A stretch of DNA of 64,000 bases, from NCBI GenBank assembly GCA_051362555.1, contig CM120640.1, forward strand, positions 38,728,788 through 38,792,787, in the 5' to 3' direction. Of the stretch, positions 1-64,000 are shown piece after piece; the stretch's first letter is position 1; each line of letters begins with the position of its first letter. The translations under genes were made by a program, and so were the position numbers. The notes under the pieces are model-generated. The model did no database searches, was not told the origin of the DNA, and saw nothing but the letters and a program-made list of their open reading frames with translations. Source of the stretch: Lingula anatina (Eukaryota > Animalia > Brachiopoda).

Positions 1-1308
1 AATATTTTCCTGCAGACAGTCTAATACAACTGGATCATACTCTGTATCGAATTTGTTCGCAAAAAGCTCCGTTCTCTTCAAAAGCCATGGTAAATCCAGT
101 AAAGAATAAACACAGATGCCATGCCTGTATAGTGGTCTAGTGTCATTGTTACATTTCTCGTTGTCCCATTTCCAAATCACTGCCCTGGAAATGTGGGTGC
201 CCTTAGAATGATCCACTTCGTACGAATACCCCCCAGGGGCGTCTGGCTGACGGACGAGTGTGGCCCAATAGACTTCTTCAGGTGCCATGGTATCATTCAG
301 CCAATTTAACAGATCATTCGCTACTGGATTTGTTAGTACATATTCAACAAATTGACGTGTGAAACTTCCGTAAAAACTTCCTTTGTAAAGAGTAATATTA
401 TGGGGTATTGGTGTTGTTTTCCTTGTTGTAGTAGGTTTTAAATAACCGCCATCTCGAAGTTCCCACCGAACTCCGCAGCGTTCTTGGAACAAATTATTGG
501 CCAGAGGATACGTCTCAATATCATTCTTGCCATCAAATAAATTCAAAATTTTCACAATTTCCAAGTTGGTTTTTAGTGGAAATTCTTGGCCGGATAGATT
601 GATATAATATTTCCAACGCACGGGTGATAACAAAAGTTGACGCATACACTGTATGTCTGCTAGCATTTGAGAAATATGTCCGTAAAACACATCTTGTGGG
701 TTAGAAATAACGAAGACATTATCAAAACACATGGATATGCTTTTCATGGACTCGTGAAGAGTCTGTGGTGAAGATTTATCAACGTGAAAACAATATACAT
801 TATGCGGCCTGTAAATTGTTCTCAAAAGAAATTCTGCTTGATTGGAATCAATGTGCATCCTTATAGAAAAAGCTAATGGAAACTTCAGTTCTTGTCGTGT
901 GACACGGTAGTTGTATCCCAAAGTTTCCTTGAAGTTGTCACAATTCCACGTGAAAAGTTGCATCTCTGCGTCTGTGAAAATGTGATGGGGCAAAACATAC
1001 CGCCGTGACGATTTTGTCGCTCGTTTCTTCACTTCTTTGATGTGCTCTGTATCTCCTCTAGCAAGTAATGTGCAGTTTGCTTTATACGCTTCCCGCCTCT
1101 GGTGTTTGTAATAGAGAAGGGCGCATGAGCTATAACTGGACGCATCTTTCTCATTATCACTTCTGATATTGACAGATTTTGCCTTTTCTAAAAAGCTATA
1201 GCCAAGTTGCAATTTCATGTTCACAATTGTCCAGATACAAAAACACAAAAGCACGAGAAGTTTAGCTCTACGCGAAGAACAGATCTGAAAAAGTCGATGC
1301 GTTGCCAT
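1..1308 (-). CDS. GCNT: Core-2/I-branching beta-1,6-N-acetylglucosaminyltransferase (GT14/Branch family), single coding exon, 3' end beyond the window start
   Basis: Manual translation is open for 436 codons from ATG 1308 (in-frame stop just upstream). It has an N-terminal TM (KLLVLLCFCIWTIV) and family motifs FPLAFSIRMH, LLRTIYRPHNVYCFHVDKSS, WKYYINLSGQEFPLKTNLEIV, APEEVYWATL, RHGICVY and LFANKFD. It is missing from the ORF track because the stop lies outside the window. Confidence 0.93.
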   Translation of the reverse strand, partial: MATHRLFQICSSRRAKLLVLLCFCIWTIVNMKLQLGYSFLEKAKSVNIRSDNEKDASSYSSCALLYYKHQRREAYKANCTLLARGDTEHIKEVKKRATKSSRRYVLPHHIFTDAEMQLFTWNCDNFKETLGYNYRVTRQELKFPLAFSIRMHIDSNQAEFLLRTIYRPHNVYCFHVDKSSPQTLHESMKSISMCFDNVFVISNPQDVFYGHISQMLADIQCMRQLLLSPVRWKYYINLSGQEFPLKTNLEIVKILNLFDGKNDIETYPLANNLFQERCGVRWELRDGGYLKPTTTRKTTPIPHNITLYKGSFYGSFTRQFVEYVLTNPVANDLLNWLNDTMAPEEVYWATLVRQPDAPGGYSYEVDHSKGTHISRAVIWKWDNEKCNNDTRPLYRHGICVYSLLDLPWLLKRTELFANKFDTEYDPVVLDCLQENI

Positions 1309-2744
1309 TGAAATTCATTACCGACATGAAAGCAATTTTGAAAAGAATCCACATTTTGCGAATCTGTATTTTATAATCCATTATACAAACCGTTAAACCT
1401 CAAAAAAGGCAAATTTACACCACTGAGTAAATCCATTCATGGCATACCAGTCAGTTACTCTAACCACGCGACCTTGTCAGGAATTAATGGAGTGTTGTAT
1501 CCACGTCACGCACTTCTTAACTCTTGCAAACTACCATGTCTTAATTAAGTTTTTTTTGTACCATGGCATACTCTTACGTGTCAGTGTACACACTTCATAA
1601 TGTCAGTTGCATAGGAAATTACATAGGCCTATATAATATCGTAGTTATAAAATAATAATCATGCATGGAATTCATTTTAAGTTATTATGAATTGATCGTC
1701 TTTCCGAAACATGTGATTTAAATGGAGTTAAAATACTGTATGTGAAGTTTTTTATACCTTGTCTGGTATTATCCATTTATCAATTTCAATATTATCATTC
1801 TTATTTTTCTATGCAACAAGATATCTATTGACAATAGGCAACAAATCATGTTTGGGTAAAATATTTTTCGGAAATCAAGTCACAAACTTGTGGATTAATC
1901 TATACACGGTTGAATTCGAAAGCCTCAAAATAATGGAATTAACCACAAGATGGTTGAACCTCCTGCTTATTTGCACCTAGGCCCTTGAATAATATGGAAA
2001 TTCTGTTCTATTTGTTTCAAAACAGTATATTTAAATCCTCATTGGCATTGCAATGAACTTCTTAATTTGCACATTTGTAGATACATAATGTGAAAACTAT
2101 GCCGTAAGAACAGATTAGGATATAATAAAACAACTGTGTAAATGCAACTTAACTTATGGTTTCAACCCTCCTGCATAAGAAAACACTTCTTTCTTTTAAC
2201 TCCCATTTAATGTCCATTAAATGATTAAATAATGCAATTTAGATTAAGGGCTTTCTGCCTTCATTCTCACACAAGTGGGCTACTTAATTTTTCAAAATGC
2301 AGATTCTATAAGAATTGTAAAACAAAATACAGGCATATCCTAAGCCAGTTTCTTCATTAGAAAAGGTTGTCCTGTTTGGAATAATTTATTTTATTTATCA
2401 TACATTGCTGGTAGTGGAAGAGACTTGATTTTAACCTCCATTTATCATATCAGAAATATGGGTACATAATTTTATAAAATTAAGAAAAGGCAGCACTTAA
2501 TAGTTTCAAGTGTTGCATTTTTGGTATTCAATAAATACATATAACATAAATGACATAATATATGGATATGGATGCTACAATTCACATTTTTCTACAAGTC
2601 ATAGCACTCAGTATTAAAAAAAGACTCAATGGGTGAATTAAAAAAAAAACAAAAAAAAAATTTCAGTTCTTTTCTTTGTGCAAAAAGATCTTGGTCACTG
2701 TCGTAAGCAGAAAACCACACAGTTATCCCAGGTATTCCAAATTA

Positions 2745-5700
2745 CTACAGTGGTCCATAACCTGCCCCCATTAACGTGTTTTCCTGAAACAAACCAAAAA
2801 GTTTTATGTAAAAACAATTAGACATTATGACCAATGACTTTCTCTCATTTTCAACAGTGCAGCGCTGTTGTGACCAAGGCTAATGGGTGTTATACCAGTA
2901 CCTTTGCCAATAGCTTGTGTTATACTGACCTTATTAATTGATTTTAATGAAGAAATACTTCATATCATCTAAAATACATGTTATTTAAAATAACTGGTGA
3001 AAAAAAGAACATGAATGAGATACTGAAATGTTTGATTCTAAAAGCATTATTTTTGTTGTTTGTTTGTCTGTAACTATTGATTTTAAGAAGTGTATCAACT
3101 ATCAAATGCATAGGCAAATATATACATGAACATTACACTGTGAACTCATACTCACAATGAGATTATAAAATGTCTCGTTCATCACTTGTTCAAAGAATTG
3201 CCTTTCAGTGTCATACACACTACTGTTTGTCCCAAGTTTCTTATATTTCCTCTCTAGACTGTCAACAACCATTTGTGATATCATTTTCCCCCTCTTGTCA
3301 TCGGCTACCTTTTGATAGGCTTCTATATTACCAACTGCCTCTAGAAGGTTTTCATGAAGCTGGAATGAAGGCCAAGTTTTGTTAATGTCAATTCCACTTC
3401 AGATAAGTGAAGGCAAAGTATAAATGCACATTTAAATTGATGCAAAGAAGTTTTTATTCTGGTAACTTTGTCAAAACTTCCTCATTTTAGTAAATCAACA
3501 TTCTATGATTGTTACGCATCTAAAACATGTGCAGTGCCTTTTAAGAGAATAATGTCAAAAAAAGTACAAGATTAAACAAGTTGAAGAGCATTAAACAATA
3601 TAAAGTTTGTGTGTCCAAACTGCCAGTTTCAAAATCAGATATTATCTACTGAACCACAGTATTACTTACTGATACTGGGGGGTGTTCTGTAATATCATAG
3701 TGTGCGTCCCACATTCTGATTACTAACTGGCTGCTTTGCTGCAAGAGAAAATATTTTTATAATTCAAAATTCCCAAAATAATAAAAATCAGATGGTTAAA
3801 AAAATAAACAAACTTACTTACATATATCATTATAAGCCAAAAATGACCCAGGAGGTAAAATTAATATGAAAACAATATCATGTCAAATTAATTAATCAAT
3901 TTCTTTTATAATGCTTCTGTATAGTCACATACATATTTGTTGCTGTTATTCCATTTCTGCTGCTTCAGAACCTCTTCCACTGGGCTTTCCTCAAATAAGG
4001 TCAGTAAATCTTGTGGTGGTTTGCCTTTGAATAGTGGTACATGATGCTCACCACACAAAACTGACCCTCTGTAATATAACAATATATACCATTTTCCAGT
4101 CTTTATCATACCCAAATGGTGTAATATAATGGAATGTAATTTATTGCAGTAGTTTTCAAAATAACATTTTATATAACACATGATAACATCATATGTGCCA
4201 TCCAAAACATACTGTTACTATTACCAAATACACACCGAAATAGAGACAAATAAAACAAGTAAAACAATTTTGTTATCATGAGTATAGCTGAACATTTTAT
4301 GGATTCACATGTAAAATCCATTAATAAAACATCTGCTTTTTGAGCAACAGTATGCTTAACTTGCATACTGTCTAAAACATGCAATTTAATGCCTTCTCAG
4401 ATATAAACAGAATAAAATTCTTTTTTTTATTTGCAAAAAAAGAACATTTGAGATACATAAATATTTGACTGCTTGTTTGGGATGTTGCTTCTGTAACTTA
4501 TGATGTAAAGAACTTCAAGTGTATAAACTATGAAGTGCTTAAGCAAATACATTATGAACATTTTGCTGTTTAAAAAAATACCACCAGGTGTTATGGGCAC
4601 TCAAGTATGAATGTTAAACGGAAAACTATAAGACTGAAATCTGATGATAAATTACTGATTTAGCTTAATTATGTTTGAGAATGAACCACTGTGAATGTGA
4701 AACAGAGAGATGGAAGTTTAAATGTGGTTAAACACTGGGCAAATGTTTCACCACCTCATTGTGTATTCAAATCCACATCCCTTCAACCATGTCCCAGGTA
4801 ATAACTGCTCCAAGTTTACAAATCTTGTACAACATAAAAACTGTGTATTATTCTCAACTAGACAGTTTAATGAGCAATTAAACCATAGGACCAATTGGTT
4901 AAAAAATAAAAACCCAGACATATTAATCAGAGTTACAAATCAAAGTTTAGGCATGCAGAGGGTGTATAAATATAGGTTAAGTACCCTAGAATGCAGCCAT
5001 CTCAGGTAGATAATATAAAATGCATGCACTGTTTTCAAATTGGCATACTTCATGATGTATGACCTTTTGAAATTCAGTTGTACAAATTACAATGAAGCCA
5101 CACACTGTAAGGAAAAATGGTGGCAATGGCCTTATTTTCACTGACCACTTCCTCAAAGAATTTTATCAATGGGTGTTTATTGCATTGTTGCCATACCTGC
5201 CTACTTTTAAAAATTTACTGGAGTGTCAGAAAATTTAAAAGAGAGTCTGCAACTATGGCAACTAATAAGGAATGCTGATATACTGAAGGCTTCTTGTGTA
5301 GTCACCAGTCTCAATGTCCCTTACACTCTCACTACCAAAATATCAATATGAACCTTACCCTTCAAACAGTTGTACCACAGACCAGCCAAGAACACTGTCC
5401 AAGCTCAACTGACCCCCAGATTTGTCCACCACCTGTCCTGGGCTCTTGTGGTCAGCTGTCGGCTTGTATACAGCATTCATAGTGAAGACTTGGAGCAGCA
5501 GGATGGCGTTGGGATCATAGTAGGGATGAACAACCTTTAATAAAAATCCAATCAGCTTTTAGCACATATTCATATTTCATTGTTCTAATCACTGTCTGCC
5601 TTTACAATCATTCTGAAGCAATTCTGACATTAATTTGAACAAGGCAGCAAAGCTGTCAAATGTACAGACAAAAAACAGGAAATAACTATGCACAAAATAG

Positions 5701-8700
5701 GCTACTGTCAATTCTGATGCAAAAGTACATTATGTTAAACTGCAAATTCAACATCAAATTTTAATTATGCTCAACAGGTAATACCAATGTAAGTAAAATG
5801 TGTAACAAGTTCACACTTTGTAGATGTATAACTTCCAGAAAAAGAAGCCAATTAGACTGCTTTTCCAACTCAGGCTGCATTTAAGTCCTGTATTTCTTTT
5901 ATTGAAAGTAAGGCAATCATAAGTAACATGATTTTCCCATAATGGTCCTCATGGCAGCAGTGCCCAAAATACTTTTTTTCAAATTTTGATGCAATATTAC
6001 ATAATGTTTAACAGCATAATGACCATCAATTTTAATAATAAAATATTAGTATTATGGATATTCAGAAAATGTGACTAGCAAAGGTCTTCAGGCCCATGGA
6101 ACTTCAAGTCACAACTTGAAAATGCCAAAATGTAAACAAGACAGCACTGTTCTGAAATGTTTTTTTTATTTTTTATAATTTTTAACATAACACAAAATTA
6201 ACAGTTTACTGCCGTTTTTATATGATCAACTAAGAAAATTGATGAGATGGGGAAAATATCAATAGAGCAGTGTTAAATGTCCAATTTCTTCCATTCTGAG
6301 ATTCTGAACATAGTGAATGATTGAATCTGACAAACTGCAGTGATATGAGTTTATTTCCATTTTTGAAACTTTATTACACAATACACGATAACAAGTTTAA
6401 CATCATTTTTACATAATCAACTAATAATGTTGTAAAGATGCAGGAAATGCCAAACAAACACTTTTACGTATCTTATTAATTAAATAATGAAACTGTTAAC
6501 ATGCCTAAGAATTGAATCTGAGGAAATGTGAAAAAACGGCATTTTTTTAAAATAATGGCCCGATTATGCTGTTTTTTTTAACTCAACCTGCGTTTTAGCA
6601 GGAATGACCACTCCTGTGAGTTTAATGACAATTGGCCTGTTTTTCTTATATTGTGTTTACAGTGTTGCATATATGCTGAAAAATGAAAAAACAGCATAAC
6701 TACTAAAATAGTGGCCCGATCATGCTGATTTTCGAACTTGATCTGCATTTTATGAATATTCATCAGCTCTGTAAATATACAGTCAAAAAGTAAAATTGCC
6801 TTCCACTTATCGTGTTTACAATGAAAGTGCACGGCACCAGCGACAGTGACGACGGCGACGACAGACGCAGGTGATGGCAATATGTACAGACACATCTGTA
6901 CATATTTACTGTACTGTTTGAGAACAGTAAGTGACATGGTTTTTCTTAAATGCTCATCATGGGAGCAGTGCCCAAATAGGTTTTTTTCAAATTTTGATGC
7001 AATATTACATAATGTTTAACAGCATAATGACCATCAATTTCTAATAATAAAATATTAGTATCATGGATATTCAGAAAATGTGACTAGCAAAGGTCTTCAG
7101 GCCCATGGAACTTCAAAGTCACAACTTGAAAATGCCAAAATGTAAACAAGACAGCACTGTTCTGAAATGTTTTTTTTTTCCATTTTTAACAATTTTTTAA
7201 ACATAAAACAAAATTAACAGGTTACTGCCATTTTTATACGATCAACTAAGAAAATTGATGAGATGGGAAAAATATCAATACAACAGTGTTAAATGTCCAA
7301 TTTCCTCCATTCTGAGATTCTGAACATAGTGAATGATTGAATCTGACAAACTGCAATGATATGAGTTTGTTTCCATTTTTGAAACTTTATTACACAATAC
7401 AAGATAACAAGTTTACCATCATTTTTACATAATCAACTAATAATGTTGTAAAGATGCAGGAAATGTCAACCAAACACTTTTACATGTCTTATTAGTTAAA
7501 TAATAAGACTGTTAACATGCCTAAGAATTGAATCTGAGGAAATGTGAAACAAGACAGCACTGTTCTGACATGGGTTTATTTCCATTTTTAACACTTTTTT
7601 TAACATAAAACAAAATAAACAGTTTACTGCCATTTTTATAGCATCAACTAAGATAATTGATGAGATGGGAAAATATCAATAGAATAGTGTTAAATGTCCA
7701 ATTTCCTCCATTCTGAGATTCTGAACATAGTGAATGATTGAATCTGACAAACTGCAATGATATGAGTTTATTTCCATTTTTGACACTTTATTACACAATA
7801 CACGATAACAAGTTTACCATCATTTTTACATAATCTACTAACAATGTTGTAAAGATGCAGGAAATGTCAAACAAACACTTAAATGTATCTTATTAGTAAA
7901 ATAATAAGACTGTTAACATGCCTAAGAATTGAATCTGAGGAAATGTGAAAAAACAGCATAACTTCTAAAATAATGGCCCGATTATGCTGATTTTCGAACT
8001 CAACCTGCGTTTTAGTAAGATTGACCACTCCTGTGAGTTTAATGACAATTGGCCCATCTGTTTTTCTTAAATTGTGTTTACAGTGTTGCACATATGCTGA
8101 AAAAAGGAAAAAACAGCATAACTACTAAAATAGTGGCCCGATCATGCCCATTTTCGGACTTGACCTGCGTTTTAAAAAGATTGATTACTTCTCTGAGTTT
8201 CATGACAACAGGCCTAACGGTTTTCCTTAAAATGTGTTTACAGGGTTGCATATATGCTGAAAAGTGAAAAAACAGCATAACTTCTACAATAATGGCCCGA
8301 TCATGCTGATTTTCGAACTTGACCTGCGTTTTATGAATATTCATCAGCTCTGTAAATATAAAACCAAAAAATAAAACTGTGTTCCACTTATCGTGTTTAC
8401 AGTGAAAGTGCACGGCGACGGCATCGCCATCGGCATCGGCATCGGCATCGGCGACGACGGCGACGACAGACGCAGGTGATGGCAATATGTACAGACACAT
8501 CTGTGTCTGTACATAAAAATAAACCCAACCCTCTTCCTCTTTTTTTTTCTTTCCCATGTGTTTATCACTATATTCTAATTTTTTTTTTTTTGCAAAATGC
8601 AATTGAAGATCAGATCATGGAAAGTTGTTTGTCAGCTTGGCTAAGTAATAACTCAGCCTGTTCAAAACCATGCAGCAGCAATTCCTCACCTTGGGTTCAT

Positions 8701-11249
8701 CCAGCCAGATAGGTGCTTTCTGCAGACTGTCATAGTCATGAGTTAGGGTGACAAACTTATAGTTAGGGTGACCAAATCCTTCCTCGGTGGGCTCCATGTC
8801 TTTAGTAGTGGCACCAGGTACCACCAAGCCAAAACATTCGACAAACAGACCCTCTGAAACACAGCAATGTTGAACATGATGCCAGGCACTTTCATGATTT
8901 TTCAAGATTTTCAAAAATCTCTGACACTGTAAATCATTTAATGACTCAGACTATTATATGGCAATATTAACTGTACATTCACTAGGAACACATCTAAAAT
9001 ATATAAGTGAATTTCATGCAATCCATATGCTTCCATTGCTGCACAGGCCAAGAAAAAAAAAATCCTGGTAAAACATACTGACCCTTTACTGTGTGTGTTT
9101 AATAAATATTAGCAGGTTTAGTGTAAGTGCCTACCTGGCAGTCCAAAAGCCTGTGAAACCCTCACTGACAGCCCTACATTAATTCTGTACTTAACACACC
9201 GCGTTAAGTCTAAGCTATTGGCTGGCTGCTTTGGAGGCAGATGGACCTTATTATCAAGACGACTCTCTATCCACTCGGACAAACTTCTGGTGGAATTATC
9301 TGCAGTAGAAATTAAACATGTCAACCATAAGATACAGACATTGCTTTATTTGTGTGCAGTCTACATGCTGTATTTTGGATAAATATTCTTCAATAATCAT
9401 AATATTAATGGAATTTACCTTTTCATGACATTATTTACTCAAATAATAGACATCCAAGAAACTGACATAAATTATAGTTTGCACAACGTTTGAAAAACAA
9501 GGAATAACTAACCTTCTAATTCATCCTCTTCCTTTTCCAGGAGCAACCTGGCAATGTCATTGACATTTCGATCAAAACTTTTGTCTTTCATGTAGCTGTC
9601 AAATATTCTCTCTTCTGACATGTATGGTTCACAGCTCTCTGACCTGTAGTATCCTGTTTGGTAGTCAGGAGCATCACTGTCATCCTTGAGAAAGGACAAA
9701 TTTATAAATTATCATTTCTTGTATATATTAATGATTTATAATTTAAGTTGTTTATTAAAATATATCAAAATAAATAAAAAATATATTTGAAGCGTGTGTG
9801 AGTGTGTGTGTGTGTTTGTGTGTTCGTGCACGCGCGTTACATTAAAAATTAATATATCAAAAAAAATAATGTAGGGATGAGATTAGATGATGATGACATC
9901 TGCTGGGCTAAATTTTCACTATTCATAAAAGATAACAACAATGAAAAAGAAAACAGATGAAATAAAACAAATATAATTTGTAGCATACTTAAGACAAAAG
10001 CAACAAACCTGCAATCCAGGGAGAATCCTGATTAGTAAAGATGCACCTGGCACACAAGGGGCGTTATCTAGGTCAGTAACTTTGAGACCAGCGAGACCAC
10101 TCCTTAAATCTGGCATTCCAGACCTCAGCCTCAGCTGCTGCCCCCCTACCAACAACTGGGACTGAAATCATACACAAAGATATTAAAATTGATCCAAAGT
10201 TCTTTTATATTTTTCTCTCAACAAATTTTTTAAATCATTCATTCGGAGCACTGCAGTAAGAACTAGATTTGAACTGTGCTTCTCAGTGGAATTCAACATA
10301 ATTAAAGAAACTGCCTACTGCTCTCATAAAAATGCAAATTTATATTTTCTAAATTCCCTTATGAAAATTCAGTTATATAATAAGCCTTACCTGATCATCA
10401 AATATCCCAACTAGACAACTCCCAATGACCACTAGTTCTCCAGTGACAGTGTCCACTGTATACACTCTCAGTAATGCCACCACACCGGGGTCTATCTCAT
10501 CCCCATTTTCATTGACATGTAGGCCAAACTTAAACTTTGGACATCTTGCTGGACTGGTCAGTGCTGGGAAGGCTAAGATGTCTGGAATGTTGGTCACATT
10601 ACCAGTTTTAAGTACCCTGCCTGTGACCTGAAAGTATGAAATTAGCAATGTGAATTTTAGTTTGACTGTAAATTTATTTTCCATTTTCTATTAAGTATAC
10701 AAATGACATAAATAAGTAAATAAATAAATAAAGCAAATACCCCATGTTCAAAACTTAAATCAAGAAAAATAATATTAAATATTAAAAAAGAGACATTGCA
10801 ACAGGGAAAAATAATAAAATATATACTAAATTTACCTTGATGATGGTAGCATTATCAGGTATAAAGTTCACTCCATCTATAAACAATGTGAAGGGTTCAT
10901 TGAGACCAGTGGGTGCTGGGTCTATCTCAGCAGCATGAGGGTTAAACGGCACCCAAGGCTGAAATCCTGGAGGAGTGGGCTCTCTAGTTCTGGAAATTGT
11001 GTTATCAACAATGTAATATGCAACTGAATAGAAATAAAGTACAAAAAATCGAGGATCCAATGCAATGTTCTTCACCTGGATTTTCCAAATATAGCATTCC
11101 AGTGATCAAAACAGCTTAAAACTAAAATGATGCACATTAAACTGCCTCACAGAATTAAAGTGTTATTTTTTCAAAGCCTCTGCTAATATAATATAATATA
11201 ATCTATGTGAAGGAAAGCTGCCTTAAAGTTGACAGCCACAATATATTTA

Positions 11250-11289
<40 letters not shown>

Positions 11290-11324
11290 ACTTTTTATTT
11301 GTTCCTGCTGCAGCTATTACAGTT

Positions 11325-11421
<97 letters not shown>

Positions 11422-14400
11422 CATATCAAATATAAGCAGAGTAAGGCCTTCTAACTTTAATATACACTCAAAAAAACACAGGATTACCAACATCCCTAAC
11501 AAAAAGACAATTTAAGTGATGTCATGTTTTCATTGTAATAAAGGCAATAATTTTCTTACATGGGGGTGCCAGTCTTAGATGCAGGAGTATCTACTGCCAT
11601 TGTCGGATCATAAACCATAGCAGAGAGTTCACAGTTATCAGCCAACAGATCTGAAAAGAAAAATTAAAAAAATACTGAAGGGGTGGTCAAATGCATGCTC
11701 TGTAGAATAAACTTGGATAAAGTGGATGAAATGAGACAATATCTAATTATCTGGGTATGTGAAAAAATGGAGATGAATCAGGCTGTGGTTGCCTTAAAAC
11801 AATTATCAATAGACAGTTGACTGATCAAATCCAGAACATTGTTAGCAATGCAGTGCTACTTTGGTGCTAACCTTGATGAGAAGGCAATGGTGTTCTTGGC
11901 TGACCATTAAGAATACTTTCTGAAACTGGACCAGAGTAGAGAGTATAGGAATACTCTCCTTCCAGAAGCTCCCACAAATGTGGCAATGACTGGCTGTCCT
12001 GACTGCTATGTTGGAATAGTGGAATTCTTGACCAACCTAAAGATACTCTGCTATTTCCTAAAAACAAATATCATTTTCCAGTATAGTTGATATAAATAAA
12101 TCCAAAGTAGTTAATTGATAATATTACTCACAAGATGATTGAAGAATTTTTTGTGTTGATTGCTGTTATTTTTGATTTCAAACAATTTGTTCTGTTGCAA
12201 ACGTGTAGTAAATTGATAACAGGTTAAATAATTAAAGGGTTTTCAAAAATCAACATTGTTATCAATCACTTTTCATAATGTATAAAAAGTCTTACCATTA
12301 CTTGATCCTGGTGCATCATACTCCACCCTAACTACAGCATAAGGGAATCCTCCCATTTCCCTCTCCACGTCCAAATTAGTGGCATCCATATCAACAAATT
12401 CAAATTTTTCCTGGAGAAGGTCTATTGTGTACACCTTGCTGCCATATTTGTCTGCAGTGACACCACGACATGTGGGTAAAGTTCTGGACCACCTGGCACT
12501 GATTCTTATAGTGCCAAAAAACACACCTGCAAGGACTTTGATTGCAGAGGGGTCAAAATCAGCCAGCCATTCAACCTAAGTTTAAGAAAAAAAAAATACA
12601 CATCAAAGATAAAATTCACCCATGAATTTTTGCAGAGCCACACGATATTCCAGATTTGCATATTTATCATATTATAAATGTCATAATAGTCTTACTTGAC
12701 AAGGATTAAACAACAGTGGAACTCTTCTATCAAAATCCACATTTTCGAAAGAACTTCTTAAAACCATGTAAGTGAGTTACTCACCCTGTCCTGTACATCT
12801 GCAGAAAATATGAGTTTGATTCTGATATGTTTAATCCCCACAGGAGGCAGAGGGACCACAGAGGTGGTGGAGGGGCTGGGGGACCTGACCACTCTGCTGG
12901 GGGCAGACTTGACCACTGGACCAGGAGACCTGGTGAAGATACATACAGCATCTATGACCAAACGATGGCACAAAATGCTTTTAGCCAACTACTACGTACT
13001 CATATAAAACAAAACTGTGGATAAATACAAGAGCTATTCTTAAATTAATAAAAAGAGATGTTCTTACAAATGGAAACAGTTTCCTCAAATGCAAATGTTA
13101 ACTTAAACCCTTGACTAGTGTGATTACTTCAGCTTAAGAATTCAAAATAGCTTCTTCAGCTCTGGTGACAGTAAATTGCTCTAATACTACTCTGTATGTT
13201 CATATAAGATGTTTTATTTCAATACCATGCAAAACATGCCATTGATAGATTATATTTATAAGCAACAAACAACTGAATTGTCTGAAAAGACCAACTTACT
13301 GTGGCCTCTGTCTGTTCATGTATGGCACATCTTCAGCATTGCCTCCATTCTGTAGGTGGATCCAGGCTCTCTGAATGTCTACAGTGTACAGCTTGCAGGG
13401 CTCTTTCAGAAATACCTGCACACAGACAAATATAAGAAAGCATCTTAGGAATGATTCGACTCAACTTTACAAAACATCAGTGGGATATTTCTACATACTT
13501 AAAGAATGTGATAAATTGACCAAACTTGTTTTCTGTTTATCAATGATATCATTTTTGATCTCTTTATGGCAAACTTAACACGTATTTTTTTCAAATGCTG
13601 AGGTTTGGAATAAAAGTTTACATTTGATAATTCTACACATAAATTTGATACCAGTTTACTCATTTTTCCTTTCTCTACCTTTTTCATAGAATGATAGTCT
13701 GTCGCCTCCATGAACTTGTGTTTCAGTAGTAACAACAATGCCAGGCAGACGTCATGCAGTACAGAGCTCCCCCAGCCCTGCATGAAACACTGGTCCCAGA
13801 TCAGCAGCACTGCCTGGGTGTCCAACACACTCACAAACCCCTGAAATCATTGTATTCACAATTAAATAAATAAAGAGAAATGTGCAATTGTCAAATGAGA
13901 TATGCAACTGGATTTCTAATCCTACACACCACACAACAATCTTAACGTATAATCAGAAATATTTATGCCAAAAAAACAGACATAACTACATCCTGATTCT
14001 GCTTGTAATGAAACAATAATTCACTTAAAAGCTTTTCAGACCATAATTACCTCTCCAATCCATTTTCTTAAAAAGATCAAAGGGTCTGCAAGCAGGTCTT
14101 TCGAGGCCTGGGACTGATTTCCTGACCTGGGGGTGGCTGCTGCTAATTCTTTGGCTTTGGTTTGTTCCAGATGCAACAACTGCACCAGGAATTCCTGTAT
14201 TGGCAAATTATATCTTATGTTTAATATATAGAAAGGCATTGAGTAATCATGTTTTGTCCTCCGTGAAAGATCTTTGGGGTGTAATATAAACTATATAAAC
14301 TTCAATTACTAATACAATTGTGAGTTAGGATATAACAGAAGCACAACAGTCAATTGAAAAACATTTATAAATACTGTATTTAAAAGATCAATATGCAATC

Positions 14401-17400
14401 TTAATTATTCAATTAATTACACAAAGTCATGTGAGAAATTAGAGCAGCAAGCTGTTGATCATACCTTAGGGTTGACTTTGACATTTTTAAAGGCTACAGT
14501 CCTCAGGTGGTCATGGAGCTCTGCGTCTACATTCAACAGAGTGTCCATAACTTTTTCAGCCACAGCGAACACTTCAGGCCACTTTGGGAAGCACGACTGA
14601 CTGAACAGATCTAAGTACATGGCCAGTTCGTAGATGTGTTCTGCTAATACTGAAAGTGAAGCAAAATTGTCCATTACAAAGAATTTGGCATCTTAGAAAG
14701 GCTATTTAACAGTAAAATGAATCTATAAATAAAATTTACTAATTTTATTTAAGTTAAGCTTTTTTCAGTTTTAAAATATTTTAAAATTACTTTCTGCATT
14801 TTGCATTAAATATAACAAGACAGTGATAATACTGATTTCAATATTGTTATGATGCAAAAAGATATATAAAAAGTATATCTCCATACAGTTTCTCATATTG
14901 ATACTATAAAAAACCAAACAGGTGACAAGGAGTGAAGAGCAATAACAAACCTTGATGATTTTGCTCTCTAAATGCAATCTGCATTGGAAACAGCCAATGT
15001 ACAAGATACGGTTCATATCGTCTGTCATACACATATAGTACATTCAGACTGCGGGCAGATTCCTTCAAGTGGAGTTCATAATTAAATGGCATCATACTGG
15101 GTGTAGATTCATATATCTGCCAATAGAAATATATCACAATTATACCTATGCAAATGTGAGAGGACAGAAACCATAGAAAGGTAACAGAGATCCTTTCTGT
15201 TTTTTTCAATGTGTTTATAATACTTAAATCTTACTTTAAAACCTAATGTTTTTAAAACTAATATATCTAAGAATACAGAACAGTCAAAACATTTACAGAC
15301 AGTGTGACCTCCATACCTCAATGACAGCATTTTCTATCAGTCCATTAATTGGGGAATGTGTGGCCCTTTTGATGCGGAGCTCACCAACGCCTCTGGCAAC
15401 TGCTTTACCAAAGCGCTCTCTCACAATCTTCTCAACATTCCTGAATAATAACATTGATCATAAATCATAGTCAAGCAAACTTTTAAGTTTTAGAAATAAT
15501 AAAATAGATATTTTAATATATTTTCAAAATGCCCCTCTCACCTCAGACACACACACATGTACATTTTTATGGAACCATTTTTAAACAATTCCCTTTTGAA
15601 AAATGCTGCTATCTCCTGCAACACTTACAAATCCTTCATTTTCTGTCTTTCGGCTCTGAAAAGCACATCTATCCACATGTAACTGCGCAGTCCACCAGGC
15701 AACTGGCGGCCATGTAGTCTGCGAGACACCTCTTCAAACCTGCGGGGGTCTCTCTTCAGTGTGGCAATCAGAGCAGTGCCCATCAGGTCACTCTGTGGTC
15801 CCCAGAATGTAGGAGGCTCCCCAGAGACTTTGTGCAGATTAGCTGAAATAAAATAAAATAAAATAAAATAAAATAAAATAAAATAAAATAAAATAAAATG
15901 AATAAAGCATATGAAATATTCTGCACTGTTATTATTTTTGGTCCCCAGAATGTAGGAGGCTCCCTAGAGACTTTGTGCCGATTAGTTGGAATCAAATATA
16001 ACTGAATAAAGTATCTGAAATATTCTATAATGTTATTACTTTTGTTCCCCAGAATGTAGGAGGCTCCCTAGATACCTTGTGCAGAATAGCTGGGATCAAA
16101 TGTAAATGAATAAAGCATCTGAAATGTTCTTTATTGTTATTATTTTTGGTCCCCAGAATGTAAGAGGCTTCCTAGGGACTTTGTGCCGATTAGTTGGAAT
16201 CAAATATAACTGAATAAAGTATCTGAAATATTCTATAATGTTATTACTTTTGTTCCCCAGAATGTAGGAGGCTCCCTAGATACCTTGTGCAGAATAGCTG
16301 GGATCAAATGTAAATGAATAATTGAAACCATCTGAAATGTTCTTTATTGATATCACTTTTGGTGAAATAAATTCCAGCAAACAGCCACTAAATTATTGCA
16401 GAAAGAATACTCCTTTGCATTCCAGTTATAAAAATTTCACATATATACATAAGATATAAGAACAATCTCTAATGCTGTATAAGGCAAATGTTCTTTGTAA
16501 TTTGCATAAGAACAATACTTCATAAAATGGACTGATAGATTGATTTATTAAATGAAAGTACACACTCAACACATTTAAAATTCAGACAAATATAACTTCA
16601 ATTCTAAACCACATTTGGTCAAGGCATACACTTACCCTTAATATTTGATGTAGATGGCTTCTCTGAATGAATTGTACTATCACTGTTTGCACTCAGAGGG
16701 TGAAACAAGCTGGAGACTTTGGATGGCAAGGTATTAGCAGGTGCTTGGGCTTTCTTCTGGGTAAGGTCGTCAAGCTTCTTTTGCTGGGGTAGAAGGAAAG
16801 GGTAAGATAATCTTGTCATATTAACTTTTTCATCTCTATATGTTTCATTACATTCTGCAGATTTTAATTATCTATTCTAATAATTTCAGATGCTGTTCTG
16901 TGCACCTAGTTTATAACAGGTCTTTAACTTGAGTGTTTTTGCGTTAGCAACCCAGTAATAACTTCAATAACATTTACACTCAATAATTATCATAGTTACC
17001 ATCAACTGTAATTAAGAATATTTAACATGTTCAGTTCAAATGACTATTTCAGTATAATTTAATAATAAAGTCAACTAAAAATAACTTTAATAATAAAGTT
17101 AAAAAGCAAATTAAGCCATTTATGTGTGAATACAAGTAAAGATGATGCATATAATGTTTCATACTGTGAGTTCTTTCTCCTGTAGGTACATCTCCCTCTC
17201 CAGGCCTTTGCTGAACAACTGGTAAGTATGTGTGAGAAACTCAATCATCTCAGGACAGGGCTCCTCTCTGGAAGAACAAATAATAATATACAGTAGAGCA
17301 CATATTGGTAAAATGGAAAATGTGTTCATAATATCCATTAAGAAAGTACTGCTACACAAGAACCACGTATGGGTTTTTACAGCAAAACAGCAAGTGCCAT

Positions 17401-18738
17401 CTCCCTTATTAAATATTTAAGAAGCAGCAGCACACATAGCTTTCAAATTCATCCTCGACCGAAGTAATAAATTTTATTAACAATTTTTAATTGTTGATTT
17501 TTTTAATTATATACAGTATCTAATATAAATGCCATATATTTGCATTATAAATTTATATCCAGCTTACTCTGCCTCCTCCCCAGCTCTGGGTCTATGGCAT
17601 CGAGTCTCGCTGGCTGTTTTCTTCAGCTGATTTTGAAGCCAGGATTGGGCCTCTTTCTGCAGTTTATCTCTCTCATGCTTGGACATTGCAGGTGGATCCT
17701 AGAAATTCAGGAAACACCCTTAACCAATTCTTAATTAACAGAATGTTGGGAATTTCTTATTGAAGTGCAATATAAAATCAATGCCGTATACTTTTAATAA
17801 CTGTGGTGATTTTACGTATTATAATAATTCAGTTAATTAAATCAATTTGGAATACATAATTATCTACAGTTTAGTATAGTAATTATTTAAAAAAAAACAA
17901 CAACAACCTTGTTCACATCTTTACATCCTATAAATCATAAAAAATAATGATGAAAATAACAACAGAACGATATTTAGTTTTAATCTTTTCATTGGAACCT
18001 AAACCTTAGATGTTACAATGAAAAGATTAATACTAAAATCTACTCCAATTCAAATTTACCAAAACTGCAGCATCTTGTTCATAGTCTGGGAAATGCTTCT
18101 GGACAAATTCTGGTCCAAGCAGTTGAAAAATCATCTCCCTTCTATCAGCATGGTCAATTTGTCTCAGAATTTTGTCTGCAAGCCCTTTATTTAACAGCTC
18201 CTCGACCTGTCAATATTTTTAAAAAAATTATAATTTATGATGTGCTTTCACAGAAACAGTTAACTGGATAAAAGTAAAAGTTAAGGATCTCAAAACAAAA
18301 GTAAAAATTACTTCTCGTGTTTGTCAAAGACAATTATTTTGAAGTTTCCATGACCATCGCTTTTAAAATACATTTCAGTCATACACCTTTCAACATAGTC
18401 TCCAATGCTGACCACTGGATCTATGACAAAAGCCAGTAAAATTGGTGCTGTCGCAAAAATTTGTTCATTTATTCAGTTACTGACAACTGTTTCTGCTTTG
18501 GGCCAGTAGATTCATAGACCCTGGTTCACAGAAGGGTCAGAAATCTTTTTGGTACACACTGCAACACACATCATTTTAATACTTAAAATATTATATTTAC
18601 TTATCACAAAATTGACAAAAACTGTACTATTACCTTCATCCAAGGTGAGTTTGTCAAAAGAGTCTCTTGATAGCTAGAATCCATCCACTGGAGACCAAAT
18701 GGCTTGCCAGTGTCTCTGGCCTCAGATTTGGCATACAT
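2745..18738 (-). CDS. Uncharacterised ~28-exon protein: N-terminal helical region, degenerate Rab-GAP TBC-like domain and C-terminal C2-like beta domains
   Basis: A chain of GT-AG exons with phases matching at the junctions checked, approximately 18634-18738, 18385-18420, 18060-18206, 17568-17698, 17165-17267, 16636-16784, 15629-15842, 15317-15440, 14951-15115, 14465-14640, 14051-14193, 13679-13840, 13300-13415, 12785-12928, 12296-12575, 11871-12057, 11559-11650, 10836-11023, 10390-10628, 10008-10160, 9512-9685, 9134-9299, 8690-8851, 5359-5534, 3932-4048, 3670-3740, 3156-3359 and 2745-2783 (ends ENTLMGAGYGPL*). TBC-like motifs are LPGGLRSYMW, LLNVDAELHDHL and FLRKWIGE..VLLIWDQCFMQGW..LALLLLLKHKFM. 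C2-like strands are SLGWSRIPLF, FTLFIDGVNFIPDN and LGWSVVQLF. Confidence 0.8.
5638..8519 (-). mobile_element. Non-autonomous Helentron-associated element (HINE/DINE-1-like), tandem composite, intronic
   Basis: The 5' end (minus strand) has a 14-bp-arm palindrome tatgtacagacaca-tc-tgtgtctgtacata (8486-8515) and a (GCCGAT)/(GTC)-type microsatellite at ~8413-8470. Internally there are ~160-bp and ~400-bp tandem repeats. The 3' end has subTIR tgtacagaca (5661-5670) and terminal hairpin GGCAGC-AAA-GCTGTC (5643-5657). It is homologous to 57327-58650. Confidence 0.85.
11329..11418. repeat. (TA)n microsatellite, preceded by a poly-A run at ~11253-11288
   Basis: Visible directly; it generates the spurious YIYIYI ORFs in the track. 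Confidence 0.98.
15797..16365 (-). repeat. Tandem array (~104-bp monomer, ~208-bp ABAB dimer) made of a duplicated splice acceptor plus exon start, with an (AAAAT)n tract at ~15846-15899
   Basis: ccccagaatgtaggaggctccc-like motif at ~15800, 15943, 16047, 16151 and 16255. The first copy is the real exon start. Confidence 0.9.
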
Positions 18739-19037
18739 TTCTTATTCTCAAAGGGAATTGTGCTTTATATCAATCCATTAATAATCTCTCCCTCCTTTGA
18801 ATAAAACTATATGAGATCAATCATGAGGTCATGGTAAAAAATATCACAGGTGAAATTAAAAAAAGATCATGCTCTTATATATGTATATATAGATCACATG
18901 GCTGAGTTTTTCAGATACAACTGTTTTTGATTTGTTTTTGGATATATAGGCTGGTCAGTTCTCTATAGTGTCTTTCATGAGTCACATTTTGAACTCCAAT
19001 TTTTTTTCTCAAAATATCAGAGACCAGGCAATATTTC

Positions 19038-20751
19038 TCATTTCTTAGCTATAGCAGGCTGAAGAACAGGCTGTTTGTCTCCATAGCAATGTTTGTTCTT
19101 GGGGTCTCTGTAAGAGTTCTCATGCTGCACACTCTGAAATTTTAACAGAAAAACTTATATAATGAACTGAATAAAAGTTCTATTACCTTCGCTTGCAATG
19201 CAGGGAGTAGCATGGAAATAAATGACAGCAAAAATATATATAATGACACTTCTGCCTATGTTTTAAAAGTACTAATTCAAATGTAAATTGATGATGAAAG
19301 TGTAATTTGATATTATTTGTCTACCATGATTATGATCAACATATAACTGTAATGTAAAATATTTACTTATTAAAATTTAGACAACTGGAATGTCTTCTCT
19401 ATCTCTTTACCTGTGAGTTAGTTCTGCACTTGGTGAGGCAAAGTTCAAAATGGTCTGTGATTGAGGCATAAATTTGACTAAAGCTGGAGTCCACTGCTTC
19501 ACTTAATATCTTCCGTAGTAGCTGTTGCTGGAATCAAAAATCAAAGGCATTAATATAATAAGAATACATCAGACAAATCGCATCCTCCTGTATAATTTCT
19601 TATAGTTGCATATGCTATAAAATAAAGGATATATTTAAAAAAAAGGCCTTCATGAATTCCCAAACTATTGACTGCATCTACTTGTGAAAATATATCATCC
19701 ATTCATTTCTATTAGAGAAACGTGCATCTGATTCAAAAAATTCTAAAATTTCTGATACCATATTTTATTCATAAAAATGCCTTCTCAATAAATACTAATC
19801 CCAAAATGTTTTATACCTTTTCAGGATGCAAGCAACAAGACACGCAGTACTCATAAAGAGCACAGCAGCCCCCCTCAGTGCAGGTTTCACAGGTGTAGTG
19901 TTTTGTAGATCTGCTCAGAGTATCACAACAAGATCCTGGCAACAGGTCAGATCTATCACACACATATCCTGGAACCAATAACAGTTTATACAAAATGATG
20001 ATAATATATTGATATTTTTTGTGTTCAAAGTAACTATAATTACCTCATAAATCTTTGTTGGTTTATGTGCATTTATCAACTACTGAATGAAATGTGTTAT
20101 TCTCAGGTGCAAATTAAAATAAATATTAATCTCAAGATTTGAAAGTTTAATTCTATGTTGTCCACAACTCCTCAAACACGTACAAAAAATTCCTCCTAAA
20201 TATAGCCCTAAAAGTTTTTAACTTAATGAAAGTCATACCTCTGTCATCAGCCACTAAAAGTTTCCCCTGAACTGAATTTCTGCAAGTTTTTATTTTGCTT
20301 GCATTTGCACTTTCAAATTTGGGCTGCCACTTGAACTGTTCAGGAGCTACACGTAGGGGTTTCCTAAGCCGATATTCTTCTTGAGTTGAAAAGTCTTTTG
20401 GATGCTGCAAATAAACCAAGAATAAGTTGAGTATGACAAGCCTTATGAACCGACCATGGCTCGAAGAGGATGAGTAAGTAAGTAAATTGCGTTTTTAGTT
20501 TATTTAAGTATTTGAGAAATTTTTACAAGGTTGATAATACCTCCTTTACACGGGCGCCTTTAGCTTTAGACTAGTACACAGGCTTTCTCAATAGCGCGAA
20601 AACCGACCAAAAATAAAATATTTTATCATCGTAACTTGTTAATGGACGAGCATTTTACCTGCTTGTATATATTAGCCAGGAAATACAGAACCGACAAGCC
20701 AAATACCACAGCTAGAAACCATCTTCTTCGGAATGTTCTTGAGTTAAACAT
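19038..20751 (-). CDS. SPRING1: SREBP pathway regulator in Golgi 1 (SPRING1/C12orf49, UPF0454), 5 coding exons
   Basis: Exons 20659-20751 (MFNSRTFRRRWFLAVVFGLSVLYFLANIYKQ, type II TM), ~20239-20405 (CRNSVQGKLLVADDRG), ~19816-19969 (YVCDRSDLLPGSCC...CCALYEYCVSCCLHPEK), ~19411-19527 (DHFELCLTKCRTNSQ) and 19038-19133 (SVQHENSYRDPKNKHCYG...*). These are signature motifs of the family. Confidence 0.95.
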
Positions 20752-21080
20752 TGAGCCGACATTTCACGGACTCGCAGGGCTGTGTTGTGCTTATAAACAA
20801 AGTAAACATGACAAGGGAATTCTTTAGTTTCGGAAATATTTAATAAATTGGAGGTCTACGAAACACCTTTAATTTAGTAAAATAGGTATTCTCAATAAAA
20901 TATATATTATTTTTGTAACAATTTCAACAAAAGTATCTGTAAAAAGTCGTGCATATTGTACTAAGTAATACGAAACTAATTCTACGGTTGATTCTTAACT
21001 GGGGAATTTGGAAATCGTGATGTACAAGTGTAGTGATGATGTGGTTCAACTTATGATTCTTCGATGATTAATTCACTGTA
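20752..21080. promoter_or_regulatory. Short, locally CpG-richer bidirectional promoter shared by SPRING1 and RNFT
   Basis: Divergent genes with ATGs 691 bp apart (20751 and 21442). A probable non-coding RNFT first exon ends at donor AAG|gtaacc (~21081). CpGs are more frequent at 20430-21330 than in the flanking gene bodies. Forkhead-like GTAAACA at 20802. Confidence 0.6.
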
Positions 21081-21441
21081 AGGTAACCATATGGTATTGA
21101 TAGTATAAACATATTTAAGCAGTTGAATATTATAAGTGCCATTTCATTAGGTAAATAAAACAGACGCCTACTCTTGCCCTTGATACAAAGTCAAAACTTA
21201 CTTTCGACAGTACTAGGTTTATCGATAACTGGTGTTAAAATTAATCTTAGACTGATAAAGTCCAAAGTTTTATACATGAAATGCATCGTAATCAAGGACT
21301 TAACACACCAGGAATCTGTCGAATATTTCATACAAGTGGATTTTAGCTGTAAAAGTATGTATTTTTTAACTTGTATCAACAGAAACTGGGTAAACTTACA
21401 TCATGACTTATTACTTTCAGTTTCAGCCAGCAAATAAGAAG

Positions 21442-22414
21442 ATGGCAGAAGGGAGGCAACCACCAACAAGGACATTTTCATGGAGCTTGGATAACATGCC
21501 TGTCAACATGCCCAGTATAAACGCTCAGGCTAGACTGCCAGGAAATATTGGGAATGTTTTGAGGGAGCTGGTCCCTGGCCTAGAAGGGCGGCCGTCATCA
21601 ACTCCAAACCCGTACCTGCAGGCACAAGCTCAAAGAGCAGCTGATATGTCAAATGAAGCCCCAGCTTCTTCTTTTGTAATAAATATTGGACAAGACGGTC
21701 AGGTTCAGAGAGATGGTATTTTGAATGTTGAACAGTCTGTGCATTCCGCTGAACCACAGTTAATAGGTGGTGGTCAGCTGGAAGGAGGACATTCTCCTGA
21801 ACCCAATAATACTGCTGCTGAAGACGGTGGTCAGGAGGGTCAGCATGGCCATACACATGATACTGACAACAGAATGGACTGGAGACAGGGAAAGAAATGG
21901 CTTGAAAGAAGTCTGATTTTCATTTTGTTGATGCTGTTGAAAGTGACATATAATCATCGCCTGGGTAAGCATTGGCACTGACGGTGCCTATGAATCTATA
22001 GACCAGGGTTTTAGGTATAATTTTTCAATATATAACAATATACAATATATAAACAGAGTCATATAGCTGTGGATGATGTTTTAAATGATCTATGATAACT
22101 GAAAAAAAGCGGAATGAAATTATGATCATCATTATGATCGAATTTGTTTTATTCCCACTAGAAAGAAATTTTGTAGAGAATCTGTCATTTCATATCAGAA
22201 ACATTAAGGAAATTGTAGAATTAAGTGCTTTTATGTAGAATTGTAAAGTACATTGTTTAATTGCACATGCAATATATATTAAGCCCTATATATGATTATT
22301 TAATAAATCTATCATTAATATCTTTACAGGGTTGCTTGTTTTTGTTGGGTTGTTTGGGACATATTACCATGCAAATACAACTGTTAAAAAGCATATTGCA
22401 CAACAAAGGGTAAG

Positions 22415-22462
<48 letters not shown>

Positions 22463-24312
22463 CTTTTCATTAATGAGTCAAAAGAACCATTCTTGGAGGT
22501 TGATCAATTTTTTTTTTTTTTTCTGAAGTACTGTTCATTTGCCTGAAAAAAAAATACACAATGGAAATATATTTGAACTTATTTCAGGATCACCATAATT
22601 CTGCCCGGTCACTGCTGTTGTTGAGTTGGATAGTGATTTTCTTATGTGGAAATATTGCTCTTGTCTACTATGTATTTGAAGATCAGAAGCTTTGGTTAGC
22701 GTAAGTACTTTCCATAAATACTTCAAAATACTAAATTAATTCTTCTTACAACTTTTCATAAATTACATTAAATTACATAAATTATCATTAAAAAGTTAGA
22801 AGTACACACATTAGTTTTTGTCCTAAAATGTTTTTATAATACAATTACTTTTTTCTAAAAATGACATTATTTTTGAAAATTTTCAGTCTAATCTTTAACT
22901 TACCTAAAGTTGGCCGAATAGACTTCTGGACATTACTATGGGTTGTTGCCATCACAGACTACATTGTCAAATTCGCTTCTATCACTTTAAAGGCTCTTAT
23001 AGCCATGCTGCCTAGAACCTTTATACCTTATAAAAGAAGGGTGAGTTATGATCTTATTTCAAAGCAAAGCAGTTCATTGCCTTGTTATAATCATATTATG
23101 TATATATTATACCTTTTGCTTTCTCAAATTAAAAAAAATTATTTATTTATTTGTTTATTATTATTATTTTATTTTATTTTTTTTTTGTAAAATCTTAGGA
23201 TATAACAGTTATTAAAGGCAGTATTTGGTATAATTTCCATGATGCACTTAAGTAATTTAAGCATGAATTTTTTTCAAGGGCAAATATTATATGTTCATAG
23301 AAGAGGTGTCCCAGTGCTATCGTTGTGTTACTCCTATTGTGCCATGGGTTTATTTCCTCAAAGACACAGAACATGGGGGAGAATGGTTCTCTATGTTCCT
23401 GCTCATTGTATATTTTATTGCAAAAGTAAGTCTTGTGATTGACACTGTATATACTGCAGTATTTACAAAACAACTTTCGTTTTATAGTAAACTTTCATCT
23501 GCAATATAAGGTGTATTATTAGTTTTAAGATAATTTCTAATAGTGTCTTTAATTACTAATATAAATCATTATGCTGTATTTTCTCAACGATGATCATTTA
23601 AGGTAAATCTTGTTGTTTTATTCAGGGCATATTGAAAAGCTAAACATTAAGCTGTATGTTTATCTTTATCATTTTTGATTGTAGGCCAACCTCGTGTGGC
23701 AGAAGTCAAAAGATTTATATAAAGCCTGGAAAAAAGTCTGTACAGATGTGGTAAGTTGATGAACAAGTGTATGGTCTTAGGTATTTATTAGAAACCAGTA
23801 TCAGTATATGTGGATGTCTAAACAAGCTATTGCATATATTGGGACTGTGATATGTGTGTGTGTGTGTGTGTGTGTTTGTGTGTGTGTATTTTCTATCTTT
23901 TGAGAAAATGGGCATGTTAAGATATAATTGCTGTAGCACAATGTATATTCTGTCTTTTCCTTGATAATTAATTCAATCAGCTGCTAAGGTTAATTATTGC
24001 AATCCAGTTGGAAGTAGGTGCTTTAGGCTGTGTCACCAACTTCATTCCCATTTTCTGAAGGTGACTTGACAGAATTCAACATATCCTATCCAACCAAATT
24101 AACACTGCTGATGAATTTATGTACTGAACATTTTGTTTTGTTGCAGAATTATGGAATATCCCCAAGTAGAGAGGAGATGTCAGTGGCTGGAGGTGCATGT
24201 CCCATATGTCAAGATGACTACAGGGATCCAGTTATGCTGGCCTGCAAGGTAAGTGTTTCTACTCTGTTTAATGTGTGCTTTTAATTTGGACAGCATGTTT
24301 TTATTTTCCTGT

Positions 24313-24359
<47 letters not shown>

Positions 24360-24712
24360 GTGCATACTTACTGTTGAAGAATATTTAATGTTTAATTGTA
24401 AACTTTGTGCAACTTGTTTATTTTGTACAGTATAGATTTTTGTCAAAGTATTAATCAGTACGCACATGCACACACACAAACAAAATGAAAAATTGAAATA
24501 CATATACACTGACCTACAAAATATTGATAGTTTTCCACCACAGAAATGTATTTAATAATATTTTTCATTTCCTTTTACAGCACATTTTCTGTGAAGACTG
24601 TGTATCAATGTGGTTTGATCGTGAAAGAACATGTCCTATGTGTCGTGCCAACATCGTAGACAACCCTCTCTGGAGGGACGGAACCACTGTTGCTTCCATA
24701 ATATTTTGGTGA
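21442..24712 (+). CDS. RNFT2: RING finger and transmembrane domain-containing E3 ubiquitin ligase (RNFT1/RNFT2 family), 8 coding exons
   Basis: Exons ~21442-21964, 22331-22409, 22588-22700, 22888-23040, 23279-23425, 23685-23750, 24147-24248 and 24581-24712. TM segments include FWTLLWVVAITDYIVKFASITLKAL and GKYYMFIEEVSQCYR. The C3HC4 RING is [39 protein letters not shown], and the C-terminus is WRDGTT. Confidence 0.92.
22417..22459. repeat. (CT)n microsatellite in an RNFT intron
   Basis: Visible directly. Confidence 0.95.
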
Positions 24713-25794
24713 AGTCTCATTTTATCTCTTGATGTGAAGTGAAGAGGTATTTATGATTGCAAATATCACCAGCCAGACTCCCGAGCAGTTTCTGTTAAGA
24801 TGGCAACTGTCTAAAATGTGATTTTCAGCATTTAGTTCCACTTTTTTTTACTTCATTTTTCTAAAATGTATGTATAAATTTACTCTGCCAAATATTGGAT
24901 GTGCTGTGATGGAACAGAAAATAAATGAGATTTTGACATGCAGTTGGTTTAAAAGGCAGTCATTTAAAAGTCTTTCTAGTTATTTCTGTTAACTTCTTGG
25001 CCTGATAATGCATGTCTGTTGAGCTGTTTAAGAGTAATAAAAATCCACTGTAGATTAGAAAGCATGGAGATGGTGCAATAAAAGTTTCATTAAAATATCT
25101 TAGTAAGTGGTGTTTTTAAGCAACTGATATGTTTTGCATACTATCTAACAGAATATGAATACTGTGTTTGGTCCTAAAGTTTAATATGTTTATTTATTTA
25201 TTTATTTATTTATTTAGTTATTTCACAAAGTGGCTGATACTATATCATCACTTGAGGTAATACTTGAGAAGATAAATACAGCTGTTACTAGGTAGATATA
25301 ATGTGCTTTATTTAAAAGGGAGTACAGGTTGAAATTACATTTAACAGCAGGCAACTTGGTGTATGTTGAAACATGTATTAGTTGGATGTTTGTGTAGAAC
25401 CAAAAACAATGATATAGGTTATTATAATATGATTTACATATTATACATGTAGATTGAATTTAAATTTACATTCCATTAAAGTTCTTGGCATGTGTTATTG
25501 TTCCCAGAATTGAGAAAGCTTATGCCATTTAGAAAATATTTTTAGTCATATTATAGAAATCTTAAAAGTATGTCCGACTTGTTAACCACTCGTCATTCAT
25601 TACTTTATTGACTATTATGGAATTTTTATTTCTTTTAGTCAATTACAAATACAATACAATTCAGACAAAGGCAAAATTGAGTTCATCTTGATCTCACATG
25701 TTGAACTAGTTAGTACCTCTGATTTTAAGCTTTCCATGTTTCATAGTGCATTGACACATATATAAGTAAGTCCTAGGTTACCAGCTGACTCTTA

Positions 25795-25997
25795 GGGTGC
25801 ATTCACGATGAATCTATCATACTAGCTAGTGTGCACTAACTCCATGGGAACTCTTGCTGAATTCAATCAGATTAACAGGCTTTGAGTAGAATACAGAAAA
25901 GTTGGTGATTATACGAGTGTGTTGAAACAAGAGGAGATGTGTTAATTTGATGACATTCAGTACTTGCTAGTATGAGAGATTCATTGTGAATGTACCC
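25795..25997. mobile_element. PIF/Harbinger (Tourist-like) MITE, 203 bp
   Basis: TIRs gggtgcattcacgatgaatctatcatactagc / gctagtatgagagattcattgtgaatgtaccc (3 mismatches), flanked by a TTA target-site duplication on both sides. Confidence 0.85.
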
Positions 25998-28900
25998 TTA
26001 GGCAATGAAGGACGAAATCTATAATAAATAAATAAATCTATTAAGTATCAGTGTGGATATTGAATGATAAGAAGAATTATATTAATCAAAACAGAAAACA
26101 TCAGTTTAAGCAGATAATTAAATGAAATATTTATTAAGCTGCCAAATATATAATTTGTTGGGTGATTGATGCATTGCATTAGGAGAGATGCAGAATTGAG
26201 CCAGAGAATGTGTTGGAAAATACCATGCTATGTATAACATTCTGATATATAAAAACAATTAGTGGTCAATTCTATGCCATGCTGGCAGTGTTAACGTGAT
26301 AAATACTGATCTCTAATCAAGCTGTTTATTGGCTGACTGAATGTGAAAAATGAAGGTGAATAGCACCATGACGTAATATTATATTTGGCAGATAGTTTGG
26401 CTCAAAACCTTACTACACTAGAATTTGGCATATTGCTTTAACAAGTGACTTTCTGACCTTTTTCTTGACGTTGATGTCTTATGAATTGTGACACTAGCTT
26501 TTGGTCACTTTCTGTATAATTACACTTGTTGCATAAAAAGTAATAAAAACTGTTAGTTAGAACCACTTTTATTTATTGTAAGTCATATGCTTATTAACTG
26601 GTATCACCTCTGTTCAAATATTCTCACTGGCAAAAGGGGTTGGTTCTTTTTCCCATTGGCTCAGATAAATGTTTATACAGTAGACTGTCAGGATGGTACA
26701 CATGGTTTAAGTATTCAAATTTTCTGTTATGGACCAAGCCTCTGAACTCTGAAAAAAATAATTGATGAAAAATTATCCCATTTTTCTTTTTTTCTTTTGA
26801 TGAATTAGAACAGCTAGCAATTCGAAGTAAGGTGGGCATAAAAGTTAAAAAGTGTGAATGCAAAATTGATATAAATTGGGGAAAACTGTTCCAAGATGGA
26901 GATTGTATTAAAGAAAAAGTCCCGTTTTGTTCATTTGTAAACAACATCGAAATACAAGATGTGAACTAGTGTGTTACGTACCTGTACCAGAGTGTTAAAG
27001 TTTTCTGTGTGTTTCTGATTAGGTAGTTAACTACAGTGCCATAAAACTTCCAGATGTTTTTTTTTTTTTTTTTTTTTTTTTTTTTGGGGGGTGGGGGTGG
27101 GGGGTACTTCTTATATTTTCTTTTCTGTAGGGAACAGAGATTACAACTAAATGATATTTTGGTATTTTTCTGTTTCCTTCATTATTGCCTCAAAATAGGG
27201 TTATTTAGACATGAGCATACGTGTTGCAATTGATTTAATATTTACTGAATATTTAATCCCAATAGAATAAATTATTTTTTCAATACGTTTATTGTGAAAA
27301 CTGTATCTTTGTTAAATTATTTACCCTGTGTACAGGCACTTAACTGTAAAATGTCAGGGGGTCAGGACTTGCATGATGGCTGTAAAGATTAAAGCTGAAA
27401 GGAAAAACATTGCTTCAGAACTTGCTTTTATTGAGGTTGAACAGTGTATTATTTGTTTTTCCTCCATGTCTCTTTGTGTTGTGCATGTGCATGCATAAGC
27501 ATTGTGTAGTTGCAGGTCAATGGTTTTTACTATAATACTGTCCAGGGCATATTTATTTGAGTATATCTCTCATAGTTAGGAAAAAAGCTATGCAAACACT
27601 CCTTGTCTTTATTAGCTTTATGCAGCTAAATTGCTGGAATGAATGCTAAAATGAAAATAACTTTTACAATGAATGGATCTAATGAAAAAATGGAATGGAT
27701 CTAAAAAAAAAAAAACAAAAACAAATGAGCTTTTTTAATATTCCTAAAATTAACAAAAATGAAAATAGATTGGTTTAGATTTTTTGTATTTTCCTTATGA
27801 CCATAAATTAAATAATAAAATTTACAACAAACTAAAGTGAATAATGTAACTCATTTCAATTGTTTATTTACATAATTTTTTGGTTGACTTCAGAGATGAC
27901 TTTTGAAACTTTTTTATTGTACAGTACATCATAGTCAGTTCAAAAAGTTACTTGCCTTTGGTAGATTAGAATATAATTTTATCAGTTTGATTGTATTCCT
28001 GTGACCAATGCTACAAATCCCCCTCTTCCTTTTTAACCAGTGACAGTGGATTATGAAAACAGAATTCATTACAAAACTGATGTTTGACAACAATGTGTCA
28101 ATATTATTGTTCCTCTTCCTCCATACACAAAGATGAAAGGAGATCCAGGTTAGGGCTGTCAGCCCCTGGTCATGACGTGTCCATGATGTGCACATGCACA
28201 TCAAAACATCAGCATCACACACACACGCACAAAAAAAAAAGAAAACAAAGCCAAGAACAATAGGAGTCTACGGTAAAGCACCAAATAGGGGTGCTTACAA
28301 AGAAAGGCAATAAAAACAAACATCGCAGACAAAAGCTTATATTTCAGTGGAGGAAGAGCAGCACCTTCTCCTTGGACACATGTAGGGGGGACTCAGTACA
28401 TGTGGATCAATACAATACAATACGAGACAGTAGTGGTTGGCTTGGTCCAGGGGCAAGAACTGCCAACATGTCAAGTGCAAGCTGTGCAAAAAGTTCTGGG
28501 GCACGGAACAGACTCTACACAATTTGATATCTCAAAAGAGGGGATGCACCTCAATTGACTTGGTGGAAACTTATGGGACTGTTTGCACACTTATTTCCTC
28601 CTCCCACTGCCACCCTTGGCACTTTTAGCACACGTGCCAACAATAACATGTTTTGACACATTTATATACTCTGCATTGTTTGTTTTCAATTTATGAAAGC
28701 TATTGAAGCTTCTAATTAATCTATAGTCTGTCATTTGTTAGAGTATTAGGCTCTACTTTTCAAGTATCAAGTTACACTTTTTAGTGTCATAAACCCTCAT
28801 GAACTTATTGCTTTAGTTGTAATATACCTCTTTGAGAAGGTATCATTTTCTTGTTATGAAATTCTTATATAGATTACTAGTGGGGGTCATCTGGTGCACA

Positions 28901-29280
28901 TCTTACTTTTGTTTCTTAAGGAAACAGAAGTAATCCTCAACACCTGAGCAATAGATGTGTTTTCTTCCCCATTATTCATCATCTGCTAGCAAAATTTTGG
29001 TCTGTAACTGTTATGTTAGGTTCAAAACAAATGTTCACGCCATTTATTAAAAAATAATCTGGTCATTAAAACTTTTTAACAAGATATTATTTAAAGGTAC
29101 AATTGTGCTAACTTGATTTCATGGAAGTTGCACTGTTATATTGCTGAGAGCTGAAGGAAGTAAATAACCTTTACTTCAAATTATTCTAAAACAAAGTTAA
29201 GTGTTGTTTACTTTATTGAATTATTTATTTAATCATTTTTTATAGTATTTTTGAAGATATATATGTAAGATCCTATAAAA

Positions 29281-29333
29281 ATATAAAAAGCATTAATTTT
29301 ATTATAGTATAATAAAATTAATGCTTTTTATAT
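29281..29333. repeat. Perfect 53-bp AT-rich palindrome (26-bp arms, 1-nt spacer)
   Basis: atataaaaagcattaattttattata-g-tataataaaattaatgctttttatat. Confidence 0.95.
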
Positions 29334-32300
29334 GTGTATTAAGACTTGTTACATTGCAAATTACTGTTGAAAGTTAAAAGTATTTTGTAAATGATTTCAA
29401 TTTTTTTGCTGATAGGCAACTTAATTTTGCTTCATCAGTTTTCATTTGATAAAGGAAGATGCTTCTTGTGTAGGATGTCCATCAGCTAATAATAACATGC
29501 AATATCTTAATATAATGCAAACAGAATTATTTTAAAGTATTATCTTTATAGAAAGGTGGTCTCAATTTGTATGTCCATTTAAATTTTTTGATACCAGTAG
29601 TGGAATATGATAAGACACCTGAAAGAAAAAAATTGAAGAAGTCCTAGCAATTTCATCTTGTCTTCTGACCAAAACAGGATTGAAAAATATGATTGCATGC
29701 TTACTGCCCTATAACCAAAAAAAAAAAAAAAAAAAAAAAAAAAAGATATAGAAAAAAGAAATATTCATTTTATTCATATAAGCGCATTCAACTTGTTTTT
29801 GCCAGTGAAGATGTTTTTGTCTGTTTCTGGTATAATTTTAAATTACTGATGTTTATTCTGTTCCTTGAAGAAAAAAAAGCTACTTGTGGTCAGTTTCAAA
29901 TCTACCAAGTGTTGGCAATTAAAGGCTTCAACCCAACATTAAAGATCAAAAGGATTCACTTAATCACTTTAATATGCTACTTTTACAACAGGTGTGCAAT
30001 ACCTAACTTCAACCAATCCCTTCCACTGCTGTCTGTTCCATATGAGAAAAAAAGGCTAATAGAACATGAAGGTTATTTCTAAACAGTCCCAGTTATATAT
30101 CTCAAGTGAAGGAACACATACCAGGAATCATTATATCCAGACTCCCGCGGCCCTATGAAAATGATGATAGCATGAGATTTACTTCATCATGTACCAAGCA
30201 AGGTAAGCCATGATTTGCATGCAATATTTATTAGAAATGACTAGTTTTATTTGTTCAACAACTGATTTCCCATTGAAATCGATGTAAATTAACCAGAGAG
30301 TGATTTCGGAAACTGCAAGTACTGATAATTGAACATAAACAAACAAACAAACAAAATATCTTAAGTGCCAGAGCTTCACAGGTGCAAAGATTGGATTATA
30401 AAATTGCTGTCTTGCGCCAAATCATTCGTCACTTGTTTACCTGTGAAATCCTCCAGGAGATAGGTAATGAGGTTAATAGTGGGCACTTGTTCATTTTTAC
30501 ATATTTTATGATTGAAGTAGCATCCTAATAGCTACTGATTAGTATTTTCTGGACAATGTTTGCCAAAAATAATACCCAGTGGATATCTCGGTGAATTTGG
30601 ACTGTGTATGTTACCAAAACAAACAATGTGGACACAAGCCAAGACTATTGCTGGTAAGTACCTCAATTCATTACCCCCATTGTTACTTTTTTCAGAAATT
30701 TTTACTATAATGTTGCTGGTTAGAAAGCACTCTTGTCATTATGATATTTACTAATGGTTTTTGGTATCAAGGGATTTAATGCATTTTTGATGACCATGAT
30801 GAACAACAGTGAATAGATTTTCTCTTTTATGCATAACCTGCATCATTTGCTTTTGTTTTCAAAAATCCTGGAATAATTTCCAGCTCTATTGTTTGTCATA
30901 ATGCCTTTCCCCCTCATGTGTCATAAATCTCATTAAAAACCTTATTGGAAACATTTCTTTTCTGGATTAAATAAAAAACAACATGTCTGAAATAATCATT
31001 CTTTTTTTTCAAATGTCTAGGTAAAAGGACACAATAGTTTTCCCTTTCCTCTTTTTGTACCTTGCAAGCACTCAGCACTCTAGGAATGCAGAATATGCCA
31101 ATATTTCCTAGGAGTTCCTAGGAGCCAAGGGTGATGGCATGAAGAAGACATATAGCTGTGCAAAATTAAAGGGCAGGTTCAATAGGTAAGGGACACCTGT
31201 TGGTGGGTTAACAGGTAAAAAAGGGATGCACTTTACATATACAGATATAAATAAAGAATTATAAATTAAATCTAAGGACTGGGTTTGTAGTTTGAGCTAT
31301 ACAGAGATTTAGGTAGGTAAAAGAATTGCCCTTATGCTGACAAGATGCTGAAGGAAAAAAATGGATTCTCTGTTTATGTTATTGTGGATTTTTCATGTAA
31401 ACAAATTATTGTTGTTTTCAGGCTGTGAATATCTGTGTTTATTTGATGTGGTTTATGGACAATACTATGTTTGGACAGTATTAGAATTTTATAGATTTGA
31501 GCTTAGGGGAATTTTAAATATTTTTTCAATGCCTAATACGAAAGAGGCTATGCAAGGGCATCATTCTCTTGGGATATGTGGATATTTCATATCTGTAAGT
31601 TTACTATCAATTGAGTCAACAGCTGAGAAAATCGACATAAACCCCATCATCAGTGGCCTTTCTTCATCTCTTTAAAAAATCAATACCTTTAATAATTTCA
31701 TGTTCATGGTTTGTTGTACATCTTCATATAAATCAATTATCGCACACTGACAACAGGCAAAATCAGCTGATCGACTTGGAAACATTCAAGCTTCACCCTG
31801 GTTACAAGCCAATTAAGGCTATAGTGGAGTGGGTAATTGTTCAAGACTTCAGGTAGTCCCATCATTGAACCCAATTCCACCCTATCACAGTGGTAACTTG
31901 GGTGCCAGTCTGAACCACTAATTGGACTTGGTGGTGCTCAGGTGTAAAAATAGCTGTTCTGTAATAACTCGACTTGTCCATTGCCTTAGCCTTAATATCT
32001 TCTCTCTTCCACAAATTTGGCAAGAGGTGTGTTAAGCAGCTGGGATTGCCAGTCCTGATTCTTTGTCTTTTAAAAATGTTATTACATATAAATATCACGT
32101 GTTTCGAGGCGCATCTTCTCCAACAGCCATGCACGGGACCAGGACCTTCAGGTGCTCTGATTGGTTCCCTTCGAGGCATTGGTAAGTGCAGCCATGACTG
32201 TTCAGATATGAGATCATCGGACCCCATATTATCTGCCTCTTACAGGGCGGCCCATGATAACCTTTGGCAAAAGATTGTTAACTGAGCATCTTGACATGTG

Positions 32301-35300
32301 AAAATACAAGAGGCCCACAGGTGGTTAACATACCTTATGGTGGCAGAAATCTGTCCATGCAACAAGATATCGATACCCGTACCATTTACTAGATACCGGT
32401 ATCTGCCCTATGCTTAGCTGTACCTTTTATGAGCTCTTAAAGAGCTGATCAGATTGCATTGTTCAAAAGTATGTGTGCGTGCCTGTTAACTCAAAAATAC
32501 TTGTTCAGATATGTGTTCACCATCAAAACATTTAAGGAATTGGTTCATTTTGCAGTGTTTCTGTATGTGATATAAGTACTTTCTGGAATCTGAGACATTT
32601 TATGCGATTGCTATATTGTTTTTGTCTTAGGGTTTGGTTGGTATATGTGTATTTAGTGCTGTTTTGTTGTGAAAAGCTCATTCACAGCATCAAATTATTT
32701 TAAATAAATGATGAAAGAGGGAGGGATAAAAAGACAACATTTCTTTAGACTAGATGCTACATTGTTTAATTGAAAATTTACCTATAATATCCCTGAAAAA
32801 AAATTTAAAAAGACGCCCTCTATAAAATGTTGCTTCCCTTTCTCTCTCTCTTTCTCTCCCCCTCTCTCTCTCTCTCTCTCTCTCTCTCAAGATACTTAAT
32901 CCTTACCCCAGCTGTTCTTTCTAATGGGAAGTTAGTGTCCCCATATTTAACCTAGTGTCAGTGTCACTGTTGGGAGTACGTGCTATGAAGAGATGTACCA
33001 ACTTTTTTTATCGTAAATATTATTAGACCACTGCTAAGTTAAAACGATGTTTGATCAATGATTTTGTTTTATTCATCAAACTGTTGCACTTGAAGTTATG
33101 AAATTTGTATCAAATTATTTTACCTTTAATGCCGACAGTGCGATTAATTTACATGATTGATGACATCAATTATATTTGTTGTCACAGACTCTGTTTATAT
33201 TAACTCAAATGTCACAAGCAGACAATCTGAGTAATTCTCCATCAGATCCCCAGGCAAACAGTATTTATTACTGTCAGCCTAATTGGGTCGGCTGTAATAA
33301 GTTGTATATACAGTTAAGTCTTTGACTCAAAGCTGATTTACCCTTAACATTAAGGACATGGGGATTACATCGATCATTTCATTTCTCCTGACAAAATTGA
33401 CCGTCCTTACCTTTGTCTGTCGGGAAGCTGTTTACCAAGATTCATTTGGATCATCTGATGATCTGGCAGGTTGTCTTGAAGGTTAGGATCTATACAGATT
33501 GATACTTGGTCAATTATCTCTCATATGTTTACAGGCTGGGAATGTGAAGGCACAGATGGAGGGAAGGGGGTGGGTAGGTCAAAGGAAAAAAGGTGGAGAC
33601 AACTATAGACTATAAATGAAAGTAAACTGAATGGAATGTGTTCAGAGAAAATACTTGCATAGTTTCAAATACTGTATCAAATGGAAAAAAATAATGAACA
33701 CTAACTTCAAAGGTTTGAATACCCAAGTAAACATTTTTAATTGAGCAAAAGACATTTTATCCAAAAAAGAATACATCTGTTTAATCTGTAATTCTTGCAA
33801 TTATCCAGTTACTAGTAATGTTTTTTTTAATTTTGATAACTAAAATGAAGATATAAATGACAAAAAACTTTCTCTTTCCTTTAATTCAATGTTATGCAAC
33901 CACCATTACTGTGAGGATGGATTACACGCATGTATTTATTTTATAATACCAATAATAGTTCATGCTGTTTCTTGTATATTTAATCATGTTAGCCTGTTGG
34001 TGTGTTTCCCAGAAAAAAAAGTAAGTAATGGCCCCCTGCTTGTTACAAATCCTGGTATTGATCATGGTACGCAAACACATCCTGTAGCAACATACTGCAC
34101 GTCTAGACCTACTTCCTGATACTGGTTGCGGTTTTGCTGAAATGAAGGAGTTTATAAGTGTTTGGATTTCTTGTGAAAATTTCTTCTGTATTTGTGTGAA
34201 AAACAAAATATCAAGGACTGAAGACTGTATGAGAGGGGAGTCATCCAAAGGCCACTTTGTACCTGCCATCTCATCATATATCTTTAGATATCTTTCTCCT
34301 TGAAACTGGTCAAAATTGTGGTTTCCTGCCAGTGCTGCAGTTGTCGCTTAGCAACTGTAAGCATTTCACACTCTGGTCTATTGATAGGGAAGTGGTTGAC
34401 CTCAGTATCTTTTCTGTTTCTTTTTCTTCTTCAGTGCACTTTTCAATTAAGAAATATGGAGAAATTTGATATTGGAATTATATAACAAAACTTGTGCATA
34501 GGCCCTCTAATCATTATTTATTCATTTATTATTTTGATCCAGAAATGTATATCTTATGTGTTGGAAATATTCTTTTCTCTCACCTTCTGTTTTTTAATAG
34601 CCTTAACTCTTAAAATAAGTATAGCTGATTTTTAGTTTTAGCCTAACCTGGTACCCCAAAAACTTTATCAATGTGGCTAAAGAATAATTTTATGTAAAAA
34701 ACAACACAGCAAAACATAGTCATCAACAAATGTAAAAACACTGTAATGTAAAAGCCATACTTATAAGTACATTATTATATTTGTCAGTAATTTCCAATTT
34801 GACTGGTGCTAGGTAGTTGCGTGTTCTGGACTGTTGCCAGTGTAGAGCTCTCTACTAGCAGATAATAGTGGGAAGAGCAAGATGGAATGGACATGATATC
34901 TGCATTTTTCTTATCAGCACATACAACAAATGAAGCATGCTGCCAAATTATTTCGAACAGTAACTACGCAATACGTCTCATTTTGCGGACACTGGGTGTT
35001 AATGCAAATGAGCAGCCATTTTGAATAAAAAGAGATGAGGATTTTATATTTCATGTCTTCTGAAAGTGGGTGTTTATCGAATTATTGAATTACCTTGGAT
35101 TGAAAATTTATTGAGAAGTTATATTACCTAACTTAAACATTATACATAGATGTTTTATACATATAAGCTTGTTTATTTATTTGGACATCTAAAATTTAAC
35201 TCCTTTTGCAGTGGCAACCTAATATTCAATAATTTAATTCTACCATGTAATTATATGCACTTAAATACAAAATAAGTAAAGTAATGGAAGAGTTATAGTA

Positions 35301-38300
35301 AAATTACACTACTGGCAGTCTTCCAAATAGATAAGATTCACAGTTTGGATAGTTATCAACATGTAGTGTACTTGAAGGCTTTCAATAGGCTTATGGCATT
35401 ACTTTATTGAACAGAAAGGCGGTTTTTACCTTTTATTTTTTAACTTTTATTAATTACCTCTTTTTTATCTTAATATATTAAATTAGAAATGTGATTTTTG
35501 TGTTAAAATTGTTTTAACTTATTGCGTTCCAGTGACAGTACAGAATTTCACCTTAAAACCCCCATTATTTCTGTTTAGTGTCTTTAGAAAATGTACAGAT
35601 GACTACATGTTGTAGAGGGGCAGAGTAGCAGGCATTTCCACGTTCTACTCAGAATACTTAATTATCTCTTTAATAGAAATTTACATTCTCCAAATTTTCC
35701 TAGCTGCTATGTCATGCATGGTTCCCAAAGCAAGCTTTGAACACAGATTAGTGATTTGACACATAGTAATAAGCCTGTTGCTATGTCTATCAGCTGACTG
35801 CAATTTACTAGAAACCCTCTGTGAAAGTTGTACTAGTATACTTGTATCTATACCATTTAGTCAAAATGCTTTATGGAATGAAACATTTTGACCCAGTTAC
35901 ATTTATGAAAACCCTAAGGATTCAACACTTTCAAAGATATACTAAGAAGTAGGATACAACTGAACGAAGAAACTTTGAACTGTTTCATGTTTCATAGTCA
36001 TTTTGACGTAAGGTGAGCTCATGGTTTATTGAGAAGACAAACAAAGCCACAAATATTTTGTTCCCAAGTGTTGTAAAATTTAGTACCCATGTCTTTTTGT
36101 TTTCTTATGTTATCTATAACCCGCATCTTCGTGGTTAGTACGGTCATTCCGTCAATATAGAACCCTGAGCATATATTTCCAGATTGTATTGTATTCAGTT
36201 TATGTATTTTAGATATAGATTTTGCGTCTTCACAAAAGTAATGAAGTAAAATGATTATGTTGTAAATGGCGGATAGATTAAGAAAAAGTTGAAAAGTTAG
36301 TTGTATGATTGATCAATATTATACAACTTAAATACCTTGTAAAAAAATTAAATTTATAGGTTTTGAAAAATCGAAATTCAAGATCACGACGAGAGATGGT
36401 TGTGCATTGCGATCGAGACGACACAGAACTTTTGTAAGAAACTGCTAAGCACAATTTGACCGCTTTTTGTAATGAATAATGAAGTGAGATTGAAATTTAG
36501 CAAGGGAAAAGTATAACCATCGAGATCAAAATTCGATCAAAGTAGTATTTCGTTTCCAGCGTTTTTGACTAGGAGAAACTTGAGTTAAAATTTAGAATAA
36601 CTGTCTGCAATATACAAATACAGTACTAGAGTAAGGTACGTAATGCATTTATACGCAACAGGATTTGGGGCGAAATTACTGTAATTAAAAGGAGAAAAAT
36701 GCTTGTTGGGAGCATTCCCAAGTAATACAGGTGCCCGACACCTGTCAAAAAAGCCATCGTTTACAGCACCAGGCACTTACAACTCCAGTTTCTCTCTGCA
36801 CCTGGAAACACCGTTTTTTTTTACACGGCAGCCGAGTATTGTTATTCATGGACCGCTGTATGCGCTTCATAGTAATATATGGGAGACCTCTGATACTATT
36901 TCTTGTTTGTTATCTGTTAACTTTGAAGCCTTAGATGTTGTAAATGATAATATATTACCTTAACTTCATTTTTAAAGAAGTAACGAGTGAACAGGAAAGA
37001 ACGCGCCGAACTTCAGCTTGTGATATTTCAAAAAGCACACGGTCTAAGTCAGTGAGATTTATTATTATATTCTTTTTGTCTTCGATGCAAATAATCTTTT
37101 AATTTAGAAGCATTTGTAATATTTGTCTCTGCTACACAGCTGTTGTAAAAGCTACTGAGTCAGTTTTTTTTAATGTTTTTAGAGGCAACCCCAAGTCGGT
37201 ATTAATTTTTGTAATTTTGTTAAAATGTGACGAATGATTTTTTCGGAAATTTAAGTTTAAAGTATGTTGCGTTTTTTTTCTCCGCCTGCTATATTCTTTA
37301 ACATAATTATTCACATGTAGAGATAATCGATTGAAAAAAGACCATCTTTTTCTGATTCTGATGTAAAATTATCGAAATACTAAAACTAGATATTTCGTTG
37401 CGTTATATTTATTTTGAAGAAGTAAAATATTTATACTTTGGAGAAATGATTTTTTTGTGTGTGTTGCTAGACTTCGGCGAAAAGTTACAGGATACAAAAT
37501 GTACAGTGCTCTCTCAAATCGCATGCGTAATAAACCAAACCCGCTCGATTTTCGTAATCTATGTGGCATCGTTGTTTTATTAAATAAGTTTATGTGGCAA
37601 TTTAGTAAGATGTAAAGGAATGCATTTTAAAGTGCAATAAAAAGTTTGAAATTGATTCGCTAACTGGACAAGACATTAAAAACGGCAACATCTTTTGCTT
37701 AAAGAAAATAGAAAAATAATAGGCATTGAAATCTCCTCGAAATGCTAAAATTATGTATGTATTCTCAACACCCCAAAAAGTATTTCGTCGACAAATATTG
37801 AATCTATTTAAATAAGATATAAATTAAAGCATAATAAACTGATTGTGAAATAAAAAATTGATATAGAATGTTCACTCAATCTGAACATCTGACATAAATG
37901 ACTTATATAACTGCCTTTATAAAATAGTGTTATTCCGTATTTTTCGTCCATTTATCACGCCCATATTTCTAACATCCTAACATCTGAAAACAAAAACACC
38001 AAGCTTAATGCTGTGTTCACTGATGCGAAGAAATTTTGTTACATTGCCATATGGAGCATAAAATAATCAATTAATTTTTCCCTATATCTTCTCTCTTTTG
38101 TTGACTCTTTAAGTGGGAATTTTATCGATAGATAAAGTTTGCAGGTTTGTGTTTCTTTTCACCAAACCCGTACAGTTATCTACACAATAATTTTGAGCTT
38201 ATAGATTTTTGTCAATTATACAGGCAGAATGATATAATATAGGTAAGTTTTTGTTTGTGAACATATTTCACCAAAGAAGAAAAATAAGACAAAAACGATG

Positions 38301-39922
38301 AGTAAGAATATAGTTTTTTATCGTAAATGAGTACGCCGTAGACGTCATCGCAGCAATGAGAAAAAAAAGATACAGAAGTAATTACGGAATTATCGACCGC
38401 TAGCTCTCTGGTATTAGTCACTGTAAAATGAATCATCGGTGTAAGTGCTCAGGACACTTCAGGTCAGGCAGATCAACTCTGGCACACGGACACGGAAACT
38501 AGGAATAGAACGCAATTATCACTCACTTCGAGCTTTTCGCTTTTCAAGTACCGCCAGTATGCTCCGATCTAGTTCAATTATGCCACAGACACAGTTTTCA
38601 ATACTCTCGTCTTTGTCGTACTGAATAATTAATATTTCACCAATTCCGCATTGCTGCAATTTTCGATGATGAAAAAAAAATTGCTGCTGTCCTGAAATTG
38701 ATTGCCGGAATTAAACTTCCAGGTAATCGCTTTTCTGAAAGTCTTTGCTGTACCTGGGGGCTCTCTCTACCTGTGTCCCTGCTGTCATTTAGAGCCTCTT
38801 AGCAGCAATAACGGAGCGCTAATCAGGCAGAACTTGTTCTCCAGGAACTGTTTTTTTCCCCATGTCAACTCGTAACATTGTGTGCGTTGCTAGGAGTTTG
38901 ATTGAAAGAGCATATACATAGCCCGAAGCGTCTTGTGGAAGAAATAATGTTGTGCAGCCGATTGCCTTGATTTTTTTGCATTAGGTTTTATGTGCGTTGT
39001 TCAAGTGGGTCGATATAATTTTCACACCTCATGGCTACGTTTTGATTAGCCCGGGTAATTACACAGCACGGTCTTGTACAATGTGAAATAAGGTTAGCTC
39101 AAGTCAGTTTTGAGGAAGTGCAGACGGATGTGAATAAAATTCCCCTGTTGCTTTCATTTATTGTTTCTGCAATCATTTACATTTAAATGTGCACTTTAGA
39201 GTGATTCTGCTGTTATTACACTGTTTGCAATTGTTTAGTTATTCGTTAGTATTCAAATTATGTTATTTGCCTTACTGTTCGCATAAGATTTTACTGTTCG
39301 TATAAGGTTACCAGGTATCTTAAATAATGTTTTCACAGTTAAGAACATAAAACCTTCTCTTATTACCAATTTGTGTGACAACGGTTGTTGTTGAACAAAT
39401 GACATTTAAGAATTGAATTTTGAAAAATATTATATTTTTGTTATGAGATACCCCTTTCCTACTCAATTTTTTTCCTATCAGAAGTGAAATACGAAACAAA
39501 TATTTCTAAGAAAGTTCGAGGTTGGAGACAAAGGCGTGCTGAAGCTAACATTTTTGTATTTGTTGAAATATTGGTAGTTCTTTTCTTTGGGACATTTTTG
39601 CATAACTCATTTCTATGTAATATCTTATTTCTTAAGCAATTTCATCAATATTGATTTATTGCTGAATGCTCAATCTGTTACTGATATTTACTTCTCTGTG
39701 TGTGACTTTATGTATAATGTGCTGTTTTGTCAAAAATTTTTGAAGGAGAAATATAATTCAGGAAATAAAAAAATATCATTTTCTCTTTTTCGTCGAAAGT
39801 TTTCTCTTAATGCATTATAGACTGAGATTTGTTATTGTCGATACCTTCAACTTACTATTTCAATGAAATAAAAGATGAATAGAAAATCTGGTTTGGCTTG
39901 TTAAATCGCAGTAATCTCCTTA

Positions 39923-40150
39923 AGCCTAGATTACGGGCGCCGTGCGATGAAATTGTCCGTACGATTTTTTTTAATGTAAGGAGCTACGGACTACGCCGAG
40001 TATGTCTACATTACATGGCCTTAAATCCGTACGGTTCCATGCGATTTCGCACGGCCGCCGTCTACCTCCGCTCAGACGCCGTACGAAAAGGGTATTACGG
40101 GCAGTATACGTTGGTCGTACGGGCATCGCATTTCAAATGTAATCTAGGCT
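39923..40150. mobile_element. PIF/Harbinger (Tourist-like) MITE, 228 bp, CpG-rich
   Basis: TIRs agcctagattac / gtaatctaggct plus subterminal gcgatg..ccgtacga / tcgtacgg..catcgc. TTA target-site duplication at 39920-39922 and 40151-40153. Confidence 0.85.
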
Positions 40151-41979
40151 TTACCTAATTGTTCAATTATGGGAGATTAGAATAACCTTGATTATTATGA
40201 AAAAAATTTAAAAGAACAATATTTAGATATGTATCAGAAGGGTTTTCTTCGTGGTCAATTAAATTGTCAAATTTGATTGGTATTTGTTTACGGGATCGAG
40301 CAAGTGAACCGAGTTACAGTCACAAATCTGGGAGGAGAAAAGAGACCGTCAAATCATATAAATTATAAAATATTGGCTTCATGAAAAACATTCAACTTTA
40401 AACTATGGGTTAGAAAAGTTAACCGAACCCTCTTGTTTTTCATTATCAACTGCTATTAATACAAAGGTGACTCTAATTTTCGAATGAAGGTAACAAAATC
40501 AGAATACCAGGCCTATGATCATAGAAAATTGTGTATTGGCACGGCGAATGAAACTCAAATATCGCTGTCACCTTATCACCAGGGTTTATCAGTTCACATA
40601 GGTAACCGTGCTCTCTTCACTCAACCTTTGACGCGCGAAACGAAGAAACAGATAACAAATATCTCATATGATGATGTGTACATGCGACGTTGGAAAATTA
40701 TGTGATGTGATCTTTCAAAAGAGCATTTAGGTATTTCCTGTACTTGTCTGACTCGTTTTACAACCCGTGTGCTTTCACAACCACTCTTGAATATGCGTCA
40801 AATTTCATTATCAATTTCGGTAGGTTTTTGCGTATCGCCAGATGTGTTATGATATAAGTGACATAAGAGGGAAAATATAAACATGATGATGATTCTCTTA
40901 AAACGAAAGGTTGTGTTTATAAGAACCCGCAAACCTCACTCCGTTGTTAGCTAAAGATTTCCCCTTTGCCCGTTTTTAACGCAAATTTTGTATTTTATTT
41001 TGCATTTTTTTCACGGGTTTACATATATTATCTGATGATCGTTACCCGATTTTCATGAAATTTTTGCAATTTTATTCATTAATACCATTAGGCCTATCTA
41101 TAGGCGTGTCTTCGCAAAATCACCCATATCATCACATAAGGGCCTATCTGTGAGTCATAAATGGTGGTTAACATTGTGGAGGTTTCAAACTCCAAAAAAG
41201 GCAACTGATACACTTGAAGTGGATCGTGTCATCCCCTTATTATACCTGTTGGGTAATTTTAGATCCTGCACATTTTTGGCCTTGAACCAAAATTGATAAT
41301 AATGAGCGATCCCACAAAATCGCATTAGGAGAAACCTAGCATTTTTGTTAATCAGAGGACACGCAAAGCTCCGTCATTTATGTGACTTTTTTCTTGTCAT
41401 TCTATATCGGGATCAAGGGAGAGAAATTGAGTAGTATCGGATACACATATCCCGAGCACAGTTGACAGATCGTTAAAACAGTGAAGTTATGCCAAGCGCA
41501 TTCGACACGCCCAGGCACGCGCGAAACGTTACCTACTCGTCATGGACATGCCACATTGTTAACCTTTTCGAACAGTATTAGTCTTGATATAAACCAAGTT
41601 GTTACATTCTGGCTATTTACGACACCCTTATCACGTTTCATTTTCTGATAATTCCTGCTTTAGTTATTTGACAATGTAACTTTGTTAACTGCTGAATGTG
41701 ACAATAGTTTAATCAATTACGACATTTTGTTGTTGGGCGTGGTCTTTCTAGTTCTCCTTGAACTGCTCTTATCAATCTACGCATCAAGCCACGAATCCAC
41801 CCGAACTATTTCAAACATACCGCTCTGAAACGAATTTCTCTTGAACTTTGTTAATCGACAGAAAAAAGAGGATATCGACTTTAGGCGTTAGGCGCTGAAA
41901 TGGAAACTATTCATGTTTCATTTTCATAAGCAGTATAACTTACAAATTCAACATAATTCAAGACAATGTACAACACTTG

Positions 41980-42848
41980 CAAGCATATTAAACAAAAGTT
42001 ACTTTAATAATATATTTAATTTCTTTTACAGTGAAAATAAATATTGCACCAATTTTCAGTTTCGTAAAAAATGAGATCGCGTGAATCTATAAACAATTTT
42101 CATTTTTCTGATAACAGTTTAACATAAAACGAATCATAATTCTGACAAGAAATTATCTTATACTTTGTACAACGAATAAATGCTACGACATGAAAAGTGA
42201 TGCCATAGACTAGACTGTATAGCTATTTACATGCCCATGTGGGTTCGTTAAGTTGCGAAAGCGACTTTACAAAACAAAACACAGGTAAACCAAGTTCGAC
42301 CTAGTTCCGCCTGCACTGGCTTCTAAAGTAAATATTACACAATAAATGAACTTTGGGCTGCACCAAACAAAAGTTTACGTATAAAATTCAGTTCTTATAT
42401 ACTGTCTTCATCCAGTGAGACCAAACGAATAATGAATAGCAATATATATCATGCTATTCGAGATCATTGTGAAAATACTGTCAAGTTCAACAAGGACTAT
42501 TTTGACAGTCTTGCGGCCCTGGGAAATGAACGCACCTCCTCGATAGAAAGTTTATCAAAACGAGCCTCTTGACAAAATGGGCTGTTTGCCAAACGACAAC
42601 ACTATTATTCCAACAGGTGAATTGCGAATTGGTTTTAATGTCGTGACCGGACTGTCAGATCCTTTGACTTGGAGAGACAGCGTAGCACTAATGTCTTTTT
42701 TTCACCACACCACTTGCAATACGTTTTTTTCCCTCGGGATTTTATTGCAGCACTGATTGTCAATTGTCATGTTAGATTAGTTGTAGAAGTGTCCTGTTGA
42801 CAGTGTGCCAACTCGCAGCCTGACCCCATGTCCCCAATTAGAGTTGAC
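41980..42848 (-). other. Putative non-coding exon 2 (3' UTR) of the BH3-only gene
   Basis: Strong acceptor tctatttttgtatttgtag|G at 42849/42848 pairs with the donor at 43701 (853-nt intron). ATTAAA signals at 42015-42020 and 42003-42008 are followed by U/GU-rich sequence. The 3' end is approximate. Confidence 0.5.
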
Positions 42849-43722
42849 CTACAAATACAAAAATAGACGCCATGGTAAAATCTACATGAAACATATTTGA
42901 TTGAGCATTTTCATCTCGGTGCTGGTATTGACATTGAAGAAAACCTGCTCTGTCATGTTTTCTGAAAGCTAGACAAAAAGTCAAGGTCGCCGTTTTCTAC
43001 CATTTATAATCATCAACGTAACAAGTTTCTAACAAAGCGGGGGGTAACGTCAAGACCTTCGTCATTACTTTCCACAAATAAATCCGCGAAACTGAGAGTT
43101 GATTTAATGCAAACATGTGTCATATCATTTACGCTGTCGCGTGGCCCTGGTTCACGGCTCGACGACGTGGTAATGTTTACAAACATTGGCACGTGGCCAG
43201 TGGAAGGGAGATGTGTTATTTTTAGACGAGCGCGCTACGTTTTCTGGTTCATAGATTTGCTGTGAATACCCTTTGTTTAAGGGCTGTGTTTGTCAATTTC
43301 CTATTTTTCTGGAACTCGTTCTGGTGCCATCCAAGTTAGTGCCAGTTCGTCGGGTGTATTGTCATTAAAGAATAGTTCTGTGTCGAGACCACAATGGATT
43401 TATGAAGTACATTGAGTAATAAGTATTGTCATAGTAAAATAGCCCTACACGGACTATGGCAGGATGACAAACCGTTTACCAAGGATGGCCTTATGTTGCT
43501 ATGACAAGGAAACAGACTTACACGCGGGACTTTTTTCATTGTTTTTGGAGCATATTTGTTAGCCTCCCATATATACCTGTTTATTTGTAAGCAGGCCCTG
43601 TCAATTTGCGACAGAACGCCCTCTTTAATATTGACACTTTTTAAATTTTATTAGATACATTTATATTATAAGTAAAAATAACAATATGACATAATTCTTA
43701 CCTGAATTCCAATGGGATTACA

Positions 43723-44004
43723 TCATCTGAACATAAATTGAATATACACCCGTAATATGTGCTTGAACAACACAGTCTTGTCCTCGAGGTAAAAAATACA
43801 ACGCCAGTCAGCGAAGAAATTTGTCCATCGAATTTTATGAGACAGTGTCATCTCTTTATCCAGGTCATCTCCTATTGTACGCAGTCTCTCTGCCACCTCG
43901 CGTAAGTGTTCTTGGAAAGCAGGTGACAATTTATTCTCTCGTTGCCCGTCACTGTCGGAGGTGCTCATAGAGCCTTCTCGGCTGTCTGAATTTTCCCTTG
44001 ACAT
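43723..44004 (-). CDS. 93-aa BH3-only Bcl-2-family protein (candidate HRK/DP5 positional ortholog)
   Basis: ATG 44004 is in good context (caacATG). A disordered S/D/E-rich N-terminus precedes a canonical BH3 LREVAERLRTIGDDLD (L-x3-G-D-x-L at ~43858-43896) and a hydrophobic/basic tail VLFKHILRVYIQFMFR. No BH1/BH2 motif. TATA and CCAAT lie upstream, and a consensus donor CAG|gtaag follows 21 nt after the stop. Confidence 0.8.
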   Translation of the reverse strand: MSRENSDSREGSMSTSDSDGQRENKLSPAFQEHLREVAERLRTIGDDLDKEMTLSHKIRWTNFFADWRCIFYLEDKTVLFKHILRVYIQFMFR

Positions 44005-44119
44005 GTTGAGAAAGAGATATTGAATCAACTATGGAGGTGTATCTAATGGCCTGTGTATCTTCAGTCTATCATAGTCCTATCTCGCTGTCATATTCTTTCA
44101 CCAGTGTGTATAATCTTAT

Positions 44120-44330
44120 TTCTAACCAGAAACATTTGGATCACCTTTGTTTATAGCGCGAGTCCAGACCTGCGAATCTCATTGGTCGAAATAGCGCATG
44201 ACTGCGCGAATACGACTGGCAAAAGTCCAGGGACTCCACGTGCTTTTGTTTGCATTTTGTTAGGGGGTTTTTGCGAGGTCGAGTGAGAATGGGTTCCGCC
44301 ACGAACATTTTCTGGGGGTATTTCCATTTT
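44120..44330 (-). promoter_or_regulatory. TATA-type core and proximal promoter of the BH3-only gene
   Basis: TATAAA at 44150-44155, CCAAT at 44181-44185, E-box CACGTG at 44237-44242 and Rel-like GGGTATTTCC at ~44316-44325, in CpG-rich sequence. Confidence 0.6.
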
Positions 44331-47300
44331 CTTAATAATTTTATTAGCGTTATGCAATCCGTTTTTTTTTTCAAAAGTAAATTTAGCCGTCTCTCGCATC
44401 CCATATAGGTATTGTCAGGTGAAAATGATATCCTTCGTTGTTCTTATCACAAGGTCACACAGCACGATGCACGCACAAGGTAAAGCGAATCATTGTGCCC
44501 CGTTAAGATATATTAAGGTTAACTTTTGATTAGGACAACCACTTATGTATGTTTTGGCGTGCTTTCGTTTCGGATCAAGTAGATTGAAATTGTTTTTAAA
44601 AAATGGGCGGGGTGTGGGGTGGGTATTTTCATATTATGTAGGTTTCCTAACTAGTTTGAATTGGTACACCATTTGTTCAACATCGAAATACTTAGTAAAA
44701 ATCTAAGATTTCCAGGAAAAATAAGATAAAGTTAAGGAATAACTCTGTGGCTCGTTAAATGAAAAGAAATGCAAGTATATTGGGTTAAAATGTTACATAT
44801 CAATTCGTTGTTGTGTTGAGCAAACATACTGTAGTTTTATGTTGAGGACTCTTTTAACGTTGTGTAATACAGGTTTTATCGAACGTTACTTTTATTGAAG
44901 ATATCTAACAGTTCATGGTAAGTTTTCAAAATCTTACATCGCTAAAACTATCCAGCATGCCAAAATGGTTTAGATCAATTCGTTATTGTATTAAGCTAGA
45001 CATATTCTTATTAGATGACTCTAGTTTTTATTGCGAATTGATTAGTATTGAGCGGGTAGCCATGGTCGATATGGCGGGAGTCAGCGTGCAGGGATTACAA
45101 CGTCTTACGGTCGCCCTGACCAAACATAACGACTGTTGCTATTTCCCCGTGGGGCACAAAACGCCTGAAATTTGGACTGCGATACCGAACAGAGTTGAGC
45201 GAGTAATCGAATTTTATCTATTTCATAATTGCTTTTATCTAGTATGAATTTTCTGGAGCCATAGAGAGACTTATTTCTTTGAAATTGAGATATCTGTTCT
45301 TTGTTTCAGTGGTTAAATGTCTACAAAAATCATTTTCGAACTTGGTGCAAATTTGTTTGTCTTCATGTTCTTCGTCTTGTTAGCGTCAGTCTCAGCAGAA
45401 ACATGAAAAACATCCAGCCAGACAAACACAGATCTAGAGGAATTCACTGATACGAATACTTTATTTCCATTTATTAATTAATCTATATATATTTATTCAT
45501 TTATTTATTTGTCATTGTCAAATTAAATGGAATTCATGTACTCTAATGAAGTGCAGTAAGTGCGTAAGTACAAAGATTTAGACAGAAAGAAAGAAAGAAA
45601 AGAAAAGAAAGGGGGAAATGTTGATCGTTCTGTTCCATTTGCACTCGTAATAATATCAAAGCATACGGGTCGTGAACCCTTTATTATTCAAGTCAGGTCG
45701 CCAGTATTGACGCTTCATCAGATGTTGAACTGGCTGAGGCTGTTGTTATTTTCTCGGAAATGTTGAATAGTGCTTGTCTCCCTGCAGCATACATCACACG
45801 AATATAGACGTAAGGACAAAACAAAACATTTTTGTTTTATTCTACCACAATTGAGATAAAGCATCAAGGACCAAATAAAGAAAAAGATTCGAAAATGTTA
45901 CCGAACTCGCTTTGAGCGTGTTAGCGTGCTTGCCGTTTTATTATTAGTGACGTACGTTCGGGAAATGGATTTAAAAGGCGTTTTCGCTTATCGAAATTTA
46001 CCATGTATTTTAAAAAGTGCGAATTAGGATTCTGCGTTTTTGTTTTAAGCCTACATGAAAGGAAGCCTTATTATACTGGGATCAAGTGCCTTTTGGGATA
46101 TTGGGAATTAATGATAAAATGTGGCAAGTTAAGCAAAAATAAAGTGATGTGCGATATAAATGCTCTCATGTAAACCCTATACCAAACTATAAGAGATGAT
46201 GTTATGTAGACGCAATAAGGGATTAATACATAAGCATCCATATGCAAATTAAGATAAAAGGACGTAGAGATAAGCTTATGCACACAAGTGGTGTTAAAAT
46301 TCAAAAAAGCCTCCATATGTTAATGTGTTGGGTGCATGCAAACACGGATTGCGTGTAAATGTAGACGAAATATCAATCTCTAGAAACATTACAATACATC
46401 CCAGAATACTGCGAACGATCGTGGCTTTCCACGTGGGCCAATGCATACATGTCTTGTAAACGTGTCTGAGAGTAAATGCGAGAAATATGAGAATAGAATT
46501 TAAAAGCCAGACACTTTGGCAGAGTTTTTATTCCGTAGCAGTCGAGTAGTTACAGATTGTTTATCATTACTTATTTTATTTATTTTTTTTGTTTGTTTGT
46601 TTTTTGATATTCAGACAGCAGAGTTAAAAAACGACTTTGTCCTATTTATACCAGTAAAACGCTTTACCACACTCTTCGGTCGGGGAAAAAACGTAGGTCT
46701 ACGGGAGTTTTGCTCGGGTGAATCTCAAAATTGTTTGACAAATATTTTTAAGAAATATTTTCTGAAAATGTCCACACGACAAATTTTATGACAATTAGGA
46801 GAAAATAATCGGTCAAACAAAACCATAAAAATGTGAAATAGAACATTTGTTTGATGTGTAGAATTATCAAAAGGAAATCTGCTGTACAAAATGCATGGTT
46901 TTATTTTGGATTTTTTTTTACAATCTTTAGATGCCCATTTTTCTCTTAAAACATCGCTGTCTGAATTTTGACAAATTCGAGATATCTAGCCTTTAGAAAA
47001 AATTCAAATAAAAACTAAATATAATTTTAAAAACAGTTGTTAAGTATGTAAACTTTCACGCCAATCGACACACATAAAAGATCAAGCATAAAGCATGACT
47101 ACTGCAATATCATATGCGCAAAAATATTATCTTTTGAGCAGAAACGTTTGTAATAATGTCAAGACAGCTTTAGATCTATTGAGTAATAATATGTATCATA
47201 AATCAAAGAAAGAAAAAGAAAACTTGTGGAATTCAGAAGAAATGTTCGTTTTCTCTTATTTTAACCGTGTTAATATGTTCATCTATCATACTTGATACGT

Positions 47301-48996
47301 ATAGATTTTTAAAAAATGCGTTGACTAGCTTAAGAAGATAATTTTAAAACTTAGTAAAACTTCCTAACTGCGTATTAAGTTCCATATCATGAATATCAGC
47401 AGGGTTGCAAAAGTCGAGACGAAATTATTTCCACAGACGTTAAAATCAGCGTAAAGATTAAAACAGAAACATTAATGTCCAGAATAAGAAGACCTCATGC
47501 CAGACTTTTTTTTTTATAGACACGAGTAACAAATATTTATGGATAAAGTGGTGATCTGATGTTCGCCTGCTTGGAGATTGCGTGCAGGTTTTTCGGTTTT
47601 TGTTTGTGACAATTAGAATCCACACTTTTAAGGTTGTGTTCGTGTAACACTTCATGGGCACTCAAAACGTTTACTGGAAAAGGGGCATTGGCCGCTGTAG
47701 ATAATGCTTGTTCGCATTTTCAGCAAATTAACTGTTTGCGTTACTAGCGCGGAATGTCACTAAAAGCATGCGGGAATGGGCATTTGAAGCGAAAACGCGA
47801 CCTACGGCGCAAAAAAAAAAAATCAAGACGGTATTTTATCGAATAATATTCACACAATAATACATGTTACATTTAAAAGACTGGCACTTAACCGAAACTC
47901 TAAATTTACAATGAGGTATTTGGATAAATCCCAAATAAAATCGTGCCAGGAAGTTCTTGTACAGATGAAGCCTGTCGACTCTTGGGAGCGCTCCTGGTTG
48001 CAGTGTTGGTTGTCGTTTTACCAAAATTGCCGAATTTCTTCAATAAATCCATTCCAACAATACTTACTCGTTTTCATTCAGGTAAAAAATTATTTTTCAA
48101 AATACAGGATGATCAGAATTGTTTTAATGGCATGTTCTCAATAAATGCAACTATATCATACAGGATATTTATCATTATTTAAACACCACACAAAGTATAT
48201 AAATTTCAAAATACTTAAGATATCCTGTTTAAAGGACAAACTAAGGTTATGATCCTTCGTTATTTTAATAATGCATCTTAAATATTTAACGTGTAACAAT
48301 AGTTAAGTCCAGTACGCACATCATCGTAACTGAGTCACGATGCCCAGCAAACCCTTAAAGGTATTTTAATTATGCCCCACTCCTTTTTTAATGTGCTCTT
48401 TTCTAACTGGTGCCTTTTGCAGTTTTAAAAGATTAACAATGTTATCATAATAATTTGGCACAAGGAAGACATATAGTTTATAAAGTAAATTACCTTGTGA
48501 ATGTCTTACAGTGATTACTTTTTAATCTAATGTGCACAAACACTCACCCACATCTTTTCATTACACATATATATTACATATACATAAATTGGACCCTATT
48601 GATCACAAGAAAAAAATCTTTTATCATTTAAATACAAGCTGGAGAAAACATGTTTTATCCCATAACCTTATTGATTTTTAACCACAGCAGTTGTAACAGG
48701 TACTTTTCCTCCTGCGAACACTATCCACTCAATAACAATAATCTGTGTACATTTGACCTTACCATAAGGACATCTATAAGTATAGGATGTTGTATCAATT
48801 AGTGGTCATGTTACACAGTATGTGACCCCATGCCCCGGCCTCATCTTAATACATAACACATCGCTAGTCCAATTAGCACCTTTTCTGATGGAGAAAAAGC
48901 AGTCTCTAATCTTGTCCTCACGGGGTAAATTGCTTTGACCCCAATATGATCTGACAGTAATTTGAAAACAAGTTATTCTTTTTTAAACAAATTATT

Positions 48997-48999
<3 letters not shown>

Positions 49000-49051
<52 letters not shown>
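49000..49051. repeat. (TA)n microsatellite
   Basis: Visible directly. Confidence 0.97.
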
Positions 49052-49056
<5 letters not shown>

Positions 49057-49341
49057 CCTTTTGGAACTTCTGTGAAAAACAACTGTAGTCATGCAAGGTA
49101 ACTGGCTTATTGTATAACACTATATTTTTACGGACTTGGGTTCTTGTTGATCATCTTGCCTGTTTTTATTTTTCTGAAATAAGCATTACGGACCAAAGTC
49201 CATAGGTGGTAGACCAAAACATTTGACTGATGTTATTTAATCTCTTAGTAAAAAATAATTCTACTTTATCATCCTATTAAGAGACCATGTAAAAGCTCTT
49301 CCATAGTATTGAAGAAATTATTACATAATAATAATAATAAT

Positions 49342-51964
49342 AACTAGAGGATCAGAGAGGCGATACCGCCTCCGGATATTGTACCACCAGCTGGAGTAAG
49401 CGCATTCGTATGGAACCCCCCCCCCCCAAAAAAAAAAGGGACACCATCACCAGTCTTGTGCTTGACAAGCTCTATAAAATGCAATCAACAAAAGTTCTCA
49501 AAATATGCCAAAAAATATGAATCAAAATGGTACAATCAAGCAGATTTTCGAACCGACCTGCATTTTCCTACCATTGATCACTCCTGTGATTCTCTAGACA
49601 AAAGGCCTATTGGTTTTCCTTAAAATGTGTTGTCAGTGGTGCATATATGCTGACAAAAGAGAAAACTTAGGGGCAACACCGGGCACATCTCTGCTAGTTT
49701 TAAAGATATGAGGAGCAAGAAAATATGCAAAGCTCAGTTCATGGTGAAAAAGTAGGTCAAAGTCAATTTCAACATCATAGTATATGAATTTCTATTCAAG
49801 TTCAATAGTAACCATGGGCATTTCTTTTCAAGTTTTGCAGATTTAAAGGCCAGAAAACATGCAAAAAGCAGTTCATCATAAAAATTAGGTCAAAGGTCAA
49901 TTTCAAGGTCACAGTTAGATTGCCAGTGTATTACTTCCTATTCAAGTTCAATAGTAACTATGGACATTTCTCTGCCAGTTTTGGAGATAAAAGGGAATGG
50001 AAATTTGAAAAGTTCAGTTCATGGTAAAAAGTAGGTCAAAGGTTAATTTTAAGGTCACAGTAAATTGCCAGTATATGACTTCCTATCCAAGTTCATTAGT
50101 AACTATGGGCATATCTTTTCCAGTTTTGAAAGTATAAGCATTAAAAAAGTTGCAAAGTTCAGTTTATGGTGTAAAGTAGGTCAAAGGTCAATTTCAAGGT
50201 CACAGATAAATTGCCAGTATGTGACTTCCTATTCAACTTCAATAGTAACTATAGACCTTTCTCTGCCAGTTTTGGAAATAAAAGGGAACCAAAATTTGCA
50301 AAGTTCAATTCATGATGAAAATTAGGTCAAAGGTTAATTTAAAGGTCATTCCTAGATTGCCAGTATATGACTTCCTATTCAAGTTCAATAGTAACTATGG
50401 ACCTATCTCTGCCAGTTTTGGAGATAAAAGGGAACAAAATTTTGCAAAGTTCAGTTCATGGTAAAAAGTAGGTCAAAGGTCAATTTTAAGGTCACAGTAA
50501 ATTGCCAGTATGTGACTTCCTATTCAAGTTCAATAGTAACTATGGACATATCTCTGCCAGTTTTAGAGAGAAAAGGGAACCAAAATTTGCAAAGTTCAGT
50601 TCATGGTGTAAAGTAGGTCAGAGGTCAATTTCAAGGTCACAGTTTGATTGCCAGTATATGACTTCCTATTGAAGTTCAATAGTAACTAATGGCGTATCTC
50701 TGCCAGTTTTCGAGATATAAGGGAGAGAAAATTTGCAAAGTTCAGTTCATGGTGAAAAGTAGGTCAGAGGTCAATTTTAAGGTCACAGTAAGATTGCCAG
50801 TATATGACTTCCTACTCAAGTTCAACAGTAGCTATGGGCGTATCTTTGCCAGTTTAAGAGATATAAGGGCTAGAAAATTTGCAAAGTTCAGTTCATGGTG
50901 AAAATTAGGTCAGAGGTCAATTTCAGGATCACAGTTAGATAGCCAGTACATTACTTCCTATTCAAGTTCAACAGTAACTATGGGCATATCTTTGCCAGTT
51001 TTGGAGATATAAAAATCAGAAAACTTGCTAAGTGCAGTTCATCATGAAAAGTAGGTCAAAGGTCAATTTCAAGGTCAGTTAGATTACAAGTATATGACTT
51101 CCTATTCAAGTTCAATAGTAACTATGGGCGTATCTCTGCTAATTTTGTAGTATTTCACATTTTATTTTCACCACTAAATATTGGATGTTGAACTGTCGAT
51201 ATAGTACAGTGCCTAAGCCGTATCGAAAACAAAAAACGGACACCACCTTCAGGGTTGCGCTTGACAAGCTCTACAAAATGCAAAAAACAACAGGTCTCTG
51301 GCATTAACAGTTCCAGAATTTGAGAGAGTTTTCAGTTTTGGCATCTAATGGCCGCTACTCCCGTGAAAATGCACCGATTGACCCCAAACTCACGAAGATG
51401 AAAGAAAACCCTAAGGGTAACACCTGTCCATAATATTATAAGTAAGATCTGTGAAGTTTCTGAAAATCGGCATAAAATAATAATTTTTTTGCAAAAAATT
51501 CCCATTTTTAGAAAATTTTGGCCCGTTTGACCTTGAAATAAAGGTCAAAGGTCAAATCCAAGGGCATATTTGAAATCTCCACATATGACTTTCGGTCAAC
51601 CATCTGAAGAAATTTTTCACATAATTCCTTCGGTATGGGAGATATTTAGCATTGAATTTTCAAAAATTTTGACAAGGGTGCATTATAACAAGTGCCACGC
51701 CCAGGCCAATGCACCGACTGAGACAAAAAGACCAGGGGGTTCAAGTTGAGATTATATGTGACCAAAATCCAAGAGATGGGGACACAGGTCCTTGCAGTCT
51801 AGGAGGAGAAGCGGTAACGGTGACTTGTATCCCACGCCATCCTGCGGAGCCGCAGGAGCCGCAGGAGCCGCATGAGCCGGCGGAGCCGCAGGAGCCGGCG
51901 GAGCTGTACGAGACGGGTCGGGACTAAAACCATGAGTACCGCCAGCGTACACGCTGGTGGTACT
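49342..51964 (-). mobile_element. Second-family non-autonomous Helentron-associated element (HINE) with an internal satellite array
   Basis: 5' palindrome agtaccgccagcgt-ac-acgctggtggtact (51935-51964), (GGAGCCGCA)n microsatellite at ~51845-51903, matching 3' subTIR gtaccaccagc (49381-49391) and terminal hairpin GAGGCG-ATAC-CGCCTC (49357-49372). It ends CTAGTT on the minus strand and is flanked on both sides by (TAA)n. Confidence 0.87.
49680..51150. repeat. Tandem array of ~10 monomers of ~145-146 bp inside the HINE
   Basis: aggtca(a/g)aggt(c/t)aattt recurs at ~49887, 50033, 50178, 50324, 50470, 50615, 50761, 50907 and 51053. Confidence 0.95.
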
Positions 51965-53221
51965 AATAATAATAATAATAATGCACAATCAGTTAATAGT
52001 GCTAATGAAAGTTAAATAAAATGCTAACGCACATGTAAAATAGCTCTATCTGTTCCTATCAGTAGGTGACGTTTGTCAAAAAAAAAATCAATGTTTGGCG
52101 GAAAAGAGCTTCATATAAAGAAGACAAGACCAGATAATGAGACATCAAGGTGTACCACTGTGTCATGCCAACTTGTTATAAATATCACAAAGTTGACAAT
52201 CATCACTGCAGATAAATCCATTACTTCACTTTTTGCCAAAAGGTTAACCTTTACAAACCAGGCTTGAATAAAGACCACTCGCTGAATTCCCTTGTGGATA
52301 TTTCTAACATAATTCTAGGTGAGATGATATTATTTCTGCCGCAAAACAAACCACTAACGTGTGACAAAAGGTTAAATGGATTTTCCAGGCTGCAGAAATT
52401 TGAGCCAAGCCAGCCTGGAAGCACAGCTTGAAGTGAAGACATGCAGAAATAGAAGAACCAGAATAACCGTGAAAGGTTTTTGTAGGTCCTAAGGTCCAAG
52501 CTTTGATGGTTGTTGACCATTATTTCAAACTAAGTTCATCCACACACACTTGTGCAGGGAAAGTTGCACATGTGCCAGCATATCTGCAGCAACACAAAGA
52601 TTTGGACTAGGTCTTGTGCATTGACAAGGCAAATATAAAATCTTTTCGGTGCTTTTAATTTTTCTCCCTTTTTGCCTCACAAGTTTGTCTATGCTCTTAG
52701 AGAAATGTTTTTTCTTTTTCTTTACTTAGTTTGAAAAACTATTGATAGCTCTTTAAAAATTAGTTAAAATTACAATTATATGATCTCCTCTCCTAATTTC
52801 AGACCTTCTCATTTAAAAAAAAATAAATTTGAAAAAAATTCTCTCATTCCTTACTTGCAATACAAGTCGCTCTTTCTTACTAAGGGGTATTTTCTGTACA
52901 TTTACATATCCTGAGAAGCTACAGATTATTTCCTGATTCAGACCTTAAAAATGATAAAACCCCTCATATTCAAGTACCTGATGCCAATATTTCCTCAAAA
53001 ATGTACAGGAAGACATGGTGGTCTAAATGACTGGCCAGTCGTTTGAAACTAAATCATTTAATTTGAAATGATAAAAAACACCAAATCCAAGTGAAGGGAA
53101 GGGCTGCACAATGATTCGTGAGTGGGAGAAAATTGCTTATCTTTTCATGGAAAATTATTTTTGGTGAGGAAAATCCCAGACAGGACACCTTTAATTTAGT
53201 TTCTTTGAAATATAAAACATT

Positions 53222-56200
53222 CTAATTAGCAAAGATGTCTCCCATGGGAATCCAGATATTCTTGCACTGGATTGCATGGTACAGGAACTCTTCACCTTGA
53301 CCTTGTTCCCGGTCAGCCCAGTTTCTGGACAGCCCATAGTTGACCCAGGTGCGCTTGACATTGACTGCAGACGTGTACTCCACAAACTTCGACCCCTCCG
53401 CAGAGCCAAAATACCACACCGACTGGATGTCTTGGTGCTCAGTGAGGTACTTGGTGAGATGATCGCGGTCTCCGGTGATGATATTAACTACCCCACCTGG
53501 CAGGTCAGATGTATCAAACACCTGAGGATTAGGAAAATAACAGTCATTTTGTTATAAATAAAAAAATGCATTACTCACCACGATCTTACCACAATTACCT
53601 TGGAGAAATGGGGTTAACAGTGTGTGTTAGCATGTATCACAGCATGCCCCAGTGTAAAATTGTCTCCCGCAGCAAGCATGAAACAATAAGGACTGCATGT
53701 GTCATACTGGTCACCACAGAGCATGGTACTTGACACCTAAGTCCAATAATATTCTTATTCACCTGATAAAGGTTACGATGAGGTGACAGAGATATTTGAG
53801 TCTAAAATCACAAAATGCACAGCGGAAACCAGCAAAGATTGACTTAAATACGCAATTTTAAAAACCACACAAGCTTTTCCCTGATTCAGGTTACACGCTG
53901 TATGCTGGATGCCAATCTCACGCCAGCTCACCTGATACAAGTCCAGGGCTGACAGGGGATACTTCTCGCTTGGCAAAATAACAATGCAATTTCCACGGAT
54001 AACTGCTGGAGCAAACAAGGACACAAAACCCAGCAGAGGATACTCATCAGGGCAAGCTATGCCAATGACACCCACTGGTTCATGAATCTTTACTGTGCAA
54101 CCATACAGGGTGGTTTCCTGAAATATATCATAATTTATACATTAGAAAAAAAACAGGGGGGAGGCTAATAACAAAATGCATTACTTCTCATTTGTTCAGT
54201 TTTTTACAATATTTATCAATCAAGTAAAAAGAAAAAAAAACTTATTCTAAACAACTATTCTTTTCTGCAACAATATTTGCTGCCTAAAAAACTGATTCAC
54301 TTCTTAGAACCACATCTTTATGACAATAACCTCATCTCCCTGTGAAACAGTGAAAGAAGGTATTAGACAGAATGCACTACCTGCACAGTGCCTCCATACT
54401 TGTCACAATAGGCGCCCCAGTGGAACAGCCTCTGTATGGCCAGGTCCACCTCCTGCAGCCCCGCCTCCAGTTTCTGACCTGTCATACTGCAGATCCTCTG
54501 TGCCACCTCCTGGCGACGTAGCTCCAAGTTTTCTGCCATGTAGTAGACTATCTGGGCCCGGTTGTGTGCTGCTCGCTTGCCCCATCTATTATATATCAAA
54601 ATCAACCCAATAAAATGTCTTGTGGATTTTTTCCAACTATCTGCTTCTGACATAACCATCAACTGCATTTCTTATGTTAAAAAAAGAAGAATGCATAAAT
54701 ACAAAATAAAACAAGTTTGAAATATGGTACAAGTTTAAAATATGGTTTAACATTACTGAGCTAGCTTAAGCTGGCAAACATACACCCCACTGATTGCATC
54801 AAGACTGAAAAGATAACAACCAATATCAGTCTAAACCCTGATAAATGATCCTGTAAAACAGGGAAAAGTATTTTAGCAAAAATCAAGGTGGCAATACAGG
54901 AGAATGTCTGTTTAAATTGCTTAAAAGGGTGTAACTTTTGAAGCATTGATTCCACAATTAAAAGGCCAATTTACAAAGTCAACCTGTATGTCAGCTTTCC
55001 TGATGTCTCTACATGCCTACAGCCCGTCTCTACTTGCTGGAAAATAACACTCTGAACTGTCAAATTTATTTTAAGACCAAACACTTCACTGCCGGCCAGT
55101 CCAGGAGTTGGTTTAGGAATTAACATTAAATTTAAAATGTCAAAATTATGTGACTTTGCAGAAAATCTCACTGACAGTGCCTGCTCATAAAAATAAATAC
55201 ATTGTCAAACAAGTATAAATTGTCAAACACTAAAAAAATGTCACCAAATACTGAAATATAGAATGCTAATCTGCATGTCAAACTCAAAGATTTTAGTCCT
55301 CACAAACATACTACTGTGAGCTGAAATGATGAACATCTTCCAAATTTAGCACTGCATACAAAGAAACAACTCTAAATGAACAGAGAAACGTACCCTGGTG
55401 CTGCTTTATGTGCCACTTCCACTGCATTCCTGATGTCTTTCCTGTTCCCCTCACCCACATGAGCCAGCACTTTACCATTAGGACCCATTACTGGCCTGGC
55501 ATAGGGAGCATCAGGGCGCTTCTGGGCACCACCATAGTACATCTTATAGGTGCGGTCAATACTGAAAATTAAATTGTTCAGAGCCTGTCAAAAAATATCC
55601 ATCTATGTGCATGTGTTCATGGTAAATACTGCAAGATATCATTAATTTTTTAAATACTGATATTGGAAGAATTTTTTAAATTGAGATTAGATATGTTATC
55701 AGTAGTTCCCATATTTCAACACTATTGATAAAAATTTTTATTTTTTTTGTGTGAAATTTCTGAATAACAAAATGCGAATGAAAAGGCTAATTATAACCTT
55801 GTTATTGATTTCTAGATATCAGCATGAAAAGCTTGATGCCAAAAGGATGTCAACAATTTTTTTCAAATAGGTTCAAACTGAACTGGTCACAAGAGAAAAT
55901 CATTAATATCTTGGTTCTTTGTAATTTAAAGTGATCTAATCATTAAGTGTAAAAACTATCTGACTAGCTCTTACAATTCCTCTTTTAATTTTAAATTTCA
56001 CATTTTGTCTGCATCTTCCTGTCATTAACATAGGTTCTCCAATGTACTCATGTTCGTACGCTTGTTCTCAAATACACGCAAACGAAACCTGGTGCATTTT
56101 ACAGATATAAATAGGGTGGTAATCCATTAACAGATTAAATATCTTTTGTGGTTTTTATCATTGTTACCTTGCAGCACTTTTGTATCTATCAGCATGTAAT

Positions 56201-57179
56201 GAAACAATGCATTCTGTTCACTCAATCCATCACGACATTTGGAATGCTTTAACACAAAATATTCATACTTTCTTTTGTAAATATTACCAAGACCAATAAT
56301 CCAAACCAGGAGTTTTTTGGCAACTGAATTTTTTCTTCAAAGGTTAATCAGTGTGATATTTGAAACTAACCTTAGCCAGAAATATCAGGGTGCATTGCCC
56401 TTGCAAAGTTAATTATTGAGGGCTCTCAGCACCGACTTCCAATTATATATACTATTGTTCAAACACACACACAAACAAACACATAAACAAAAACACACAC
56501 ACAACCCTTATGACCACTTATATTTGAAAAAAAAAAAATCAAATGCACTTACATGGTCAGTGTACCTATATTAATAAAATATATGACATCATGACTCCCT
56601 ATTACATTTTTTAAACACAAAAAAAAGAGAAGCAAAACAAAATTAATTATCTCTTTACCCTTTCTGTCCAGTATTTAGGAAAATTCTGGACCTGACATAT
56701 TATAAATAACTCAAAAAAACGTGAATCCCACAAATCAATCTAAAACAACAATATCAAGTTCAGCAAAAATGTTAAACATAAAAAATTATCACTATAATAG
56801 TGCCTTTCCACAGAATCTCTCATTCCCTCAAGATTTTTACATTCATGTTATAAGAAATATCATGTTAAAAAAAAAAGAAATGAACATCATTCTAATTTCT
56901 CTTAAGTTAACTGGTAATCATTTTTTAGTTAACTGGCAAGACAAATAAAATCTTTGGCAGTGGGAAGGACAATACAAGATGGCTTTTTTTTTAATGATAT
57001 TCAGTTAAACAGCAGCAGTACCTGGGCAGTGTCACACCATCTGTTGTAATATCTGTGGAAGAATTGTTGGTAATGGTAGGCCTGGCTGCCAATGTAGCAC
57101 CAAATGTCTTGTAGTCAATATCTCCAACCTCTGGCCTGGCTCTCTCCTCCCAGGCTGGTCTAGTGTACTCAAACAAACC
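53222..57179 (-). CDS. ALDH16A1: Aldehyde dehydrogenase family 16 member A1, last five coding exons (5' part beyond the window end)
   Basis: Exons 57022-57179, 55394-55561, 54381-54585, 53932-54117 and 53222-53521 join in frame: GLFEYTRP...IDRTYKMYYGGAQKRPD...GEGNRKDIRNAVEVAHKA.PGW...HNRAQIVYYMAENL...RLFHWGAYCDKYGG...EPVGVIGIACPDEYPLLGFVSL...SDLPGGVVNIITG...KNIWIPMGDIFAN*. This is the extra C-terminal Rossmann-like domain typical of ALDH16. Confidence 0.92.
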
Positions 57180-57326
57180 CTGGAAAAATGTGATTAATTC
57201 AGCCTTCCACAATGATCAATGATAAAACAATGATGTGGTAATCCCAAACATAATTTATGACAAGAGCACTTCTTATTCCAATTCATTCTAAACCCTTTTT
57301 CAAGTTTGAAAAAAAAACAAAAAAAA

Positions 57327-60300
57327 AACAAGGCAGCAAAGCTGTCAAATGTACAGACAAAAAGCAGGAAATAACAATGTGTAAAATATGCTACTGTCAA
57401 TACTGATGCAAAAGTACCTTATGGTTAACTGCAAATTTAACATCAAATATCAACTAAGCTCAACAGGTATTACTGATGTAAGTAAAATGTGTAACAATCA
57501 TAAAGATTCAGGCCTATGAGAGACAAGAAATTGAAAATGCCAGAATGACAAAAATGAATATTTATGAAATTGCATTAATGCATTATAAATGATAAATAAA
57601 TTCAGCTGGCTTTCTAATTTGAGCTTCATGTTAAGCTTAAAATTGTTCTTGTAAGTTTAAAATAATAAGTAAAAGTTTTCTTTTCATAACGATTGTAGTA
57701 GCAGTGGACAGAGATTTGTGTCAATTTTGATGTAAAATTATATAATAAATTACAGAATAATTATGAGCAAGTTTAATTATTGACTTTAAATAACATGGAC
57801 ATGTAGGAAATTTGATAACGATTTAGCTCTATTGGTCATGGGAGTTCCAAGTTCCACATTGAATATGCCAATACGATAAAAATGAATATTTGACCACAAT
57901 GTATAAGTCGCAGTAAAAGAAGTCAATTAGACTGTTTTCCCAACTGAAGCTGCATTTTAGTCCTGTGTTTCTTTTTTGTAAGTTTGACAATCATAAGTAA
58001 CTTTGTTTTTCATAAGGGACATGATGGTAGCAGCATCGAAAATTGGGGTTTCTTCAATTTAGATGCAATATTACATAATGCTTAACAGCATAATGACTAT
58101 CAATTTATAATAATAAAATAGTAGTGGCATGGATATTCAGTAAATGTGACTGGCAAAGGTCTTTAAGCCCATGGAGGTTCAAAGGCACATCTTGAAAGTG
58201 GCCACTTGTAAAAAATTGTATGTTTATAAAGAAAAACTATAAAGGAAAATTAACCAAACAGACTGCATTGCCAATTGAACTTGAAGTTGTTTTTCTGGCC
58301 CATGTTTGTTTCTTGAAAGTTTGAGAACAGTAAGTGACATGGTTTTTCTCAAATGGTTACTATAGTGGTAGTGCTTAAAATAGGGCTTATTTAATTTTGA
58401 TGCAATATTATGTAATGCTCAACAGCATAATGACTACCAATTTTTAATGATAAAATATTGATAATATGGATAATCAGAAAAATGAGTGGCAAAGGTGGTC
58501 AGGCCCATAGAACATCAAAGTGACACCTTGAAAATGCCAAAAATGTAAATAAGAGAAAACTCTACTAAAATGGGTTTATTTATATTTTCAATACTTTTTT
58601 TATATAAAACAAAATTATTAATTTACTCTCATTTGTATATGACACTTAGAAAATTGTTGAGGTGCCAAAAATATTTTTATTGGCATCTTTGTGTAACCAA
58701 AATTTCTGCGTCTGGTGTAATATTGATTAATTAATTTTATGGGTGTACACATTTTGAATCACTTTGAAAAAGATAAATAGAAATGGAATTATGGATACTT
58801 GCCAGGTTATGTGTTTCTGTATATTTTATGTGACTTATTTCATTGCATTATTTTGATATTATTTAGAACGTTGAATTACATCTAAAATAAGAACATTGTT
58901 TTGTTAGTTTTCTTTATATTAGTGCAGTAGTAAGATTTTAATAATGAAAAAGATAATCTGGTTTAGTGTATTCGATTTTCTGCTTTTTTTTTATTTAGAC
59001 TCGGCTGTCGTACTATCTGCATTACAGACCCTGGGCATTTTGCTAACTGAAAATTGAAAGCTTTATAGTAGTCATATATCTGTTAAAAATGATTTACATA
59101 ACTAATTGGTGAGGTAATTTTAGTGCATTTATTTTCTAAGACACCAAAATAAAGAAAAATGACACTATAACAAGCTAATATATAACTATTTGGCTGCATT
59201 CACATGCAAAATTTAAAAAATCCATTGGTGGTATGTAGTGATCACGGTCTGCGCCCTGTTTACTCTGTAGTGCAATTAATTAGTAGCATGAGCTAGTCAT
59301 TTCCAAAGCTGTAATTAATTTGCGCTGCTAGTTATTTACGCCATGGGGTATTCAGCATTAATACAAAAAAGTATACAATGTACAGCTTGAACATTACACA
59401 TCAATCAGCATAAGGTAAATGAATCTTAGAATACAAAGCATTTGTAAATATGACCAGAATGGAATGTGCTAGACCAGAACTGCATGTCTGCAACAAAACC
59501 AAGGGTACATAATAGCTATGGAATATAACATTTTGTTCATTGTAAGACAAACATTTTATTACATATCTGTTTTACTTTCAATTTTATAAAACTAACTGTA
59601 TTCACAAAATAAGAAACGATAGGAGACACTCTGTTTTGCTATGCTCCATAAAATACAATCAAAATCATTCAATAGCCATACAGATTTCTTAAAATTTCTT
59701 TTTCTGACAATTTTTTTTTGCAACCAACATTTAAATAGTCAAAATGAATAAACCTAAATAATTTACTCTAAATAGTCTTCTCAATCAGAGGTACAAAAAC
59801 TGTACATGACATTGTTTTTTGTTCAAGTATACTGAGTGTTCTTGAGTGTGAAGAATGAACATTTCAACTTCACAAATAACACATCTCCAACAGTGTCAAT
59901 TATATCATTTTTTGTTCTTTCTTCATACTATGAGTAAGAAGAGAAATCCTATGCTTGAGCTCAGTCTTGTTTCCATAAACACCATGGAAAGAAGTTACAA
60001 CTGAACATTAATCTTCTCCAAGTAGGTGATATTTTCCTTTCTGAAATTAAGAAATATATGTAACATGACATATTAAGCACATGAAGATTTGTCACTGCTC
60101 AATTTGGTTATTTTTTTTAATGTGTTTGGTACACTGAAATTGACTAGACAGCAAAGCTGGCACAGTAGCAAGTGATCCAGTTTTAAGGGATATATAAGCC
60201 ACTGAAAATGTCAATGTGTGAAAAAAAATAATTCAGTAAACAAATATCATTTGTCAATTTCAAGTATTATGAAGTTGAAGAAATGGGTGTGACATTATTA

Positions 60301-63300
60301 TTCCACATGTATAGGTAAAAGTAAATAATCTTTTTTTAAAGAAGGGGTAAATTCGTAAAGGTTTGTTAATGTTTTTTTTTTTTTTTTTTTTTTTTGAAGT
60401 GTCATTCTATAAAACTTCTGCACATGTTTAGCTGTATATGTGGTTGGAAGTACACAAGGTTAAATGAAATTTGGGAGTAATTTGTCTTATAATCTGTAAT
60501 AAAAATTTAAAGACAATCTTTAGGAAAAGACAAACAGACTGGAAAGTGATCACCAAAATAAGTGGGCAAAACTATAATTTTAAGATCTGTATGATAAAAG
60601 TTTGTGAAGACAAGATCTAAGGCTGAGTCATAATTGGTAGTTGGAGTTGTGACATGTTGTCTAAACATAAGGTCTTGGCACATCATTTTTCTGAGAGCAT
60701 TTGCATTGTTTTCATGGAGCCAGTTGACATTAAAGTCACCTATAATAACACATTTGTCTGTCTTATCAATAGTGTCAAGAATATTTCTCAAAGCCTCAAG
60801 AAGAACCTGCATTTTACCATGAGGAGGTCGGTAAATTGTGATGACAACAAAGTCAGGAAACTGATCTAATCGTGTGACAGTAATCTCAATTCCAGAAAAA
60901 TTGCAATTTTTTGGAAAATTCTCTGCATATCTATGGTGACTGTAGATAGCAGTACCATGCTGTCTATGAAGAGTACTATCATTTCTGTGAAGATATTTAT
61001 CTTTTAGCTGGTATTTTGTATTTAGGTCTTTAATTGCAAATCTGGTCTCTGTGAAAGCACATACATCTGCTTTCCCTACATCAAAATTCTTTCTGATATC
61101 ATCAATGTATTTGTGAAGAGAACAGCAATTCCAATGGATTATTTTGAAGTGGTCATCTGGTTGTTCATATAGAAAAGATATTGATTTAACAAGCTGTGCT
61201 TCTTGCCTTAAACGTTTCATTTCTTGTTTAACTTTGTCAGAAATGCATATTTTACTGGCATTTAATTCCAAAATATGCAATCCTTCTAATTTTTCTACAC
61301 GACTAAGTGCAACATAATGCATGTGCTCATTTTTTCTGCCACTGAGATCTACAACTAATTCTTTCAATGTGTCACCTTGACATCTGTGTATAGTTTTTGC
61401 AGCAGACAACTGCAGTGGGAATTGTTTTCTTACGACTTGATACTGTCCTGTTTTTCCCAGGTGAAATTGTCTTTTAACAGGAAAGATAGGTGTCCATGTT
61501 TTTGAAATGTTGCTGTTATATAATGGTTTGTTCATTCTTCTAACATTTTTGCCAATGTCCTCTGCATCAAATTGTACCCAAATTAATTGTCTGTCTAAAT
61601 CTACCAGTTTCACAACATTTGGTGCACCATTAGTAATGCCATCTTCTGTGTCAACATTTAGGACAACTTCAGTTCTTTCCCCAACTGCAATATGCAGAAT
61701 CCTTCGTAAATTCATGGTTTTTTTATGATCCAATGGAATTTGCTTTCTGATGTTGTTTTCTAAATGTTTTGGTACAGGCCCAGTGATAGTATCAGTGGCT
61801 GCAATTTGAAATTTTTCTCCTTTTGCATTTTGATAACTGGCATGATTGAAATTTTCTACCAGAGAATTTGTTTGGAAAACATGTAGTAATGGTTGTTGGC
61901 TAGTTTTTGATTGATCAAGTTGACGTTCACTTAGAACTTTTATGTCTTTGTCTGTGTGATGTCCTTCTCTAAGCCTATTTAAAATTTCTGCAAACTCTTT
62001 ACTGTCTTTTTGACGCATGATCTCGGTCAGTTCATACATGTGAAAATGTTTCTGCCACAAATTAGTAGCTAATGGATAATAGTCATTGTTTGGATTTTCA
62101 AATATCCAGTTATCAAACACAGGCTTCAGTTGAAATAGGTCACCTATAGCCACAATGCTAACACCTCCAAACAGTCTGTCATTGTTTTTTAGTTCTTTTA
62201 ACCGTTCATTGATGAAACTTAACATTTTACTCCCAACCATTGAAACTTCGTCAATAAAGAGAACTTTAAGTGATCCAAGTTTGTATCTGAAACTGTTTAA
62301 CACATCAGCACTGAGTCTTTTATATTTGAGACTTTGATTTGCAGGAATTTTCAGTAAACTGTGAATTGTGTGGCCACCAATATTATAAGCAGCTTTTCCT
62401 GTAGGAGCAACCAAAGCAACTCTAATTGTCCGGAAGTCTTCACCAGGTAAACTTGACAAGTACTTTAAAATACCTTGATACAGAGCACGAGTGACAAATG
62501 ATTTCCCCACACCAGCACCTCCAGACAGGAATATGTGAAACGGATCAGAATTGGATTTGATTAAATGTAAAACATGATGGAAAAACTCTAACTGTTGTCT
62601 GTTCATGTTTCTAATCATTTTATAGTAACTGATATCAGGTATTTCTTTATTAACAATTTCTTCTTCAGTGCAACTTTTGGCAGATACATGTATACCCAAA
62701 TCTTCTGCCAAGTCATAGGACAGACCAACAGAAGATTGTACCACATCACTAGGTTCACACTGATCCACTTCATTTTGACACTCAGTATTTGGTGCAACAG
62801 TGGCCCACATATCTTCATCTTCACTATCCATGTTATTTAGATCTTCCATTGCTCTGTGCAATTCATCTTTAGCTGGAGAATACATTCTCTGCTGTTCCCA
62901 TATCTCATTTTCTAAATGTTGACATCTCTGTTCGTAACTTTCAAAATCTTGCAAAATGTCAGATTCTTCATTTCTCCATGGAATATACAACATCAATAGC
63001 TCACGGTAATGCTTTTCAGGATATAAACTCTCACTGAACCAAACACTGCGAATAATTTTTGCTTTTTTTCGTTTAATAATGTCTGTTTCACATGGAATAT
63101 CATGAATATCATCCTCAAAATTTTCAAGGTCATGCTTTTCCAATGGCATACCATCTGTATCTAATAATCTAGAAGATCTTTTCTTGCTTCCGCCAATAAT
63201 GTTCAAATTGTTGTCATAATATGCAGCAAAATCTGCAAGGGAAACATTGTCCAAGGAAGGTAAGCGCCTGCTATAACGTTTCAAAAGATTGCTGGACTCA

Positions 63301-64000
63301 ATATTGTCAGATTCATCTTCTAATTGTTTTATTTCTTCCAGTGGCTTAAGTAATCGTACTCTGTCTTCAGGGGGTGTAGTGTTAATGAATACAAATGATC
63401 TAGATGCTCTTCTCATGGGTAACTGTAAAGTGATGTAGGAAGCTTCTTGAGCAGAAATTTCAACATTATTAAGAAATTTGTTTCCAATGTGACGGACTTG
63501 CTGTTTTATGTCACTGTTACCTTCTCTAGCTTCTTTGCAAGCTTGATAAAGTAAATCTGACATGCCTCTTTGTCCTTTAGAAATGTAATTTACAATATAT
63601 GTTGCACAAGCATAGATGTCTAAAACAAACTGGATATCCATATTTGCTCTCCATGCTTGTAAACATGACCTGGAATAATTGTTTATCCAAATTTCACAGG
63701 GAAGTCTTTTTAAGAACAAAGTATCAGTTTTGATTGTAGATCTCACTGCCAAAATGTAATCTTCTTCTGAGACTTGTACTTTATTTAAAAATTCTTCAAA
63801 TGTTAGACTGACACATGTAAAATCTTTGTCATTTATAATATTATGAATCTTTGTCCAAACTTTTGCATATTCTTTCTTCTGTGAAGTATCTTCAAGGGGT
63901 TTCAGAATTATACTTTTTTTCATCGGAGGCTGTGGAAAATGGAATCTGCAAGTTTTTTTCAAATTCTTTATACATGTCCTTGTATGTTTGTGTGTCTGAT
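57327..64000 (-). mobile_element. Helentron (endonuclease-encoding Helitron), 3' part, within an ALDH16A1 intron
   Basis: A RepHel-EN ORF plus a downstream region ending in subTIR tgtacagaca and hairpin GGCAGC-AAA-GCTGTC at ~57332-57360, next to an A-run (T-run on the minus strand). Confidence 0.8.
60507..63998 (-). CDS. Helentron RepHel transposase: Rep C-terminal part, PIF1-type SF1B helicase and C-terminal AP-like (EEP) endonuclease; 5'-truncated by the window end
   Basis: The frame stays open to the window edge (QTHKHTRTCIKNLKKTCRFHFP). Rep motifs: NNY..CLQAWRANMDIQF, YIVNYISK, EISAQEA. Helicase motifs: GGAGVGKS, APTGKAA, IDEVSM, GDLFQLKPV, LTEIMRQ, QFPLQL..AKTIHRCQG, YVALSRV. Endonuclease motifs: WN, ETR, IYRPP, GDFN, LDLVF, DH. 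Confidence 0.95.
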   Translation of the reverse strand, partial: QTHKHTRTCIKNLKKTCRFHFPQPPMKKSIILKPLEDTSQKKEYAKVWTKIHNIINDKDFTCVSLTFEEFLNKVQVSEEDYILAVRSTIKTDTLFLKRLPCEIWINNYSRSCLQAWRANMDIQFVLDIYACATYIVNYISKGQRGMSDLLYQACKEAREGNSDIKQQVRHIGNKFLNNVEISAQEASYITLQLPMRRASRSFVFINTTPPEDRVRLLKPLEEIKQLEDESDNIESSNLLKRYSRRLPSLDNVSLADFAAYYDNNLNIIGGSKKRSSRLLDTDGMPLEKHDLENFEDDIHDIPCETDIIKRKKAKIIRSVWFSESLYPEKHYRELLMLYIPWRNEESDILQDFESYEQRCQHLENEIWEQQRMYSPAKDELHRAMEDLNNMDSEDEDMWATVAPNTECQNEVDQCEPSDVVQSSVGLSYDLAEDLGIHVSAKSCTEEEIVNKEIPDISYYKMIRNMNRQQLEFFHHVLHLIKSNSDPFHIFLSGGAGVGKSFVTRALYQGILKYLSSLPGEDFRTIRVALVAPTGKAAYNIGGHTIHSLLKIPANQSLKYKRLSADVLNSFRYKLGSLKVLFIDEVSMVGSKMLSFINERLKELKNNDRLFGGVSIVAIGDLFQLKPVFDNWIFENPNNDYYPLATNLWQKHFHMYELTEIMRQKDSKEFAEILNRLREGHHTDKDIKVLSERQLDQSKTSQQPLLHVFQTNSLVENFNHASYQNAKGEKFQIAATDTITGPVPKHLENNIRKQIPLDHKKTMNLRRILHIAVGERTEVVLNVDTEDGITNGAPNVVKLVDLDRQLIWVQFDAEDIGKNVRRMNKPLYNSNISKTWTPIFPVKRQFHLGKTGQYQVVRKQFPLQLSAAKTIHRCQGDTLKELVVDLSGRKNEHMHYVALSRVEKLEGLHILELNASKICISDKVKQEMKRLRQEAQLVKSISFLYEQPDDHFKIIHWNCCSLHKYIDDIRKNFDVGKADVCAFTETRFAIKDLNTKYQLKDKYLHRNDSTLHRQHGTAIYSHHRYAENFPKNCNFSGIEITVTRLDQFPDFVVITIYRPPHGKMQVLLEALRNILDTIDKTDKCVIIGDFNVNWLHENNANALRKMMCQDLMFRQHVTTPTTNYDSALDLVFTNFYHTDLKIIVLPTYFGDHFPVCLSFPKDCL

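Follow-up and report, generated by a model that had tools for sequence, protein, structure and literature searches.

The stretch of DNA analyzed here (the window; 64,000 nt of the brachiopod Lingula anatina, GCA_051362555.1 CM120640.1:38728788-38792787, with positions counted from its first letter) contains SPRING1, which acts in lipid control, on the minus strand, RNFT, encoding a ubiquitin ligase of membranes, on the plus strand and, on the minus strand, a small gene encoding a 93-residue protein with a BH3 motif. When the sequence was re-read, the coordinates originally proposed for SPRING1, RNFT and the BH3 ORF were all correct. SPRING1 and RNFT are arranged head to head, with 691 bp from ATG to ATG (21442-20751), and RNFT and the BH3 gene are arranged tail to tail, convergent as claimed. 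The gap between the latter two, put at ~17 kb in the original prediction, measures 19 kb between the stop codons and ~15.5 kb between transcript ends, because the RNFT 3'UTR reaches ~27.2 kb and exon 2 of the BH3 gene probably ends near 42.72 kb. The features are as follows.

19038..20751, minus strand: SPRING1 coding region, ATG at 20751, stop ending at 19038, five exons, 207 aa
20751-20659, 20404-20239, 19968-19817, 19527-19411, 19133-19038, minus strand: SPRING1 exons, all borders AG/GT
20752..21082, both directions: shared divergent promoter region, recognized by strand switch, RNFT 5'UTR exon and CpG
21421..27200, plus strand: RNFT exons 2-9, CDS with ATG at 21442 and stop at 24712, eight coding exons, 438 aa
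21442-21964, 22330-22409, 22588-22700, 22887-23040, 23279-23425, 23685-23750, 24147-24248, 24581-24712, plus strand: RNFT CDS, borders AG/GT
27700..42719, no strand: intergenic gap from the RNFT 3' end to the BH3 gene 3' end, from RNA depth and Pfam
42720..42848, minus strand: BH3 gene exon 2, wholly 3'UTR, acceptor from the RNA joint, 3' end estimated
42849..43701, minus strand: BH3 gene intron, 853 nt, GT..AG, in the 3'UTR, seen as an RNA joint
43702..44125, minus strand: exon 1 of the BH3 gene, with the entire ORF, 5' end placed from the TATA box
44004-43723, minus strand: BH3 CDS, ATG at 44004, stop at 43725-43723, 93 aa
43858..43896, minus strand: BH3 motif V-A-E-R-L-R-T-I-G-D-D-L-D, residues 37-49
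44150..44242, minus strand: putative BH3 core promoter, TATAAA 44155-44150, CCAAT 44185-44181, CACGTG 44242-44237

Proteins of the SPRING1 family are about 205 aa long and carry a membrane anchor at the N-terminus, with a Cys-rich luminal domain after it. The Lingula protein has this layout: exon 1 encodes a basic stretch and then a hydrophobic run of ~20 residues (an N-terminal signal-anchor), and exon 3 is Cys-rich. Pfam PF10218 (SPRING1, SREBP regulating gene protein) matches exons 2-5 colinearly over the whole profile length (positions 3-20, 22-75, 77-114 and 115-131 of 131; E = 0.042, 1.5e-13, 3e-07 and 6.1e-04, respectively), and two of the four pieces exceed the gathering score (51.4 and 31 bits against a cut-off of 22). 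RNA joints support all four introns; in the stranded runs their first mates map to the plus strand only. The assignment as an orthologue of human SPRING1 (C12orf49) is supported by these sequence features.

The RNFT model is identical at 432 of 438 residues to an NCBI protein named 'RNFT2-like [Lingula anatina]' (P0001). Five of its seven coding introns were seen as RNA joints; the remaining two lie at repeats and were skipped in joint detection. The 3'UTR extends to about 27.2 kb, and RNA depth persists to the bin 27002-27668. The protein shows the layout of its family, several membrane spans and then a C-terminal RING finger: hydrophobic windows occur at residues 206-214, 255, and 326 and beyond, the last two exons have RING Pfam matches, and the invariant RING Cys/His columns are present in an alignment of 23 RNFT sequences. 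A total of 90 relatives were obtained at E<=0.001; wherever the source name is informative, it is RNFT1 or RNFT2(-like). A maximum-likelihood tree of 32 RNFT sequences tracks the species tree, with Lingula within Spiralia and Tetraodon RNFT2 next to amphioxus. The phylogeny proposed in the original prediction thus places this gene with a metazoan single-copy lineage that includes vertebrate RNFT2, and orthology to human RNFT2 is supported; as the tree set contained no vertebrate RNFT1, we infer co-orthology to both vertebrate RNFT1 and RNFT2 rather than read it from the tree.

The predicted bidirectional promoter was borne out by RNA. In the stranded runs (X11, X14 and X15), the bin 20751-21000 has only reads with first mates on the plus strand, i.e., RNA of the minus strand, and the bin 21001-21250 has only reads with first mates on the minus strand. 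Read joints 21077>21421 and 21080>21419 (cut +2), both GT..AG, define an intron in the RNFT 5'UTR, so that non-coding exon 1 ends at 21077 or 21082; the region 20752..21082 holds this exon and, in its lower part, the SPRING1 5'UTR. The CpG observed/expected ratio is 0.87 over 20752-21441 and 0.46 over the whole window, and both genes are expressed in all four RNA runs. The switch of strands, together with the 5'UTR exon of RNFT, therefore shows that a single short promoter region serves both SPRING1 and RNFT, which are transcribed divergently from it.

The BH3 ORF has no existing annotation, yet it is transcribed and spliced. The 853-nt intron is the only one seen in the gene, and its donor, CAG|GTAAGA, lies 21 nt past the stop codon. 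The corresponding joint (853 skipped, CT..AC) is covered by 3, 1, 2 and 0 reads in X11, X14, X17 and X15, respectively, i.e., six junction reads from three runs of three studies, all with first mates on the plus strand; the joint 42846>43700 (cut +2) fixes the acceptor of exon 2. Read depth with first mates on the plus strand is 0.15-0.37 in the bin 42343-43009 (X11, X14 and X17), and the bin 43677-44343 has depths of 0.98, 0.31, 0.55 and 0 in the four runs, with first mates on the plus strand only. Expression is thus low, with a depth of at most 1 in all four runs. An AATAAA is present at 42746-42741 in exon 2, and the sole variant seen in the ORF (43816) is synonymous, as read by hand from the codon. 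The upstream elements TATAAA, CCAAT and CACGTG were picked by eye and are putative; the CpG observed/expected ratio over 44005-44404 is 1.07 and the GC content 0.41, versus 0.46 and 0.34 window-wide. The third gene of the predicted block is therefore real, with strand-specific spliced RNA from the minus strand. Each of the three genes is transcribed from the strand given above in RNA runs labelled as the same species, and all three are real, expressed genes in Lingula.

The gap 27700..42719, which the original prediction saw as a possible site of shared enhancers, is nearly devoid of RNA depth in the four runs and contains no ORF of at least 62 aa with a Pfam match at E<=0.001. The sole RNA-covered exception is a repeat-like piece at 40066-40152, which has unlike loose ends on both sides. 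Elsewhere in the window are a TBC RabGAP, an aldehyde dehydrogenase, a branching enzyme and a Helitron-like ORF. Domains of the FBXW8, TESC and MED13L types were not found within the 64-kb window, nor was an F-box/WD40 gene within 20 kb on the far side of the BH3 gene.

A BH3 motif comprises four hydrophobic positions plus an invariant Leu and Asp. We ran a strict BH3 pattern, a PROSITE-like core, on the six-frame translation of the window and obtained a single match, at residues 37-48 of the 93-aa ORF. Of 300 first-order Markov random windows, a single one contained a strict match, which corresponds to an expectation of ~0.003 per 64-kb window, and a chance origin of the motif is unlikely. 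Among 1.84 billion representatives, the protein has a single relative, P0091 (96 aa, E = 2.4e-12), with 43% identity over residues 15-88, inside and outside the motif. Motif residues V37, A38, E39, L41, T43, I44, G45, D46 and D49 are identical in the relative, as are W60, T61, F63, W67, R68, C69, F71, Y72, L73 and E74 outside it, so that the C-terminal stretch W-R-C-x-F-Y-L-E is kept.

As in BH3-only proteins, neither another Bcl-2 homology domain nor a Bcl-2 fold was found, and Pfam Bcl-2 gave no match at E<=10. Pfam BID matched the BH3 stretch below threshold (E = 0.052 and 0.0092). The 29 PDB sequences at E<=10 include 18 BAX, 2 BID and 1 PXT1 chains, the best BAX match being non-significant (E = 0.061); the C-terminal 41 aa matched no PDB sequence. 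The BH3 regions of BAX and BID are thus the best, non-significant, matches to the motif and the residues after it, whereas the Lingula protein lacks the further Bcl-2 homology regions. The nearest named ESM-Atlas clusters of both the Lingula protein and its relative are all chordate BH3-motif families (PXT1, BIM, BMF, NOXA and BIK; 0.76-0.88), which serve as leads only. A single-sequence AF2 model contains three helices (28-51, 54-70 and 77-92; mean pLDDT 66.7), and the best 15-residue Kyte-Doolittle mean at the C-terminus is 0.68, which does not clearly indicate a classical tail anchor. A BH3-only function is predicted from these data with reasonable, though far from full, confidence.

The original prediction held that the block matches human 12q24.22, where, we assume, SPRING1 and RNFT2 are head to head and HRK is convergent (orientations -/+/-). 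HRK presumably lies between RNFT2 and FBXW8 in human, an order drawn partly from locus lists; the Lingula gene is likewise convergent to RNFT on one side, and no FBXW8-like gene lies on the other. In excerpts of human, cattle and goat papers, SPRING1/C12orf49, RNFT2, HRK, FBXW8 and TESC are named together at one locus. The two regions thus share neighboring SPRING1 and RNFT2 and a small BH3 gene after RNFT, while the Lingula distances are tens of times smaller and its 64-kb window is without FBXW8, TESC and MED13L. The match holds for the SPRING1 and RNFT orthologues and for the BH3 gene that follows; it does not extend to sequence similarity between the third gene and HRK. Pfam Harakiri (PF15196) had no match at E<=10 in the Lingula protein or its relative, and the 29 PDB sequences at E<=10 include no chain of HRK.

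HRK has about 90 residues, with its BH3 in the second fifth and a C-terminal transmembrane tail anchor. The Lingula protein is similar in size (~90 residues) and in the location of the BH3, again in the second fifth, and its C-terminal part is likewise hydrophobic; this part differs in being aromatic and amphipathic, with charged residues, and is less like a clean membrane span. Rat dp5/Hrk, according to excerpts of PMC2685101, is a two-exon gene whose first exon carries the ORF and a little of the 3'UTR and whose promoter has a TATA and an E box. The Lingula gene resembles this description: it too has two exons, exon 1 contains the entire ORF, the intron falls in the 3'UTR, and a TATA and an E box, both putative, lie upstream; the intron is 853 nt, versus 18.9 kb in rat.

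We also sought the SPRING1-RNFT pair in other animals. In 80 metagenome loci (410,303 bases), tblastn found SPRING1 beside RNFT in none (best E 2.3), and the BH3 pattern was likewise not found in these loci. Among these loci, only two animal contigs had enough upstream DNA: a coral-like one (L062; ~6.3 kb upstream of RNFT), with a CAP-domain gene there, and an arthropod-like one (L080; 10 kb upstream), with a RING/B-box/bromodomain gene head to head with RNFT; neither has SPRING1 upstream of RNFT. The proposed gene-neighborhood comparison therefore gave a mixed answer, with the pair present in Lingula and listed together in mammals, in excerpts of the papers, but absent from these two contigs; the pairing is not universal across animals. 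In Simakov et al. (2013; supplementary file 7, rows 1465 and 1582), TMEM118 (RNFT2) and C12orf49 both belong to ancestral linkage group 3, in human as well as in Trichoplax, Nematostella and Lottia. Head-to-head pairs with short spacers are enriched among conserved pairs, according to the text available from Irimia et al. (2012), the main text of which makes no mention of the SPRING1-RNFT pair. SPRING1-RNFT resembles those pairs (e.g., HSPE1-HSPD1) in being head to head with a spacer well under 1 kb, in the expression of both genes in all four runs and in its presence in two distant phyla; it differs in being missing from the coral-like and arthropod-like contigs.

Could the head-to-head pair have arisen independently in Lingula and vertebrates? 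The common linkage group would ease a chance juxtaposition, and such an origin would agree with the absence from the two contigs and with our literature search, which found no paper reporting SPRING1(C12orf49)-RNFT2(TMEM118) as conserved microsynteny. We nevertheless regard it as quite improbable: chance would yield the same partner, the same divergent orientation and so short a spacer in two phyla far less readily than descent, the enrichment seen in the available text of Irimia et al. (2012) favors descent, and little can be concluded from arthropods and one coral contig, since losses of pairs are frequent. The BH3 gene poses a harder question, since it may be real and still have originated within lophotrochozoans or brachiopods, with no relation to HRK and only a coincidental similarity in placement and layout, given that BH3 motifs are short linear motifs of recurrent origin. 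The lack of a Pfam Harakiri match, the existence of one relative only, a C-terminus with little likeness to a classical anchor and a BH3 stretch no less similar to BAX and BID than to any other chain all fit such an invention, as do the reported absence of Hrk below amniotes (surveys excerpted from PMC6124574 and PMC8998228 find none in zebrafish, Xenopus or axolotl and restrict it to higher vertebrates) and the remark in the latter review, likewise in excerpt, that BH3-only proteins may have arisen convergently in different phyla. However, a strict motif is so rare (~0.003 per window) that a BH3 gene next after RNFT is improbable by chance, and we estimate the probability of a convergent one in that place at about 1 in 1000; it is, moreover, uncommon for a gene with one coding exon to have a 3'UTR intron directly past its stop codon, and rat dp5, as excerpted, has this layout too. 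Invention in the lineage is therefore conceivable but on the doubtful side, while orthology to HRK, argued from position, orientation, gene architecture and size, is held tentatively, at somewhat under even.

A further explanation accepts the transcript and denies its product a part in cell death, the BH3-like helix of the 93-aa protein having another role or the RNA being mainly non-coding. Low expression, family matches that all fall below curated thresholds, modest AF2 confidence and a function predicted from sequence would suit it. Against it stand the conservation in a protein of similar length, inside and outside the motif, the sole ORF variant, which is synonymous, the fully matched strict pattern and the named language-model neighbors, all of BH3-motif families. 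We consider this explanation unlikely.

We thus favor descent of the SPRING1/RNFT/BH3 arrangement from an ancestral bilaterian neighborhood that likely survives at human 12q24.22. That the SPRING1-RNFT adjacency is ancestral is quite probable; the reading as a whole, i.e., an expressed divergent SPRING1-RNFT pair and a convergent BH3 gene in an ancestral neighborhood with possible descent shared with HRK, seems to us somewhat better than even. SPRING1 and RNFT would have been kept adjacent by a common promoter region a few hundred bp long, because a break inside it would damage both genes. The 93-residue protein may act as a BH3-only death trigger: in the model, its amphipathic helix (residues 28-51) would bind the groove of Bcl-2-family proteins, and the two C-terminal hydrophobic/aromatic helices would target it to membranes. 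Its gene may come from the same ancestral gene as vertebrate HRK. If so, Lingula would possess a counterpart of HRK, a gene so far thought to be confined to higher vertebrates.

SPRING1 and RNFT occupy the left part of the block as two divergently oriented genes, for which we built models by hand.

20751-20659, 20404-20239, 19968-19817, 19527-19411 and 19133-19038, minus strand: SPRING1 coding sequence, five-exon hand model, 207 aa
21442-24712, plus strand: RNFT coding sequence, eight coding exons, 438 aa, with AG/GT throughout

The SPRING1 model has AG/GT at every exon border, and the Pfam profile PF10218 (SPRING1) matched exons 2-5 colinearly at profile positions 3-20, 22-75, 77-114, and 115-131 of 131 (E-values in exon order 0.042, 1.5e-13, 3e-07, and 6.1e-04; two of the pieces were above the curated cut-off). 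RNA-read joints covered all four introns; the joint given as 19966>20237 has the length of model intron 19969-20238 with a two-base shift. A TBC RabGAP gene (Pfam match at 13502-13846, minus strand) seems to begin about 300 nt past the SPRING1 stop: the ATG at 18738 opens an exon with a donor near 18633 on the minus strand, and RNA joints 18204>18632 and 17697>18059 connect this exon to more exons of the TBC gene. Because no canonical AATAAA was seen between the SPRING1 stop and this ATG, the SPRING1 3'UTR may overlap with, or read through into, the first exon of the TBC gene.

The RING finger of RNFT is encoded by its last two exons, according to Pfam. The sole match for RNFT exon 1 among 342 candidates was P0001, the 438-aa RNFT2-like protein of L. 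anatina from NCBI, which is equal in length to our model and differs from it at 6 of 438 residues; therefore, the window is Lingula DNA, from an individual or assembly other than that of the NCBI model. Sequence divergence was also seen with X17, one of four RNA runs carrying the species label. At 25001-27000 and 21500-22000, where the other runs mostly match the window, this run has many mismatches shared by every one, or almost every one, of its reads (for example, 13 of 13 reads at 25038 and 16 of 16 at 26200-26290), and X17 is probably a divergent population or cryptic species filed under the same label.

The ATGs of SPRING1 and RNFT are 691 bp apart, as originally predicted. RNA reads revealed a non-coding first exon of RNFT through two 5' joints, 21077>21421 and 21080>21419 (21082>21421 when the cut is moved by +2), both of which have GT..AG ends and were crossed by 1+4+0+1 and 9+0+4+2 reads, respectively, in runs X11+X14+X17+X15. 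In the three stranded runs (X11, X14, and X15), bin 20751-21000 contained first mates on the plus strand only, which corresponds to minus-strand RNA from the SPRING1 5'UTR, and bin 21001-21250 contained the opposite-strand read type only, which corresponds to RNFT. Given this strand switch, the two transcription start regions lie no more than a few hundred bases apart, inside the interval from about 20,760 to 21,080. The interval is thus a bidirectional promoter by the usual definition, at the site (20760-21080) for which one had been proposed. The CpG observed/expected ratio of the spacer was 0.87, compared with 0.46 for the whole window, which has a G+C content of about 34%. Both genes were expressed in all four RNA runs, a number of samples too small to gauge co-expression.

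A search with residues 150-438 of P0001 against 2644 candidates gave 90 RNFT relatives at E<=0.001. Their source organisms are cnidarians, spiralians, a priapulid, arthropods, echinoderms, hemichordates, amphioxus, a fish (Tetraodon RNFT2), a plant, and a green alga, and the informative source names among them were all RNFT1 or RNFT2(-like), the others being "hypothetical", "unnamed", or nameless. In a maximum-likelihood tree of 32 named sequences chosen from the 90 for taxonomic spread, the topology mirrored the species tree, with the plant and alga outside, followed by chordates, cnidarians, ambulacrarians, and protostomes, and Lingula RNFT adjoined the molluscs. These results fit a single-copy Lingula gene that would be co-orthologous to vertebrate RNFT1 and RNFT2, as the original prediction had assumed; because RNFT1 is not in the tree set, we infer the co-orthology with both.

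The third gene has the following features.

44155-44150, minus strand: TATAAA upstream of the gene, found by eye
44004-43723, minus strand: open reading frame of 93 residues
Residues 37-49 of this frame, minus strand: BH3 motif V-A-E-R-L-R-T-I-G-D-D-L-D, read in the sequence
42848, minus strand: start of exon 2, from an RNA joint, with AATAAA at 42746-42741

A search for RNA runs with this stretch listed none, and expression was evident only from raw reads of X11, X14, X17, and X15 aligned to 25001-45000. The depth of bin 43677-44343 was 0.98, 0.31, 0.55, and 0 in these runs, respectively, with first mates on the plus strand only (minus-strand RNA); it was low, about one third of the depth at the RNFT 3'UTR in the same runs. 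A joint at 42846>43700 (cut +2), supported by 3, 1, 2, and 0 reads in the same order, skips 853 bases with CT..AC ends, i.e., GT..AG on the minus strand. Since its donor (CAG/GTAAGA) is 21 nt past the stop codon, the entire frame lies in exon 1 and the intron in the 3'UTR. CCAAT and CACGTG were also found by eye upstream of the gene. The 400 bases 5' of the ATG (44005-44404) constitute a small CpG-rich island, with an observed/expected ratio of 1.07 versus 0.46 for the whole window; such an island is expected at an unmethylated promoter in an otherwise CpG-depleted genome. The sole variant reported in the frame, at 43816, is a third-position change read as synonymous. Elsewhere in the aligned region, a short expressed piece at 40066-40152 (first mates on the plus strand) had loose ends on both sides whose consensus differed among reads and runs, and it resembles a repeat or SINE-like element within other transcripts rather than an exon of a local gene.

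A word-indexed protein collection yielded no candidate homologue of near length for the 93-aa protein, and a collection of 15 billion sequences contained no exact copy; thus, the gene is apparently unannotated in that collection, the NCBI Lingula protein set included. A HMMER search of 1.84 billion representative proteins (E<=0.001) found exactly one relative, P0091, an unnamed Logan sequence of 96 aa that is 43% identical over residues 15-88 (E 2.4e-12). Of the columns in the pairwise alignment, 35 are identical; some fall in the motif (V37, A38, E39, L41, T43, I44, G45, D46, and D49), and others form a second block (W60, T61, F63, W67, R68, C69, F71, Y72, L73, and E74).

The strict BH3 pattern, which we take to be the core of the PROSITE BH3 signature, had a single match in the six frames of the window, located in this ORF, and of 300 random windows generated by a first-order Markov model a single one contained any match; a loose pattern, with a mean of 0.58 matches per random window, was uninformative. 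In Pfam, BID alone was hit, on the BH3 stretch and below threshold (E 0.052 with the window protein, 0.0092 with P0091). A profile of the two sequences retrieved 29 PDB sequences at E<=10, including 18 BAX, 2 BID, and 1 PXT1 chains, all aligned on the BH3 region and none significant (best BAX E 0.061). The named ESM-Atlas neighbours of both proteins were all chordate BH3-motif families (PXT1, BIM, BMF, NOXA, and BIK; 0.76-0.88), and three unnamed chordate clusters of 72-99 aa scored 0.88-0.90; these serve as leads only. A single-sequence AlphaFold model comprised a disordered N-terminus and helices at 28-51, 54-70, and 77-92, with a mean pLDDT of 66.7, a confidence at which fold matches would say little. 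The family matches are all sub-threshold yet point one way, and the protein is probably of the BH3-only type. We also considered, on visual inspection, whether the conserved W-R-C-x-F-Y-L-E stretch could be a shortened BH1 of the NWGR type, which would make this a cut-down Bax-like protein. That idea was dropped: the C-terminal 41 residues had no PDB match at E<=10, Pfam gave no Bcl-2 match, and the BAX alignments end at residue 61.

The human gene map has SPRING1 head to head with RNFT2, and HRK in convergent orientation to the latter. Published loci group the same genes: a human hippocampal GWAS locus at chr12:117,323,367 is given as "RNFT2, HRK, FBXW8, TESC" (PMC6445783), FBXW8, C12orf49, and RNFT2 are assigned to one locus (PMC9200849), a cattle SNP is listed with SPRING1/C12ORF49, RNFT2, FBXW8, and MED13L (PMC8650139), and a goat interval contains MED13L, HRK, SPRING1, FBXW8, and RNFT2 (PMC12686773). 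At chromosome scale, Simakov et al. (2013; supplementary file 7, rows 1465 and 1582) placed TMEM118 (RNFT2) and C12orf49 of Trichoplax, Nematostella, Lottia, and human in ancestral linkage group 3; the two genes have therefore long been on the same chromosome, regardless of when they became adjacent.

Within the window, the resemblance to human 12q24.22 stops at the block, which speaks against the HRK reading: the other human neighbour genes are absent. We scanned 150 of 195 window ORFs of at least 62 aa with Pfam (most of the other 45 lie within the three gene models or a Helitron-like ORF). The scan detected four neighbours, namely the TBC RabGAP gene, the Helitron-like ORF, and the two genes listed here, and nothing from 25 to 43.7 kb.

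1-1314, minus strand: 438-codon ORF of a Core-2/I-branching enzyme, running off the window start
53194-54671 (53-55 kb), minus strand: aldehyde dehydrogenase exons, from Pfam

We know of no counterpart of the branching enzyme or the aldehyde dehydrogenase among the human genes of 12q24.22. The Helitron-like ORF (60510-63998, minus strand; 1163 codons) runs past the window end and has a PIF1-like helicase and an endonuclease/exonuclease/phosphatase domain, suggestive of a mobile element of the Helitron type, possibly an intact one.

To our metagenome scan with the RNFT alignment, 235 stretches matched, giving 187 relatives, and 80 loci (410,303 bases) were kept; most were short, transcript-like contigs of 1-3 kb, and few had usable flanks. 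In tblastn of Lingula SPRING1 against the 80 loci, the best E-value was 2.3. Two animal loci were long enough on the upstream side for a verdict. Locus L062, whose RNFT exons are closest to stony-coral proteins, extends some 6.3 kb beyond the first coding exon in that direction; this stretch holds a CAP-domain gene on the same strand and no SPRING1. In L080, whose RNFT is closest to a millipede protein, the 10 kb upstream contained a RING/B-box/bromodomain gene head to head with RNFT; its matches (RING, two B-box, and bromodomain; L080:1010-6964, minus strand) are TIF1/TRIM24-like, indicating a different divergent partner there. SPRING1 was not found in the 2.9 and 4.4 kb upstream of RNFT in L037 and L019, respectively, nor by Pfam among 135 upstream ORFs of L062, L037, L019, L068, and L080 (38 further L080 ORFs of at least 55 aa were left out of this set). 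Neither the strict nor an intermediate BH3 pattern occurred in the 80 loci, a blank that carries little weight because their downstream flanks (at most 10 kb) are shorter than the Lingula gap. Intronless loci (L041, L043, L052, L063, L064, and others; 27-29% identity), which had no SPRING1 within 10 kb by tblastn and a plant protein as the best named match, look like protist or algal relatives and were not counted for or against a bilaterian block. SPRING1 and RNFT are adjacent in Lingula, are listed at one locus in mammals, and are not adjacent in the coral-like L062 and the arthropod-like L080. The SPRING1-RNFT block is not universal, and a cnidarian together with a probable arthropod is too narrow a sample to settle the state of the bilaterian ancestor.

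Identical partners, divergent orientation, and a short spacer in a brachiopod and in mammals are far more likely to result from inheritance than from convergence, and the adjacency of SPRING1 and RNFT with a spacer of a few hundred bases is probably ancestral. Head-to-head orientation and spacers under 1 kb are enriched among conserved pairs, which has been ascribed to shared promoters (Irimia et al. 2012). As for the third gene, the frequency of the strict motif in random windows leads us to estimate at roughly 1 in 1000 the chance that such a motif would fall in a transcribed, conserved ORF next after RNFT and convergent to it. The gene layout, one coding exon and a 3'UTR intron, is common to HRK and the Lingula gene and lowers the chance of coincidence still further. 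The two proteins differ at the C-terminus, which is a clean membrane span in HRK; the Lingula C-terminal part, which had no match in PDB, is aromatic and amphipathic with charged residues, and its best 15-residue hydropathy mean is 0.68. The Pfam Harakiri family matched neither the window protein nor P0091 at E<=10, and no HRK chain was among the 29 PDB sequences. Hrk has been described as not found in zebrafish, Xenopus, and axolotl and as restricted to higher vertebrates, in published surveys that were BLAST-based (PMC6124574, PMC8998228). A fast-evolving protein of 90 residues is easily missed by BLAST, as the missing annotation at the Lingula locus exemplifies; still, these surveys lower the prior for HRK. 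Given the failed Harakiri match and the reported absence below amniotes, orthology of the BH3 gene to HRK falls somewhat short of an even chance, and we have not filed the gene as HRK. A fuller proposal, likewise short of an even chance, is that HRK is not an invention of higher vertebrates but an ancient bilaterian BH3-only gene that has stood tail to tail with RNFT for >500 million years, its divergence having been so rapid that position and the layout of one coding exon and a 3'UTR intron are all that give it away.

A literature search found no paper on the block or on an invertebrate HRK; the supplements of Irimia et al. (2012), which may include the pair, were not covered. The supplement of the Lingula genome paper mentions microsynteny and does not mention RNFT, C12orf49, BH3, or Bcl-2. 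The shared enhancers that the original prediction placed in the gap are speculation.

Conserved head-to-head gene pairs are a known class, of which SPRING1-RNFT alone would be one more example, hinting at the co-regulation of a Golgi SREBP-processing cofactor and a membrane E3 ligase. Of more use is the small BH3 gene. Outside vertebrates, nematodes, flatworms, and Hydra, little is known of BH3-only triggers, and whether such triggers are ancient or have arisen repeatedly is a question that reviews leave undecided (PMC8998228). To this, the Lingula locus contributes an expressed, conserved, and unannotated BH3-motif gene of a brachiopod that occupies the position of HRK and shares the HRK gene layout; the question can now be put as a direct comparison of the sequence beside RNFT across genomes. 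If HRK is indeed this old, SPRING1-RNFT synteny would be a direct route to the BH3-only genes "missing" from fish, amphibians, and invertebrates.

What the first reader, a model, noticed from the sequence alone, without database searches (positions are those of the whole stretch)
42848..43725. HRK-like exon layout: whole ORF in exon 1, with an intron just after the stop codon
Seen: consensus donor CAG|GTAAG 21 nt after the TGA (43702/43701) and a strong acceptor at 42849/42848, giving an 853-nt 3'-UTR intron. Established: mammalian Hrk/Dp5 carries its full ORF in exon 1 with a non-coding exon 2; 3'-UTR introns are uncommon, and junctions within ~50 nt of the stop escape EJC-dependent NMD. Inference: this layout is independent support for HRK orthology.
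Basis: partly seen in the sequence, partly recalled or inferred. Interest (0 to 1): 0.7.

Follow-up and report, generated by a model that had tools for sequence, protein, structure and literature searches.

The report
Brachiopod death-gene with harakiri-type exon layout
A small, unannotated brachiopod gene keeps its whole 93-residue reading frame in exon 1 and splices out an 853-base intron starting 21 bases after the stop codon, as rat Hrk/dp5 does; it likely encodes a BH3-only cell-death trigger and sits beside an RNFT2-like gene, so it may be an ancient counterpart of harakiri.

Summary
The minus strand carries a 93-aa ORF (44004-43726, TGA 43725-43723). A CAG|GTAAGA donor follows 21 nt after the stop and a tttgtag|G acceptor lies at 42849/42848. 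RNA-seq reads join 43702 to 42848 (9 reads, 4 of 4 runs, GT..AG on the minus strand). Exon 2 is therefore entirely 3'UTR.

The protein has a full BH3 motif (VAERLRTIGDDLD). This is the only match in all six frames of the 64-kb window. One 96-aa relative exists (43% identity, E 2.4e-12), and its BH3 and a C-terminal WRCxFYLE block are conserved. Its look-alikes are BH3-only proteins, but no match is significant and none is to HRK.

Rat dp5/Hrk has the same layout (PMC2685101). I also found that the gene lies tail-to-tail, about 17 kb from an RNFT2-like gene. That gene is 98-100% identical to Lingula anatina RNFT2-like, and RNFT2 is listed at the HRK locus in human and goat.

Against orthology: there is no harakiri-family sequence match, no clear tail anchor, no FBXW8 neighbour, and HRK is reported absent from zebrafish and amphibians.

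Verdict: the layout is real, a BH3-only function is likely, and HRK orthology is plausible (about 0.45) but unproven. The layout alone is weak support.

The parts
44237..44242 (-). E box CACGTG upstream of the gene (generic promoter element)
   Evidence: sequence
44181..44185 (-). CCAAT box
44150..44155 (-). TATAAA box, about 25-30 nt upstream of where RNA cover begins
   Evidence: Reads of run X2 reach bin 44123-44239 at depth 0.15, and bins above it have depth 0
43702..44125 (-). Exon 1. It holds the 5'UTR (about 120 nt), the whole ORF, and 21 nt of 3'UTR. The 5' end is approximate.
   Evidence: RNA cover. The exon's 3' end is fixed by the joint
44060..44091 (-). Two mini-uORFs in the putative 5'UTR. 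Their ATGs are at 44091 (4 codons) and 44072 (3 codons).
   Evidence: They lie in the mRNA only if the start is upstream of 44091, which the X2 cover suggests
43723..44004 (-). 93-codon ORF plus TGA. It is the only sense ORF of 30 aa or more in the 1273-nt spliced mRNA model.
   Evidence: The SNP 43816 G>A in 4 of 4 X1 reads falls on the third base of codon 63 (TTC>TTT) and is synonymous by my own reading
43852..43896 (-). BH3 motif, residues 37-51: VAERLRTIGDDLDKE
   Evidence: (1 hit in six frames of 64 kb against 0.03 expected)
43768..43845 (-). Second conserved block, residues 54-79: LS....WT.F...WRC.FYLE.D..VL. It is aromatic/hydrophobic but also charged.
   Evidence: alignment A1; hydropathy
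42849..43701 (-). 853-nt GT-AG intron lying wholly in the 3'UTR
   Evidence: 9 junction reads, 4 of 4 runs. No Rfam family. No copy elsewhere in the window
42017..42848 (-). Exon 2, non-coding 3'UTR. The 3' end is approximate.
   Evidence: Oligo-dT run X8 covers 42017-42835 and nothing in 41900-42016; also X7 and X9
42015..42020 (-). ATTAAA, a candidate polyadenylation signal
   Evidence: sequence only; the cleavage site was not seen
21442..24709 (+). Neighbouring RNFT2-like gene. It has 8 coding exons and a RING finger in the last two. It converges on the BH3 gene, with about 17 kb between the 3' ends.
   Evidence: the last exon is 100% identical to 'RING finger and transmembrane domain-containing protein 2-like [Lingula anatina]'; tblastn of P0002

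Best explanation
This is a transcribed two-exon gene whose 93-residue ORF lies wholly in exon 1 and whose only detected intron (853 nt, GT-AG) is spliced out starting 21 nt after the stop codon; the protein is likely a BH3-only death ligand, and the gene is possibly the brachiopod positional counterpart (ortholog) of vertebrate HRK/dp5.

Shown:
- the ORF, the splice sites and the spliced junction;
- minus-strand transcription;
- a non-coding exon 2;
- one conserved relative;
- the RNFT2-like neighbour.

Inferred:
- Transcription would start about 25-30 nt after the TATA box.
- The single splice would load an exon-junction complex about 20-24 nt upstream of the junction, which is on the stop codon itself. 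The terminating ribosome would clear it there, so the mRNA would gain the benefits of splicing without becoming an NMD target. This follows the mammalian 50-55 nt rule.
- The protein would be disordered at its acidic, Ser-rich N-terminus.
- It would form an amphipathic BH3 helix (V37, L41, I44, G45-D46, L48). That helix is predicted to dock in the groove of Lingula pro-survival Bcl-2-like proteins, or on BAX/BAK, and so promote mitochondrial permeabilisation.
- The conserved WRCxFYLE block would target or regulate the protein.
For: Layout:
- Sequence.
- 9 junction reads in 4 of 4 runs, GT..AG on the minus strand.
- In the stranded runs X1-X3, gene reads all have the first mate on +, which implies minus-strand RNA.
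- 3'-biased oligo-dT reads cover exon 2 down to about 42017.
- The 93-aa ORF is the only ORF of 30 aa or more in the spliced model.

BH3-only reading:
- L[KARQ]x[IVAL]GD[DESG][LIMFV] occurs once in six frames of 64 kb, against 0.03 per shuffle. The extended form is expected 0.005 times (pattern recalled).
- One relative, P0001 (96 aa, E 2.4e-12, 43% identity), was the only hit among 1.84 billion representatives.
- The BH3 (10 of 15 residues identical) and a C-terminal block are its best conserved parts.
- Both proteins weakly hit BID's BH3 region in Pfam (E 0.052 and 0.0092, below cutoff).
- A profile of the two finds BAX, PXT1 and BID BH3 segments in the PDB (E 0.06-1.3, not significant).
- Language-model look-alikes of both proteins are PXT1, BIM, BMF, NOXA and BIK clusters (0.80-0.88).
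- AF2 gives a disordered N-terminus and a helix over residues 28-57 (pLDDT 57).
- Lingula has BAX, BAK, BOK, MCL1 and BCL-2-like genes, so partners exist (PMC11463336, passages).

HRK link:
- Rat dp5 has two exons, with the ORF plus a small part of the 3'UTR in exon 1 (PMC2685101).
- The size (93 aa) and the mid-protein position of the BH3 resemble HRK (HRK's length of about 91 aa is recalled).
- The convergent neighbour is RNFT2-like.
- No Pfam-detectable ORF lies between the two genes (73 ORFs scanned).
- 'RNFT2, HRK, FBXW8, TESC' are listed at one human locus (PMC6445783 table). HRK and RNFT2 share one goat interval (PMC12686773).
Against: - No sequence statistic for BH3 kinship reaches significance. 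All Pfam and PDB hits are below threshold.
- There is no harakiri-family Pfam hit at E<=10 for either protein. No HRK chain is among the 29 PDB hits, and no harakiri cluster is among the Atlas look-alikes.
- The C-terminus is not a clean transmembrane anchor. The best 19-residue Kyte-Doolittle mean is 0.69, with several charged residues.
- No F-box/WD40 (FBXW8-like) ORF was found on the other side (69 ORFs from 44.3-60.5 kb). An ALDH-like gene lies there instead.
- No CRE/ATF site lies within 1.1 kb upstream, unlike rat dp5.
- HRK is reported as not found in zebrafish, Xenopus and axolotl and 'appears absent' in fish.
- BH3-only proteins are regarded as polyphyletic (PMC11463336).
- The order and orientation of human RNFT2 and HRK are recalled, not shown by any search.
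- RNA depth is very low. The second lay listed no joint.
- Binding was not tested.
Confidence: 0.45

Rival explanations
1. A lineage-restricted BH3-only gene, of brachiopods and near relatives, that arose independently of HRK. It could have arisen de novo or from a BAX-like BH3 exon. Under this reading, the HRK-like layout and the RNFT2-like neighbour are coincidence.
For: - Only one relative was found in 1.84 billion representatives and in 5.8 billion clusters.
- There is no HRK-specific similarity.
- The best PDB alignments are to the BAX BH3 and run past it (LKRIGDELDSNMELQRMI against LKTIGDDLDKEYTLSRKI in the profile).
- BH3-only proteins are called polyphyletic.
- A BH3 in the penultimate exon is generic to the class.
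- HRK is reported absent from fish and amphibians.
- There is no FBXW8-like gene on the other side.
Against: A chance BH3 ORF within about 20 kb of one given gene is rare: about 0.03 core matches are expected per 64 kb of six-frame sequence. On top of that, the orientation, size, BH3 position and 3'UTR-intron layout all match HRK. The BAX matches are not significant (E 0.06 or more), and no BH1/BH2 or Bcl-2 Pfam hit exists.
Confidence: 0.33
2. The gene is real and spliced, but the product is not a Bcl-2-family ligand. It would be either a small conserved protein of another function whose helix merely resembles a BH3, or a mainly non-coding transcript.
For: - All BH3 similarity scores are below significance.
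- Atlas scores of 0.8-0.9 are also reached by a share of shuffled proteins, according to the tool's own text.
- The C-terminal block is as conserved as the BH3 and has no known counterpart.
- The AF2 model has low confidence.
- Expression is low in 8 runs.
Against: - The motif matches every hydrophobic and Gly-Asp position, and it is conserved in the relative.
- Conservation at protein level (E 2.4e-12) argues for a coding gene.
- The start codon has a good context (A at -3).
- The one CDS polymorphism seen is synonymous (my reading).
Confidence: 0.17
3. The ORF in exon 1 is only one isoform. A rarer transcript would use a donor inside the ORF to reach further coding exons, giving a multi-domain Bcl-2 protein.
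For: RNA depth is too low to exclude minor isoforms. Weak in-ORF GT sites exist at 43749 and 43896.
Against: - Only one joint was listed across 38000-47000.
- Pfam scans of ORFs downstream and upstream found no Bcl-2 family exon: 73 ORFs and 69 ORFs.
- Read-through across the junction meets a second stop after 30 codons and encodes no hydrophobic tail.
Confidence: 0.05

Closest known systems
Mammalian Hrk/dp5 gene (rat dp5 as described in PMC2685101)
   Same: Both have two exons, with the whole ORF plus a short piece of 3'UTR in exon 1 and a non-coding exon 2. Both have a TATA box and an E box in the promoter. Both encode a small protein with one central BH3. Both have an RNFT2-type gene at the locus.
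   Different: - The intron is 853 nt here and 18.9 kb in rat.
- There is no ATF site within 1.1 kb upstream.
- There is no match to a harakiri family profile.
- The C-terminus is not a clean tail anchor.
- There is no FBXW8-like neighbour.
- The stop-to-donor distance in mammals was not available for comparison.
BH3 segments of BAX, BID and PXT1 (PDB 3pk1_B, 2voi_B, 8gsv_B) and vertebrate BIM/BMF/NOXA/BIK clusters
   Same: The core L-x-x-[IV]-G-D-[DE]-L is shared, with a hydrophobic residue four positions before the Leu. The similarity to BAX runs about 10 residues past the core. These are also the nearest language-model neighbours.
   Different: All scores are below significance. There is no BH1/BH2 and no dynein-light-chain motif. 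The flanks are unrelated.
Invertebrate BH3-only candidates in print: Hydra and other cnidarians, schistosomes, echinoderms, and a Lingula candidate in Fig. 5 of PMC8998228
   Same: They are short, predicted-disordered proteins recognised mainly by the BH3 motif.
   Different: Cnidarian BH3-only genes are said to lack introns. The printed Lingula candidate was found by BLAST with Bim, Bad or Bmf seeds in NCBI proteins. This ORF's exact sequence is not in the 15-billion-protein collection, and no protein at least 50% like it is represented. The two are therefore probably different genes. I could not see the figure, and the held supplement names only a file.
3'UTR-intron genes whose last junction lies less than 50-55 nt after the stop (NMD-exempt class; established for mammals, recalled)
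   Same: The junction is 21 nt after the stop codon, and it is used.
   Different: It is unknown whether brachiopod NMD reads exon-junction complexes at all. Nothing on this was tested here.

Membership tests
BH3-only proteins (functional class) | BH3 motif: four spaced hydrophobic residues with an invariant Leu and a Gly-Asp | tested here: met
   V37, L41, I44, G45-D46 and L48. The motif is conserved in P0001. It is the only match in six frames of the window, against 0.03 expected (pattern recalled)
BH3-only proteins (functional class) | No BH1, BH2 or BH4 motif and no Bcl-2 fold | tested here: met
   No Bcl-2 family Pfam hit at E<=10. The protein is 93 aa. AF2 gives three helices only, at low confidence
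BH3-only proteins (functional class) | [quoted passage not shown] | tested here: met
   The BH3 lies in exon 1 of 2
BH3-only proteins (functional class) | Significant sequence relation to a known BH3-only family | tested here: not met
   Only BID, at E 0.052 and 0.0092, below the 25-bit cutoff. PDB hits have E 0.06 or more
BH3-only proteins (functional class) | Binds the groove of Bcl-2-family proteins and promotes apoptosis | not testable with these tools
HRK / harakiri / DP5 | Match to the harakiri family profile (Pfam PF15196; accession recalled and also named in earlier notes) | tested here: not met
   No such hit at E<=10 for either protein. HMMER filters may drop very weak matches
HRK / harakiri / DP5 | C-terminal hydrophobic tail anchor | tested here: not met
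   The best 19-residue hydropathy mean is 0.69. Charged residues (D, E, K, H, R) lie within the last 30 residues. Exon 2 encodes no tail in any frame near the junction (and my reading)
HRK / harakiri / DP5 | Two exons, with the ORF and a small part of the 3'UTR in exon 1 and the rest of the 3'UTR in exon 2 (PMC2685101) | tested here: met
HRK / harakiri / DP5 | Genomic neighbourhood RNFT2 - HRK - FBXW8 (PMC6445783, PMC12686773; order and strands recalled) | tested here: inconclusive
   The RNFT2-like neighbour is present and convergent, with no Pfam-detectable ORF between. No FBXW8-like ORF was found on the other side
HRK / harakiri / DP5 | Promoter ATF site that mediates JNK/c-Jun induction (PMC2685101) | tested here: not met
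   No TGACGTCA with up to 1 mismatch in 44100-45200. A TATA box and an E box are present but generic
NMD-exempt 3'UTR-intron transcripts | Last exon junction less than about 50-55 nt downstream of the stop | tested here: met
   21 nt
NMD-exempt 3'UTR-intron transcripts | mRNA level insensitive to NMD inhibition | not testable with these tools
   Needs UPF1 depletion or reporter experiments

The most novel reading that the evidence does not exclude
Harakiri is not an invention of higher vertebrates. A tiny BH3-only gene with its ORF in exon 1 and a 3'UTR intron, lying tail-to-tail with RNFT2, already existed in the last common ancestor of brachiopods and vertebrates. It has escaped notice because only the BH3 helix, the exon layout and the neighbour survive 550 million or more years of divergence.
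Probability: 0.4. Interest if true: 0.8.

Novelty: new member of a known kind. Interest (0 to 1): 0.6.

Why it matters
BH3-only proteins are the upstream switches of mitochondrial apoptosis. Their origin is unsettled. Reviews call them polyphyletic, find few convincing ones in lophotrochozoans, and describe HRK as restricted to higher vertebrates.

This gene is spliced and conserved, and it appears to be unannotated: the exact protein is absent from the 15-billion-protein collection. It shares HRK's unusual gene layout and its RNFT2 neighbour. That makes the age of HRK directly testable by looking 3' of RNFT2 in other genomes. It also suggests that position-guided searches could find fast-evolving micro-proteins that sequence searches miss. 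Finally, it gives a candidate death ligand for the Bcl-2 network of a brachiopod.

Tried and rejected
- Run index: no RNA holder was listed for the stretch. Raw-read runs with the same species label were laid instead.
- Second read lay: no joint, start or end reached the listing threshold (4, 6, 17 and 0 reads laid), so the transcript ends stay approximate.
- Word-indexed protein searches found nothing beyond P0001, with the single protein or with the two-sequence profile.
- No whole genome is held for this window, so paralogues and Lingula Bcl-2 genes could not be fetched.
- Earlier findings by place and by sequence: none.
- Intron as host of a known RNA: no Rfam family at E<=1 inside the gene. 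The only hit is a sub-threshold Chlorobi-RRM at 41615-41688, outside it.
- Intron as a repeat: no second copy in the window.
- Relic tail anchor: read-through of the TGA across the junction gives CNPIGIQ|VNSNWG... and then a stop, with no hydrophobic segment.
- Rat-type ATF site: not found.
- FBXW8-like gene on the far side: not found.
- Papers not held: Sanz 2001, Coultas 2007 and Nakamura 2008. The layout of Hrk was finally taken from PMC2685101.
- Fold search was not run, because the model's pLDDT (57) is too low to give meaningful matches.
- The BAX-derived origin was considered. The 'NFFADWRC' against BAX 'NFNWGR' resemblance is from memory only, no call supports it, and it is kept only within rival 1.
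Full report
**1. The observation**

On the minus strand an ATG at 44004 opens a 93-codon frame that ends in TGA at 43725-43723. After 21 further bases comes CAG|GTAAGA, so exon 1 ends at 43702. CAGGTAAG occurs twice on the minus strand and never on the plus strand of the 64 kb. This donor scores highest of all GT sites between 44200 and 42000.

The run index listed no RNA holder, but it offered nine raw-read RNA runs with the same species label. I laid four of them (X1, X4, X7, X9; three studies) on 38000-47000. They gave one joint only: 42846->43700, 'skips 853, CT..AC (cut +2)'. This is 42848/43702 with GT..AG on the minus strand, seen in 3, 1, 2 and 3 reads, so in 4 of 4 runs.

The intron interior (43117-43417) had depth 0 in three runs and 0.2 in the fourth. 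In the stranded runs the gene's reads all have the first mate on +, the usual sign of a minus-strand RNA.

A second lay (X2, X3, X8, X5 on 41900-45400) placed only 4, 6, 17 and 0 reads and listed no joint. It does show three things:
- 5' cover reaches about 44140 (X2).
- Oligo-dT cover of exon 2 runs from 42835 down to bin 42017-42133 and not beyond (X8).
- A few opposite-strand reads fall inside the intron (X3, 42953-43186).

Depth is too low to rule out rare isoforms.

**2. The gene**

A CCAAT box (44181-44185), a TATAAA (44150-44155) and an E box (44237-44242) precede the region where reads begin. A model built from exon 1 (about 44125-43702) and exon 2 (42848 to about 42000) is 1273 nt long. 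Its only sense ORF of 30 aa or more is the 93-aa one. Two mini-uORFs, of 4 and 3 codons, lie in the putative 5'UTR.

Reading through the TGA and across the junction gives 30 more codons with no hydrophobic stretch, so exon 2 hides no lost tail. The intron holds no Rfam family and has no second copy in the window. A candidate ATTAAA sits at 42020-42015.

**3. The protein**

VAERLRTIGDDLD matches the BH3 pattern at every hydrophobic position and at Gly-Asp. The core pattern occurs once in the six-frame translation of the whole window, against 0.03 per shuffled window. The extended pattern is expected 0.005 times (the patterns are recalled).

An exhaustive phmmer run over 1.84 billion representatives found one relative, P0001 (96 aa, E 2.4e-12, 43% identity). 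It comes from an unnamed Logan assembly. Word-indexed searches added nothing. In the pairwise alignment the best conserved parts are the BH3 (VAE.L.TIGD..D.E) and a second block, LS....WT.F...WRC.FYLE.D..VL.

No similarity to a known family is significant:
- Pfam gives only BID's BH3 region, below threshold, for both proteins (E 0.052 and 0.0092, cutoff 25 bits).
- A profile of the two proteins finds 29 PDB sequences at E<=10. Most are BAX BH3 segments (best E 0.061), with PXT1 and BID also present. No HRK chain is among them.
- Language-model neighbours of both proteins are unnamed small chordate clusters (0.88-0.90), then PXT1, BIM, BMF, NOXA and BIK clusters (0.80-0.88). No harakiri cluster appears. 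By the tool's own statement, scores in this range are leads only.

AlphaFold2 on the two-row alignment gives a disordered N-terminus and helices at 28-57, 61-71 and 76-91, with mean pLDDT 57.

The C-terminus is aromatic and hydrophobic but also charged. The best 19-residue hydropathy mean is 0.69, so it is not a clean tail anchor.

I conclude that a BH3-only function is likely (about 0.8) but rests on motif, conservation and context. It does not rest on a significant family match or on any binding test. Lingula has BAX, BAK, BOK, MCL1 and BCL-2-like genes that could serve as partners (PMC11463336, passages).

**4. The surroundings**

Looking for neighbours, I found RING-finger exons on the plus strand. 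The last exon (24581-24709) is 100% identical to 'RING finger and transmembrane domain-containing protein 2-like [Lingula anatina]' (P0002). All 98 proteins returned at E<=0.001 carry RING-finger Pfam domains. The named ones are mostly called RNFT1- or RNFT2-like, and many are unnamed. tblastn of P0002 places its coding sequence in eight pieces at 21442-24709. Six pieces are 90-100% identical. The two lower values (74-75%) come from HSPs that overlap their neighbours in query range. The window is therefore Lingula anatina DNA or something very close to it.

The RNFT2-like gene (+) and the BH3 gene (-) converge, with about 17 kb between their 3' ends. In that space, 73 ORFs of 55 aa or more gave no Pfam family, apart from one sub-threshold Got1 hit.

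On the far side, 69 ORFs from 44.3-60.5 kb gave nothing and no F-box or WD40 hit. Three further ORFs in that stretch had already been scanned and were left out; these are the ALDH-like exons. The window also holds a Core-2/I-branching enzyme ORF, a TBC-domain exon and a Helitron-like ORF.

**5. Comparison with HRK**

For rat, PMC2685101 (passages) states that dp5 has two exons separated by an 18.9-kb intron.

A GWAS table lists 'RNFT2, HRK, FBXW8, TESC' at one human chr12 locus (PMC6445783). A goat interval holds MED13L, HRK, SPRING1, FBXW8 and RNFT2 (PMC12686773). That human RNFT2 and HRK are immediate, convergent neighbours is my recollection only.

Points for orthology:
- the same layout;
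- a similar size and BH3 position;
- the same neighbour, and (as recalled) the same relative orientation.

Points against orthology:
- There is no harakiri-profile match.
- There is no clean tail anchor.
- There is no ATF site within 1.1 kb upstream.
- There is no FBXW8-like neighbour.
- HRK is reported as not found in zebrafish, Xenopus and axolotl and 'restricted to higher vertebrates' (PMC6124574), and as absent in fish (PMC8998228).
- BH3-only proteins are regarded as polyphyletic.
- A BH3 in the penultimate exon is the rule for the class, apart from Bid (PMC7022251), so an intron soon after the BH3 exon is not specific to HRK. Only the stop lying before that intron is.

Two earlier AI notes of this scan claim PF15196-positive HRK genes in a shark and a ray. 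If right, they would already push HRK back to the first jawed vertebrates. I did not test them.

**6. Mechanism (inferred)**

The junction lies 21 nt after the stop. An exon-junction complex, normally placed 20-24 nt upstream of a junction, would therefore sit on the stop codon and be removed by the terminating ribosome. By the mammalian 50-55 nt rule, the transcript would not be an NMD target. Whether brachiopod NMD uses such complexes is unknown.

[quoted passage not shown] Nothing comparable could be tested here.

**7. Verdict**

The layout is HRK-like but is weak evidence by itself. The RNFT2-like neighbour is the stronger argument.
- My odds are about 0.45 for a true HRK counterpart, 0.33 for an independent BH3-only gene, 0.17 for a product that is not a BH3 ligand, and 0.05 for a hidden multi-exon coding isoform.

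A Lingula 'potential BH3-only' protein appears in Fig. 5 of PMC8998228. I could not see the figure, and the held supplement only names a file. It was found among NCBI proteins, whereas this ORF is not in the protein collection. It is therefore probably a different gene.

Noticed in passing
window 21442-24709 (+): RNFT2-like gene with 8 coding pieces. Six are 90-100% identical to the Lingula anatina NCBI protein P0002. This identifies the organism and gives the synteny argument.
   Followed up: yes
window 44591-45223: Minus-strand RNA reads in stranded runs X1 and X3, about 0.5-1 kb upstream of the gene's TATA box. No joint links them to exon 1. They could be an upstream transcript, an alternative first exon or a repeat.
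   Followed up: no
window 42953-43186: Reads of opposite orientation (first mate on -) in stranded run X3, inside the 3'UTR intron. They may come from an antisense or independent transcript.
   Followed up: no
window 40066-40152: A short stretch with many RNA reads whose two sides run on into unrelated sequence (loose ends at 40116 and 40148-40153 in X1, X7 and X9). It looks like an expressed dispersed repeat.
   Followed up: no
window 42571-42729: A cluster of linked differences in exon 2 in runs X7 and X9 (42571, 42579, 42635, 42704, 42711), plus a loose end at 42729 that resembles the reference with changes in a T run. It looks like a divergent haplotype of the 3'UTR.
   Followed up: partly
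window 60507-63998 (-): Open frame of 1163 aa running off the window end, with PIF1-like helicase and endonuclease/exonuclease/phosphatase domains. It looks like a Helitron-type transposon.
   Followed up: partly
window 1-1314 (-), 13502-13846 (-), 53225-54671 (-): A Core-2/I-branching glycosyltransferase ORF, a TBC/RabGAP exon and three aldehyde-dehydrogenase exons. None is a known neighbour of HRK in mammals (as recalled).
   Followed up: partly
window 44060-44091 (-): Two mini-uORFs (4 and 3 codons) in the putative 5'UTR of the BH3 gene. They may give translational control.
   Followed up: no
window 43816: G>A in 4 of 4 reads of X1 but not in X7 or X9. By my reading it is a synonymous third-position change in codon 63 of the ORF.
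   Followed up: partly

What the first reader, a model, noticed from the sequence alone, without database searches (positions are those of the whole stretch)
43723..44004. Unannotated-looking BH3-only gene at the syntenic position of vertebrate HRK (Harakiri/DP5)
Seen in sequence: a 93-aa ORF whose only recognisable motif is a textbook BH3 (EVAERLRTIGDDLDKEM; compare HRK TAARLKALGDELHQR and BAX LSECLKRIGDELD), with a disordered N-terminus and a hydrophobic/basic C-tail. It is the next recognisable protein-coding gene after RNFT, on the opposite strand. Established: human 12q24.22 has SPRING1(-), RNFT2(+), HRK(-); HRK is a 91-aa BH3-only protein usually treated as vertebrate-restricted; BH3-only proteins are too short and divergent for BLAST orthology. 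Inference: this is an invertebrate HRK ortholog found by position, which would push this apoptosis initiator back toward the bilaterian ancestor.
Basis: partly seen in the sequence, partly recalled or inferred. Interest (0 to 1): 0.95.

Follow-up and report, generated by a model that had tools for sequence, protein, structure and literature searches.

The report
Brachiopod death gene at HRK's address
The lamp shell Lingula has a small, spliced, apparently unannotated gene whose protein carries a cell-death (BH3) motif and is predicted to trigger apoptosis; it sits beside the same two genes and has the same unusual two-exon layout as human HRK, so it is likely, though not yet shown, a relative by descent that would date this gene to the ancestor of most animals.

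Summary
The 93-aa ORF is real. The window is Lingula anatina (RNFT exon 98% identical to RefSeq). The gene is transcribed on the minus strand at low level and spliced: an 853-nt GT-AG intron starts 21 nt after the stop (9 junction reads, 4 of 4 runs). One unnamed homologue (96 aa, 43% identity, E 2e-12) keeps the BH3 and the aromatic block after it. Order SPRING1(-), RNFT(+), BH3 gene(-) is confirmed, with no Pfam-supported gene between. New support for the HRK idea: human and mouse HRK have the same layout, whole ORF in exon 1 and a 3'UTR intron 56 or 67 nt after the stop. Against: the sequence has no HRK signature (BAX, PXT1, BID, BIM score as well or better), there is no transmembrane helix, the other flank is ALDH rather than FBXW8, and no intermediate lineage could be tested. 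Binding and killing are untested. Verdict: BH3-only protein about 0.85; positional HRK orthologue about 0.6. Earlier scan notes (unchecked) report HRK in a shark and a ray; none reports an invertebrate copy.

The parts
43723..44004 (-). 93-aa ORF (P0001), whole coding sequence in exon 1; ATG with A at -3
   Evidence: homologue P0004
43861..43896 (-). BH3 core, residues 37-48 (V37, L41, I44, G45, D46, L48) in a predicted helix 28-57
43786..43827 (-). Aromatic block W60-L73, conserved in P0004; predicted helix 61-71
43726..43773 (-). C-terminal amphipathic helix V78-R93; not a transmembrane segment
43702..44120 (-). Exon 1: about 120 nt leader, ORF, 21 nt of 3'UTR; upper end approximate
   Evidence: bin depths of 2 reads in run X2; donor position
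42849..43701 (-). 853-nt GT-AG intron in the 3'UTR, 21 nt after the stop
   Evidence: 9 junction reads in 4 of 4 runs
42000..42848 (-). Exon 2, non-coding 3'UTR; ATTAAA at 42020 and 42008; lower end approximate
   Evidence: X8 coverage to the 42001-42100 bin
44150..44242 (-). Promoter-like motifs: TATAAA 44155-44150, CCAAT 44185, CACGTG 44242-44237 (motif matches only)
44061..44091 (-). Two tiny upstream ORFs in the leader (4 and 3 codons, ATG at 44091 and 44072)
19814..20494 (-). SPRING1 exons (PF10218), head-to-head with RNFT
21442..24709 (+). RNFT (RNFT2-like) coding exons; 19.0 kb from the last exon to the BH3 ORF's stop

Best explanation
This is a spliced two-exon Lingula gene for a 93-residue BH3-bearing protein that is predicted to act as a BH3-only death trigger and that likely descends from the same ancestral SPRING1-RNFT-linked gene as vertebrate HRK. 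Shown: the ORF, minus-strand transcription, the 3'UTR intron, a conserved homologue, the neighbours. Inferred mechanism: the floppy protein folds residues 28-57 into one helix, which inserts V37, L41, I44 and L48 into the groove of Lingula pro-survival BCL-2/MCL-1-like proteins, with D46 making the usual salt bridge; this frees BAK/BAX. The aromatic block and amphipathic tail would lay it on a membrane surface rather than span it. Low resting mRNA, a TATA promoter and two tiny uORFs would suit a stress-induced gene (untested). Descent: position and exon layout were kept while the sequence drifted past recognition.
For: Junction reads in 4 of 4 runs; leader reads over the ATG. Homologue P0004: E 2.4e-12 among 1.84 billion representatives; identity 15 of 30 in the BH3 helix, 14 of 36 after it, 6 of 27 in the N-terminus. 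PDB profile search returns BAX, PXT1 and BID BH3 segments, all weak (E 0.06-1.3). ESM Atlas neighbours with a family are PXT1, BIM, BMF, NOXA, BIK for both proteins (0.76-0.88, leads only). No BH1/BH2 exon nearby. SPRING1(-), RNFT(+), BH3(-) order. Rat dp5: two exons, ORF in exon 1, rest of 3'UTR in exon 2 (PMC2685101). Human HRK principal transcript 2 exons, intron 56 nt after the stop; mouse 67 nt (PMC7310861 supplement 3). No human principal transcript of BIM, BID, BAD, BIK, BMF, PUMA, NOXA or PXT1 is listed with a 3'UTR intron there. Size and BH3 position alike: HRK BH3 33-44 of 91, here 37-48 of 93. Lingula has BAK, BAX, BOK, MCL1 and BCL-2-like genes (PMC11463336).
Against: No Harakiri hit in Pfam (only BID, E 0.05 and 0.009, below cut-off), none among PDB hits or Atlas rows. 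The 12-residue core does not discriminate: BIM 35, HRK 34, BAX 31, BAK 31. HRK has a membrane-spanning helix W69-L91 (PMC3121775); this protein has none. The far neighbour is an aldehyde dehydrogenase, not FBXW8. The intron is 21 nt after the stop, not 56-67. Mouse Bik also appears in the table as a 2-exon principal transcript with a 3'UTR intron at 470 nt. Only one homologue, of unknown species and context. Hrk is described as absent in fish (PMC8998228). The finding was picked because of the match, so chance estimates are optimistic.
Confidence: 0.6

Rival explanations
1. It is a true BH3-only protein but unrelated to HRK: a lineage-limited gene, born de novo or from a BAX-type or BIM/BMF/PXT1-type BH3 exon, that came to lie next to RNFT independently.
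For: Best PDB matches are BAX BH3 segments, extending beyond the core into the following residues. Atlas neighbours are PXT1/BIM/BMF/BIK/NOXA, not Harakiri. Only one homologue in 1.84 billion representatives. BH3-only proteins are described as polyphyletic (PMC11463336), and cnidarian ones lack introns (PMC8998228 legend), so a single coding exon is not special.
Against: Needs three coincidences: the neighbour, the orientation, and a 3'UTR intron behind a single coding exon. My rough estimate is 1 in 1,000 for the neighbour (2 x 16 flanking genes / 34,105 models), halved for orientation, times about 0.09 for any 3'UTR intron (1,728 human genes). The SPRING1-RNFT pair shows that this region does keep ancient order.
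Confidence: 0.27
2. The protein is real but its BH3-like helix serves another job (membrane, autophagy or adaptor binding) and does not start apoptosis.
For: BH3 patterns have little predictive value and several putative BH3 motifs proved non-functional (PMC9171138). All PDB and Pfam BH3 matches are weak and mixed with unrelated amphipathic helices. The block after the BH3 is nearly as conserved as the BH3. Lingula lacks APAF-1.
Against: V37, A38, L41, I44, G45, D46 are invariant between the two homologues; no other domain is present; layout is that of BH3-only proteins.
Confidence: 0.1
3. A non-coding transcript with a chance ORF, or a stray exon of a larger BCL-2 family gene.
For: Very few reads (0-20 per run); no ribosome or peptide data; absent from the 15-billion-protein collection; a few same-strand reads at 44.3-45.0 kb are unexplained.
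Against: Full-length homologue of similar length at 43% identity; the stop precedes the splice donor; the ORF is the longest in the spliced RNA (93 aa, next independent 42 aa); the one listed allele in the ORF is synonymous; no BH1/BH2 exon nearby.
Confidence: 0.03

Closest known systems
Vertebrate HRK / harakiri / DP5
   Same: Next to the SPRING1-RNFT pair; two exons with the whole ORF in exon 1 and a 3'UTR intron; 91-93 aa; single BH3 at residues about 33-48; disordered N-terminus; TATA and E-box upstream.
   Different: No detectable sequence similarity beyond the generic core; no Arg-rich linker or membrane-spanning helix; 3'UTR about 0.9 kb versus 5 kb; intron 853 nt versus 18.9 kb in rat; no ATF site found in the promoter; other neighbour is ALDH, not FBXW8.
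PXT1, BIM, BMF, BIK, NOXA (vertebrate BH3-only proteins)
   Same: Nearest named families in language-model features; PXT1 BH3 peptide among PDB hits; BIM core scores highest.
   Different: No Pfam family passes; human principal transcripts are not listed with a 3'UTR intron; their genomic neighbours differ (recalled).
BAX BH3 helix
   Same: Best PDB alignments, including residues just after the core.
   Different: No BH1/BH2 or BCL-2 fold; 93 aa ending at its own stop.
Invertebrate BH3-only candidates (Hydra, schistosome, EGL-1, echinoderm; a Lingula entry in Fig. 5 of PMC8998228)
   Same: Short disordered proteins with one BH3.
   Different: None is tied to a vertebrate gene by position in what I read. 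The Lingula entry could not be seen (figure not held.masx files unreadable); it came from NCBI BLAST, while P0001 is not in the collection that holds NCBI Lingula proteins, so it is probably another protein.

Membership tests
BH3-only proteins | BH3 core with four hydrophobic positions, small residue, Leu and Gly-Asp | tested here: met
   V37 A38 L41 I44 G45 D46 L48; first six invariant in P0004
BH3-only proteins | No BH1/BH2, no BCL-2 fold | tested here: met
   stop before donor, no Bcl-2 Pfam hit in scanned frames, no credible BH1/BH2 motif
BH3-only proteins | Intrinsic disorder outside the BH3 helix | tested here: inconclusive
   mean pLDDT 57, pTM 0.32 from a 2-sequence alignment; polar N-terminus
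BH3-only proteins | Binds pro-survival BCL-2 proteins through the BH3 and promotes death | not testable with these tools
HRK orthologues | Position after SPRING1-RNFT2, opposite strand to RNFT | tested here: met
   vertebrate linkage; human strands recalled
HRK orthologues | FBXW8 on the other side | tested here: not met
   next gene is an aldehyde dehydrogenase
HRK orthologues | Two exons, ORF in exon 1, intron in 3'UTR | tested here: met
   21 nt versus 56/67 nt after the stop; a rare upstream exon is not excluded
HRK orthologues | Match to the Harakiri sequence family | tested here: not met
   no Harakiri row in Pfam, PDB or Atlas outputs; filters drop weak matches
HRK orthologues | C-terminal transmembrane helix | tested here: not met
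   best 19-residue hydropathy 0.69 (P0001), 1.28 (P0004); amphipathic instead
HRK orthologues | Promoter ATF site (TGATGTAA in rat) | tested here: not met
   no ATF/CRE match upstream within 41.5-46 kb; the 8-mer lies on the stop codon and occurs 6 times in the window
HRK orthologues | Continuous presence at this locus in intermediate lineages | tested here: inconclusive
   34 metagenome RNFT-pattern loci, 4 with 4+ kb and 2 with 10 kb downstream, none reaching the 19 kb needed here; no credible BH3 ORF

The most novel reading that the evidence does not exclude
HRK is not a tetrapod invention: a BH3-only gene with a 3'UTR intron already sat behind SPRING1-RNFT in the protostome-deuterostome ancestor and survives unannotated in brachiopods. 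At least one mammalian BH3-only gene would then be inherited rather than convergent, and gene neighbourhood plus exon layout becomes a way to trace the rest of this 'untraceable' family.
Probability: 0.55. Interest if true: 0.78.

Novelty: new member of a known kind. Interest (0 to 1): 0.66.

Why it matters
Reviews read here treat BH3-only proteins as polyphyletic or possibly convergent, find them hard to detect in lophotrochozoans, and list Hrk as absent from fish (PMC8998228, PMC11463336). A positional and structural counterpart of HRK in a brachiopod gives a cheap, sharp test of descent versus convergence: look behind RNFT in other phyla. Even if the HRK link fails, it is a new conserved BH3-only candidate in an animal that has BAK, BAX and MCL1 but no APAF-1.

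Tried and rejected
Word-indexed homologue search with P0001: no candidate; with the two-sequence profile: only P0004, 1 of 5 candidates; longer and shorter proteins were not searched with this query. Metagenome scan with the profile: 150 pattern matches, none confirmed. Synteny test with 34 RNFT-pattern loci: underpowered; two look like non-RNFT RING genes; no SPRING1 or BH3-protein tblastn hit. No indexed RNA holder listed; raw-read runs were laid instead; X5 gave 0 reads. No whole genome held, so Lingula paralogues were not counted. Fold search not run on a pLDDT 57 model. TGATGTAA on the stop codon rejected as chance. Truncated multi-domain BCL-2 gene rejected. Aouacheria 2013 is not held, so it is cited only through PMC11463336. 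Literature searches for RNFT2+HRK+synteny (0 papers), BH3-only+invertebrate+synteny+HRK (2), BH3-only+Lingula (6) showed no report of this gene; subscription journals are not covered.

Full report
Observation. A loose and a strict BH3 pattern each match once in all six frames of the window, both in this ORF. Simulated sequence of the 23.5-kb region gave the strict pattern in 0 of 300 runs and the loose one inside a 50+ aa ATG ORF in 2 of 300; the patterns were written knowing the motif.

Organism and neighbours. The first RNFT exon matches one protein, 98% identical, named RNFT2-like of Lingula anatina; its 438 residues map in 8 pieces to 21442-24709 (+). SPRING1 exons lie at 19814-20494 (-), head to head with RNFT. 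Between RNFT's end and the BH3 ORF (19.0 kb) every stop-free frame of 45+ aa was scanned: three weak hits, all under curated cut-offs. On the far side lies an aldehyde dehydrogenase, best matching 767-aa chains 6MVR/6MVU (that these are ALDH16 is recalled).

Transcript. In 4 of 4 runs reads skip 853 nt (3, 1, 2 and 3 reads); the stranded-looking runs and the GT-AG ends put the RNA on the minus strand. The intron is 43701-42849 and starts 21 nt after the stop. Four further runs gave 4, 6, 0 and 20 reads and no listed joint. In X2 the bins 43901-44200 hold 302 bases, which fits two whole 151-nt reads running from about 44120 across the ATG; TATAAA lies at 44155. X8 covers exon 2 down to about 42030, near ATTAAA at 42020/42008. 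So the gene reads as two exons with the whole ORF in exon 1; the start site rests on two reads. A few same-strand reads at 44.3-45.0 kb leave an upstream start or exon open; splicing into the AG at 43997 would leave an 81-aa form from M13 with the BH3 intact. The one allele listed in the ORF is synonymous (F63).

Protein. The exact sequence is not among 15 billion proteins and the word-indexed search found nothing. HMMER over 1.84 billion representatives found one homologue, P0004 (96 aa, 43%, E 2.4e-12), from Logan only, unnamed. Identity is 6 of 27 in the N-terminus, 15 of 30 in the BH3 helix, 14 of 36 after it. AlphaFold on the pair is low-confidence (mean pLDDT 57): coil to residue 27, helices 28-57, 61-71, 76-91. 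No transmembrane segment; the tail is amphipathic. Pfam gives only BID below cut-off. The PDB profile lists 29 sequences, mostly BAX, plus PXT1, BID and unrelated helices, none better than E 0.02. The Atlas's named neighbours are PXT1, BIM, BMF, NOXA, BIK, under 0.9; its top rows are unnamed 72-99 aa clusters, mostly chordate where known, which could not be fetched.

The HRK question. Rat dp5 has two exons with the ORF and a little 3'UTR in exon 1 (PMC2685101 passages). The 3'UTR-intron table of PMC7310861 lists human HRK principal1 with 2 exons and 56 nt stop-to-intron, mouse 67 nt; BIM, BID, BAD, PXT1 and BAX appear only with non-principal isoforms, BMF, PUMA and NOXA not at all, while mouse Bik appears as a 2-exon principal row at 470 nt. 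1,728 human genes have any such intron; 2 of about 100 zebrafish rows seen were two-exon (first part only). Against: among 13 human cores from PMC9171138, BIM scores 35, HRK 34, BAX and BAK 31, so the core is uninformative; HRK's membrane-spanning helix (PMC3121775 passages) is missing; no promoter ATF site; FBXW8 is not the other neighbour; Hrk is reported absent in fish (PMC8998228 section 2.4). Two unchecked notes of this scan report HRK in a shark and a ray, which would narrow the gap but are not support. My own synteny test failed for length: of 34 metagenome loci, 4 had 4+ kb and 2 had 10 kb downstream, with no credible BH3 ORF.

Mechanism (inferred from established BH3 biology). The BH3 helix would dock in the groove of a pro-survival protein and release BAK/BAX. 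Lingula has BAK, BAX, BOK, MCL1 and BCL-2-like genes but no APAF-1 (PMC11463336 passages). A Lingula MCL-1 homologue was one of ten studied with a PUMA BH3 peptide (PMC10927572 passages; its own KD was not seen). No binding was predicted or measured here.

Verdict. Real, expressed, conserved BH3-only candidate (about 0.85). It fails the sequence and transmembrane tests for HRK membership, so I do not file it as HRK; descent from the same locus is the best reading (about 0.6) on position plus exon layout. Papers were seen as passages or named sections only; PMC4595640 passages gave the gene count and its supplement had no RNFT entry. The unreadable supplement and Fig. 5 of PMC8998228 may bear on whether this protein was listed before.

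Noticed in passing
window 1-1314 (-): Single long frame with a Core-2/I-branching glycosyltransferase domain (PF02485, E 5e-44), cut by the window edge.
   Followed up: no
window about 8600-18700 (-): Probable multi-exon gene tail-side of SPRING1 (frames at 10376-10687 and 14462-14692) with no Pfam or PDB match; identity unknown.
   Followed up: partly
window 60507-63998 (-): 1138-aa ORF with PIF1 helicase plus endonuclease domains, a Helitron/Helentron-type transposon (type recalled).
   Followed up: no
window 48200-54700 (-): Aldehyde dehydrogenase exons at 53225-54671; a well-expressed, polymorphic minus-strand stretch at 48.2-49.0 kb is probably its 3'UTR.
   Followed up: partly
window 44341-45007 (-) and 42901-43100 (+): A few same-strand reads upstream of the promoter (X1, X3) and two opposite-strand reads in the intron (X3); unexplained.
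   Followed up: no
window 43175-43195: FOXO-type GTAAACA, CCAAT and CACGTG clustered within 25 nt in the intron; rat dp5 has a conserved regulatory intron region. Motif matches only.
   Followed up: no
window 40116-40153: About 37 nt shared with many other transcripts (loose ends on both sides in three runs): a short repeat.
   Followed up: no
window 29275-29339: AT-rich 32-nt inverted repeat, 94% complementary, 1-nt loop.
   Followed up: no
ESM Atlas rows 1-3: Unnamed clusters of 72, 75 and 99 aa proteins, mostly chordate where known, are the nearest in features; they may be unannotated BH3-only proteins.
   Followed up: no
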